From the NCBI RefSeq assembly GCF_000150275.1, contig NW_002060947.1:4808267-4872266 (forward strand): a stretch of 64,000 bases of DNA, given 5' to 3'. The notes below the pieces were generated by a model. It made no database searches, was not told the DNA's origin, and saw only the letters and a program-made list of their open reading frames with translations. The position numbers and the translations under genes were made by a program. Position 1 is the first letter of the stretch. Every line of letters begins with the position of its first letter. This DNA is from Trichoplax adhaerens. Taxonomy: Eukaryota > Animalia > Placozoa. Positions 1-64,000 of this stretch are shown piece after piece.

Positions 1-179
1 AAAATAAAATGATCGTCATCCGTTGCATCATTGATATTTCTAGTAATGGAAACTGATATCCTACATTGTCGTAAATTTCTAAATTGATCGGTCATAACCA
101 AGTCCTACACTATAATTTATTGATTTAATTCTTTAAAATACTATCACTTTTTTGAGGAATAAATCAAGCCGCCATAAAG

Positions 180-3100
180 ATGTCGCTATTCGCAGCCCAT
201 CGTAAGCAAGAGGGAATTGGTTATGTTTTTCACTCAATCGGAGATTACGTCTATCATAACTTTATGCGGCTGCCAAGATCAATTATTCGCTATTTGATAC
301 TACTGAAAGATATTTTATTGCCTTATTTTACCGCTTATCATCATCATGGCTATTACCCTTGGGTAGCAGCTGTAATTGTTAGCCTCTTGGCGTATAGCTA
401 TGGTTTCCATGTATGGATCCTCAATTTTATTATCGTAGTCATAGGATTTGCAGTTGGATTTTTACTAGTATTATTAAGTGGCCAACACAGGCCTTTCAAA
501 CAATTTGAAGGGTTACAGGCAGTCCAAAAAATTCTAACGGAAAAGACGGTCAGTGGTTATCTTTTGAGTTCGATATATTTATGTTCTTTACTATATCCTA
601 AGTAACTTGCTTCTTGAATTATTTGAAGTGATTGATTTTGATTACTGTATTGCTTCATGACACAATTAAAACTCCGTTTGCACGATATAAACCTTATCAT
701 TTCATATTACGAGATCTTTGCTTGAGGGCATACTGAATCGCTACGAAAATGTTTGCCAGCTTTGTCTCCTGCAAAATTACTTAATTTTATTCAATTAAAT
801 GCTAATTTATCATTCCTACTAGCTAAAATTACTGCAAGCTATTTTGTTAGAAGACTGAAATTTGACACCTTATTTAAAATTTAGCTTAAGTAATTATCAG
901 TGGTGCTGTTATTTGTTACAGTGATATTAGCATATTTGTAATGATATTGATACCAGGAGCTTACAGTGCATCGATCATATCAATCTCATAAAACCGTTGT
1001 CTCCGTTAATGTTGATAAAGCGATCCAAAGTAGTAAGTAAAAATAATTTAACGATAGCGGTTAGTCTAATATAACTTAAAATTTTTCAAGTTCTAATTGT
1101 GCGAGAAATATTCCTAAATTCCATAATTGCATTTATTTATCATTTAGTATTCGATAATCTGATTCGAGACTATGTCCTGATTTGGTATCAAAGCATCAAC
1201 AATGATAATGCGGCATTTATCGACATAATTTCGTAAGATTTATGCAGTAATGTATCTTTAAAACTATTCTCTATCAAAAATAAGCATTAAGAAGGGATTA
1301 AATCATGCTCCCTAATCATTTATAATTGAATAATTCAACAACTTATAAATATTGTATTATGTTTTTGAATTTTAATACTGTAGAACTTTATGTGATATAC
1401 GGATCCCTCTGTTTTGATATTATTTCGAATTGGAGTAACTCATTAATTTGAAAAATAAATATCAGTATTTAATGCTCGTTGCTGGATTGAGTTCATAATT
1501 TTAATTAATTTATCTCCAATGTAGTTAATAGTAATCGCACTAGATTCGTTAGTAGAGACTTAGATATTGATGAATTATTGCAATTTTCTATAAGGAATTT
1601 TTAATAAGAAGTAAAATTTGAAGCTACTGATGAGTACTAAACTAGTAATTAATCCGTCAATTGCTACTGTCTAGCCATATAGCTGAAAGTTAATGCAATA
1701 CATGCATCATACTATTGAAATGATTTTAAGATTTACTTTTATTCTCGCTGTACTTAAGCGATTAGTTTATCTTTCTAATTAAAAATATATTCAATAGTTG
1801 ATAAATCCTAAAAATGTGATCTTGAAAATTCAATCTAGGGAACAAATGTGGTTAGTGACAGAAAATATCGTCGAAAGACTGGGCAATTTAGATTTGGTAA
1901 GAACGAAGGGGTTACTGGGAATCGGAATTCGTAGTTCTAATTATATATTTAATTACACTCCCCGGCAATATAATGATAACTTTAAATCTCATTCGATACT
2001 TGCATTTTATCTACAGGTTAAACTGATCTATATTGATATCGTCAATAAATTATGTGATCATTTTAAAGCACTTCGACTATCAAAACTAAGGTTTACTTCT
2101 ATATTAGTTTTAATGCAGCTGGAAGCTGAAGTTTACTTTATGTAAAAGTAATGGTAAATATTATCGGAAATATAATATTATTTCTAATTCGAAATTAATG
2201 TAAATACTATATTCAGCTCGGATCCTATGATTCCTTTCGTCCTTCATCCTTGTTTAGTCAGCAAACAAGAAGAATTGGACTACTTACGGCATATGTCTGA
2301 AGTATAATTACATTTAATTAAACCAACCTATTATACTGTTTTTCTTTCGGATCATTTTTTGATGTAATTATTTTGCGATTTGGATTAGGCTGTTATTGTA
2401 ACATTACTGCCGGAAAAGGACTGTCGCTGCAATGATTACAGATTAATACTACGCGAAGTTTTGGCATGTTGTGGTAAGTAGAAAAAAAGTAGTTATGTAG
2501 GATCTGATCAAGCCTAGATGTCTGAATGAGGATCCGTCAAATATTGTTTCATATTTGACTACTTAAAGGCATCTAAGTAGTTTTATTGAAAAATTTTTTA
2601 GTTTTATATCCTATAGCAGAAAATTTCTGCGATCCCGATTACTTCAATCAAACATTTCTGCGACAAATTGAGGCTCGCGAGAAAATGTTGGAAACACATA
2701 AGAAGAGATATGCATACGCAAAAAGCTTTGAAGGTCGAATCGTAATAGCACATTTAATTGAAGCTATATCGAATAATTAAAATCAAGAATGCTTATCGTA
2801 TTTAAAAATTGTTATTCTCATTTATCTAGACTTTATCAAATTAATTACAATTTGTGACGATATCGAAACATTAAAGGAAATAAGGTTAAAATAGTGCTGT
2901 AACCTTTCGTGATATAATTAATATTTGTGATATTTCACCTGTATGTTGTAGAGAGATAGATTAATGGCAATGAAACCCACTGGCAGTGTTTAACAATTTC
3001 ATTAACGTTTATACCTTGAATAGGTACAAAATAATTGCCGAAATTATGCAGTCTGCAGTCATCAAGAATTTAAAGAAGGGAGGCCTTGAAGGTTATGGTT

Positions 3101-6100
3101 GCTCATCCTAAACCATAGGATAATGTTGTTTTTACTTGGGCACTTTACAATCTATTTTGTGTATAAACTGTCACAAATTCTAATGCAGATGTTCGAACGC
3201 TCGGTAATATAAAGAAGGGACTGATGTTGAAATCGCGAAATTTAAAGCGCTACATAAAGCAGGTTAAAAAATGTTCGATTTTTTACTAAATCAATTTTCG
3301 TGAATTGACGAGAATTTGATACCTACTACTGGATTTAATTAACAAATGCAGTAAGGGTATTTTGAAATTTCAAGAAATGCTAAGAATAAGTCTAACGTTA
3401 TTGTAGTGCACCTACGCCAAGTCTGTTTGCGAGAGAAGAATATGCTCTTTGGGAGGACCAGATTTGCGGTATTTTGACCATAGAACCGCAAATCAAAACA
3501 AAGCTCCAAGCAATGTAGGTTTAAATTACTTTTTTATCAATAGAAATGAAGAGAGCTCATTGTAGTAAATATAAAGTGCGGATTAAATATCTGTATCTTA
3601 TGACGAAAAAATTACTGTACTATATGATCAAGTTTAGTAGCTTTGACGGTTGTTACAAGTGAGATAAAGAATGGAAGTCTTGTCTAAGCAATGTTTATTA
3701 TGCAAGCTCTAATACATGTTAGACTGATTCACATTGATGTTAGCCTTATGTAAGTAAATATTACTAAATTATCTAAATATCTAGATTCAATTTTTATTTA
3801 GGCTTTTACATTTAAGCAAATTATGGACAGTCCAGTAACAAGATCTTATTTTAATAAATACTTGGAATGGGAATCGAGTAGTCCTATGCTCAAGTAAATT
3901 AATATTGTTATTTATGGATAATAAGTAATGACTCAATCGTATATGACTTGTTCATGTATGAAGTCTAGATTATATAACTTAATCCATCTACACCTGATGT
4001 CTATTAATTATTACTCTTAATTTATTTATTTTGAATTACAGAACTTGGCTAGCTATTGAAAATTTAAAATACGTATCTCAGGTAGTAAATATTATACTTT
4101 GTTTTTTCATTTTTATGATCAAAAAATTGAGTTTGGCTAACTATATAAATATATATAATTCATAAATAATTTAGAAAGATTTACTATCGAATGCTAACGA
4201 TGTTTACGAGAGATTTATTATCAGTGCCGCCTCGAAACAAGTTCGAATTGATCGAACTCTGATTCGAGGAATGGAAGCTTTTCTGACTGGAAATAAAGTA
4301 AGATTACAAAGAAATCATTTACTTTGAAAAGCACTGATCTTAAATATAAAAAATTATTTGATTGATAGGGTCCAGATTCTTTCTTTGCTGCACAAAAACA
4401 GGTGGGATTTAGTTACTAATAAATTGGTTAATATACTCGATTCATCAGTATATATCAATTATCAAGTGAAATCCATACCTTAAAATAGTTTATTTTATGG
4501 CTTAATTAAGAACTAAATTACGAAAATCCGGTGCTTTTATCAACTGATAAACAAAGTACGGTGGTAAACGCTAACAAAGCTGATATCGTTACTCTTCAAA
4601 AATATATTATCACATCTGTAGATTTATCGCAGCATGGAAGAAACGTTTTATAAATCCTTTTTGCTAAGTGAATTTTATGTTAGTATGGTGACAGAAGCTG
4701 AAGTTACTGTAGACAATGCTGGCATAAAATTTGGTATGTTATTGCAAACGTAATTAGGTTTGAAAGAATTATTAAACTTTATGCAGTTTACTTCGAACTC
4801 TAGAATGATTTGATATATAAACTGATGCTAAAATCACAATTTATATAAATCAAAAGGCAACACTCAGAATGTTAATATGCATTTTATGATATTATTAAAT
4901 AATCAAAATACTATTGCAAAGTAATTTATATTTTAATGAAGCTACAAATATATTATTGCAGGAAGTCAGAGTCCTATTAACGAACAGCAAGATGAATATT
5001 TAGATCAGCAGGTTAGTACAATTCAACGTCTTGAATATTAAGAAAGAGATATCTAAAGTCTATACCAATACCGAGATAAATATTAAATATTGGAAAAATT
5101 GACCTATTTCTAATAGCTTATCAAGAGTTTAATTAATATTTTGATAGGGCTGGCTGGAATTTGATGAAGATGGTGTGTGGTATCGATTACTATCAATGAT
5201 TTTATGTGGTTTAGATTTTAAGCATATAACTTCAAGGCTACGCAATTTTAAAAGTATCATTTTGACTGCTCAAAATAACCAGATTATCTTCATATTTTCA
5301 GGTATTGATAGGGTTGGTGTTGAAGTGATTGAGGAACAAAACGATTCTGTTGTTCAGATGTTGGACAATCTGGATACAAGAATTGCTGAAATCGTAAGGA
5401 CAAAATAGTAATATTCATTACTATTAAGATTGGTTGAAGCTCAGTTTAATGTACCTAGTATTATTTCGATATTAAATTGCAACTAATTTCCCAAGTTGAT
5501 TAAGTCAGAGAATTTTAGATTTATAGCATTATGGTTACCATATGGTAGCATAGTTTAAATATTAGTTCTAGCTTAGATTTAAGGCTGATACATATTATAA
5601 TACACTATAAGTACTAAATTGTGCTTCCATTGCTAATGATAGTGGATGCTATAAGCACATCACGTCTAATAAATTAATACAAAGAACATAATTTTAATCA
5701 ATAATAACGTACAGATATGAAATAAAAAGGCTCATACGAGTAAAGTCTCTACTGCTTATTCTGCAATTTTTTACTTAGGCGGAGGAACTAAACTCTTTAC
5801 GGAATTTAGGCCTCGAAGATCAGGAGGTGAGCTAACAGTAAAACATAGATGTTGCCCTTTACCAGTACTCTACAGAGAAAATATTCGTGGCTCTTTTCAA
5901 CGGCGTTTATAACATTAATTATTGGCGTCGCACTTAATTAACATTATGCATAGAGAGAAGAAGAGTTAGCTAAAGAATTTGATCAATATGAACTAGAGCG
6001 CAAACAACTTGCTACACACATTGAAAGAACCGGTAAATTGATTTCTTTAACAATTTGGATTTTGAATATAAGATCGAGACTAGATTAAACTTTTGCTATG

Positions 6101-9100
6101 TCCTGTGTCATGTTGCAATTGTTAGAATTATGGTGCGATTTAATGGGCCAGTGGCGGACTTCGATTAGTAATGCACATGTGAGTAATACTTCTAAAGTTG
6201 ATCATAGAAAGACTGTTGTAAATTTATGGATTCCTGAATTATTCCAAGACGTGAAATTTGTGAAAGATGGCAAATAATTCCGGTGTAGTAAATAATATTT
6301 GTAATTATAGGTCGTTGTTGAAGGCGATGGCTATGTTCCAGTTTATGTTATTCTTGTGGAGCGTGCTAGTAGTGGACGAGAAGATTCAAATGATAAAGAA
6401 ACTCGTACTATATCGGATTGCTGGGCGGTTACAAGAACTCTAAATGAATTTCAAGAACTGCATCATACGCTAACTGATGTATGAATGAAAATTAGAAAAG
6501 CTAGATACGATCAATAAGAATTAGAATGACTGGTGTGATATCTGAAGAAATTAGACTTTAGATTTAGTCCATTGACTTAATTTACTGAAAAATTCAGTAA
6601 ATGAAATATACAAATTTATTTGTTGTATGTGTGAAATATTGATAGTGCTATCCTTGGTTACGAAAAAATTTTCCTATCCTTTCTAAGAAATGGACCAAGA
6701 GTATAGCTCAAACGACATTAGATAGAATTAAAGGTTTGCTAGAAAATTATTTGCAAGTAAGTGTAAATCTGATATGATTCTGAGGTAAATACTGACTACG
6801 ATAATTTATAGTGACAGATCTAGTGAATTACTAAATCATTTAATTTGGAAGATGGGATTATTGAATGATTTTCTAACATTGTTATTTTTTAATATTTCGA
6901 TATGCATGACATGCATGATCATGATAGGGATTAATTCTGCACGAAAAATTATGTCAATCTGACGTTTTGTATTTGTTTCTCTGCCCAAGTCCTGATTATA
7001 TTGTTAAACAATGGTATTGTAACTCTCTTTATAGATTATTCTGCCCAGTTAATTAAAATATAAATGCTTTTACGCTACGATAACAAATTATACAGAAAAT
7101 AATATCGTATGCTAAAAATGGATCAGCCTATTATTAACGTACTAATGACGAAATCTTATTTGTAACGGTGTTATCGATTAGCCATCAAATTCGGGATAGA
7201 ATGTCACAGCGTCGAGGAAGGTAAGGTTATTGTTACCGATCGTCATCGATAAATAACATTAAAATACTGACATACACCGCAGTATAAGTGATAGAATAAA
7301 GATTTTTTTCGCTGACTTCACGGTTATATTCGATGTTTACATCTACTTATTAGAATTTTATAATATCAATTTTAAATTTTTGAATTCAATAAACATTTTA
7401 TTTCTATTTATCAGTAATATAAATCCGGAAGATGATGATGATGTAAGTTGGTTTTTGTTTTATTGTTAGAAATAGTAAACTCATGTGTTAATATTGTAAA
7501 GACGGTATACATGGCAACAAATTCATGCATTCTACTTTTTTTATGCAGGCCAATGAATTTGATGACGAAAAGTAAGTCTGTAATTCCATAATTTAATTGC
7601 ACCATCGATCTGCAGAGTCTATAATAAGTAGTAGACCCTGTAATTCGCACCTCCAAATTTCAGATTAAAAGTGGATTTAGTCTAAATATTGATATATAAA
7701 AACATATTTAGTCTTCAACTTCCTACGTAGCTTAGGCCGTTTTTGTTAATATTTGTAAAAGCAATTGCTCCGGTCCATTAACAGTCGATTATGAAGCCTA
7801 GCGCTGCCATTGCATTGCCGTATTCTATTTGTAAACAATCGCATTAATACAAGTACACTTCAAGGATATTAATAGGATATCTTAACCAGGTTACACGAAG
7901 CTTACAGTAACTACATTTGAAATCACAGCCTTAAAAATCTGTCTGCCTTACTCGGTGTGATATATACCAATCACGAAGTTCCAAATTTTAGAAAAATAAG
8001 GGCTTTATTCAATCTTATACAAAGATTAACTACACACAGCTCTACTTTAGCCGAATACTACTACTGAAGACTTCTAGAACGAACTAACAGAATAATCTAA
8101 AGTTGCATGCTTTCATACTTTCCGTAGCATTCGCAGCTACAATCCGCATGGCAACCTTTTACCTTATTTTACACATAGTTAAATTATTCTTAGTAAGACT
8201 ATTCTACTGCGGACCATCATTAATCCAATATGGATACGACCAAAGTACTTACATAGACATTATTCACACCAGCCAAAGTACAATGAATTAACCATATACT
8301 AATATATGATTTACAGTTCTATTTTTACCTATAGCCATATTAGTAACTCAACAGCTTACTGTATATAGTCATCTGTACTCTAGCATAGAGTCTCTACCAC
8401 TACAGTCTATAGTTACAGCTACCAAATATCTCTTAGGATAAATATCTACCGTACATTATACTACACATGGCTAACAGTCTACAATCACAATACTAAGTTA
8501 CATTACACTCGGTCAATAGTACTCAATCTCTAGTTATAATCTAGCATAATTTCGTTTTTGGTATACTCGTATTCTGTAATTGATCATATACGCTATTTCT
8601 GGCAAGACAGCTTTTTAAACCCGAAAACCATTGCAGGGTGGAAGACAACCGATTACAATACTGACAATATGCGATAGCATAGTGCATAAATATGATTGTA
8701 TTGTATGTGATTCTATGATGGAAATAATTTATGATATTACGATAAAGTAGTAAATTGTATAAGTTGTAATTATAAACCACCCTCACGAAAGGACAGTTAT
8801 ATTGAAATGCATTAAATCCGCATAATGATGCTCTGATACAATTGGACAAATTATTTATTCTTGGAAGAAATACCAAGGTTCAATCATCTCTGCTCTTACC
8901 GTAATGCTAGCTTGCTGCTAAATTATCTTTAATACAAGTAATAGCTTACAGAATAGATACCAGAGTTTGATTTATTTACGCCAAAATTTACTATGAATAT
9001 CTCAATTAGTATACAAATGCAGAATTTAACTTAATGTGTATTTTTTGGATTAGCCGAAAAGATTCTATAGTAGAACCTACTTTAAAGCTTATTAATGAAA

Positions 9101-11158
9101 TTTTTCAACTTCATGGAGGTAAGTTCGTTTCTGATAATGATGCAAGTTATCCTCTATTTATGTGATTCACAAACAGTATTATGTTTGTATTAATTAGCTC
9201 TAGTTTTAGTACGGTAATGCGGATTCTATTTACATAATCGGCTAATTTATTCGCCTTAAAACAGACTGTATATAAGATATTTAACATCACCGAAAAATTT
9301 ACCCATTCATGGTGTTATTTAATAGAAATGATTGATTGTTGTAGGCTTATTGTATTGCATAAGATTAAAACTAGTCGTTCAGAATTAATCATAAGTAGTC
9401 TTGAATATATTTGAAGGTGTTAATTTATTATAAATTGAATCTGTTTATTATACTCATTTTCTTGATACATGCTTGTATTTTCATCATATTCGGCTTATTC
9501 ATAGCATTTAAATGGTTGAGAAGAACGTTGATGGCGTTTGTTCAGTTGACTTTTGGTGGCACAATTAATAGACAGCTGCGAGATATTGTTAATTGGATGG
9601 CGGGAGAAGAAATGTCATTGTTTTATTTACAAACTTTTCGTGAGACCTTCTTTAAAATGTCAGATAGTACAACACCAACACCTAAAGTTAGGACAGAAGA
9701 GGTATCTGTTTGCTTGTAATCCTTTTGTTACTTACGATAGTTGCTTACTTTGCAATTTTGGAATCTCGTCTTTATTATCACGAACTTTACCGTATATTTA
9801 ATTCGAATTGGCTTATCACTGTGATTACTAGCAAAATTAGGTATTCTTACGCTTAGATAATATGTAATTGGTGACGACCAAGGTCGAAAATTACGTTTCT
9901 ATATGTACTAATTGATATTCTACTTTTATTAATAAGATGTGTTATTTTGAGGTGTAGGTACAGTGTATGCTGTCACAAAAAAGCAATTATCTAACACCAA
10001 TTAATTAAAAAATAATATCAGACTAAGCAGTTTAAATTTATTCTCTTCTATTTTAGCTACTTTAAGGGCTTAGTTTAACGTTGCGCTTTGCGCATTAATC
10101 AATTCTAAGGTTTGATTTTATATCAAAGCCAAAATTTTTATTTTCAGGAAAGATTAAAAACCAGAAGATTAGCTGAACAGAAGCTTATGAAAAATATTCC
10201 CGGTACGTCATTTATGCTGTTTACATTATAAAGATGTTGCATTGATATAACAATGTAGTAAGATCGTATTTTAAATATATTCGCTTCAATGTTAGATGTG
10301 ATAGTTAACTTATTCGGGCAACATAACAGTAAGCTAGGAGCAGAGCAGGTAAGATCGTCCTGGTACTCTTGCAGAAGTAAATATTATAAATTATTTGTCG
10401 ATATTTTATGTCAAGTGGCAAAAAGATTAGGCTTAACTAGACGAAAAAAGGTGATAACATTTATTTTGATCATCTTTAACTTTTGTCTTATTTTTCTACA
10501 GTTATTTGAATCTTTACAAGATATACGAACAAATAAACACATGTATTACGTAAGTACTCGACAAATATTGCCTAATGCAATAAAGTACTATGATCAGTTC
10601 TAGATAACGTAGCGAACAAGGAATGTTAGCAATTTTATTTAAAATATAGCTTATAAATAGGACGAAAGTTTTTTAGTCTTTAACATGATTTCAACTAGAA
10701 CTGTTTGCTATACCTTTATCTTCTTAATACTGCAGATCATATCATTAAACATTTACCCGCTACATCGAAAGCATTGTAGTTTATCTATGAATTTCAACTC
10801 GGATTATTTATTACACCTTTAACCGTAGGCCATATTGTTATGCATATACTCTTCATATCGAAAATTTTTCAGTCTTTCTATGAATTTCAACTAGGACCCT
10901 TTGCTACACCTTTACTTCTATAGTGCTGTAAATCATTCTTTCACAGATTCCATGATACTACACTTTTAATTCGTTTTAAAAAAAAATTAAATTGTGCCAT
11001 TTGACAACATCTCAACTTGAATTTAAATAGTTTTCGCTCTTCTTTCTCTTTGATAGTCACTGTTAGAGACATTTGTTTTCGCATTATTTCCTGAAATCAA
11101 GTCTAATGAAGTCATTCAGAAATTGCAGCCGAAGAAGCAAGCTTCTTCGGGACTATGA
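180..11158 (+). CDS. SNX25: Sorting nexin-25-like protein (N-terminal TM helices, PXA, RGS, coiled coil, PX, Nexin_C); ~35 exons
   Basis: GT-AG exons join in frame: 180-548 (hydrophobic TM segment), 957-1032, PXA exons (FDNLIRDYVLIWY; LILREVLACCVLYPIAENFCDPDYFNQ), NLKRYIKQ/AKSVCERRICSLGGPD, an RGS-like segment at ~3800-4730, a PX segment (WAVTRTLNEFQELHHTL at ~6420), Nexin_C (AFKWLRRTLMAFVQLTFGGTINRQLRDIVNW at ~9505) and last exon 11057-11158 ending TGA. These motifs match recalled SNX25 sequence better than SNX13/14/19. Confidence 0.88.
10686..10916. repeat. Three degenerate ~95-bp-period repeats in the last SNX25 intron
   Basis: Core TGA(A)TTTCAACT(A/C)G..T(A/G)..TA(C/T)ACCTTTA at ~10686, ~10788 and ~10881. 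Confidence 0.55.
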
Positions 11159-12565
11159 CGTCTTATTTCATCTCAATCAAAGATTTCACTTCGTCTATGC
11201 ATTACATATAAGGATATTCGTAATGTAAAGTGATACTGACGTAAATTTTTAACGTATTTTCATTATAGCCTTTTCGTAAAAAGGCAGACTTAATTCGCGA
11301 GCCAGATTGTTTGTATCGTAGTGTTTACGATTTTTGTTTGATACTTTCCATGTTAGTCTAGGATTTCATGTTGACATTTGAAAGTTATATTACATTTTTT
11401 ATGAAATAAAGTGATAAATTCTATACACTACTAAGTGATATAACGTTCTGCTACACAGAATTTATGTTATACATTGGTTAGGTTGAGTACATTTACAACA
11501 AGAGGAATCTATGATCCTATTTAGTATTAACTAGCAAATCCTCCTAAAATGCCGTTCAAATCTTATTTCAAATTATCTCATTATTTCAATGTAGCACATG
11601 CATTTACCTCCGAAATCAATCTTTAATAAGCGCAAAGAAAGTGATAAACCGTCAAAGATTGCAAATGATGATTTAATACATCTTACCTAACCTTTGATGA
11701 GATGATAACATTCTACTAGCTACGATTACAAGGAGGTCGATGCTATCGAATATTATTAAAATATAATCAATGAAATACGTTGACAAGTCTAATGAATATT
11801 ATGCATGAGATCTACCAGAAAACGTTGTGTTTGTGCTATAATGCGCTTAAGGACTGTATCAAATATTTATATTTCCTACCGAAATAAGTTGACCAGCCTA
11901 ATCGATACTGTTCCTGAAATCTATCTGAAGACGTTTTGTTTATGTCGAAAATTATGCGCTTACGAATTATATCAATATTTATATTTTCTACCGAATGTGA
12001 AGTAATACGATTACTAAACATGATTACGGAGCAATAGGTATAGTATTTGAATGAACAGAGGTCATAAAAATATTAAATGTAATACTATGGTCGTGGTAAA
12101 GTGCAATAGAAGCGTATTTAACAACATTAAGGATTTGACAGTTTCAGAATAACTATGTATTACGATTATTTTTGTATTGGCATCGATGCTTAACTCGCGA
12201 AAGTCTTATAATGTGGATGATAATAGGTATGATGTATCCAAAAGGCGTTTATATAAGAAATCCGTTTTACCATTTTTTAAAGAATTTTCTGTTTCTTCTG
12301 GAAAATATTATTCATGTATGGTGTTATGTTAATATTTTAAATTACCAAACAGTTACCAAGAATTGCATCTTTTCATGTTGAACATGGGTTTAGTTAATGC
12401 AGGTCTAGCATGACACGAATAAAATTCGTCCTCAAAATTAGGATTTTCAATGCCAATATCAGATAACTGAAGGTTACTATAATCTTGTACATCCAAATAT
12501 TCATCATCCGTCGGCTGAATTATTCCGATGAACGCTTGGCTCAAATTATTTTCACTGTTGCGTAG

Positions 12566-14120
12566 CTAACAGTTTGTACAAATTTTGCTGACTAATAATT
12601 TTCTTTCAGCATCTCTAAATTTACGGTGTAGACTATTATGTTTATTGAATTCTGCATTTATGAATTTGATTCCGATTTTAAAGATTCTATCATCGTCTAA
12701 GCTTCGATGACGGCGATGAAGAATTATACTTTCAGAATTAATTGTTGACATTGCGATATTCTTATTATTTGGAATATCTATGTTATTATTTTCATTTGAA
12801 AGTAGTGAAGAGGTGGCTTGTCTTAGCTGCGCTGTTGATTTTAATGAAATATCTGATGCATTAACAGTTCTATCTTCAGGCTTGTCATAACTAATTGATT
12901 TATTGTTGACATCATTTGCCTTATCGTTAGCATTAATTATAGTAGCAGAATCATTTTGATGCTCGACATTATTGGTTTTATCACGATTACTATCATCACC
13001 ATTAATAGGTTCTTGATGCGGTATACTATTATTAGATGAAGATCCAATTCCATGAATGATTGTTTGGTTCCGGGCAGAGCTCAAATTAATGTTAGTTGTC
13101 GATGTATATTCGAATGATGATGATGATGACATTTTCTTACTAATAAATGCAACCAATCTATTGAAACTTGCAGTTCCAGTAGCTATATAAATATATGGAT
13201 TGATAGCAGAATTTAAAGGAATAGCCAAGATGACCGCAAATTGTAATATAAAAACGTTTATACTACCTTGAATGATTCCTAAAGCAGATATGACATAAAT
13301 TGGTAACCATGCAGCTAAATCAGTAACTAAAATAAGTGATAGACGGATAGCAATCGTACCATTACGAGATTGTGCATTGCTACGAATTGAACGCCTTGTT
13401 TTACTGACCTCTCTAAGTAACAATACGTAAATTACTAATGTTATGATCCATGAAATAAGTTGTATTAAAACAAATGAAAGGGTCCAGGTTGCATAAAAAC
13501 GATGGCTTAAATTACTAGGAGAGCAGATGAAACTGAATTGATATAAGCGTAAATCTGCTGGTTGATTAATACTCATAATTACTGGTATAGCAACATAGAT
13601 ACAAGTAACCGACCAACCCAATCCTAATGCAATTTTAGTACGCTTGAACCTTACATGTGATGCTGTAAATGGATTAACTGTGATACTATAGCGATCTATG
13701 CTTATTAGCAGCATCATAATAACTGACATCATACTAGATGTACTTATTAAAAATGATGCAATAATACACGCTGGACTCTTAAGCCATTCTTCAGCATATT
13801 GAGCGTAACGATCGTTATAAATTTGATCATTAACACCAATAATGATAAGATATGTTGACATTAAAAAGTCAGAAAGAGCCAGGCTGTTAAAGACGAGTTC
13901 GGTAGACTTGCTCGTTTTTTTCATTTTGTTAGAGCGATTTGTTACAATGACAAGGATATTCCCTATGAAAGCTGCAATAGCCATAATCCAGACAGACAAT
14001 TTTAATGATGTATGAACGAGAATATTTTCACAACTAGATGCTGAATCCAAATCAGGAACAGGTGAGCAGGTTGTAATTTTAGCTGGAACTATACAGCATA
14101 AATATGGCCTTGTTGACGCT
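12566..14120 (-). CDS. LGR-A terminal exon: hinge, 7TM and cytoplasmic tail
   Basis: Core of the 558-aa ORF. The acceptor AG lies at 14122-14121; there are seven hydrophobic segments plus DRY and NPxxY. Confidence 0.92.
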
Positions 14121-17100
14121 CTAATAACATTTATTGACATAAGAGAAATAAATAAGAAGATAAACATTCTGATAATATTTAAGAAATCATGGATTACACC
14201 AATATCAATTTTAAGAACAGGATTATAGTTTGCAAACAGCACCCGTTCGAAGTTATACGGTTAATACTATCTTAATAATATCCTACTACTGAATAATTAA
14301 TTCGGCTAATTTTAATTGAAAAGAATAATATAACCGACAACATTATATTTACATTGCTGATAGTGCAGATGAACCATAAAATGAGCTTTCTGTTATAGTT
14401 GCCATTGGATTTGATTTTATCGATCTAAGAGAAGAATATAATTTTTACTAGGATTCTATTATTCGTAAACACCATAAACTTAAAAGACGTAAATATCTTG
14501 TTTTCGCTACATTTAATATATTGTTTTTTCATGTATGCAGTTTATTTCATCGTTTTAGAGATATTTTTACTGTGACATCTTTTCGATCTGTGGTACTCAC
14601 AATAGTTGCAATTTGGAAAGTACCCTCAAGCAACGGTTTGTTAAAATTCTTACGTTATTGAAATCTAAATATCTACAAGTAAATTAACATAGGCGAAATT
14701 AAATATTATTAATGGCATATTAAAATGTAGGTAAGAATAGATAATATGTGATAAATACTTACAGTTGTAATAAATTGGGGGCAAAATGTAAAATAGGAGC
14801 TCTTCCGCAAATAATAGACAATTTATTATGTGCTACATTCCTGCCAATGAAAATTAGCATTAGTACGAAAAATGATTAAAGTATTAAAAGCTTGTTCTTG
14901 CATAACTGGGCATATTTTTTATTATGCAATCGTATATATAGTTGTATCCGTCTAACTGTACATGTGCATGTGGTATTATAGTTGAATATTTCATTCTAAA
15001 GAAGACACTTTAATAGCATAAGCCACGCTTACAGTATCCTTAATGCATCGAAGTAGACATTGTTACTATTGGTAATTGTCCTTAATGCATTATCAGCCAG
15101 GTTTCTAAATATATATTTATAACATTCTTATTAATTGGATAATAAGAGACATGAATATAGATTAATATGATTTTCCTGATCAAATACATAATTTTAAATC
15201 ATAAATAAATTTAACAATTAAAGCTGTCAATTTTCAAGACTGCTACTTATAAAATGACTTACAGTTCCTGTAAATTATAATCATTATCTCGAAAAATTGT
15301 AGAGACATCGACGATTTCAATAGAATTGTGATTTAGGCTCCTATAATGTTAATCAAATTAGTCACAAATAGCAATAGCAATGATAATAGTTTCTTTAAAC
15401 TGCTAGTGATGCTATCATTAGCCTAAAATTAATAGTAACATTATGGTTCAAAAGGTAAACGACAAACTTAATTTTGATTACTTGATTTTTAATATTAATG
15501 TTAGATGAATCATGATTTATACAAGTAGAAGTACATGCATGGAGAGAAGAATATAAACATGTGTGTTCCATCATGACGAACTTTCGTTGAGATCTTTCCT
15601 GCCTTTCAGCTAGTGATCTCTTCTGCATTAGCTGTTACAGTGACTATATTCCATTCTATGCACATTAACTACATTTATGGTTAGTTTTTCACAATTTGAA
15701 AGCTATTTATAGTTTTCCGTAAATATTTCAAGTTACACTATCAAATGAAAGACAAGATATGAGATACTGTGAACAATCCCCGTGATAGCTTGATCTTAGC
15801 TTTATTGTCGGTTACATCTTAAATGCAGCTAAGTGTTTGTCTAATAAATAGGAAAATCATTTTTAACTATGATTAGCTTCTCTTGCTCAACGTGAATGTA
15901 ATGAAAAGTATAATCAAGTTATCCTAGTTGATTCACAAGTATTCTAAATAAATTGCAATAATTTGATTAACTGGAAGTATTATGAAAGACTCATGCCTAC
16001 ACCGATATTATGGTTTTGCATTAACTGCACCGCGCAAATATTTCGTAGATTGGATAGTTAACTGTATTATCAATAGATTATAACAGTCGTCTGTTTAAAA
16101 TAGTGAAATAACTCATTAATATTGGTTTAAGTATGTCATATCTTACCTGATTTATGAGTTATACGAACGATATTAAATAAAATGTAATTTACCGTTTCAT
16201 ATTTGAACACTTTATTAATGATTAAAGGATTCTAACTACATAACTTACAGAATTTTTAAATTGTTATTTAAATGAATAAATTCTTCTGGTGGGACTTCAC
16301 GAAGATTAGTGTTGCTTAGGTCACTAATCGGTTAATATACAATAAAATATCAAGATTTATGACAAAAGTTTAGCTACTTATAATAATGCAAGCCATCTTC
16401 AAGTTCATACTTTGAGCAATTATTTATTAGGACTTAATGGACGATATCAGCATTTACTCACATAGAATAACTATAGCATGTATTGATAGTAGGTGAGTCT
16501 GATACACAAGATTCCATCTTATAAAAACCTCGAATAGCTTGTTTAATGGCCGATAGAGACATATTGTTATTGCCTAATGAACTATAGATTCATGTACATT
16601 AATGTAATAAGTTATGAGTCCAATGCTATTTAAACATTAAAGATTCATAGATTGTGTATTTATATAATATTCTAACCTTAATGTGTACAATTTGTACAAA
16701 TTTGACGCTAAGAGCAACACTTACATTCCTCTAAGACTGGGATTCCTCTTGAAATAGGATTGCGGTATTGCTGTAATGTTATTACCGGCTAACAGCCTGC
16801 AATGGTATGCAATAGTAAAATATTAAGCTAAATAATACTAAAATGCAAGGTTTAACTAAGACAATTGAGTTTTCTCAATATGCAAAAACTATTCCTTTAA
16901 TTAATTAGACTAAAATGATGTGTTGATTAAGTATTCAATATTGATTGTCAGCCGGATACTTACAAATTTGTCAGTTTACTTGATAATTTAATCAAGATTT
17001 GATCGTATAATTCAATCCCATTTGATATAAGATTATTATAACTTATATCCCTTTTAATGAATATAAAAATTACTTGAAGTAAATCCTTCAAATAGAATTA

Positions 17101-20100
17101 ATACATATACAAAGTCAGCAAGTAAAAATTCTTGCTAAAATTACACACCATGTTACGAGGGAATATAAAATGTAAAGTCTGAAATATGTTGGAAGGACGT
17201 TTAACTGTGAATGTCTTGTTCTGGTACGAGTTAAGTTCTTGAATACCATACTAATTACTAATAAAGAAACATAGGATCTAACTGCGCGTGGATCAAGATC
17301 AATTCTATGGCTTAAAATATCTATATAATGTTCTACTACATCCCGTAGTAAGCTTGTGGATCCTAATTAGTACAGTACCGTCACAATACAAACTACCGTA
17401 AAAAACTGGATGACTAAATTTAGTAAATTAACATTTCTATATGGTGATTAGAATGGATTACTAATGGTAGCAATCACTATTGTTATAACTTGTTACAGTA
17501 AATTAAAACTGGGTGGTGTGCTGCAGTAAGAATTTTTATATACTGGCGATAGGAGATCGTCAGCACTTGTAGTCGTGCTGTAGATAGATATCAGGGAGAA
17601 CAAGCTTAGTAGTAGACATGTAGCAATTAGTTTTCGTCATAGTTCCCTTTTTTCATTGTTGCAATTTTAGATTTATAACAAAGTTATCTGGAATTAGTCG
17701 CTAGATGTCCATGACTATTAATATGGCTGTACTAATTTGGTTGATAAATTAAGTGAAACTTTACCGTTGAAATATTAAGATAAAGTATTGTTATTAGATG
17801 CTGCCGAAGTGTACCGTATATAAACCTAGTATACAATTGAATAAAATTAATTCTCTAGTCGTTTAACGTAGAAGCAAAGACGTCTAAGTTCTTTGTGTGT
17901 AATTAATTATTTAATAGATCCCAGAGAATATAGAAAATTTAGGAATCGCTTTAACGTAGCTCTTGTTATGAAGCTGTTTGTAAATTTTTGATTCTAACTT
18001 ATTGCTGGATGAATAAATGCTGTAATATTGGGAGTTCTTTGGTACGTTGTTGACTGTTGATTTACTGATAAAATTTACTTACAATTTATGATTGATATTT
18101 CCAAATAATCTTTCACAATTTTGTGCAATGTAGGAGATGTTATTATTGTTTATCCTCCTAAATTTAACAGAATGAATTAAATAGATACGTGTAATATCTG
18201 TTGACATATGTCAGTTTCTAGTGCCGCATTACAACTATATGATATAATACTGCATATCTACGCCTATGTCTACGTATCAAGCACACCAGCAATTTAGTAT
18301 TTTGCAGAATTAGTTTAGTGTCGTGGTTACAATATCGCGTTATTGAATCAAGATAAGCGCCATGATAAATAAAATTTGTGTTTATATTATATACTCATAG
18401 ATTCCAAATCTTTAGCAATGAATATTTGTACACCTTTTTAAGATATTATCAATATGAATTGCTAATCTGCAATTAAATGTATTTGGATAGATTGGCATGA
18501 TTAAGTATTATAATAATACTTACAAATCTATAATAGTTAGATAAATTGAGATGCAGTTTAAACTGGTAAGTTTATTGCGGTTCAATGACCTAATATTATA
18601 AAGAGAATATACAAAGACCAAGATATCGGTAAGATATCAGAAAATGAATGGGATAGCGAGAGTGTTATCTTGCTTTTATCTGCTTCTGCCTACTTTATAC
18701 ATAGTCTATTTATTCACTTACAGTAACTGTAAATTTAATAATGTTACAAAACTGTCGTTGGAAATCTCTGTTATTCTGTTTTCATCTAAATATCTATAAT
18801 TTAATAATCAAGCCAACGTTAATTAAAGAGTTATTTAGATTTAAGTAATGGATTAAATGCAATTATATAATATTGTAATAGAATATGAATTAGCATACAT
18901 AGATTGGAGTTTAGTTAAATTTTTAAATGGCGCCTCAGCTATAGTAGAAATTCGATTTCCACGGCAATTTCTAAGATATCAATTTATATGTACAGACAAG
19001 TAGATGAAAGTCGAGATTGTAGTTATTAATATTAGCATTCATATATGTTATGGTTGGACTATCAATTTATAACAGTAAGGCTTTGTATACGTAAAGATTC
19101 TCTACCGGAAACTTTGTAAACGGTATGGAAAGGAAACTACGAAAACTGGTAACATGTTAAAACAATGACTTACAAAAACCTTAAATTCTCTAAATCCGTA
19201 GAAAGTGTTCCATTCAAGGAAATGATTTGGTTAAAGCTGATATCACTGAAACATTAAAATATTATTAAATTGCTTGTTTGGTCTCGACGTCCTCTACGCT
19301 AGGTCTTAAAAAATAATTTGTATACAGTGAAGATAATTGTGATAATTTGATGAATGCCTGACTTGCAACCATTGATATTTTGTTATGATCCAATTTTCTA
19401 ATAGTAAATTAATAAATGAATTAGATTTATAAAGAAGGATACAGGAACGATTTGCTGCTATAAATATACACATTATATTATCGATGTATCTGAAGTATGC
19501 TGGCAATTGTAGAATCATCAATGTTATAGCCACTCACAAGTGTTTTAAACTCGAGCATTCGCTAAATAAGCTATCTTCAAGAATTTCTATTAGATTGAAA
19601 CTCAGGTGCCTTGTAATAGATTACACATGGTATGTACAATGCCTTAATAACGATTATGCGCTCTTCAATGTTTGATTTGGTTTAAATTTTTTCAATTCTT
19701 ACAATATGACGATTTTGCAAGAATTATTAAAATAGCTATTTTTCAGATCTCTAATTCGATTGTTGGAGGCATACCTAAGTAAGATATAAAGTTAAGGAAT
19801 TTAAATTTAAATTCTGAATACGAAATGAATTTTATCATAAGCACCTATTCATCAAGATACAGTTCTATATTTATGTAATAATCTAGTTAAATCAGATAAT
19901 TTTAGTTTCGCTTAGCTCATTACCGGTACGTATTTCATTACTTCAATTAGGAGAATATTCATTTGACTTACAATATATTCAGTTTATGCAGTGGCTGAAT
20001 AAAGTCCAGAGTATCGATTCGATTGTTTCGAATATTCCTTATGAAAAAACATGATATTTGGAGATTTGTCGATATGTTGGTGATAATTGTATTTTAATAT

Positions 20101-23100
20101 TGTTAATATTATTTTGATTACGGAACGGTTTGCATATGCACTTAATAATTTAGAAGTTTAATTGATTGGACTAAAATAATTGCTACAGTTGATTAATTTA
20201 CGAAAGCAGTAATGACACTGGCAATAAGAAGATAATTTATGAATTATCGTCGCAATACTGATAGTCTATTCCGTAGTCTTGCTAATCTATCGTTTCTTAC
20301 AGTTCCTTCAAGTTAATTGTTGAATTAAATGTATTCGGCTTAATATACTCTAGTCGGTTGTCATTTATATTGCTATAATTCAAAAGAAAAGAAAGATGTT
20401 ATGTGAATGAGTAAAATTTATTCTATTACTGCTCTACTATAATTACACCAAGACGAAATACATACAACGTAGAGAGCATCGTGAAATTTTGAAATGATGG
20501 AAAAAGTTCGGTTGTGAGCCTAGTGATTCTGTTCATGCTAACATCGCTAAACATTAAGATTATCAACATTTAAGTGATTACATCTATATAAATGCTTTAG
20601 AAAGATAGATATGGTAGCGTCTCTATCTCATTTGGATTAAATTATACAACTTAAAGAATCATTGCATGGATTTATCGTATTCTGAGTATTACTTGATGTA
20701 ATCTACAATAGCTTATTCAAGTTTGTAAGCCTTAAGAGCTAGTGAGAGGACACTTGGTAGCATTCCGATTTTTACATTATGATGCACGTATATCTCACAA
20801 GAGTTCACTTGAGTTCACTTATGCAAAGTATTAACTTACATAGAAGAAATGGCAGGAAGATTTTGGAAAGAAAGACTGGAGGCACTAATTAATTTGTTGC
20901 TAGAGATATTGCTAAAAAGATTTTAGTCGTTGTATTACTGTAATATTTCGATTGCATTTTAAAACAGTTAGAAAATAAAGTATATGGAAATTCACTTCTT
21001 GGCTGATCACGACTGTAATGTAATCAATTTTCTGTTTGTTTTATCTACTTGTATTTTATAATATAAGTCGAATTACATTTTTTTCAAGTGTTGAAAACAT
21101 CCAAATACTTTAAACGTATGGATTAAATTATTGGAAAGTTCCCTAAGTTAATAATTTAAATCAAATGCATTTCAGATATAAATTCTATATCTTTCGGTAG
21201 TTGGCTATATTATATTGTATGAAAAACAATTAGTAAAATAGAGTGACGTAAATATAAATGGCTACCATAAGATGATAAATTATAATATAGTTATGAGAAT
21301 AAATTAATATTCAATGCTTTCTTCCTCTGCACAAATAAGATTTTTCGAGTTTTCAAACAACCGGTTTATTATAAATTAATTATTGAATTAATACGGAAAC
21401 AGATTGGATAAAATACTTTACGATATGTACGATACAGGATTTTTTGTTGCATTGTGACATCTAGGATAGTTCAATGTTAATAATTGTAACTCACATTTTG
21501 GAAATGTTGTAGGTAATATTAGATGAACAGGCCATATTGACTTTTCGTATTTTATTTTTGGATAATCCGCTATTATATCATAAATCAAGAAAAATATTAT
21601 TTCTTTTACCAATATATAGTCTACATCTTTTAGAAGGGTGTGTGTTACGAAATTTAGCTTTTTCGTAAAATGCCTCCAAGTGCTTATATTCTACTTACTA
21701 GTGTTGTAAAGATTTAAAAGTATCTAGAGAAAGATCTGTTAGATAGTGAAAAAGATTTCCATCAAGCCAACTACACGTTGTAACAAAACAAAAATGTTGA
21801 GAAACATGAGAAGTTTTATATTGGTAATTGAAATATTTACTAGGATGCCATAAAAATGTACTGTTTGGGGTTTACAATCTCTTAGGCTCGCAATCCAAAA
21901 AATCGAAATTTGAGTTATTAAAATTTAGCAAATCTCTTAACTAACACAAATAGCACAATTTCTAAAAACACTACTGAATGCTAACTTATACAGCTGAACA
22001 ATAATCACACTTTCAATTAGAAAATTTACAAAATTTAAGGAAAAGGTTTCATTTGTAAAGCTAATCTATGGCACTTCATAGAAATTATCAGGTACTAATA
22101 TTTTTCGATTTATTCTTTTGTAAAAAGAATATAAACTAACATATTTTAATAACAAAACATATTTTAGATACGGCAGTTTCTAAAACACCAGCTAATATCT
22201 ACAATATATGCAATATATATAGACTGCGAATCTATAACTATTCGTACGAACCTATGAATGCAAATCTGAATCAAAATAACTAAAGTCTGGGTTATTTTCT
22301 ATATATATATGCAATTAAAAATAATATTCTCACATTTCGGTAATATTTTTCAGGCCGGAGAAGGCATATGGTTGTATGGATTGGATTTTATTTGATCTTA
22401 AGTATCTAATTGGAAAAATTTTTAATATTACCAAAGAGATTTTACTAAAACAATGATTTGTCTTCTAGTTTATCAGAAACAGTAATAATTACTCACAACA
22501 ACTGCAGCTTTGATAAATTNNNNNNNNNNNNNNNNNNNNNNNNNNNNNNNNNNNNNNNNNNNNNNNNNNNNNNNNNNNNNNNNNNNNNNNNNNNNNNNNN
22601 NNNNNNNNNNNNNNNNNNNNNNNNNNNNNNNNNNNNNNNNNNNNNNNNNNNNNNTCATAATGAGTCTTACGGTCCCAGTTAAATCAGATTAATTTTGAAC
22701 CTATGTTATCAGCCTTAACTGGTGACTAAGAAAATACTAAGAGTTGTATAATAGTTATATTCTCTTTAGCTTATAAGAAGTAATCAGGCACTAGCCAATA
22801 AGTTGATCTAAACTGACAAATATTACAGTGAGTAATGGGCTTTCAGTCGCACTTAAATCGAATTAATTTTGATACAAGCCTCAGCTTGTAACTAAGAAAA
22901 CACTAAGGGTCGATTGTTTTTCTGATCTCCTTGACTTTAAATTACTTTACTACTCGATACTGACGATTTTCATCGCCAGGTAGTCTCTGCAACAACATAT
23001 TTCTCCTAGACTAAATATCAAATTCTATTCATAGTCCTACTAATTTATGGTATCGTAAAATAAATTTCAATTAATGGTATTTAAACAACATTTTAAAGTA

Positions 23101-26100
23101 TGCCATTTACTACGCAAGCTAAGATAATGATGATATTGTGAGTAGATACCAAATTGTGTTACCTTAAGAAGAAAGGCATCAAGAATTTTTATATTGCGCG
23201 TTTAATACTTACAAACTTTTTAGACTATGAAGGTTGCTGAAGACCGTCTGATTGAGTGAAGGCAGGTAATTATTAGTGATATGCCTATGATAAAATGAAA
23301 TAAATAATTTAGAGCCAGAAAATGCTGCTAATGAGATTTCCATCTACCGAATTAGTAATATATTTAACCAAATGCTGGATAGAAATAAGACACTAATTTA
23401 ATAACCGGAAACAATGTAGTCTTACGTATGTATTTTACTAGTTTGCCATCAAGAAAGTTCTTAATTTTCATTGAGTTTCGAATTGTTTAAACTTATTACG
23501 CGTCATAATATCGTAATTTTATCTATTATTTCAGTTGCATCTTATTCAGTTGTCATTTGTTAGCTCTTAATACCAGAAGTTTGTTGCAAATCAGCTTTTT
23601 TACGAGAGTAACATTGAATAAATATTTGAATTTACGAAACTTGGGAGAATAACTTATCTCGTTAACTTGTAAATCTTACAAGGATTCAGATATCTTTGCT
23701 TTTACGTTAAAAAAATAACAAGATAAACGATTTTATATAACCTGCCAAGCCTATAGTTATACTTTTCTCTAATAGTTAAAAATATCATTTGTCATTTCTA
23801 TTTATATATCTTAGCAGAGAACTTTTACTCAATTTATTGGTATTCATAGATAAACTCGCCTGATGGCATGGAATCTTAAATCAAAGTCGCCTTCCGCTGT
23901 AGTTTACGAAATGATTTAAAGTGTAACTTATAATCAATTTTCTGCTAGAATTATAGCTGCGAGGACTTGTCTTGTAACTGATTAATTTTTAAACCGCCAT
24001 ATAATCATATCTGTCACACTATGGCACAAAAATTTACGGCCGTATATTGTAATTGTATTAATCATAATTCACAGTACAAGTATTGAATCGAAATCATGAC
24101 ATCAGAATACGCACATGTAAGTTCATTAAAATTTAAGCAAGCAATCTATTTATAACGGCAGATGGACAGCGATAAATCTGCGTTTAGCACCCATGGTAAA
24201 ATTATAAAATGTGAACGAGTACATACGCTAAAGTTGTATTGTGATTTTAAATTGTATGATGTGCAAGATATAACATTTTTAATTTAATGAAGGAATTTAA
24301 CTTGTATGTATGCAGTTATTAAAGATTTAGACTTACAGCTTTTCGAGTTTATTCAGTCCAGTAAAAGCATTAATTTCCATGTAATGAATTTCGTTAGACG
24401 TTAAATCCCTAAATCGTAAATAAACCTAAGCAACTTATTCTTACATTTATTCTGTATACCTTTTCTAATAATAGATTAGTTTCGAAATTTTTTTGTATAC
24501 TAAATTAGCAGTAATTATATGTAACAGTACTGTAATGATAAAATAAGCCATGTGGAGTAGAGTGCGTATAGCTAGCAGTTAATTATATTATATTTTCCGG
24601 ACTTTGTCTGTGTTTAGATGCTAAGCTATATACTCTACATATAAAGATGTATTTGTGTTGATTATAATTTGTGTATCACTGATTGCCCATTAATTACTCA
24701 ATTTTTATTAACTCAAATTTTGGGTTACAAGGCGAACCGAAGTAATAGCAGGAGACTATTGCTCGGCCATTATATCGAAATATTACTGGAATCATACTTT
24801 TTAATGCATAATTATAAAAGGGCTTGTTTGCTGAGCATTGATTGCTTAAACCTATACTGTTGCTATAGCTAGTAGATTTAGACTAGTTTCCTAGATAGTT
24901 GATGAAATAAAATATAAATGTGTTGTTAGCTAGCCAAATAGCATAATTTTTTGTGTACTTTTGGCTTACATCAAAATTTAAACCTAGTGTTTTAATCATA
25001 AAGTTCAAATGAAATGATGAACTTTCTTATGTCCACTTTTAGCAGTCAAATAGTACAATATTTTTTTCTGGTGTGATTTAGATAGTTAAAAAATTGAAAA
25101 AATAAAATGGCTCGATATTTGATAGTTACTTGGACCGCTGATCTTATGGTAAGCTACATTCTCTTAAATGCAGTATTTTCATNNNNNNNNNNNNNNNNNN
25201 NNNNNNNNNNNNNNNNNNNNNNNNNNNNNNNNNNNNNNNNNNNNNNNNNNNNNNNNNNNNNNNNNNNNNNNNNNNNNNNNNNNNNNNNNNNNNNNNNNNN
25301 NNNNNNNNNNNNNNNNNNNNNNNNNNNNNNNNNNNNNNNNNNNNNNNNNNNNNNNNNNNNNNNNNNNNNNNNNNNNNNNNNNNNNNNNNNNNNNNNNNNN
25401 NNNNNNNNNNNNNNNNNNNNNNNNNNNNNNNNNNNNNNNNNNNNNNNNNNNNNNNNNNNNNNNNNNNNNNNNNNNNNNNNNNNNNTCTAATGTCAGGATA
25501 TGTTAAACAGTAGTTTCTAGTACACTGTTTGGCAAGACATCTATTAAAATATAGACTTCAAACTGCTAGGACTTCTGAAACTAGACAGTATAGCAATAAT
25601 TTATACGCAAGTATCATCGGAAATTAACTAGTTAGATAGTTACATTTACCGTAGCATTAAAATGGTACTTACAGCGTTATTAGTGATGCCAGAGATTTAA
25701 AAGTATTCACTTGCAAATATCGAATATTATTATGGCTAAGTAACCTATAGTTTGTTCATAAGTTAAGTAATCAGTCAAATTTCTTTGTAATAGTTTTTCT
25801 TATGATATATCAGAGATTCAAGATATTTTTGAACGAATGAGCATAAATACTCAACCTACAAATGTGTTAGGTTATGTAGTCCATAAAATGTTTTCTCATG
25901 TATACGCTCCAACGAAGAAGTATTCAAATATCTACGAAAAATTTTATTTTACAACCATTTAAATGTAAAAAAATGCCGTTAATTCCTTAAATTTGGATTA
26001 TTTAATATTTTTTCGCTGCAGATGTTACAAAATAATACTATAGTTTATTTATATCATTTAATAAATGGACTGCTTAAATATTAAAAATATATAGCAATGA

Positions 26101-29100
26101 ATTTGATGCTTATGATACTTTATTGCAGTTCTTTAATTGAGCCTCGATATTTGACAATATGCTTACATTTTACGTAGATTCAAATTGCCATTGAATCCAA
26201 AAAGGTACGGGGGCAAAATTTGAATGCGTGTTGACGATAAACTTCTGTAGTAGAAGATTGATTTGAAAAGTATATTAATAAAATTGTTTTGAAGTTATTG
26301 AATAATGCTTTCTAGGATAGCAAAGTAGCTGCTATTTGTATTTATATTTAAAGAAGGGAATTCTTACATTTCTTTTAAAGCTGTACAATTCGAAAAAGCA
26401 AGAGAGGATACATTTTTAATTGTGCATCCAGTAAGGTATCTAATATAGATAAAATTTAATTGCTTTCAATAGTTTATTATTAAAGAGTGTACTGATTGAA
26501 AAAGCAATGAAATTGATTTTTTAAGATAAGCGCATTAGATATGTCAAACCAACAGGTATTGCAGGTTCGTATTGTTGGAGAAAAAACTGTCTTTGATCTC
26601 AGTCAGCGAGCAAACTCCAAAATTTTTACAGCCAATATATATGAATATACTTACATTAAAATATTTTTCTATGTGTTTAACGGCAGTTTTAATTACTAGT
26701 GGGACACTTTACTCCATCGTATAATAGCAATACCTTTTTAGTAGATAAAATGGTTTCTTACAAAGTACTTATTCCAGAGGATCCTTCCAAACTTGTTTTG
26801 CTAATGGTACGAATATTATTATCTTGAAATATCCTGAAGATAATCAATAATACAACTCAAAAATTAAAAAACCAGCTTTAACTGTATCAAAAAGGTACTT
26901 CTTGTAGTTGAATATTGTACATAACTTACAAGTAGCTAAGCGATGGTAGATTGCTAAAAACGTAACTGTCGATCAATACGAGTTTATTCCAAGAAAGATC
27001 TCTATGAATTGACATAGTCATTATTAATCAATAATTAACCATGATTAATGATTGTGATATCTTTACGCTACGAATAAAAGATCAATTTTAGATCGTGATC
27101 TACGTGTGTATGCAGTTTTGTCACGTTACGAGCTTCAGTGAAGACTAAATGAATAAATTTAGTGGTTAACCTTTATATATAGAGATAACTAATAATAACT
27201 TACAGTAAGAACTACGGTAGTTATTATTTTGCTACAGTAAAGTATGCTGTACTGTAGTAAGAGTTCTTATACAATAGCTAATGTTAACTGATTATAGTGT
27301 TATGTCTTGTAACGCTTGTGATGAATATCCTAATAATATTCAATTATAGATGATACTATAAATAATTTTGTGTATGTACATACTTGTCACGGTACGAACT
27401 ACCGTGAAGAAATAGCTATCTAAATTTGGTTAATATAATATAGTGATAATATATTACACCTAGTTCCTTACAATAGGAATTACTCTAATTATAAATGTGT
27501 TACAGTAAATTTAATGCCGTGCTGTAATGTGTACTGAAATGATTCTGTGAATGGACATATTGTAGTCCGACTGTGAAAAACTAGTTAGTAGATGTTCTCA
27601 CCTAAGTATTTTTATAAGATGACTTGTGAATGTTAGCTGCTGTAGAAGGGTATATAAGCCCGTCAGATATTTGAATAAAGCAGTTCTCAATTGTCTAGTT
27701 GAGTTTAACGTAGAATCAAAGGCGTCTAAATTCTTGTGAGGTAGTTAAGGGGTACTGAATTCCGGAAGACTATAGTAATTTAGAGATTTGTTTTACGTTA
27801 TCCTTGTCACGAAGCTGGTTTGTGACAATACTGTAATCTAATTATCTAGAATCGTTCAGTACATGTCTAAGATTATGAATAATTTCTGCATCAATTTAGC
27901 TATCCAATATGAACTAAATTAATGAACTGTTATGACCCATACATGACAGTAGCTACCGAAGGGTTTTTAAGCTTAGCAAATAGTTGAATAAAGAAGAGTT
28001 CTATAGTCGTTTAACGTCGAAGCAAATGCGTCTAAATTCTTATGAGATAGTTAAGGGATACTGAATTCCGGAGACTATATTAATTTAGAGATTTGTTTTA
28101 CGTTATCTTTGTCACGAAGCTGGTTTGTGACAAGTTTATATACTAATTAGTGGACGTTAAAATAGCTAGGTATTCTATCGAGGTTATCTTAGATATTTTT
28201 CGAATATTCTATCAGAAAGAAAAAAGGAGGGTGCTTGTTTTGTTTTAGCCAAGTGCTACAACTACCCCGCAACACAAGAAACAATGCAGTACTTAAAGTA
28301 AACTTTACTTTAATCCGTAAGACTAGTTCCGTAGCCTACGATTCAGTAACTACAGTAGAATCTTGGCGAAGTACACACTAACGCACAACATAAAATAACG
28401 TAACTCTCTTCACATTTTTATTGATTGCTATTCCACTGATATGCTCTATCAGTCATATTAAACATATTTACTACGATGTCAACACATTTTTAATAAAAAT
28501 AAAGTTATTACGATTAAGTTATCATACACGGACATTTGAAAGTAATAAACAGTTTTATACATAAGTTTATCTAAATTACGAGCTCTATCAAACTTCTATA
28601 TTTCAAATACCTGCTAGAAATGTTTACTAATTCCTTATAATGTCCTAAAGATCTACTTTATCACTAATAGCAGTAATTTACGAAGCAGTGCTTTAAATTT
28701 CGAAGAAGTTCAAAACAAAATGCTATCGTAAACTATAAACCTATATCTTAGTTATTTTCATGACTGTGACACCAATTTATCGCCGTAATAAAATAAACTG
28801 TAATAACTAAGTTAATATTGGTGAGTAATTTCAATCATTGAAAATGAATTGTATTTAGATAATTCTCGCATTTTTCAAGAACATACATTTTAACTTTAAT
28901 GCAGTAATATTTTATTTCATGCTTGGGACAGCTTATGTTACGAATCGAAATTTTTGATGAGGAGACAACTAAACTACTACAGAAGCTAAATCTAGGGGCC
29001 TGCTATCACTCTTATCCTCCCCGACATTTACCTACTTTGCGATTTTAAATACTGACAATCTTCTATCGCCAGGAGGAACAGTAACCGCTGGTTCCTATTT

Positions 29101-32100
29101 AGATAAAACTGATCCCAAACTTGATTGAGAATTCTCTCAATTTGCATTAAATCTGCGTAAAAATTAATTATCACTTTATAGATAATGATATACAATCATG
29201 CAATTATGTATTAAAAACGTGTAATATGTCATAGATAAATTAATATCAAGACTTTCATAGATAAGTTATCTTATAGAAATTATGGTACAACAGCTATGCA
29301 GAAATTACTCTATGACAGCTTATGATTAGTTATTGTTGCCACCATCAAGTACAATTGAATGTTGGAAGCTCAACTGTGAGATTTTTCAAAGGTAAAAATC
29401 TTGCACCGACTGTACTACTAAAATATCTAGATATTCTAATCGTAATCAGTGTGCACGAAGGATTTCGAGCATGAAAATACCCTTCGGATATCTTATAAAG
29501 ATTAGACGTTAAATGCTTGAAGTATCTTTTGAACTGTCATAAATGGCTAGCTGGGCAATGATCACTCATTATAACATAAGCATAGAAGAATATACATCGG
29601 AATTTTGAAAGAATGACAGAAAAAAAGGGACAGATGCTAGGCTTAATCTGAGTAATGCCGTTCAAAGGATACTGTACGTTGTACAAGCAGCTCAATAATA
29701 TAAATAGTCGATTAGATCACTAATAATGTTTAGTTCAATGTTATCTTGGTGAATTGTTGACAAGTAGCCAGTATAAAAAGAAAAATCAATAATGCATGCA
29801 AAGTCGTTTTTTTGGTTAACAGTTTATGTCGTCTTTCACTATTGGCTTATTACTTTTTATGCAATATTTACTGTTAACAATCGATTTGCACCTACATTTC
29901 TCGAAAGTACGTGCTCGTATAGTGACATAATTTACACTACTTACATACGAGATATTCTTGTTAAGCTTGCAAATGTTCCAGGTTGTATAACCTCAATTTT
30001 GTTACCATAAAGGGATCTAAAAAGTAAAGTTAATGAGGTCCTTTGAATTAATTATTTCAAGGGTAGGAAAATTTAACACAGTCCAATTTCTGTCTTAATA
30101 ATATTACAAAGTTCTTAGGCTCCATAATCCATAAAACGTGTCGTTTTTAAGTATTGTTAATTCGTTGCTGTATAGATAGCTAGAACCAAATTAGTGGTAA
30201 GTTAATAACGTGTTAATCAGATATCTACAAAACACCAAATTATAGTACGTTCTGCAGTTAAGAAGCTTTCTGTTGTTGTAAAATAAATAAAAATTAACAT
30301 ACAGATTAATAAGTCTAGATTGCTTAACAAATAGTTTATCTTCTAAATAGGCCAAATTATTAAGGCTGAAGCTCCTATAATGATTTAGTATAAACAATAT
30401 TAACGTTTTTCTAGATTTAGAATAGACTGTGTACGAGTTTTAACTCTACCTTCATCAAATTCAATTTTTTGTTGCTATTTTTGAAGGCTTTACTTACAAC
30501 ATATTTAAATAGCCAAGATTTGATAAGATAGATGCGTTTAAAGCCTTTAATAAGTTAGTAGATAGAGTTCTATTTAAAATATGCAAATACGTAACAATTA
30601 ATTGGTAATTCAACGATGGCATTTACAGAAAACTTTGATATTTTGTGATAAGAACCTATAATTCATGAGCTAGAGATATATTTTATCTAATAGGAATTAC
30701 TAAGCCGGACACATATCTTCTAGTTTATATAGTAGTCGTCTATAAACAACTATTTATCATAATTAAAAGCAATAACGGTGAAGTGGGACATAAATTTTCA
30801 TAGATTGGAGAAATCTTTGCGCAAAGATGTAACTATGTATAGATATGCTCTAGTAGGATAAAAGAAAGGCCTTATAAGGGATGCTACGTCATCTAAAATT
30901 ATAATTAAAAGTTATCTGTTTATATGTTTTCATAGCATCTGCATTTACAGTTTGCACAGCAACATCCTAACTTTGTTTCTACAAGTGTAGCAATTATAAT
31001 TTGCAATGTGGATTCTAGTGGACCGCTTACAATTTAGTTTTGTAGCAGCTACGATATGTATGCAAACATTAAAGGAATATTATAATTATCTACTAGCTAA
31101 AGTCCAACAAACTATTACGGTTAACTATACTAGTCACTCATCTATTTATATTACTGCTCTTAATAGTACTTCAGTTCCATACTGCTTATGATCCTCGATA
31201 CTCTAGCGGAGTATCTTCTTTATCATAGACTATAGTTTGCAATCTGTAAAAATACACTCTTAACATAGCTAATAATTTATAATCCAATGCTTGACAACGT
31301 TATGGAAATGTCGTAGTAAGGTTTTCAAAGCTAATAATACACAACTATTTGTTCATTGTAATGATATATAATATTCCAGTAATACAGCGATTACATAAAT
31401 ATATATTTACAAAAAAAAACAAAAAATAGCTAATAACTACAATAAGCGATTTGATTATCTATTTTAAATTTAGAATGTTTGCATAAATATCTCAGAAAAT
31501 ATTTGAATCATTTGTTACTTCAATAGTACTTATCCGGCATGCATGTACTAAGCTAGCGATATCTTACAAATGTTGTAAGTAGGATATGCCTTGGAAGCTA
31601 TCTTCATTAATTCTTTCTATTGCATTTGAATACATATATCTGTGCCAAAATTTTATTTAATTGGATTATTATAGGAATAAAACACATGGAATATCTTAAG
31701 TCGCTACTATTAATGAGTGACTAATTAATTAAAACATCTTACATTGTGCGTAATCGCTGCAAACCTTTAAATACTCCTTTTGGTACTTCAGTAATTGCAT
31801 TGTTTATTAAATATCTGAAGTACATTGATAAAGAATTTATGATCATATTCGATAACGTAGATTCAATGAAATAGGATAGCAGCGGTAACAATAAACTATA
31901 TATATAATTTTAGTCCGCCAACTTACAGCCAAGCTAGCGAACGCAATCCTCTAAAGCTGATATTTCGCAAATCATGAATTCTGTTTTCCTGCATGCTCCT
32001 ATTATAAATGGTAAGGTAGTAAGAATAAATTAGAATATTCCGTTGTTACAAAGCATTATATTGATTGTGAATGAGATGGGCTTTCATAGCAATTTTCGAA

Positions 32101-34894
32101 CTGATGCTCGCAATTATTTACGAAACATTGTGGTAATAAATTTTCTTGCTTATCGAAGAAACGAAACATCCTACTGCTATGAAGTAACATTGATATGCAA
32201 GAATAAAACTTATAATGGTTCCAAATAGTGGATATGCTGCCATTTTTTTATAATTTACGTTGGATTGCTAGCAATATTTATCTTTCATCATGTCTACTGT
32301 ATTAGTTCATAAGGAATATAACTTTTTAAGTATACTAATTACTGATCTAGATAAAGTATGGGCATCAGTAGCTAGGAAATTGCATCACTTTGTAATATAT
32401 CATCGTAAGAAATTGTTAATATTAGCTAAAATTTTATATATAACATGATTATCGGTGTAATCTTCAAATCATGATATCAATATTGATTAAATGATAGTAT
32501 AGAACTGGTAATTTATTAGCATTTAGTATACAGAATAGTTTGAAACTGTGATACAATGCGGTATTAATGTCGCACTAAAATCAATTTAAGCTTCAGTAGC
32601 CTTATTTTATTTTTCTTACAATAAAGTTAATTTGGTAAGAGGAAGAAACACACCATCAGGAATTGACGATATTTTGTTGGAGGATAAATACCTGGAAAAT
32701 GATCCAGTTTGAGTACACATAGTTTACATAATGTAATGAGTAATTCTATATGTGATAGTTGAGATCTAAATTTCTTAGGGTAGTTCTCTTTTGCTGCATT
32801 AGTTGTACTTTTCAACAGTGCAAATAATAAAGTTTAAATCGATTATTTCTAAAGTAAACAATGAGCAATTATCATATTAACTTAAGTAAGTAAACAGTTT
32901 GATTTTGTTAGCATCAAGTTATTTAGTGCTTGATTACCACGTTAAAATGCTTAGAAAAAGAACGATAACATTCAAAGAATAAAATATTCTGCTTGTACTG
33001 CATCACTATGTAGTAATATTAATGCTCATAAACTTATTGATAGATTAATATATCTTTATTTTCAATCTATCACTAGATTACATAATAAGATGTATTCACG
33101 ATTGAGAAAATAATAATCCGTCAGATCAAAGTTATAGTAAAATGAAATACTATTAATCAAACAAGTAAAAAGAATGATATAATATGGGAGCACATTTTTA
33201 AGTTTAAAAATTTTGACGAGTAACGATTCTTTCTCTTAATCTTAATTATACGCAAAGCTTACAATGTTCGTAAATTTACTAATCCTTGGAATGCTCCGGG
33301 ATTTAAAGTTTGCAATAGATTTCCATGTAAGTTTCTGTATTAATTATGACGTAAATCAAATGAGTAAAATAGACTAATTATCCTCGTCCATTTCAGATAT
33401 CACACAATTTCATATTAAAAATGCAGTTTAAAGTCATAATGTATAATAGAGTATAAAAATTGCGTCATATTTATTAGGTTTACTTACAAATAACGTATCT
33501 TAGACGATTTTTCAAAAGCCTTGTCATCAATAAATTCTATTTTATTCACCTGTAAATATCTATTAAGGAATGTCTTATGATTAGTTTTTTGCTTTTATAT
33601 TGTGTTATTCTTCGTTGCAAATAATTTATGCGGCGAACTCTATAATCAGTAGATGAATATGTAAAGTTCCACATAAGTTTGACTTACAGCCAAGTTACGG
33701 ATGGAAACTTTTGGAATGCATTTTTATGAATCCGGCGAATCAGGGTATAATAAATATTGCTATTCGAAAAATTTAGTTTTCATCGTATTTAATGTCATGT
33801 ATCTGAACTTATCACTTTGAAAGCGAATTTATTGGAGATTCAGTGCATTTGCTAAAAGATTTCGAAATTCACGAGTAGCTAAAGGATAAGAGGTGTTTAC
33901 TGTAAAGTACAACTTTTGTTGAAATAAATCATTATTAAAAGACTGAAAACCTTTATTATAGTAACCTACATGGTTGTAACTCTAGATCTGAATGGATGCA
34001 AAAGTGGAACTTCAGTCAAAGTTGGCAAAGAACACACAAATCTCGATCTCGAAAAGCAAGAGCAACCCGGAGAACATACCAGGAAAAAAAAGCCTATTGA
34101 GTGTAAAAAAAGCGATTTCTTTTATCAATAAAGTATTTTACGTAACAATGTTCGTATCATATTATCAGGGATTGAATACATATTTCATCACTGCTATCGT
34201 GTTTGGCATTTATACATGTATGACTATATAAATATTTACTCTTGACAGCTTTTTCTCTCAATCGTATAATTATTGCTTTTCATATAATCTCTACTAGCAC
34301 AAATCTGATCATTTGTAGGCTTCTAAAGATATTTTATAAAATAATCGATTACGAATTCTATCATCATAGCATTTAAGGTCCATCGTTGTAATATGGTACT
34401 TCTAAAGTTATCGTAAAAAAATTTCTTAATTGAAAATTTCAATTTATGTATAATGTCTAATTAATTTGCTAGCATTTGCGTATCTTCGAAATGTCTTTTT
34501 AAATACTTAGTTTGAGAGTCCGTCTCGAAGGATTCATTTTATCTAAGTTGCAAACTGTAACACCCATTTTTTAGACAGCATAAGATCATTAAAATATTCT
34601 TATATTCACTGGTTGAGCCTAGCTGAGCCTACATTAACCATTTTACTTCTGCCACAGATTCAGTATGATATAAATAGCATAGCAAATAGCAGGAAACGAT
34701 TCGATTTCTTAATGATTTTATAAGGACACAATATACAATCTCAAGTAGTAGGATACGTAGTGATTAATAGCTTTTTGGTATAAAATTACTGATAAAACAT
34801 CAAATGAATAATATACTTTCTTACCAGCTGCTTGAAAAGTTGTATATTGGCTTATAATACACCACAGTAATAGATAAACTAATTTTATCTTCAT
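12566..34894 (-). CDS. LGR-A: giant leucine-rich-repeat-containing GPCR (signal peptide, LRRNT, ~44 LRRs, short type-C-like hinge, rhodopsin-class 7TM, long C-tail)
   Basis: Signal exon 34894-34825; LRRNT exon 34093-33970; 43 complete plus 1 gap-truncated single-LRR exons between 33759 and 14353; terminal exon 14120-12566 with hinge YLCCIVP..CSPVPDLDSASSCENIL, DRY (ISIDRY), TDLAAWLP and NPYIY. Splice phases are consistent (1, then all 2). The model spans two assembly gaps. Confidence 0.85.
17379..17985 (+). mobile_element. Degenerate copy of the same LTR-like family in an LGR-A intron
   Basis: The 5' end CGTCACAATACAAACTACCGTA resembles TGTCACGGTACGAACTACCGTG. The 3' part TATATAA..TTGAATAAA..GTCGTTTAACGTAGAAGCAAAGACGTCTAA..GAAGCTGTTTG aligns with 27650-27827. 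No clear TSD. Confidence 0.65.
22520..22654. other. Assembly gap (truncates one LGR-A LRR exon)
   Basis: N run. The adjacent 22497-22519 encodes the repeat end NLSKLQLL with a GT donor. Confidence 0.95.
25183..25485. other. Assembly gap
   Basis: N run. Confidence 0.98.
27119..28132 (+). mobile_element. Solo-LTR-like element (outer, ~566 bp net) with 5-bp TSD AGTTT, interrupted by a nested relative
   Basis: Starts TGTCACGTTACG, ends GGTTTGTGACA; AGTTT at 27114-27118 and 28133-28137; AATAAA near 27987. Confidence 0.8.
27385..27827 (+). mobile_element. Solo-LTR-like element (inner, 443 bp) with 5-bp TSD ATACT
   Basis: TGTCACGGTACG...GGTTTGTGACA; ATACT at 27380-27384 and 27828-27832; TATATAA (~27651) followed by AATAAA (~27674). 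The 3' ~130 bp are nearly identical to the outer element. Confidence 0.85.
33970..34093 (-). CDS. LGR-A LRRNT cap exon (FFFLVCSPGCSCFSRSRFVCSLPTLTEVP...)
   Basis: 124-nt AG/GT-bounded exon with the CxxxCxC...C...LTEVP LRRNT pattern. Confidence 0.85.
34825..34894 (-). CDS. LGR-A exon 1, signal peptide MKIKLVYLLLWCIISQYTTFQAA(G)
   Basis: ATG at 34894, basic N-region plus hydrophobic core, G|GTAAG phase-1 donor that matches the phase-1 LRRNT exon downstream. Confidence 0.75.
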
Positions 34895-35392
34895 ACTTGC
34901 GAATAATTTGTATTAGTCCAAAATGCACAACTTGATATCATAAGCGTAGTCTCGAATCTCTAATTGGTATTAGATTATAGACTTTTCTACCCTAATTTTT
35001 TCTGATAAAAATTGAAGAGGAAAGTAGATAACGTAATGAAACTATGCATAGCTATGAACAACTTTATTTTACTAGCACCTGAAGGCGGTTATCAACTGTT
35101 ATTATTTTTAATTGTATGCGTTAATTTTTGCCCAGCACTTCGTTACATGCATAATAGCTGTTGATATTTTTTGCAAACAATGTTATTTTAATTTTGCAAT
35201 TATGCTTACTTGTGGAACTATTCTATTGAAGTTCCAAGTTCAAAATTTGGAGTAACTTAATATTTAAAAATTAAATTTACCAATTAATGCAATTGTGTTA
35301 TAATTACTGTCAATCTGAGACCATATGTACTTCAAATGACTCAATGGTGCATCATCAATCTATTGTAATAAACATCCAGTACTATTGCTGTA

Positions 35393-36027
35393 TGTCTTAA
35401 TCAGCTTGTAGCAAGGTTATCGGTACCTAAGTCTAAAATAGAAGACGAAATACATGACACGCAGCGTTTAGGCACGATACTCTCTCTCAACGACCAGTCT
35501 ATCATAAGTTAAGCTGTTTTATAGAAGATCTAGGAAAAACTGCAGTATGAGCTTAATTTGTTTGTAATCATGCTAACCAGATCAGTATAACATGACTCGG
35601 AAAGCGGTAGTTGAATACAGATACTACCGTAGTCTTTCCTAGGATTAAATCTAGAACTTCCCTTCTTGTAGAAAGTAGCTCACTTTTATACCTTCTATTT
35701 ATTCGCGTGCGACTACAGCATTGTACGTATACACATATACGGCTAAGCTTACAGTATACTAATAAATAATGTTAGCTGCCGTTATTCTTAGATCTAAAAT
35801 TAGTATAAATTTATCTTATAATTTAAACTACTGCATGTTAGAGTACGAATATAACATGAGATTAATCATGATCAGAATACGATCAGACCTTTAGCTTTCT
35901 TATAAATTAAGCAACTAATTCACTTGCTCTTTTAAACCAGGTGAATTAGTTTTATAATTCTGGATATACAAACAACTTACAGCATATGTGTAATACTATT
36001 CCTCGCTATGGTACGAGTACCGTGACA
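35393..36027 (-). mobile_element. Diverged LTR-like remnant between LGR-B and LGR-A
   Basis: Minus-strand 5' end TGTCACGGTACTCGTACC and 3' end CCTTGCTACAAGCTGATTAAGACA resemble the family termini. The flanks do not form a TSD. Confidence 0.45.
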
Positions 36028-36776
36028 ATCTTTATACCTCAAAACTGAGAGTGTTGTTTTGCAATGAAGAAATGCTTATGAAATCTGCTAAATACTAAAT
36101 AATATATATTCTATTGCACAGAGAAGTCTATAAAATTTTATAAATCTTTCATTAGCATTCAATATAGCTAATCTGCGTCAGCATGCGTCATTGGTCTTCT
36201 AATCTAGAAGATATGTAGTATGCTGTAGCCGTTCTAAGAATACGTTGCTGTATTTACCAATGTTATGATTGTGCAATATTTATGCAACCAAAGTTAAATT
36301 ACTATATACCAAAGCTGGTAAGCTACTTCATTGCAGACAGGAAATGATAGCAAGGGGTTAATTAATGGATCAGTTTGTATATCTTCCTTCGGTTTAAGAC
36401 AGTCATCTAATCTAGATCAAAGGAACAATTTCTTGATGACTTTCCTAATCTGCTCTTTATTAATAGCCTTAAAACAAGAAACTTTATCAAAATATCTTTC
36501 TTCTTTTCATAATATGTGAAATATAAATACAAATAAATGCTATGCAATGTAAAATGGCAGCCTCCGTAGAACAAAATTCACGAATAATTATCGATACTTT
36601 CATTTTTAAAGAACGTTCAATTTTCACTAAGTAATATACCGCAGATCGTATAAAATAGGTATTCATCGAATGGTGTATTAAGGTATTTAGACTTACGAAT
36701 TGACGAATAATTTAGCATTTGAAAAGCTTCTAGACGATTATCGTCAAGTCCTGTAATACTATATCTAATAAATACG

Positions 36777-38139
36777 CTAAATAGTATGATGTCTACGTAA
36801 TAGTATTGATTCAGATCTTGCAAGATTGGTTATTTCTAATACCGAAGGAGATGTCTTACTAAAATTTGGATTAATATAACCTACTATGGGTTCTAGTTGT
36901 TGATTACAGCGGGGATACAATCCATTATAGCTATTGATATTGTCCTTTCTACCTAAGTATCTTCCCATAGCGACCTCTTGACTATCGCCATTTTGATGTA
37001 TGAAATGGTTGGACTTTTCATCACCTGATGAACTTGCGGCTTGTAGACTTGGTGGAGCGCTTGACCTACGCTGAAGACATGCTGGAGGTCCATCAGCAAA
37101 TACACGAGCATGACGCATTGGAACATGAAAGCTTCGTGAAAATGATGATTTACGTATATCAATCAAGTGAAATAGCCGATGAAAACATGCTGTTCCAGTC
37201 GCTGTATAGATATACGGATTAATTGCCGAATTCAGAGGTAATGCTAAGATTACAGCAAATTGTAATATGAAAACACTCAAACTACCTTGTGTTAAAGCTA
37301 GTACGGAGATAATATATACTGGCAGCCATGCAAGCAAATCCGTAATTAGAATTAAAGACAACCTTACGGCAATAGCAAAATCGTGCGATTGAGCGCTACT
37401 ACGAATTGAGCGACTCGATTTACGGACTTTTAACATTAATTTAATATATAGAATTAATGTAATAATCCAAAAAATAAATTGGATTACAACGAAAAATATT
37501 GTCCAACTAGCGAAAAATCCATTACTCAGATTACTTGGCGTACAAACTGAGCTGAATTGATATAGTCGTAAATCACCAGGCTGGTTGATACTCATGGTGA
37601 CAGGAATACCAACGAATAGACATGTTAATGACCATGCCGATATTAACGTTACTTTGCAACGCTTTACTCGTACGCTTTTGGATGAAAATGGATATGCAGT
37701 GACGATATAACGATCAATGCTAATTAATAGCATCATAATGACCGACATTAAGCCAGAGGTGCATATTAGAAATGAGGCAATAATACAGGCAGGGCTAGTT
37801 AACCATTCCTCTGAGTAGTTTGCATAACGATCAATATAGACTTGGTCACCAATTGCAATGATAAATAAATAAATCGACATCAAGAAATCAGCTACTGCCA
37901 AATTATCGATTAAAAGAATAGTTACTTTGCCCAGCTTATTTTGGCGATTACTGTGATTACTTATTACGACAAAAATATTGCCGACAAATGCTGCTATGCC
38001 CATAATCCATACGGATAATTTTAAGGACATGTGAGCCAGAATATTTTCACAGCTTGTGACTGAATCTAAGTCAGGTACCGGTGCGCAAGTAGTTACTTTC
38101 GCTGGGACTATACAGCATAAATAATCTCGTGTAGATATT
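36777..38139 (-). CDS. LGR-B terminal exon: hinge, 7TM and cytoplasmic tail
   Basis: Core of the 457-aa ORF; clearly homologous to the LGR-A 7TM. Confidence 0.92.
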
Positions 38140-41100
38140 CTAGTAGACAATCACGGAAACCAATCACAGAAGAGGATCAATAATGAAAAATGGGTATAAC
38201 TTGATTAGTTTTAGCAATAACTTATGGCAAATTTATGTCTACCTTTTAGCTACATGGCACAGTATCAGATAGTTAAAAAATAGGCATTGTTTTATAGTAT
38301 TTGATTACGAATGTAACTGTACTATACCACAAGAACTTTATCATTATAGGGGAAATAGACTTTTAAGGGAATTGAAAGTATAGTACTGCAATTAAGATAC
38401 GATACTTCTATTACTAGTATTTTAGCCTAATGATATATATATATATATACTTACACAGTATTGAGCGAAGTTGAGCCATAAAAAGAGTTATCACGAATGT
38501 AAACTAACGGATTTGATTTTATTGACCTAGATAGAAAACATAGAAATAGTAATTTCGGCTTAGCTGCGGAAGATTAGCACGATAAAAAGTAAGAAATATA
38601 CTGTGAGTGCAAAATCAGTATTTCAAGTAAATAAAGTATGTAATTTCCGTTCTAAAAATTACAGTACACGATGCTCTCTGTAAGAAAATCTTAGCGCTTA
38701 CAATAGCTGCAATTTGAATAATAAACCAAAGCATCGGATATCAAGGTAGCGAATGCCATTTTGGTCCAAATAACTATCACATATAAATAAGTAAGTTCAG
38801 CATGGAATAGACCATTCTAAGTTTACTGCATACTGAAATATAATAGAAGTTTACATCTCTAATAGGTTTGGTCCAATTCCTAATACATGGGACTTGCCGC
38901 AGACTTCTGATAATTTATTTCGAGCTACATTTCTGTTTAAAAATTTTTTACAACATCAATCGGAGAGTTTAGTGTCCTAAATCTTAAGTTTAAAGCTTTA
39001 CTGTCACGCATAAAAATGCTAATTTATTGCATTAAAAGATGCTAATAACCACATAGATCGTTGGATTTATACTATCTCCTTTTGGAATAATTTATTAATT
39101 AATATTTATTCTTCATAGTCACGTACAGTATCTTTAGTCCATTAAATTGGATGTTATTCGGATTCTTAAATTCATTGAGTTGATTATCAGCGAGATGCCT
39201 ATATTTAATAAAAATAAAAATAAATGAGGGCCACGTATATTTAAATTTTGATTGCTATAAGGCCTTCTTCGTCCATTACATTAGGTAGCTAAATATCTAT
39301 CGCACTTCCACGCTATCGACTTACAGTTCCTGCAAGTTATTATCAGTATCTCGGAATATTTCTGACGCATTAACCGTGACTAACTTATTTTTATTTAATT
39401 TCCTATTTGAAAATTCAAATAGAAATATTTTGTCATTAAATCTCTTCAGTTAACAAAGTTATGAAAAATTTAATGATATTAAAGATAAAAAAGTTAATTA
39501 CAATATTTTTAGGAAGCCATTTAAGTGAACAAAGATGCCAGGCGGAATTTTTTTTAAATTACTGTAGCTCAAGTCTCTATTTTTGAATACCGTAACAAAT
39601 ACTATGTATTAGTATTAGAATTTTTAACAAACATGTTTAGAAATACGGTATTAGCCCTGCTTATGCTATTAACAAAATAGGAAATTTTAAATGGATAATA
39701 AACCATAACATTTATAATAGAAAAATACTTACATAGAATAATCGAAACATTTAATTAATGTTGCATAGATTGGTGAAAAACATAACGTTGTTATGTAAAG
39801 TCCCCTGATTGATTGTTTAATGTTCGCAATAGACATATTATTTCTCCCGATTGAACTAATTATTACAATAAATGTAGATAGAATGATGTTTAGAAACTCC
39901 ATGACGTCAAATTTGTTAATTTTTATTTACTAAATATCCTCAAATGCTGATCAGCATCGTATTACACCCATTTAGTAGTATTCATGCTTGTTACTAACAA
40001 TGATCTTAGGTATATATTCCATTTAAAATAAACTTGCGGAATAGATTCAATATTATTTCCAGCTAATAACCTGGGATAATAAGATATCATGATAGAACTT
40101 ATAGGTTATTACCAACTTAAGCAAATTGAGAACGAAGTTATCTAATAGTAACTAATTCCTCTTAAATGAAATCAACATGTGCATCTAATTTGTGACTTGC
40201 GGTGGCATTTCACTTACAGCTCAAAAGGTAACCCCAGCAATTTAATTAGTATATCTTGATACAAGTCTATTCCATTTTGTACCAGGTTATTGGAGCTCAA
40301 ATCTCTAGAATAGTGAATGATATGAATCGATGTTCTATGTAGCTCTCAATTAGTTCTACTTGCTTCGCAATATCTAAAATTCACAAATATTTATAAGAGC
40401 TAATATTTTATTTACAGTCTTTGCGTGAGACCATTTAATGTCCTGTCGCAGTTATTTGAAATCCCCGAAATGTTATTATTGGAAAGGCGTCTTACGAAAG
40501 CAAGAAAGATTAAAATATGAATTAATTTCGTTTAAACTAATCTGTACCATAAGTTGGTATAACATACAAACATATGCTTATTATTTGAATTTTAGCCAAA
40601 ATTTAATTCTTTATAGTGAACTTTTGAAGCGCAATATATTATCAGATCGTATGGCTGCAATAAGTAAACATATAATAGCGCATTTGCTGAAGAATTTAAA
40701 TTATGAATTCCATCAAATCTAGTTGTTCAAAAAATTTACTAAAAAGCAGAGTTCAGCATGATCTATTATTATAAATATTGAATAAAAATCAAATCCAAGA
40801 AAAAAGCTAAGTTTATCTACTTACAAGTCTCGGACAGTTTTATAAATGGAACTACAAGACAAGTTGGCTAGTCTGTTTTGATTCATTGACCTAAAATTGA
40901 AAGATCCTATCGGTTTAAAGCTAATCGAATAAAAGTACTGAGACACTGCAATTAAAATAATGGCAATAAGAACTTAATTTCTCTTTAGTATATTTCCGTT
41001 GACTTACAATGTTCTCAAGCTAATTAAATTAGTAAAACTATCATCAGCAATTTCTGCTATTAAATTATTATCCAGTGATCTGTAAGGTAACAGAGATGCG

Positions 41101-44100
41101 AAATATTAAATTCGAGTCATATGGAAGTCAAAATCGATTCCTAAAGCTTACTTTGTAAAATCAACTTACAACTTTGTAACAAGTGTTAAATTAAAGAAAG
41201 GTGCTCCGGCTAAAGAGACAATCTTATTTCCATTGCAATATCTAGCATCACAATTTTGGGTAACATTTAAATTAAAAGTGTTGAATTAATTTGAAAATTT
41301 TAAAGTAATACTGACAAGGTTGATAGTTGGCTTATGTCTTGGATTAAAAATCCATTTAGTGATACAAGTTTATTATAACTGATATCTCTAGAATGAATGT
41401 GGAATAGAGAGTTAAACATATAATTATATTATTGAGGTTAAATGATACTAGCGACAAAATAAGTCAACTTACAGCAACAGTAGTTTAGAGAGTCCCAAAA
41501 ATGCTTGATTTTCAATAATCGAGATTTGATTATGATTGAGATATCTACGATGTTAAAGGTAGTGTACAGTAAACAAAAATAACTAAAGAAAATTAAAACA
41601 GGTTCTTTTACCAAATTTTTTGGTAATTGAACTACTGCAGTATTTTGAAGGCTTAATCCTGAATTTATTTCAAGACTTACAGATTTCGTAGTTCTTTACA
41701 CTTTATAAACATGCCATCTCGAATAGCTTTTATTTTGTTATGGCTAATATCTCTAAAAAGTGTTCAAGTACGGTAAGAAATCATGTACAAAACAGTAATA
41801 TAACTAACAATGCCAGCCTATTACAAGCAGACATAAATTTGAACTTAAATGCAATTTATAGTCTATCATCCTTACACATGTACAAGTTTCGTTAAGTTAC
41901 CAAAATAGTTTCTTTTTAATTCTGACAAACGATTCCAAGAAGCAAATCTTACAGTTTAAATAAATAGATACAAAATTAATATTAAAATTTCACTGTAGCA
42001 GAAAGGTGTTTTGAAAATAGAATTTAATTAGCTGTATGATGGAAGACGCATTCTTATAATTTAATAGAAGGTCTCCAAGGAGATGAATATATATTTTTAG
42101 TAAATGGAATGATCAGAAATTAGTATGCACTTACAAATTTGTTAAAAAATGAAGTGGAATAATGAAATCTAAAGTGTTCAATTCGTTTTTATGAATATTT
42201 CTATCAAAACATAATCATAAAATCGTATTAAATTAGTTACTTGACATGTTGTTAATATAACTGTCTCTCATTTCTTCATTTATCTGCTGGGTAAAATAGT
42301 AAAATGAATTTTAATGTAATCGTATGAAACTGCTAAATAATAAGACAGTTGATATTTAGTTAGTGCAACAGCAGAAATTTGAAGCACTCTATCAAATATC
42401 GTGAAAAGTTTCAATTTTCTTATCTTTTATTTTATAACTCTGTAAAGTAATTACGTGAAAATTAGATGATAATTTGTAAAATATTTATAGGTTGATAACT
42501 CCAGAAATACGATGAGAACTTATCGCAAAGTAGAGCTATAACACAAGAACTTGAAATATTTTGAACGTGAATCAGTTTAAACTCAAAAGCTTGATACTGA
42601 TTTACGAAAGCTCAATCAATATAATTAAACTTATGCTAACAATATCAAAATAAAATGACTGAAGAAGTAATTAGAATGTACTAATCATTCTACTATAGTT
42701 ACAATACAAAATGTAGAGAATCTCTTAGCTAGCGTCGAATTGTAGCTTATTACTGATTGATATTCTAGAAATGCATCCTATGAAAGATTTATCAGATTCT
42801 TCTCCTTGATGCATGTTGTTATAGCAAATTCAAAACTTATTGTTTTACTTACAGCTCTTTTAGGTGTAATAGTGGAGCAAAGCTATCGGACTTTACATAT
42901 CTTAATTGATTACTAGAAATATTCCTATCAATCAAGGCAATTCGATTAGATTGTTGATAATTGAAGCTAAAGAAATAATATAAAACTAAAAGTATTTCTA
43001 TATTTACAGAATAGTCATCGAATTTGCGTCTTTCAAAGTAGTAAAGATACCAGATGCAAGACTTCTTATTCTGTTCTCACTAATATCGCTATGATCAGTC
43101 CGATTATAATTAAAATAAATTATGTAAACAATCAATACGATAATCTCGGTGAAAGACGATAGTTTGATAGCTAAAGTGATAAAAATTGCGATTTTAATAG
43201 TAAATAATTGACTATTTATGTAGATAGTTAAGATTGAGTAAGGATTAGGTAATCGACTTTAACATATATAAGGTAAATTTACCTAGCAAATAATCGAACC
43301 TAATAACTATTTTGAATTTGTTTATATATACGAGTAGTTATACAGTCAAGCAACATAGATCAATAAAATTACGTCCTTTGCTTTTACTAAAAATATCTTT
43401 TAAAATAGTAAAAATGAGTCTATAGAAAATTGAGTAGCAGTTTCATTGAATTTCAGTTTAAGATTTCATTCAGAGTATACGTACATAACTGATAAACAAG
43501 GAATTCCATCAAGCGATAGGCTTTCATCGCTGCTTAATCTATTGCTGGAGATATTACTAAAATAATGCAAATTATTTCATAATTAGCGTCTCTATAAGGA
43601 ACGATGTAAATCATTAACGGATACTGGTATCATATACTAGCGTCATTCAAGTAGTCTACGATTATTATTAGTATTTCGATAACAGTGGCATAGACAATTT
43701 CCAGTAAATGTGTAATTTAATCCTAATTATCTTTTGATCAAGCTAAGTATTTACATAAGTTGTAAACATTGAAAACATCCCGACACTTTAAATCCATTTA
43801 TTAGATTATTTGATAAATCCCTAGCACGAAATGACAATAGATTAGTGATTGAATAACTTTCGCAATAATTATAAGGTAATAATTTAGTTTTTGATCCAGC
43901 AATACTTAAATTTAATACCAGTTTATCTTTTTCCTGTAAGATGATATACTAGCAGTTTAAGATATACAATTATACGTAAAATTTGTAGAAAGACCAGGAT
44001 TTATCATAATTGTCTGTTACAGTAAATATAGGCTAAATAGACTACCATATGATGGAATTACACATTATTGCACATTTAATAACGTGGCAATATTATGCTG

Positions 44101-47100
44101 ATACAAGTAGTGTAGCTGATCTAAATGCAAAAAATTGTTCACATGTTCTACAATACTTTTGAACAAAGTTCATATAAATAAGAATTCTATAGCAGACCGC
44201 CTAAATACCAGCAGCATTGGTCCTTAAATACGCCTCGACGAAAGAGCAAAATCATTTCAGAAATACTTACATTCTACTGATATTGTAGCTGATATTTGAT
44301 GGACAGGCTAGGTCTATTAGTCTCATTTTATTCTTAGATAAACCTCTGTTATATGATTCATAATAAACCTATAATCAATATTCTACCTGGTAATATCTAA
44401 TAATATTGCAATTACCAAAAGGTATTCCTTATCTAATCACAGATTCAATACTTACAAGTAATGCAGAGAGATAAAATTATTTAAAGGCAATTCGGTAATG
44501 TAGTGAAATGGATTTCCATCAAGCCATCTTGTATCATCGTTTAGTAATTGAAGAGTTCATACAATTAATATGGTATGTAAAATGGGAATATTGAAACACC
44601 AACTAAATTTTATTTAGCTCATCGAAAGCTGCTATTTTCAAATAGTATCAGATAAAATAGATAGCTAATTTTACTCCTACATTTCTTCAATATTATTTAA
44701 GCCATGAAATGCTTTGGAAGAAATAGTTTGAATATTGTTAGATCTTAGAAATCTGAAACAGTAAAAATAATCAATTTAAAGACGTAACTTGACGTAACTT
44801 AAATGACTACTTCTACCTGAGATCAACTTACAGCGACTTTAAATTAGCTAAATCAGTAAATTGATAATCTTCAATAGATCTTATCTGATTTTCATCCATC
44901 AATCTAAAAAAATGGAACGAGATCCGTATTTGAATTTGTTGTGATTAATATTGACCGAATGTTTAAATAATATTGAGTCATAGTATTTTTTCTTAAAATT
45001 TAGTGATAAACATAAGAAATACGGGGTTGCCAATTACCGAGATATACATTCAATAACTAATAAGACTTACAGAATTTTCAAGTTGTATAATTCACTGAAA
45101 ACAGTAAGATTCAGCCTTACCAAATAATTATTGATGATGTTCCTAGTAGCATTCAAAGTTAAATATAGTAATTGAAATTAGTAACTGTTCTAGAAATTTC
45201 GTGAATAGTATGTGAATTGAAATGATTTGCGATTATTACAAAAGGAAGTATTGACGAGGGATAAAAATAAAATTAAAATTTTCCAATCTTAATATTTTCG
45301 ATGCAAGTTATAATGCTTTTTATCCTTTCCGAAAGCTATGATTACAATTATAAGGTGCCAAATACTATATATCTATTTAAAAACTTCCTTGTTAATGTAA
45401 TTAATAGAAAATATGGCTATTAAACAGCCTACAATTCTTAACTAGACTTCTAAACGAGAATGATACGTTCTTGTTATACTGAGATATTATCTTTTAATAT
45501 GCTTAACTTATAACAAGAATTTTATACATAGAATTGACTACAATAATATTATTTCAAAAGATGATTTAAAGGGTAATAAATAATAGCATACGATATAAAT
45601 TTACAAGAACGTTATTTTACTTATAGCAATCTTACAATTCTTGGAGAGTATTTAGTCCTGCAAAGGCGTTTATATCCAATATTTGAATTTCGTTTGAGGC
45701 TATATACCTAATGTAATAATTTAAAACGTTAGAGATTGTTAAGGGAATGGCGAAATCGTTGTTTTCAGCTCCTTTAAATGATTTATTAGATTCTAATTGT
45801 CAACAAATACAAGCTATTCCACGTATTTTCAGAAGTTAATAAATACAGCTCCGTTGAAAGCAAAATTTGAGCAAGATAGCAGCACAATTTTAGCAGACCA
45901 CTCACAATTTCTTCAGCGAGTCAAGGGAAGAAAATCTATAACCTTCCAGAAATGTCAATTTATTTTGGCTCAAATTTCTATTAAGTAACATTATTCCTGT
46001 ATTCAGTTGAAGGAAACTTACAAGCTAACTTTAATATCTACTCTATTATAGTTCTTGGATATATTTTATAGTTGCAGCTATACTGGATTTATATGGCCTA
46101 CCCATATATCATTAAATACAAAATTAAGCTGAAACATTTATACTTACAGTATTATAAGTCTAATAAAATTGACTAAAATTGTTTAATTGCCATTTATTGG
46201 CCACGTTAAAGGAAGAATAATAATCCTAAAATTATGCGATGCTAAAACTGTTAGGCTAGCATTAAACTTACAGCTCTTCCAGTGCTAGAAGATTAGCAAA
46301 AGTATTCGGCTCCAAGCTTTGGATGCTATTAATATGTAGGGTTCTAAAAAATCATTTTTTAAGTTAAAATTTATAACCCTGGATTAAATGATATTTAGTA
46401 TATACCAGATCTTGCATGAATAGGGTTGCTCTGTATCCCGATGATATTTTCGTAGATACTTTATAGAAAAATTTTACTAGTATGTACTTATAACTTATAG
46501 GTCATTAGTAGATTACGCTCTAACAGTAGGCTATATTTATGCTGGCTTACAGTATTTTTAAATTTGTTAACGGATTAAATGCCTCTTCGTCAACACTCGT
46601 AATGAAGCTGTTATGTAGATTTCTACAGAAGTATGAAAGAAAATATCCAGTTAACCTAAAGCTTAAAGACAGTTTATATCCAATGAATGGATATACGTAT
46701 TTTCCTTATTTTGGTATAAGAATCGATAATAGTGTGTAATGCGGCAATAAATTTTTTAACGGGCAATAAGTTCTGCTTTGTTAGCATTACAATTTCTCCA
46801 ACACGGTCCCATTTGCCTTGCCAAAGACTTTAGGTGGTATTGAATTTAATAAAGTAGACGATAGGTCCCTAAATTTTTGCGATAGTAAAGGATACTTCAA
46901 TAATATGGCCATTTCTTAGCAAACTTGAATAATTTTTTAGGCAAATAATATTAATAGCAATAATTGCTATAATTTAACTGTAGGCATTAAAAATACTTAG
47001 TACTTAATATTCAGTATTTAATTAATTGAAAATCTAATGTTTCAAGTAACATCGTAATTTAAGTATTCTCTATTGAAGTCGGTTATCAATCTACAGTGTA

Positions 47101-50100
47101 GAGCTTACAGTATCTTTAGTGATGTAAGATTGGCAAATGCATTTTCAGACAAACTTTGAATTTTGCATCCGCTCATGTCTCTGGTGTAGGAAATAAAAAA
47201 GATATCCTCAGCAATATTTTTATTCCTAAAACGACTAGAATATCTCTATTAAGACTTATAACAGAATATAAAATCTGATTATAAGAATAGTGACTTACAA
47301 AGTTTTAAGCATAGCATTATTAGAAAATAAGTTGGCTTCAATGTCGTTTATGGAGCAAACTCTCATGTCACTAAGTAATTTAAGAAATTTTTTCTGTCTT
47401 AAAAATCTGAATAATTATAACAGAGTGCAGTCTTTGGCATAACTTACAGTTTCGATAAGTGAGTAAGGTACAAAAATGTTGTATTTGATATTTGGCTAAT
47501 TCCATTCCCTGATAATTCCCTTACAAAGAAGTATAGGTTTAGAATATTGTTCAATACCTAAGAAAGTAGCCTAAATCGTATAATCGATTACAGTATCTGA
47601 AGTTTGGATGATCCTACAAAAGCTGTGGAGCTGATAGTAGATACATAGTTATCAGTGATAATTCTGAAAGAGACATGATATCGCTTTAATATTAATTTCT
47701 GCAAGATAGCTATGTAGCTATAGTTGGAATTAATTGCTCAGTTAATGCTAACAAAATCTTACAATCGATTTAGGGAAGGTAGGTTACCAAACATAATGCT
47801 GCTGACCGACACAAGTCTATTCCAAGATAAATTTCTAAAATCAAAAGTAGATTTTCAACTTTAATTATTAACATTCACCTTGAAACATTTATCGGCTAAA
47901 ATCATCTTACAAGAATGTGACTAGCTCATGTATGTTATAAAACTAATTACTAGTCTTATACTATTCTCCATAAATTCATAACTGTTAGCCAACATCAAAA
48001 TATCAAATATTAATAAATTTCTACTGCATACGTAGTGTGATAAAAGACTATAAATGCTTTGCAAACTGATAAATGTAATAATATCACAAATAACGTAATA
48101 ACATTCAGACAGTATCGCAGTAAAACTTAAGACTAGCGTCATATTAAATAAATGAGGAGAAAATGAAGTTTTTCATTTAATAAATATCGTGCAATGTGCA
48201 ATGTTACAACAATTTGAAACATTTAAATACTTTAAATCGAAGTTGTTATCTTTTATCTGGCATAGATTTTGGGAAATAAATGAATTAAGTTTGTTTAGTG
48301 AACCTTGTGCTACATTATTGCTGAGATATTAATTTATTGTTTATATAGTTGATATTAAGTTTTACAACAGCATCTGTTCTATAAAAGCACGAAATTTAAA
48401 TGTTTATAAAGTAGCTTACATATAACTTAGTTTAGTGAGATTGGCGAATGCTCTAGGTTCGATTATTTCTATTTTATTGCTGAATAATCTCCTAAAAATG
48501 TAAAAAAATGATGCGATCTGAATAAATTATTAATAAGAATAATAAAGTAAATTTTTAATTTATTCTAAAGTTATAAGTCTGATATATAAATTGCTATTAT
48601 TATGGCAAGCATTACAGTAACTCCAAATTCCACATTCCATACAATAAATGACTTCTAACGATTGTTAATTCGTTGCCATACAATGATCTAGATAGAGAGG
48701 ATGTTCAAATAGTAAGGAAATTTTCAACAAAATTAAGTATCTGATGTTCTGATGTCTTAGATAATAGTTCTAATTCTCATTAACTTACAGGCGCTTAATG
48801 CTAGAAAGTTCAGAGAACATATAATTTTCCAAATCCAGGAAGTCATTTAAACTGACGCTCCTAGTTTAAAATTGTATCCAATAACCATTAATTGAGTTTA
48901 CTTGTTTACTAAAAGTACTTTAAATTTACAATACTCTACAAAGAGGGCTATTTGAAAATAAATGTTCAACGAACTTAGTAAAACTTAGTTACATGATCAT
49001 TCACTCGGAAAATATTCACTACTTACTATATACGTCGATTATAAAATATATTATCAAGTTTAAATAGGTATAAGTGTTAAAAATCAATCCTGATGAACTA
49101 AGTCGAACGAAAAGGATTTACTTTAAATTGGTAGTCATAAACATTTGCTCTCAACTTACAGAACTTCCATATTTACAAACTTGGAAAACACAGAGTTAGT
49201 CAAATTTTTTATGGTGTTGGCAGCGAGACTCCTGCAATTATAACTTATCAGATTCATAACTTTGTTTTATTATTCAGCTATTTAGTTATTTTGCTGATAA
49301 TTAATATTAAGATATACAAATGCAACTTTCAAATTAATAAACACTAAGATCAAACCATACTCAGTTTTCGCGTAGTATCGTAGTCTAATTAGAAAACGAG
49401 CCTTTCAATCTATAAGATCACTAGCTACAAGGATTTTAAATCAATTACATCTAACTTACAATAGGTACAAGTCTTCGATGCCATCCCAGCTTTTCTGACT
49501 AACTTTTGCAATTAAGTTTGTATTAAGGTATCTAACCGATACAAATGCATTCTATTTACTACATAAATCTAATTTTATTTCTTAGTGATCGCTTTTTCAA
49601 ATGGAAATATGATATCAAATCTATCTACTTGCAACTTACAATCTCTTCAACAATGGCATATTTCGAAATACCCCTTCCTGCACTTCGTGAATTCGGTTAT
49701 CTGTTATTGCCCTTTTGATAGAGTACCGTAGTTGTCGATAAATTATAGCTCTTTATTTATTTCTAGTTGATGAAAGAATTCGATATTTGATCCGCTCTAG
49801 TATACTATACTTAACTTACAAATAAGTTAACTTGCTCAATCCTCTAAAGCCAATATCTTGTAAGTTACTTATTTCATTTGTGTCCAAAGAACTACATCGG
49901 AAAATGATATTCAATGAATTTATTATTTATACCTACATTCATCAGGTGTAATGCCATCTAGATGGATACAGGTATTATATAAATCATAGCAGTCAATTTT
50001 AACACATTATTAACTAAAAAGAATTCTTACTTACTCAAATTAACTGATACTAATATTTTAACGAGAACAACTTACAGTGTCGTTAAATTTGAAAGTGGTA

Positions 50101-51259
50101 GAAATACTCCATCTGCAATTAAGTAAAGCCTATTTCTGGTAATAGATCTAGTAGTTTTGATGTAATATTATATTTAATTAGTAAAAGTGACNNNNNNNNN
50201 NNNNNNNNNNNNNNNNNNNNNNNNNNNNNNNNNNNNNNNNNNNNNNNNNNNNNNNNNNNNNNNNNNNNNNNNNNNNNNNNNNNNNNNNNNNNNNNNNNNN
50301 NNNNNNNNNNNNNNNNNNNNNNNNNNNNNNNNNNNNNNNNNNNNNNNNNNNNNNNNNNNNNNNNNNNNNNNNNNNNNNNNNNNNNNNNNNNNNNNNNNNN
50401 NNNNNNNNNNNNNNNNNNNNNNNNNNNNNNNNNNNNNNNNNNNNNNNNNNNNNNNNNNNNNNNNNNNNNNNNNNNNNNNNNNNNNNNNNNNNNNNNNNNN
50501 NNNNNNNNNNNNNNNNNNNNNNNNNNNNNNNNNNNNNNNNNNNNNNNNNNNNNNNNNNNNNNNNNNNNNNNNNNNNNNNNNNNNNNNNNNNNNNNNNNNN
50601 NNNNNNNNNNNNNNNNNNNNNNNNNNNNNNNNNNNNNNNNNNNNNNNNNNNNNNNNNNNNNNNNNNNNNNNNNNNNNNNNNNNNNNNNNNNNNNNNNNNN
50701 NNNNNNNNNNNNNNNNNNNNNNNNNNNNNNNNNNNNNNNNNNNNNNNNNNNNNNNNNNNNNNNNNNNNNNNNNNNNNNNNNNNNNNNNNNNNNNNNNNNN
50801 NNNNNNNNNNNNNNNNNNNNNNNNNNNNNNNNNNNNNNNNNNNNNNNNNNNNNNNNNNNNNNNNNNNNNNNNNNNNNNNNNNNNNNNNNNNNNNNNNNNN
50901 NNNNNNNNNNNNNNNNNNNNNNNNNNNNNNNNNNNNNNNNNNNNNNNNNNNNNNCTAAGGTAAGTAATATTTTATTAATCGATCATCGTTATATTTTACC
51001 AGTTAATAATTTAGGTTCGTAATATGAGAATTACATAGTGCGATCTTAATGGATCTTAACCTAATAAAAACGTCATTTAAGACATCATATTCTATTTCTA
51101 ATGTATCTAAGTTAAGTAAATAAGCATCAATAACGTACAAGATGGTGACATTATCCATAATTTCATCACCAATTGGAAAATTAGTCATCATTTCGTCGGT
51201 GCATAAAACGGCCGTAGCAACATTACATGTACATTTTGCAGGGCAATTATGGTCCAGCC
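36777..51259 (-). CDS. LGR-B: giant LRR-containing GPCR, tandem paralog of LGR-A (LRRNT, 43 visible LRR exons plus ~3 expected in the gap, hinge, 7TM); signal-peptide exon not located
   Basis: LRRNT exon 51259-51139 (HNCPAKCTCNVATAVLCTDEMMTNFP); single-LRR exons 50147-38455 colinear with LGR-A; terminal exon 38139-36777 with YLCCIVPAKVTTCAPVPDLDSVTSCENIL, ISIDRY, TDLLAWLP and NPYIY. Confidence 0.85.
38455..50147 (-). repeat. LGR-B LRR exon array (43 visible single-LRR exons)
   Basis: Examples: SITRNRLYLIADGVFLPLSNLTTL (50076-50147), YLNHNQISIIENQAFLGLSKLLLL (~41473-41544), SIKSNPLVYIRDNSFYGSTSLNTV (38455-38526). All have phase-2 GT-AG boundaries. Confidence 0.88.
50192..50954. other. Assembly gap (probably hides ~3 LGR-B LRR exons)
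   Basis: N run between the LRRNT exon and the exon equivalent to LGR-A LRR4. Confidence 0.9.
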
Positions 51260-54200
51260 CTGTAAGATCAAACACGTAGATCAATGCATCAACCATTGCT
51301 GTGTAATTCATACTCAATTATTAATATGTAATTCTTTAGAATGACAATCGAGGTTTAATTTGATATAGGAATTCACTGAAAGGCATTCAAAGATTTCAAA
51401 AAAATTACGGAATAAGTTGATTTCATAACACTAACAAGAAACAGGCTCTTTTCTAAAATATTGCATTATTATGAAAAATCCTTTTTGCTAAGCTTGAGAT
51501 AAAAAATTAGCAGCCTTTAAGGAGAAAGTACTATATTTACCAGTATCAAGAGATTGCTAAAAGTTATGTTACTCGATTTTACATCTGGCTTAATAATGCT
51601 AAATTATATATCATTATCCAGCAATAAAATCTTGGTATCTTATTTTAAGCTTTTAGTTACTCCTTTTAATTACGAGTGTCGTAGAAATACTAGAAAATAT
51701 TGAAATTTCCAGCATGATTAAGGCATTAATATAAACCGATGACTTCTATTCCACTAGAATTGAACAAAAATAAAATACATTATTTCGTTTCCTCACCTAA
51801 GATTTGTATAGGGCAATATTGACTGATTATAAACCACAATATTATAAGAGCAATCGATTTCATTGCGGCGAGTTGATTATTAGTGCAATAATTTTAAACT
51901 TATTTGTACGACGAAGTTATATAGTGCTAAGACATTGTGATATCGGCGCATAATTTTTATCATCGTTATTGTTTCAAGCTTTAAAAGATGTTCTGGTTAC
52001 AGAAAGCCAGTCAATTATATGAACGGTGTAAAAGTTCCCTTAGTTGACGATATTACGACGTAGTTCGGTTTGAAAGAATTACAGATTATGTATCTGATAT
52101 ATTTCTTACAAAAATAGCTAAAAATTTCTGGTTGTTCTTCTTTGCATCACTATCTTTAATTGAAATAATCAGAGGAGTTTTCTTATTTTTAGCCAGATGT
52201 ACTTTGACCACAAATGAAGATTGACATTATTTGTTTTTAAAACTTACTAATGATTGTGGTACAGTATGACACAGAGCCGTGTTATTAAAGATAAATAATC
52301 TTTTGTATGAAAAACTATTGTAAATCATACCCCTATCACATATCTATAAAGTAATAAGAAGGGTGCAGTGTTGCCATATTTGATAAGTTGATGGTATTGG
52401 ACGATAAAGATTTTTTTTTTAAAGTCCATATGGCGAATCACAATGACCAAAATTCCATGTGGGTGGACTTTATATTATAACTACTTATGGTGATGCTAGT
52501 ATTTGCAAGTAAATTATTTTGTTCAATATGTTTAATTCTGGCATTTAATATTGATTGCAACAAAAAGCCTTGGTTTAAGTACTTGTATTATACTGTACTA
52601 TATTGTTAAAGATCCATTTGTTTAAAACTGTTTATAATTATTATTGTAACTAATCCAATCATCACGTTTTTAATAGCTCTAAAATATTAGTAATATAGTA
52701 GTAATAGGACATGCAAAGATGATAAAAAGTCACAATTAAAATATATCTCCCATATAAATAGTAAGCATTTAATTTATCTTGTCAGCAATATATTGTTATG
52801 GATTTATGATGATCTATAATTCAGATTGAGTCATGTTATTGTAGTTTCCAAAGCAAAACGGTAATAGATGATTATCAAGAGTGTTAAGGTTATATCGCAA
52901 TTGATGTAAAAAATATGCCAAATCATTTAAAAGGCATTGTCACTATTTAAACTCTGTGACAAGAAAACGTACAGTAAAAGTCTGTAGGCAACTACTGATT
53001 TGAACGCTCTTTTACCAAATGTTAAAGACACGCAGCAGAGTACTGTAAAGATAGAACTTTTATTAGCATAGACACCCTACAAGACCACAACTTTTTACCA
53101 CACAGCCCAACTCAAATATTTCCGTTTATATAGGAACTATCTGATCTGTAAATAATAACAGTATTATTATTATTATACCTTACCAGGAGAGACACCTCGA
53201 ACTGAGATGCCCCTCACGTAGCTTTTCTATCAGTAAATATTTTTAATCTCTTCGTATTGAAGCTGTTAGATAAGACCTATTGCTATCAATATGCTATGTA
53301 GCAGTGAATTCGATATAACATAAAAATAAAACCAAAATCTAGGGCTGTTAACAATAATAGGTATATATAAGTAATGTTTGTGATAATTCAAGTATCTTGA
53401 TTTCAGCTTCGTAGAATATGATACTAATCATAGAATTTTATTCTCATACTAAGTTCTGCAAGGGCTGAGTTATATTTTTCGCAATTGTTTAGTTATAAAC
53501 AAGTTAGATAATATATTTAAGCAGCTAAACTTTTCTGTCATTATTATTCTTAGTCCTTCTTTTCTAATATCTACTGTTGTAGGAAGTTTTCCTTGTCTGT
53601 CAGAGCTTGTTATACTATTACGAAGTATCTTAATCGATAGAGTATCAGTAAAAGATCTGCTGCTATAAAAATACTATTGTGATTTACGTCTTATTACAGT
53701 TAGTAGAGCAGGTTTTATTACACTCTTACGCATACTTAATCTTAATCTAAGCATGTACGTTGTCAAGTACAACTATCATTAGCTAGAACTTGAATTATCT
53801 TACTGCCGTCTACTCATAATAACAATCAGTATCTAATATATAATAAATTATCACAAATAATATCCGCGTTAAGGCATTACTTATCTTACCTAGTACTACA
53901 AAATATGAATATTTTCCATATTAGCTGCTATTGTATTATTAAGCTATCATAACAGTAATGTAACACCGTGACAGGCATAAGAAACATGAATAATATAAGT
54001 AGCATAAGGTGTTAAAAATTGCGTTATGTGCGCTTATGTTGGTGTAAAAGAATAAAATAGATATGCTACCCTTTTCATTCTAAAAATATCTATCTTTCGT
54101 TATAATTTGTTACTTTGGTCTTTATTAATCATTCATTACCTCGTATAGTATGTTTATTTTATTGACATAGATTGATCGAGAATCAGCGTATTTGAGGTTA

Positions 54201-55524
54201 GTAGGCGTTTTACTTCAGTTTCAACACTACACACTCGAAACAATTACCGTTAGCATTACAGTATTTGTTATGATAATTCATCCTGATATCGAAGCAATTT
54301 CACAAGGCTCTTGATATAGAGTACAAGTTACACTAAGTTTACTAAATTAGCGATTACATACATCCATATAAGTCCTATTTCGCAGTTGGAAACTACTGTT
54401 CATGGTACTTCACAATTAAAATATGTCCTAAACTTGTGAGATTTATTGTGGATAATATTTATATTATGGACACGTTCATACATGCTACCAACTTCTCCTA
54501 GTTTGAATAAATAATATATAGAAGTAAAATGTCGAGGGCTCAAACATAAATCAGAACCAGCAACAAACTGCATTGCTCAGAAATCCTCGGTTGAATAAAC
54601 AGCAGTTTGCATGCTAACATATAGTTATCGATATTACGTTAATGTCTTATCATAAATAAAGTCAATGTACATGCCGATATCTAATTCTAACTCAATCCTA
54701 TTTTTGTCTAAAGCAAATACTCCAATTTACGGTATGGAGCCTGAACCACATTAATTACGTCAAATGCAATGACCACGATAATAGTTAATAAGTAAAATAT
54801 TTTAAATAATTACAGTTAAACGGCATTGAATGTATATGAAATTTCTACGTTCTTATATTGCATAGCGTCGTATGACCCACTGTATATCTATTTATACACG
54901 CTCGTTCAATGACTTTTACGTAATTCAGTAAAGTACCACGATATATGACGCGATTGTTATGCTTACTGTACTGCACTATATATATGGCTGTTAGATGTAA
55001 CTGACGCAGTTGTTGCGTCTCTAAGTTGGCTGCATGCTTAAGCTGATCTCTGGTATATCTCCTTCTTTAATAAAGGTTTTTTCTTTATCTCTATAATCCT
55101 TGTCCATCTACCAGAGATATCATTACATATAGTAGAAAAAACCAGTCATTTAGTACGGTATTTATCGATTCGATTTATAGTATCTCAAAAATATGTGAGT
55201 AAATGGATTACAAATTTATCTAAAACTGTTCGATTTCAGCGACTTCATAAAATTAATTTTTATGCAACTACTTAATTTGCTATGACTTCTACTTGACATT
55301 GCATTTATATTAGTTACTGGTATTAATTCTCTATTGTTGATGATGATAAGTTTTTTTAATAACGAGCTTATTGTAAGTTCAAACGCTTCCATCATATTTA
55401 TTTGTGTTTATTCTCCTCCATCACATTTATACCTAGTTCAAGGCGGATTCATGAATTCGTTGGCGCTGGAATGCGATTAGTGTCCTCACTCACGTCTGTC
55501 TGCAACTTTCTTCCTTATTTTGAT

Positions 55525-55538
55525 TTTACCATGGCAAT
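55525..55538. promoter_or_regulatory. Candidate RFX X-box upstream of CFAP298
   Basis: TTTACCATGGCAAT, near-palindromic, 12/14 match to GTTRCCATGGYAAC, ~280 bp upstream of the ATG of a ciliary gene. Confidence 0.35.
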
Positions 55539-55817
55539 GGAACTCTGATTATGCGCACTTCATCTCAAACGAGATTACCGGTCTAAATAGTCTAGTCTAA
55601 TACCAACTTACTGTAGAGTATAAGTTCATTTCACTTTCTCCATAGTGATTCATTCGAGGCAGACTAGTTCCTTTAAAATTAAAGCTGGATTGCCATCGTA
55701 TTAACTTAATTGAGCATCAATCTTATTACCTGTAGCAGAATAACTTTCTTCTATTCAAAAGTATATCCATCAGATCGTTGTTGGTTCAAATAACTAGCCT
55801 AGGATCGAGATAATATC

Positions 55818-57925
55818 ATGGTTAAACTGCATATCAAATTTGGTGATGAAAGCCAATATCTGTTCGAAACAACTTGTTCTATTGCCGTTGGAGAGTTGTT
55901 ACCGCAGCTTGTTGCGATATATAATGGCAGGTTAAAAATTGAACGACTTTCTTCAGGTAAGAAAGAGTCAATTCGTAAATGTTGATGAAATTGATAGTAC
56001 TGAAACATTCATATTCTCTCATGACGCTTATACAATATACAGTATTCTGCTATGTCATACGCATCACTACTTCGCCTAGTCCTGACAAATGACATTAAGC
56101 GTAAGTCGCGGAAAATGACATGCAACCACTTGATTTGACGCCTTTTACTCTGCCAATAACTCACTCAAGAAACCATAAAGATCGACTGTAGTACAAATAT
56201 AGATACTGCAATGATGAATCCATAAAACTGTCTCCCTTAGTATGGTTGTAATTAAGATGGTAGTGTTGTTGCAGCAATTCACGTCTTAGACTCAATATGC
56301 ACAGCAATGTAAGCGTTTATGGAGTAGCAACTTTCAACTTAGAGTAAAGTTGAAACATTAAACTTTACATCCTAATTTAAATAAATTTTATCTTCTGGTG
56401 TGTCATTATTATAAAGATAGTAAGCAACATAATTCGATCCCGTTACTTTCTACTCGACCGAAATTGATACTACGAAATTGTAATCGGGTTATAATTACCA
56501 TAAGTTTTGTCTGATTACTTTACGAGTATTGTCAGACTGTATTTTCCTACTTGGGATGATAACCTAGATAAGAACATTTCCTAGCATAAAATAATTACAT
56601 CAGCAAAATTGGCAGATATCCAAAGCTGGCTACTGTAGATAAAATTTCTGCATTAACAATAGCACGATGAAATGATATGCCATGACTTAGTTTTTAAGTA
56701 TTCATGAAATTCGTATATGTATTCTGTCTCAATATCCTAATCAATCAAATCAGATAATTATAATGTTTGAAATTGCGCTACGATTACGATAATAGAAATT
56801 GAGAACCTTGCCGAATACGGTATTGCATTACCACCAAATATGCAAGGACTAGCTGATGAGCAAATTGAAGATTTGAAATTAGTAGATGAATGGGCTACCA
56901 AATGCTATCCATCTGGTGGGTCAGATTTAAATAAAGACCCTATGAGCAGAAGATCTGGAAATGGTAAGATATCAATAACAGTTCAGTAGATTTGCGTGTA
57001 ACTAGACCTGACGTGTAACTAAAATAACTTTAAGACTCACAATGAAGCTTTCTCACTATTAAGCGTTATGTTTACTTTAGCTCCCAAAGATAATATGAAG
57101 GAAGTACTGAAGAGAACTGTTAGTGAAGTAAAGAATTCCGTTTCTAAGACACAGGTTGCTGCCAATGTTTGTATAACTGAAGATGATATTCAAGAAGGAT
57201 TAAGAAGACTGCAAGGTGCAGTTACTATTGTTTACCCGATGGGTTTACCACCCCATGACCCAATTAAACTTGAGTTTGAAAACAAAGAAGACTTGAGTGG
57301 GCAGCAAGTACGCAAAATATTGCAATTCAATTGCATTGAACGTATCGTACAATATTTTCGTTCTGACTTTTCGTAATTTTTTAGGCTGCTCTTAAGATTT
57401 TGGAGAATGATACTGCTCAGTTATGGTGGGCTGGTAAGGAAATGCAAAAGAATAAAAAATTAGGTGACTACATTGGCAAAAATGAGAAAACTAAAATCAT
57501 TGCCAAGTTACAAAAGGTATGAATTCATGTACGTGAGCCTACAGCTGTTGTACGCGCAGTTCTAAATCGATAATGACGATGTGTTGATATGTAGCGAGGA
57601 TTGGGAGCACCAGCTCGTGAGCCAGTTTTCAGCGAAGAAGAACAGAAGAAAATGATGGCATTCGCTTACAGACGTCAAGAACAGATGAAGGTATTTTTCA
57701 GAAGCAACTACCGGATTTGATTCAGCTATTGTTTGCTATTTCTGATCAAATGGTCAAATCCTAATATGCTAGTGAGAGTTTTGTAAATTATATGTAAATT
57801 TGTATCTTGAATAGAAATTGGATGAGGCAAGCCAGAATGACTACTTGAATTCTCAATGGTCTGATCCTAATGCTTTGAAGAGAAACTTTCACAACTTGAA
57901 TGATGTTAGCTGGAGACCACACTAA
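55818..57925 (+). CDS. CFAP298: Cilia- and flagella-associated protein 298 (C21orf59/Kurly/FBB18 homolog), 6 exons
   Basis: Exons 55818-55956 (MVKLHIKFGDESQYLF...YNGRLKIERL), 56796-56963 (LPPNMQGLADEQIEDLKLVDEW), 57081-57307 (GAVTIVYPMGLPPHDPIKLEFENKEDLSG), 57385-57516 (QLWWAGKE..GKNEKTKII), 57595-57690 (GAPAREP) and 57815-57925 (..WRPH*). Matches recalled human CFAP298 along its length. Confidence 0.95.
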
Positions 57926-59090
57926 ATACATTTACTGTAGGACACGACAGTTTTAGTAGGAATGCTACGTAGCGTAGCTTATGCTAACTGACAAGTAAAA
58001 GTATGATTTTGACTTATTACTAGAATAGTAGGAGATACTTTTTTCTAGACTCCTAATAGGATTAACCTTTTTGATCCTATAAATCTACGTCTAATTGCCA
58101 CTTCATTATATTTGCCTATCAAGTCGATATAATAAGATATTCACAGTCTCCAGGATGATGATGTAATATCTGAAACTATTGTATGTACTTAGAGTAATCT
58201 TTAAAGATTAAGTAGTTACTAAAGATTTAAACTCCTTGTAATGTTCTTTAATTACATGTATATATATTATACAGTATGTATTCAGTGATTACACCGTTCA
58301 AATTTAAATAAATCGATAATTATTTATAAGATTAATAGATTAGATGTGAGTAATTAATAAATAAAACTCTGGGAATATTTTCCTGAAGAGTCTTGCTAGC
58401 GTATATCCAGGATATATTGACCATTATATGCAAATTTAGTCTTGATGATACTCAGTAATCTCCATTGACGTAACAATTTTTACCAGTGATCGCGCAAGAA
58501 AATTGTATTGATGGCTGATCTGTCGGTCATAAATATCATAATGGCCGTATGAAGGTGTGATCTTAAGAATTTTTTGGTAGACATTGGCTAATGTTTAAGT
58601 CATTTTATACATCCAGAAAGCATGCCAAAAATAATGGAATTGTGATGCGAAATGCAAACGCATTGTCTTTGCTAAGATTTGCAAGCAGCATGCTATGCAC
58701 AAGATCTATATATTGCGACGTAGACAGTCAAAGAAATTAATACTGACCCACAACGAAAATACAATTAAGGCTACCGCGAAAGTATCAATCACCTACTGTC
58801 CGATAACTGCAAGGTCAATTTTCGCAATTAAAAATCTTAACAGTACGCCTATTTATATAGTATAAATTAAGTCTACGACATAAATCGATTACTTATGTTT
58901 TGAATACAAAAGATTGTGTATTAAATTTAGAAGCTGCTCATTTTTATCTTATTATTACATATAAATATATATATATCTATATATAAATAATTAGTTTCAA
59001 TCAATCCTTCATTCGGTACTTGCTTCAATGTGTGTTAACGTCAACGCCTGTATCAATGAAATAAATCATGACCTTCGAATTAAAACTAAA

Positions 59091-62000
59091 CTATTTAAAA
59101 ATAACATCCTCCTTTAGAGCTGTCTCCCATGATGATTTTTTGTCGTGGTCCTAAAACAATAATGAGGTGATAAGATGATAAATTCGCAATTGAGAATACT
59201 CTAGTAACTACATACCTTAACAATAATTCCTGCATTCAGAAGATCATTTCTATAGTTATCACAAAGGTCCAATAAGTAAGAACAATCCGGGTTCTTACTG
59301 CTTTCGTAATCAGAGGGCAATTTTAACCTATTTTTCAGTTTATCTAACGCGTAATTTCTTATGTTGCTTCTAAATCCGACGACAGAATCTACTACGGATT
59401 CAGATAAAGGACTATAACGCTAAAGACATAAAATAATGAAGCTGTCATGAATTGAATGAATTTATCATAGCATGGGAATGAACTAATAGAAAACTCCAAC
59501 CGTAAGTATGTGAAAGAATACCTTGTCGTCTTGTCTAGATAGCCCAAAACTAGACAGCAACTTCTCTACATATGTTGAAACCGCGGCAATTACAGATGGA
59601 CTACGAGCGGTATAGGATCTTTTGCTTTTGGTAGTAGTATTGGAATGGACATTAGCGAAAGATAACAAGTTCAACAAATAATTTATAGCGGTCGGAGTAT
59701 CGAAATCATCAGCAAGGGCAATTCGTACTTGCGACTTGGTCATAGCAAGCCTAAAAATTATTAGAATTAATTATGTTTGAGGTCATTAAAGTATTAGCAT
59801 ATAGCGCCTATTTTCATAAATTGCAACTAACATACTTCTCAAGTATTTCAGATTCGCTAGCTATTAAAGAATTAATACTGCCATCTACGTAAGCCTTTGC
59901 GTCGTTTATGTAGGATGAAAACTTTTGGTGTACAACTTCTGCTTTTTTGAATATGTCGGAATTATATTCCGTAGCTATAGAATTAATTGTATTGTTATTT
60001 TCACACATGAAGAAATTTATGATGGTTGAAGCGGATATCCGAATTAAAGTAGTACTAGATCATAATCGTTTTCAAGTTAATTTTTCTAATTTATGAACAT
60101 ACGGCTTCGGTACTTTGACAGAAGACATAACGTGCGAAACTGATCAGGCGAATTGAGATTTAAATAATCCTGTAAATGATATTACAATACTATTAATCCA
60201 AGTTAGTAGGAAATTACAGTATCATAGCCGTACAGTATATCTTCACCTTGATAGTAACGAAATTTCGCAGTGATTTCGACATTTTCTCTTTTGCGATATG
60301 CAAATGGCCTATAAATAATAGTATTTCAAAAATTTATAGCAACGAGGTAGAGCAATAAAGTTCTAAATAATTAAAGCTAATATTGACAAATTTACCATAC
60401 AGATACATTTAGTTTAGTTATTGACCTGTATGGAGAAAGTAATTAGTCCACTGATTGATTTGGTGATACGCTTCACATTGAGCAATTTCGTTCTCATGAT
60501 GAGGAAAAAGTAAGTCAATACCTCCGGTATGAATATCCAACTGATTGCCAAAGATCGCACTGTGATCGTCGAATTTTTAAGGATGTTTAAATATAAGTAT
60601 GTAATTTACCTATTACAGCTTAATAATAATGCCAAACTTTACAGATTAAAATTAAAAGCTACGGCAAACCTAGACATAGCGGAACATTCTATGTGCCAGC
60701 CGGGTCTGCCAGATCCCCACGGTGATTGCCAGCATGGCTCGTCAGCTTTAGCTGCCTTCCATAACGCAAAATCGCGATCGCTAATTTTTTCGGAATCTGC
60801 ATAGTGGTATGTATTAATGTATAAAACAAGAATGTATCGAAGTTTCCACTTCGAAAAAGGAATATGACATTTATTGGACTTACCAGTTGCCTTATCTATT
60901 GATTTATGGATTGTTTGTCTGCTGGGCGCAAGCTTGCCGTATCTATCTCCATATTTTTCAGTATAAAAATAAACGCTTCCTAAAATATATATTATAGAAC
61001 ATAATATATTTGAGCCATTCACATTTAAATCTTAAATTTAATGCTTACTGATAAGCAAATACGACTGACGCTAACTAATACATTGAAACGATTCTGTACC
61101 ATCACTTGTCTTGTAGGCATAACCATGCTGAAAAATCTTTTCTATAAATTTTATAATATGATCTATATGCTCCGTAACACGAGTAACCCTTGTCGCCCGA
61201 AGTACCTATGCGATTAATCGATATTACAATTACTAAAGTTAGGTTATATCCTAACAAAAAGTAATTTTCAAATTGATTGCAGAAGCAACAACAACAAGCG
61301 CTGAAGTTTCTTAAGCATTCAGTGGAGTATAATAGTTACCCAAATGAAATTACGGAATTATAATCACAACACAAGATTCGGAAATTTTACAGAATTATCA
61401 TCTTACATTCAAACACTCCATATCTTCCAGAAATTCTTTCTCATATTTTCGAGCTAGATCTCGAAAGCCAGTCTTTGTCTGTAGGATAATAATTTTAGCG
61501 TAATGACAACGTATATTAAACTGTATGAGTTACATAGTGCTGTTATGGATTTAATTTAACTTGTATTGTAATTTTATTTGTACCCATATCAATAGATAAA
61601 GTAAGTTCTTATCGCTTAACGATCGTAAATTACACTTATGCAGGTACAAGGTATAGTAGATTATGCAAGAATAAAATGTATAGCAGACAGAAAGCTGATC
61701 AGTTGCTGAAGACGAGACGGCTTGACCACTGTATTTTCTATACTATTTATACTTAGTGTTTAAGATCATGACTGATAGCCTACCCAACTGTATCTCCAAG
61801 TAATAAAGTACTGTACTGCTGTGCTATGATGTAATGTAAGCGTACAAAATATAACGTAGTAGCAGTCAGGCTATTAGACGATGATGATTAATGAGCATAA
61901 TTTTTGACCTATAATTATATATAATGAAAAGTGATATTTATAGTAGATTTACAAAGTTAATAGTCACCGCCACGAATCCTATATGCATTACTAAGGTGTT

Positions 62001-62766
62001 ATCCTTGCACGTAGTACATGACTAACAACGTCGAGAATATCATTCATTGCTATCTTCTTACATCAGCAGCTCTCTGCACAATTTTATCGTCTATATCGGT
62101 TATCCCCATTACCATAACGATGTCAATATCGAAAAGGTCAGTCATGATTCGGCGAATAATATCAAATTTAACATAGGAGCTAGAATAAATTCAAGAACAT
62201 TGTACAAACTGTTATAACTATGATACTTTGTAGAAAGCATATGCAACGCAATGTGCATCTGACTGATGGTAACGACATTTGGCAGCTGATATCGTAAGAG
62301 CTATGCAAGCATCGCATATTCAGTGTTGTAATGATCACGTACCTCGCATGACCTAAATGAGGAGAATCGTAAACAGTCGGGCCACACATATACCTAAACA
62401 AAATGGATTGAAGACAGTATAGATTCAGTTGCATACAATGTAGCAAGGATCTCGAAGTGCTTCCATCATTCGTGCTATAGTAGTCTACAGTAAACAAATC
62501 AATACAGGACAAAATGAAATACAACATGCTCAATCACTGTTAGCTATTTATTGACAGTTGAAATAGCTTATCTAACTCGATACAAACCATGTAGCCAATT
62601 TATCTTGGGGTAATATTAATGAAACTTTGCTATTGGTTAAACTATTATAAACTTTAATTCCAGTATCATAGCCAGTCGGTTGAATCCATTGATTTATTCT
62701 TCGACAATGGTGTTGAATGTAGAATTGAATTCTGCTTCTACCACGGTTAGTGATAGTTTGCAGCAT
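59091..62766 (-). CDS. CARS2: Cysteinyl-tRNA synthetase, mitochondrial type (class I aaRS), multi-exon
   Basis: Arg-rich transit-like N-terminus [15 protein letters not shown]; [18 protein letters not shown] (HIGH-type motif, ~62393-62343); [25 protein letters not shown]; FPHHENE; [17 protein letters not shown] (KMSKS, ~60250-60310); LADDFDTP; last exon 59150-59091. The start codon is inferred. Confidence 0.88.
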
Positions 62767-64000
62767 GACTTGTGCGTTCACTTCGATTTGATCGCTTACA
62801 AATTGCAATGCTCAATATTCAAGCGTGAAAGCAGTCAAGAATAATATTCTACTAAAGGAGATATGCGTATCTGCGTCTCAGACTGTCAAGAAATGTACCC
62901 TAGTTTCAAGGCGTTCCACTGCAGTATTTACTTGCAAGTGACACACACTATTGCTAATGAATATTTTAGTGGGTAATAGACAAGTTGATGAATGATCGAC
63001 CGGTACGTAACTGATCTGAGAACTATCTATCTATTTTCTTTCCATTTCTCTTCATCTTACGATAACGATTTGGTGCAAAGTGCACATTAAATAGGTTGCG
63101 CAGCTGGATTTGGATTTATACCTTTTGCCAAGGCTTACCTTTCTGTATCCAATATACTAAGTAGTGGTGCGGCTTGCGAGTCTACCCACCCTAGGTAACT
63201 ATACTATATACCGTATTACCAGTAGTGCTCATTGATCAGGTGGTTATTTCGTCGATGGTCTACAGTACAGTAAATTGGAGTACTGTAGATTGTGCAGGTG
63301 CAGACCATACATTACAGTACATAGTACTGTAATTCGAGCTGAGAAAGGTTCAGTTGTACTGTACTGTATTTCCTATCTAGTGATCGAGTCAACCCTGGAC
63401 GGACAGACACCTCCCACCTCATTTCCTCCTAATATTGTGCCAAAGTTGCCAAACACTTCCTTAGGACTCTACTTTAAGTATATAGACGGTCGATTCTGAA
63501 TGGACTGATTTTTTTACATTGAATCTTGTTATCTATTACTAAAGTGGTTGTTGGAAACAGCTCTATAAAATCGTCAATGTTATTTAAATTAGTACCAGTG
63601 ATATTGTAATAGACGTGTCTCACAAAAACTGTCTTAGTCAATGGTATTTTCTAAAAAGACTCTTATTACAAGGATTTAGGAATAATAGTGCAATACTTCA
63701 TTACTACAAAAATCTTGTCTAAAATCGACAGTATTCCGAGCTCAAAACGAAGTGAAATCTCCTCTCTCTTGCGAGCTCATTTCTGCAGTTCTTAAATACA
63801 TTTCGCTAAATCCATTTATGACAACTTGATTAATCTACAACCAGACATGAGTCGTCAAACAAAATGCTTTTTCGGAAATAGAACATCACTATCTTTCACA
63901 ATCTATATCATTCTACTTAAGATATCACTACTCTTCTATTAATGTCCAGCATCTTTCGGTGTTGGGCATCTTCACAATTACAGTGTTTCTAGTCTCATAA

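Follow-up and report, generated by a model that had tools for sequence, protein, structure and literature searches.

Does this window, the whole 64,000-nucleotide stretch of Trichoplax adhaerens DNA analysed here, encode complete receptors with very long LRR ectodomains, or do its many repeat exons belong to several smaller products? Taking the full gene structure and the mechanism proposed below together, we consider it highly probable that the window holds two separate, intact genes, LGR-A and LGR-B, placed head to tail on the minus strand and belonging to a placozoan-specific LGR branch. Judged from its exons, each gene is predicted to encode a short N-terminal leader, an LRRNT-like cap, 48 'typical' 24-residue LRRs (~1180 aa), a hinge, a rhodopsin-type 7TM and a disordered tail. 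The sequence-only reading had proposed a tandem pair of giant LRR-GPCRs here, and exon mapping and RNA joints bear it out. The parts of the two genes are as follows.

51061..51311, minus strand: LGR-B first coding exon with start Met and LRRNT-like cap (CPAKCTC...C); its last 2 nt belong to a split codon
50192..50954, minus strand: assembly gap over LGR-B LRR exons 1-3; in H2, 729 nt containing three phase-1 exons (72, 72 and 75 nt) with AG/GT borders
38455..50147, minus strand: LGR-B repeat array; 45 LRR exons visible (positions 4-48), all AG..GT, phase 1 and divisible by 3
LGR-B LRR exon starts, minus strand: 50147, 49891, 49711, 49531, 49231, 48860, 48687, 48491, 47834, 47663, 47519, 47370, 47180, 46868, 46622, 46343, 45977, 45707, 45142, 44903, 44752, 44527, 44345, 43820, 43556, 43088, 42924, 42200, 41947, 41752, 41544, 41387, 41241, 41079, 40890, 40490, 40304, 40070, 39855, 39576, 39402, 39198, 38932, 38773, 38526
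36777..38139, minus strand: LGR-B hinge, 7TM and C-tail exon; stop codon 36777-36779; acceptor at 38139 read from the sequence and fitting the mapping of the H2 protein P0151
34142..34160, minus strand: putative LGR-A start mini-exon (ATG plus 16 nt, GTAAAA donor), proposed from sequence alone
33970..34093, minus strand: LGR-A cap exon, LRRNT-like (CSPGCSC...VCSLPTLTEVP); an ORF in the right phase that shows the C..C.C pattern; putative borders
14353..33759, minus strand: LGR-A repeat array; 45 LRR exons visible, a further one being represented by its 3' 23 nt (22519-22497)
LGR-A LRR exon starts, minus strand: 33759, 33559, 33334, 32691, 31998, 31814, 31639, 30569, 30374, 30179, 30016, 27001, 26833, 26625, 26439, 26244, 25931, 25744, 24408, 23284, 22405, 21770, 21569, 21142, 20911, 20546, 20372, 20037, 19774, 19609, 19397, 19245, 18970, 18793, 18589, 18157, 17050, 16796, 16581, 16323, 15340, 15104, 14840, 14672, 14424
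26554..26730, minus strand: LGR-A difference from H2 by pairwise alignment; a 203-nt deletion removes LRR exon 14, and the exon 15 acceptor is changed from AG to AA (26627-26626)
25183..25485, minus strand: assembly gap over LGR-A LRR exon 20; in H2, 1170 nt with one 72-nt AG/GT exon (SLDLNEIQYL...)
22520..22654, minus strand: assembly gap over the 5' 49 nt of LGR-A LRR exon 23; in H2, 172 nt, the exon (FLDENGLTAL...) continuing into 22519-22497
12566..14120, minus strand: LGR-A hinge, 7TM and ~190-aa Ser/Asn-rich tail exon; stop codon 12566-12568

Both genes follow a common plan, in which a cysteine-cap (LRRNT-like) exon is followed by one-repeat exons and then by a single exon for hinge, 7TM and tail. 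Each repeat exon holds one LRR in phase 1, with a length divisible by 3 and AG/GT borders, one LGR-A acceptor excepted. The minus strand carries 61 open 72-nt phase-1 AG/GT exons that start with the LRR Asn motif; on the plus strand of the window, every class of exon length and phase has at most 4 members. A profile built from the 72-nt exons gave ~65 matches on the minus strand against 3 marginal ones on the plus strand. The arrays reported earlier are thus real, but their counts (43 plus 1 partial in LGR-A, 43 in LGR-B) fell slightly short of the 45 visible in each gene. Gap contents were read from the syntenic contig of Trichoplax sp. H2, which is 97.7-99.4% identical; it fills the exons of the three assembly gaps and so brings both genes to 48 LRR positions, correcting the 44-46 repeats per gene claimed before. 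The reading frame is kept across all three gaps because the hidden exons are all divisible by 3 and share one phase. Between LGR-A and LGR-B the 48 positions are collinear, with order and exon lengths matching one to one and an LRR identity of 47%.

For LGR-B, the gene model is based on a predicted H2 gene model, the RNA comparison having covered LGR-A only. The public H2 protein RDD42302.1 (P0151, 1694 aa) matches the gene exon by exon at 96-100% identity: its residues 1-84 align to the first coding exon at 98.8%, residues 85-155 fall in the gap at 50192-50954 and have no counterpart in the window, and residues 1238-1694 are 98.9% identical to the 7TM exon. The model includes 44 of the 45 visible LRR exons; the exon at 44527-44456 is absent from it, yet intact in both species and conserved in LGR-A. 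Pfam LRRNT scored below its cut-off on the cap (E 0.0054, 16.8 bits), and the hydrophobic stretch at the N-terminus is weak, also as a signal peptide, leaving a putative 5' end. This first exon extends to 51311, slightly past 51259, where the sequence-only reading had ended the pair.

In LGR-A, joining the mini-exon to the next exon would give MIRTLLRFFFLV ahead of the cysteine cap, a putative N-terminus that is likewise weak as a signal peptide. The cap exon ends with 2 nt of a split codon, and a Pfam search on its 40-aa piece returned no match. All LGR-A LRR exons are intact with AG/GT in H2, where exon 20 is the counterpart of LGR-B exon 45977-45906; the H2 sequence at that gap includes a duplicated ~435-nt block that is flanked on either side by a 20-N run and may be an assembly artefact. 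The deleted exon 14 survives in H2 only (L002:1673-1744), and no copy of the 203 nt was found elsewhere in the window's assembly. The exon with the AA acceptor is 26625-26554, for which an alternative AG at 26651-26650 would make a 96-nt in-frame exon; LGR-A in this assembly has 47 or 46 repeats. Its 7TM exon is 99% identical to the H2 protein P0271, and no kinase motifs were found downstream.

The single-exon 7TMs score against 7tm_1 at E 1.8e-24 (LGR-A) and 2.5e-26 (LGR-B) and carry DRY and NPxxY motifs. Among solved structures the best relative is RXFP1 (95 bits), followed by TSHR (87), FSHR, LHCGR and LGR4 (47). In a tree, both 7TMs fall inside a placozoan-only clade (support 100/100), apart from the LDLa-bearing LGRs. 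The cysteine-rich hinge (~35 residues, YLCC..P....C.P..D..SSCENIL), encoded in the same exon as 7TM and tail, aligns with RXFP1 residue by residue (Y-C-x-x-x-P-x-x-x-x-C-x-P-x-x-D-x-x-S-S-x-E-N-L-L). The RXFP/type-C likeness suggested earlier stands as collinearity, but an alignment of 80 sequences, among them LGR homologues only 21-28% identical to LGR-A, has CC..P....C.P...D..SSC..LL as its consensus hinge motif. The suggested lack of an LDLa module was upheld: Pfam found none in the full-length H2 orthologue of LGR-B, and motif scans found none in any frame of the window and none on the gene strand of the H2 locus. An AlphaFold model of the last 894 aa of the H2 LGR-A orthologue has pLDDT >90 over most of residues 1-700, and Foldseek matched it to solved full-length LGR4, TSHR, FSHR and LHCGR over 600-800 columns (E 1e-27 to 2e-16); the last 15 repeats and the 7TM are accordingly modelled with an LGR fold.

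By analogy with these receptors, the long LRR solenoid would bind an extracellular ligand on its concave face, and binding would change how the ectodomain sits on the hinge. The final hinge residues are probably homologous to the RXFP1 hinge and to the segment that serves as tethered agonist in glycoprotein-hormone receptors. In the manner of LGR types A and C, the reoriented ectodomain would then turn on the 7TM and, through it, heterotrimeric G proteins, presumably with no LDLa module taking part.

Both LRR arrays are under purifying selection. Between H1 and H2, exons diverge by 0.24% and introns by 0.68% in LGR-A (pN/pS 0.09); in LGR-B, whose array contains a highly diverged haplotype block, the values are 1.41% and 4.1% (pN/pS 0.15). 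Such a mosaic of divergence may characterise the H1/H2 genomes as a whole rather than LGR-B in particular.

What such receptors detect is a matter of functional interpretation, compatible with the 48-LRR gene models. The pattern-recognition or large-ligand sensor put forward in the sequence-only reading stands as a hypothesis. It is possible, though unlikely, that LGR-A and LGR-B are not hormone receptors but pattern-recognition or environment-sensing receptors for microbial or prey molecules, signalling through G proteins and using an LRR solenoid at least as large as that of a TLR. The LRR-only ectodomain of ~1180 aa has chaoptin, artichoke, Toll and TLR ectodomains as its nearest LRR relatives by sequence, and the family is large and lineage-specific, with at least 60 intronless 7TM paralogues in the genome (E <1e-40). 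Kamm et al. 2019 (PMC6321704) reported that canonical TLRs are missing from Placozoa and that GPCRs with lectin domains act there as scavenger receptors, and both the exon loss between sibling lineages and the diverged block in LGR-B would fit such a role. Against it, pN/pS of 0.09-0.15 does not point to diversifying selection, old paralogues keep a rigidly conserved repeat architecture, and the mosaic may be genome-wide rather than gene-specific.

Whether the arrays are spliced as whole units was addressed with RNA reads compared with 6 kb of LGR-A, a stretch outside which exons 1-26 and LGR-B lie. In the RNA contigs the 7TM exon is spliced to the last 18 repeat exons (LRR exons 48 to 31), with GT..AG borders exactly where predicted; the joints extend from 14120|14353 up to 19774|19972 and come from three RNA-seq runs and one further run. 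Joint 14120|14353, present in three runs, fixes the acceptor of the 7TM exon at 14120. Within 20037-14353, 14 exon-to-exon joints are listed, one more appears as adjacent contig pieces and one as a 10-nt loose end; one contig measures 1236 nt. Past 20037, loose ends of 221-255 nt start with exon 30 sequence and run into exons 30-27.

The LRR exons are all symmetric, being in phase 1 at both ends and divisible by 3, so splicing them as cassettes would yield many shorter or variable ectodomains, the 48-repeat form being rare. Any subset of exons would stay in frame, the H2 LGR-B model skips the intact exon 44527-44456, and the damaged LGR-A acceptor should force skipping or use of another AG. 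We nevertheless regard this as quite improbable: every listed joint in the 6 kb, across four runs, links neighbouring exons with none skipped, all exons are under purifying selection, and the 48 positions are kept in both genes.

Public models at the locus are fragmented, as had been suspected: T. adhaerens has models of 274 aa and 358 aa, and the H2 annotation divides LGR-A into three (330, 188 and 894 aa). On the first of these H2 splits, the LGR-A array would be more than one transcription unit, a secreted or anchored LRR protein (exons 1 to ~21) and a shorter LGR with ~27 repeats. The 330-aa model does stop at exon 21 and the 188-aa model begins after exon 22, and the exon 21-22 intron is long (1053 nt) and lies outside the RNA-compared stretch. 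RNA, however, crosses the second of the two annotated splits (188|894), so the H2 annotation is unreliable at this locus; exons 19774-19703 and 19609-19538 are in no H2 model, though RNA joins both to their neighbours. The exons all keep to a single phase and have intact AG/GT in both species, the array shows neither a start codon nor a cap-like exon in its interior, and LGR-B holds the same 48 positions in one 1694-aa model, which together make a split gene very improbable. That LGR-A is decaying towards a pseudogene in this strain, as the 203-nt exon deletion and the AG-to-AA acceptor relative to H2 could suggest, is barely credible given a frame intact after both changes, open remaining exons and 7TM ORF, pN/pS of 0.09 and spliced RNA in several runs.

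Read as two 48-repeat receptors, LGR-A and LGR-B are large members of an already published placozoan family, and similar arrays are present at five paralogue loci. Hauser et al. 2022 (PMC9545775) described 41 LGRs specific to placozoans, which have a hinge of their own and an unusually large number of LRRs, and our two genes may or may not be among the 46 of that study. They share with that group a rhodopsin-type LGR 7TM, an LRR-only ectodomain with unusually many repeats, a distinct cysteine-rich hinge, the lack of LDLa and lineage-specific expansion; the published example Tadh-LGR-15 has 34 repeats against 48 here. In Trichoplax sp. H2, RDD42302.1 ('GRL101-like', 1694 aa) is the orthologue of LGR-B and 'Relaxin receptor 2' (894 aa) that of the 3' part of LGR-A, each 96-100% identical per exon on a syntenic contig. 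Type C LGRs (RXFP1/RXFP2, molluscan GRL101) resemble the pair in the RXFP1 7TM match and the collinear short hinge, but have ~10 repeats and lack its two extra hinge cysteines, and in RXFP1 the LDLa absent here is the tethered activator. With type A and B LGRs (FSHR, LHCGR, TSHR; LGR4-6) the pair shares the overall fold of LRR arc, hinge and 7TM, and the end of the TSHR hinge (..FNPCEDIM..) aligns with ..SSCENIL..; these receptors differ in having 9-17 repeats, a long hinge in type A and more distant sequences. Glycoprotein-hormone receptor genes, like LGR-A and LGR-B, devote an exon to each repeat and encode the 7TM in a single exon. Databases also hold uncharacterised LRR-only LGRs with ectodomains of ~950-1230 aa (for example Amphiura filiformis XP_072040752.1, 1311 aa; proteins of 1476-1559 aa), in which Pfam likewise detects LRR families and 7tm_1 and nothing else, and whose 7TM begins at residue 946-1245; their 7TMs are 26-31% identical and form a separate clade beside an LDLa-bearing starfish LGR. 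Toll-like receptors, with ~19-27 repeats, and chaoptin/artichoke share the long array of typical 24-residue LRRs and are the top ectodomain sequence matches; LGR-A and LGR-B lack the TIR domain, single-pass helix and GPI anchor, and their array leads into a 7TM.

The window is AT-rich, with a eukaryotic composition, and contains only two long ORFs, 14242-12566 and 38150-36777, each on the minus strand. Both encode full-length rhodopsin-type 7TM domains, matching 7tm_1 (PF00001) over the full profile length (E = 1.8e-24 in LGR-A and 2.5e-26 in LGR-B) and carrying DRY and NPxxY motifs, and a series of small exons lies upstream of each. Scanning for 72-nt, phase-1, AG/GT-bounded open exons that begin with the LRR Asn motif, we counted 61 on the minus strand, against a maximum of four for any exon class on the plus strand; a profile built from the 72-nt exons marked about 65 units on the minus strand versus three marginal ones on the plus strand. 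The minus-strand excess is beyond chance. Together, the exon scan and mapping to the sibling lineage Trichoplax sp. H2 resolve two minus-strand genes with 45 visible LRR exons each, bearing out the tandem LRR-GPCR pair described in the sequence-only reading. A tandem-repeat finder gave no match at a score of 80 or above, as expected since the repeats are old. Further LRR exons inside the long introns were considered and rejected, candidates there being low-scoring and the H2 model of LGR-B having none. The gene models are as follows, with LGR-B delimited by H2 protein mapping and sequence-read exons, and LGR-A by sequence-read exons with RNA at its 3' part.

51311-36777, minus strand, LGR-B
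about 51311-51060, minus strand, residues 1-84 of the H2 orthologue of LGR-B, by protein mapping
50152 to 38454, minus strand, 44 LRR exons of the same H2 protein, by protein mapping; its 7TM exon maps too
about 34160-12566, minus strand, LGR-A

In the H2 annotation, the pair is flanked by a cysteinyl-tRNA-synthetase-type gene (tRNA-synt_1e; about 59100-61300), by CFAP298 on the other strand (about 55800-57900) and, beyond LGR-A, by a PXA-domain gene (window low end up to about 2600). Two plus-strand ORFs, 9411-9719 and 10289-10603, fall in a stretch without a called gene in H2.

The T. adhaerens database model of LGR-B is a 274-aa 7TM fragment, the 90% cluster of which includes RDD42302.1 ("GRL101-like", 1694 aa, Trichoplax sp. 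H2). This protein, itself a predicted gene model, maps to LGR-B exon by exon at 96-100% identity; only residues 85-155 lack a counterpart in the window, because they lie within the assembly gap 50192-50954, where H2 holds three LRR exons. One exon, 44527-44456, is absent from the H2 model, yet in both species its borders are AG/GT and its frame is open, and it ranks among the best conserved positions between the two genes; we read it as an exon overlooked by the gene predictor. Forty-five visible and three hidden exons thus give LGR-B 48 repeat exons, and the 1694-aa H2 model predicts that its LRR ectodomain and 7TM domain lie on one polypeptide. A contig search queried with the window's own 274-aa model returned no match.

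The public T. adhaerens model of LGR-A, TRIADDRAFT_12560, comprises 358 aa. The H2 annotation divides the gene among three neighbouring models on one strand (330, 188 and 894 aa) and names the 894-aa model "Relaxin receptor 2". Within the window, the 45 visible LRR exons of LGR-A share a single phase; a further exon is represented at a gap edge by its 3' 23 nt, and every visible exon is intact in H2 with AG/GT borders. Three RNA-seq runs and one further run carry part of the gene, with contigs placed on 14050-20049. The contig joints coincide exactly with predicted introns, CT..AC on the plus strand being GT..AG on the gene strand:

14120|14353, 14424|14601, 14672|14763, 15340|16249 and 16323|16462
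16581|16725, 16796|16964, 17050|18083, 18157|18524 and 18589|18722
18970|19174, 19245|19326, 19397|19538, 19609|19703 and 19774|19972

A further joint, 18793|18899, is formed by adjacent pieces of a single RNA contig, and a loose RNA end of 10 nt equals the start of exon 15104. A 1236-nt contig extends from exon 15340 to past 20037; loose ends of 221-255 nt past 20037 start with the end of exon 20372-20301 in reverse complement. From these joints and loose ends, splicing connects the 7TM exon with the last 18 LRR exons, and contig ends reach up to four more. The RNA chain spans the split between the 188-aa and 894-aa H2 models and takes in two exons missing from all H2 models. None of the LGR-A joints listed for RNA on 14050-20049 skips an exon.

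Several smaller features of the LGR-A locus were observed. In RNA contigs of three runs, the plus strand has AA at 16500-16501 in place of the TG of the window, changing a Ser codon of exon 42 to Phe; H2 DNA matches the window, so the mismatch is probably a strain or allele difference. A 281-nt RNA contig at 15032-15283 is unspliced across the 158-nt intron between exons 45 and 44, and represents intron retention, pre-mRNA or DNA carry-over. Just past the stop codon, minus-strand positions 12353-12544 hold an ORF of 63 aa that includes an acidic, tyrosine-rich stretch (..PTDDEYLDVQDYSNL..), which could be an alternative tail exon or a chance ORF. The intron at 29945-27001 measures 2.9 kb, against 586 nt for the matching LGR-B intron, and the same exons occupy about 21.6 kb in LGR-A versus 14.5 kb in LGR-B.

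To fill the assembly gaps, two overlapping H2 loci were joined and aligned to the window, at an identity of 97.7-99.4%. In LGR-A, H2 holds one LRR exon opposite the gap 25183-25485 and, at the gap 22520-22654, completes the partial exon with its 5' 49 nt. As all hidden exons, including those of LGR-B, are divisible by three and in phase, continuity of the frame is independent of the estimated gap lengths. At about 26720, window LGR-A lacks a 203-nt stretch that includes one whole LRR exon present in H2 (L002:1673-1744, in the H2 locus). The acceptor of the next exon (26627-26626) reads AA in place of AG, and 24 nt upstream a new AG arises through a T to A change. The H2-only 203 nt have no copy elsewhere in the T. 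adhaerens assembly, although this empty result proves little; the differences reflect either an assembly error or variation in repeat number between the sibling lineages.

Once the H2 exons are added, both genes comprise 48 repeat positions in identical order. The giant array claimed from the sequence thus stands, with its size raised from about 44-46 repeats to 48 per gene. A 49th repeat could come from LGR-A exon 19, which the joined H2 loci carry, with its flanks, in two identical copies of about 435 nt (composite 35752-36530; L002 about 2804-3582). The copies are separated, then followed, by runs of 20 N and lie exactly opposite the window gap 25183-25485. The duplication is probably an artefact of H2 scaffolding, the alternative being a real tandem duplication that trips both assemblies at the same place.

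Repeat exon lengths agree between LGR-A and LGR-B at every position (24, 22, 25, 26, 27, 29 and 40/41 residues), apart from a one-residue difference at two positions. Summed over all positions, the arrays measure 1179 and 1181 aa; they share 47% identity, compared with 65% for the 7TM domains. The unit is a typical 24-residue LRR, L.L..N.I..I....F..L..L, in which the codon split at the exon border is usually Leu. Irregular repeats that bear cysteines occupy positions 15-18, 26-27 and 38-42. Units within one gene are only about 20% identical at every offset, versus 47% between the genes at the same position, which rules out higher-order block duplication inside the arrays; with no preferred offset, the low identity indicates that the 48-repeat array is old and was inherited whole. 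N-terminal to the repeats, the LGR-B cap (CPAKCTC...C) gives a weak Pfam LRRNT match and the LGR-A cap (CSPGCSC...C) gives none on 40 aa. The predicted leaders are short, and we inferred the 5' ends of both genes from the sequence. Both ORFs terminate in stop codons, shared by the H2 models, behind Ser/Asn-rich tails; a pseudokinase tail was rejected, a motif scan finding no minus-strand kinase motifs downstream of LGR-A or between LGR-B and LGR-A.

Both arrays carry the mark of selection. Between T. adhaerens and H2, LGR-A differs at 8 of 3321 nt in LRR exons and 94 of 13857 nt in introns, and LGR-B at 47 of 3324 and 343 of 8354 nt, respectively. The pN/pS ratios are 0.09 (LGR-A) and 0.15 (LGR-B), with pS near intron divergence. 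The lower divergence of exons and the low pN/pS show that both arrays code for protein and that purifying selection acts on them from end to end.

Divergence from H2 in 2-kb bins is 0.45-0.97% across nearly all of the window, and reaches 3.0-5.7% in two blocks, 40000-45999 and 48000-49999, both wholly inside the LGR-B repeat array and separated by an island of 0.75% (46000-47999). Because introns hold most of this divergence and pN/pS remains 0.15, the stretch looks like an old haplotype block and not relaxed constraint. Candidate causes are an admixture mosaic, an old allele or conversion from a paralogue.

A short, cysteine-rich hinge, YLCC..P....C.P..D..SSCENIL, connects the last LRR to TM1; it aligns residue by residue with that of RXFP1 and, at its end, with the FNPCEDIM segment of TSHR. 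An alignment of 80 homologous sequences, which includes proteins only 21-28% identical to LGR-A, most of them unnamed, has a similar pattern, CC..P....C.P...D..SSC..LL, as its consensus. RXFP1 is also the best solved relative of the 7TM domain (95 bits), followed by TSHR (87), FSHR, LHCGR and LGR4 (47). On the proposed type-C affinity, the hinge is collinear with that of RXFP1, and the 7TM tree places the receptors beside, and not within, the LDLa-bearing LGRs. In this tree, midpoint-rooted and built without vertebrate RXFP, all 13 Trichoplax rows, including both genes, form a 100/100 clade, with echinoderm LRR-only LGRs on the same side and the sampled insect and fish LGRs falling away. LGR-A groups more closely with paralogues from other scaffolds than with its neighbour LGR-B; the tandem duplication is therefore an old one.

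The absence of an LDLa module, read from the sequence beforehand, was confirmed: Ldl_recept_a has no match in RDD42302.1 or the 894-aa H2 protein at E up to 1, whereas the same tool gave clear scores for LDLa-bearing LGRs, and an LDLa-like motif scan found none in any window frame or on the gene strand of the H2 locus. In the full-length H2 orthologue of LGR-B, Pfam found 7tm_1 and no TIR domain. A whole-length homologue search with RDD42302.1 was dominated by generic LRR proteins and missed the LGR-A orthologue, which a 7TM query recovered.

For the 894-aa H2 protein (last 15 repeats and 7TM), a single-sequence AlphaFold run (pLDDT 35) was discarded in favor of one using the 80-sequence alignment (pLDDT 80, pTM 0.74), which is confident across LRRs, hinge and 7TM. 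Foldseek matched this model to LGR4, TSHR, FSHR, LHCGR and a C. elegans LGR over 600-800 columns, so that the modelled fold agrees with solved full-length receptors. LGR-A and LGR-B are bona fide LGRs with an exceptionally long LRR solenoid.

The pair belongs to a large family. In the 105.6-Mb T. adhaerens assembly, intronless paralogues of the 7TM domain number at least 60 (E below 1e-40); eight are 55-67% identical to LGR-B. An exon scan was run upstream of some of them; in LGR-A and LGR-B it detects 39 and 36, respectively, of 45 visible exons. Over the 16-30 kb upstream of five paralogous 7TM exons, and of another, more distant one, it yielded 38-55 candidates for one-repeat exons (G000:C1413, C1384 and C1410; paralogue loci L003-L019). 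Some of these candidates may belong to neighbouring genes; on exon content, giant arrays seem to be typical of this subfamily. Both the family and the unusual size of its ectodomains are already published: in T. adhaerens, Hauser et al. 2022 (PMC9545775) count 46 LGRs, of which 41 are specific to placozoans and have a hinge of their own and an unusually high repeat number (34 in one example), in line with the placozoan expansions mentioned in the sequence-only reading. The supplement gives TriadITZ identifiers only, and neither gene could be matched to a Tadh-LGR number. LGR-A and LGR-B are new, correctly assembled members of this family, their LRR-only ectodomain of about 1180 aa lying far over the published example. 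As suspected, public gene models are fragmented, and ours correct them: the T. adhaerens entries are short fragments, and H2 has one gene split in three and the other short by one exon. Full-length models are a prerequisite for expression cloning and ligand search among at least 41 orphan receptors, in an animal without nerves or true TLRs.

By analogy with the LGR family, a ligand, which may be an endogenous hormone or a foreign molecule, would bind the concave LRR face, and binding would be passed via the short hinge to the 7TM domain, with its DRY and NPxxY motifs, for G-protein signalling; a tethered LDLa activator would play no part. According to Kamm et al. 2019 (PMC6321704), canonical TLRs are missing from placozoans, and lectin domains are coupled to GPCRs in these animals; this keeps a sensor role alive as a candidate. 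We regard as an unlikely, speculative reading that the 48-repeat subfamily (at least eight T. adhaerens genes) comprises putative G-protein-coupled pattern-recognition or environment sensors replacing the absent TLRs, with ectodomains still being remodelled between sibling lineages. Such remodelling is suggested by the LGR-A repeat-exon loss and by the 3-6% diverged old haplotype block confined to the LGR-B array.

Compared with known systems, the two receptors share with the placozoan-specific LGRs of Hauser et al. 2022 a placozoan-only clade, their own hinge, many LRRs and the lack of LDLa. Type C LGRs (RXFP1/2, GRL101), in contrast, carry an N-terminal LDLa and about 10 LRRs, and Toll-like receptors combine a single-pass helix with TIR, whereas LGR-A and LGR-B have a 7TM domain. 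Database entries for other LGRs of great length combine LDLa, CUB, MAM and lectin domains in a mosaic and have few LRRs. Ectodomains that span 950-1230 aa and consist of LRRs only are also found in LGRs elsewhere, for example in a brittle star.
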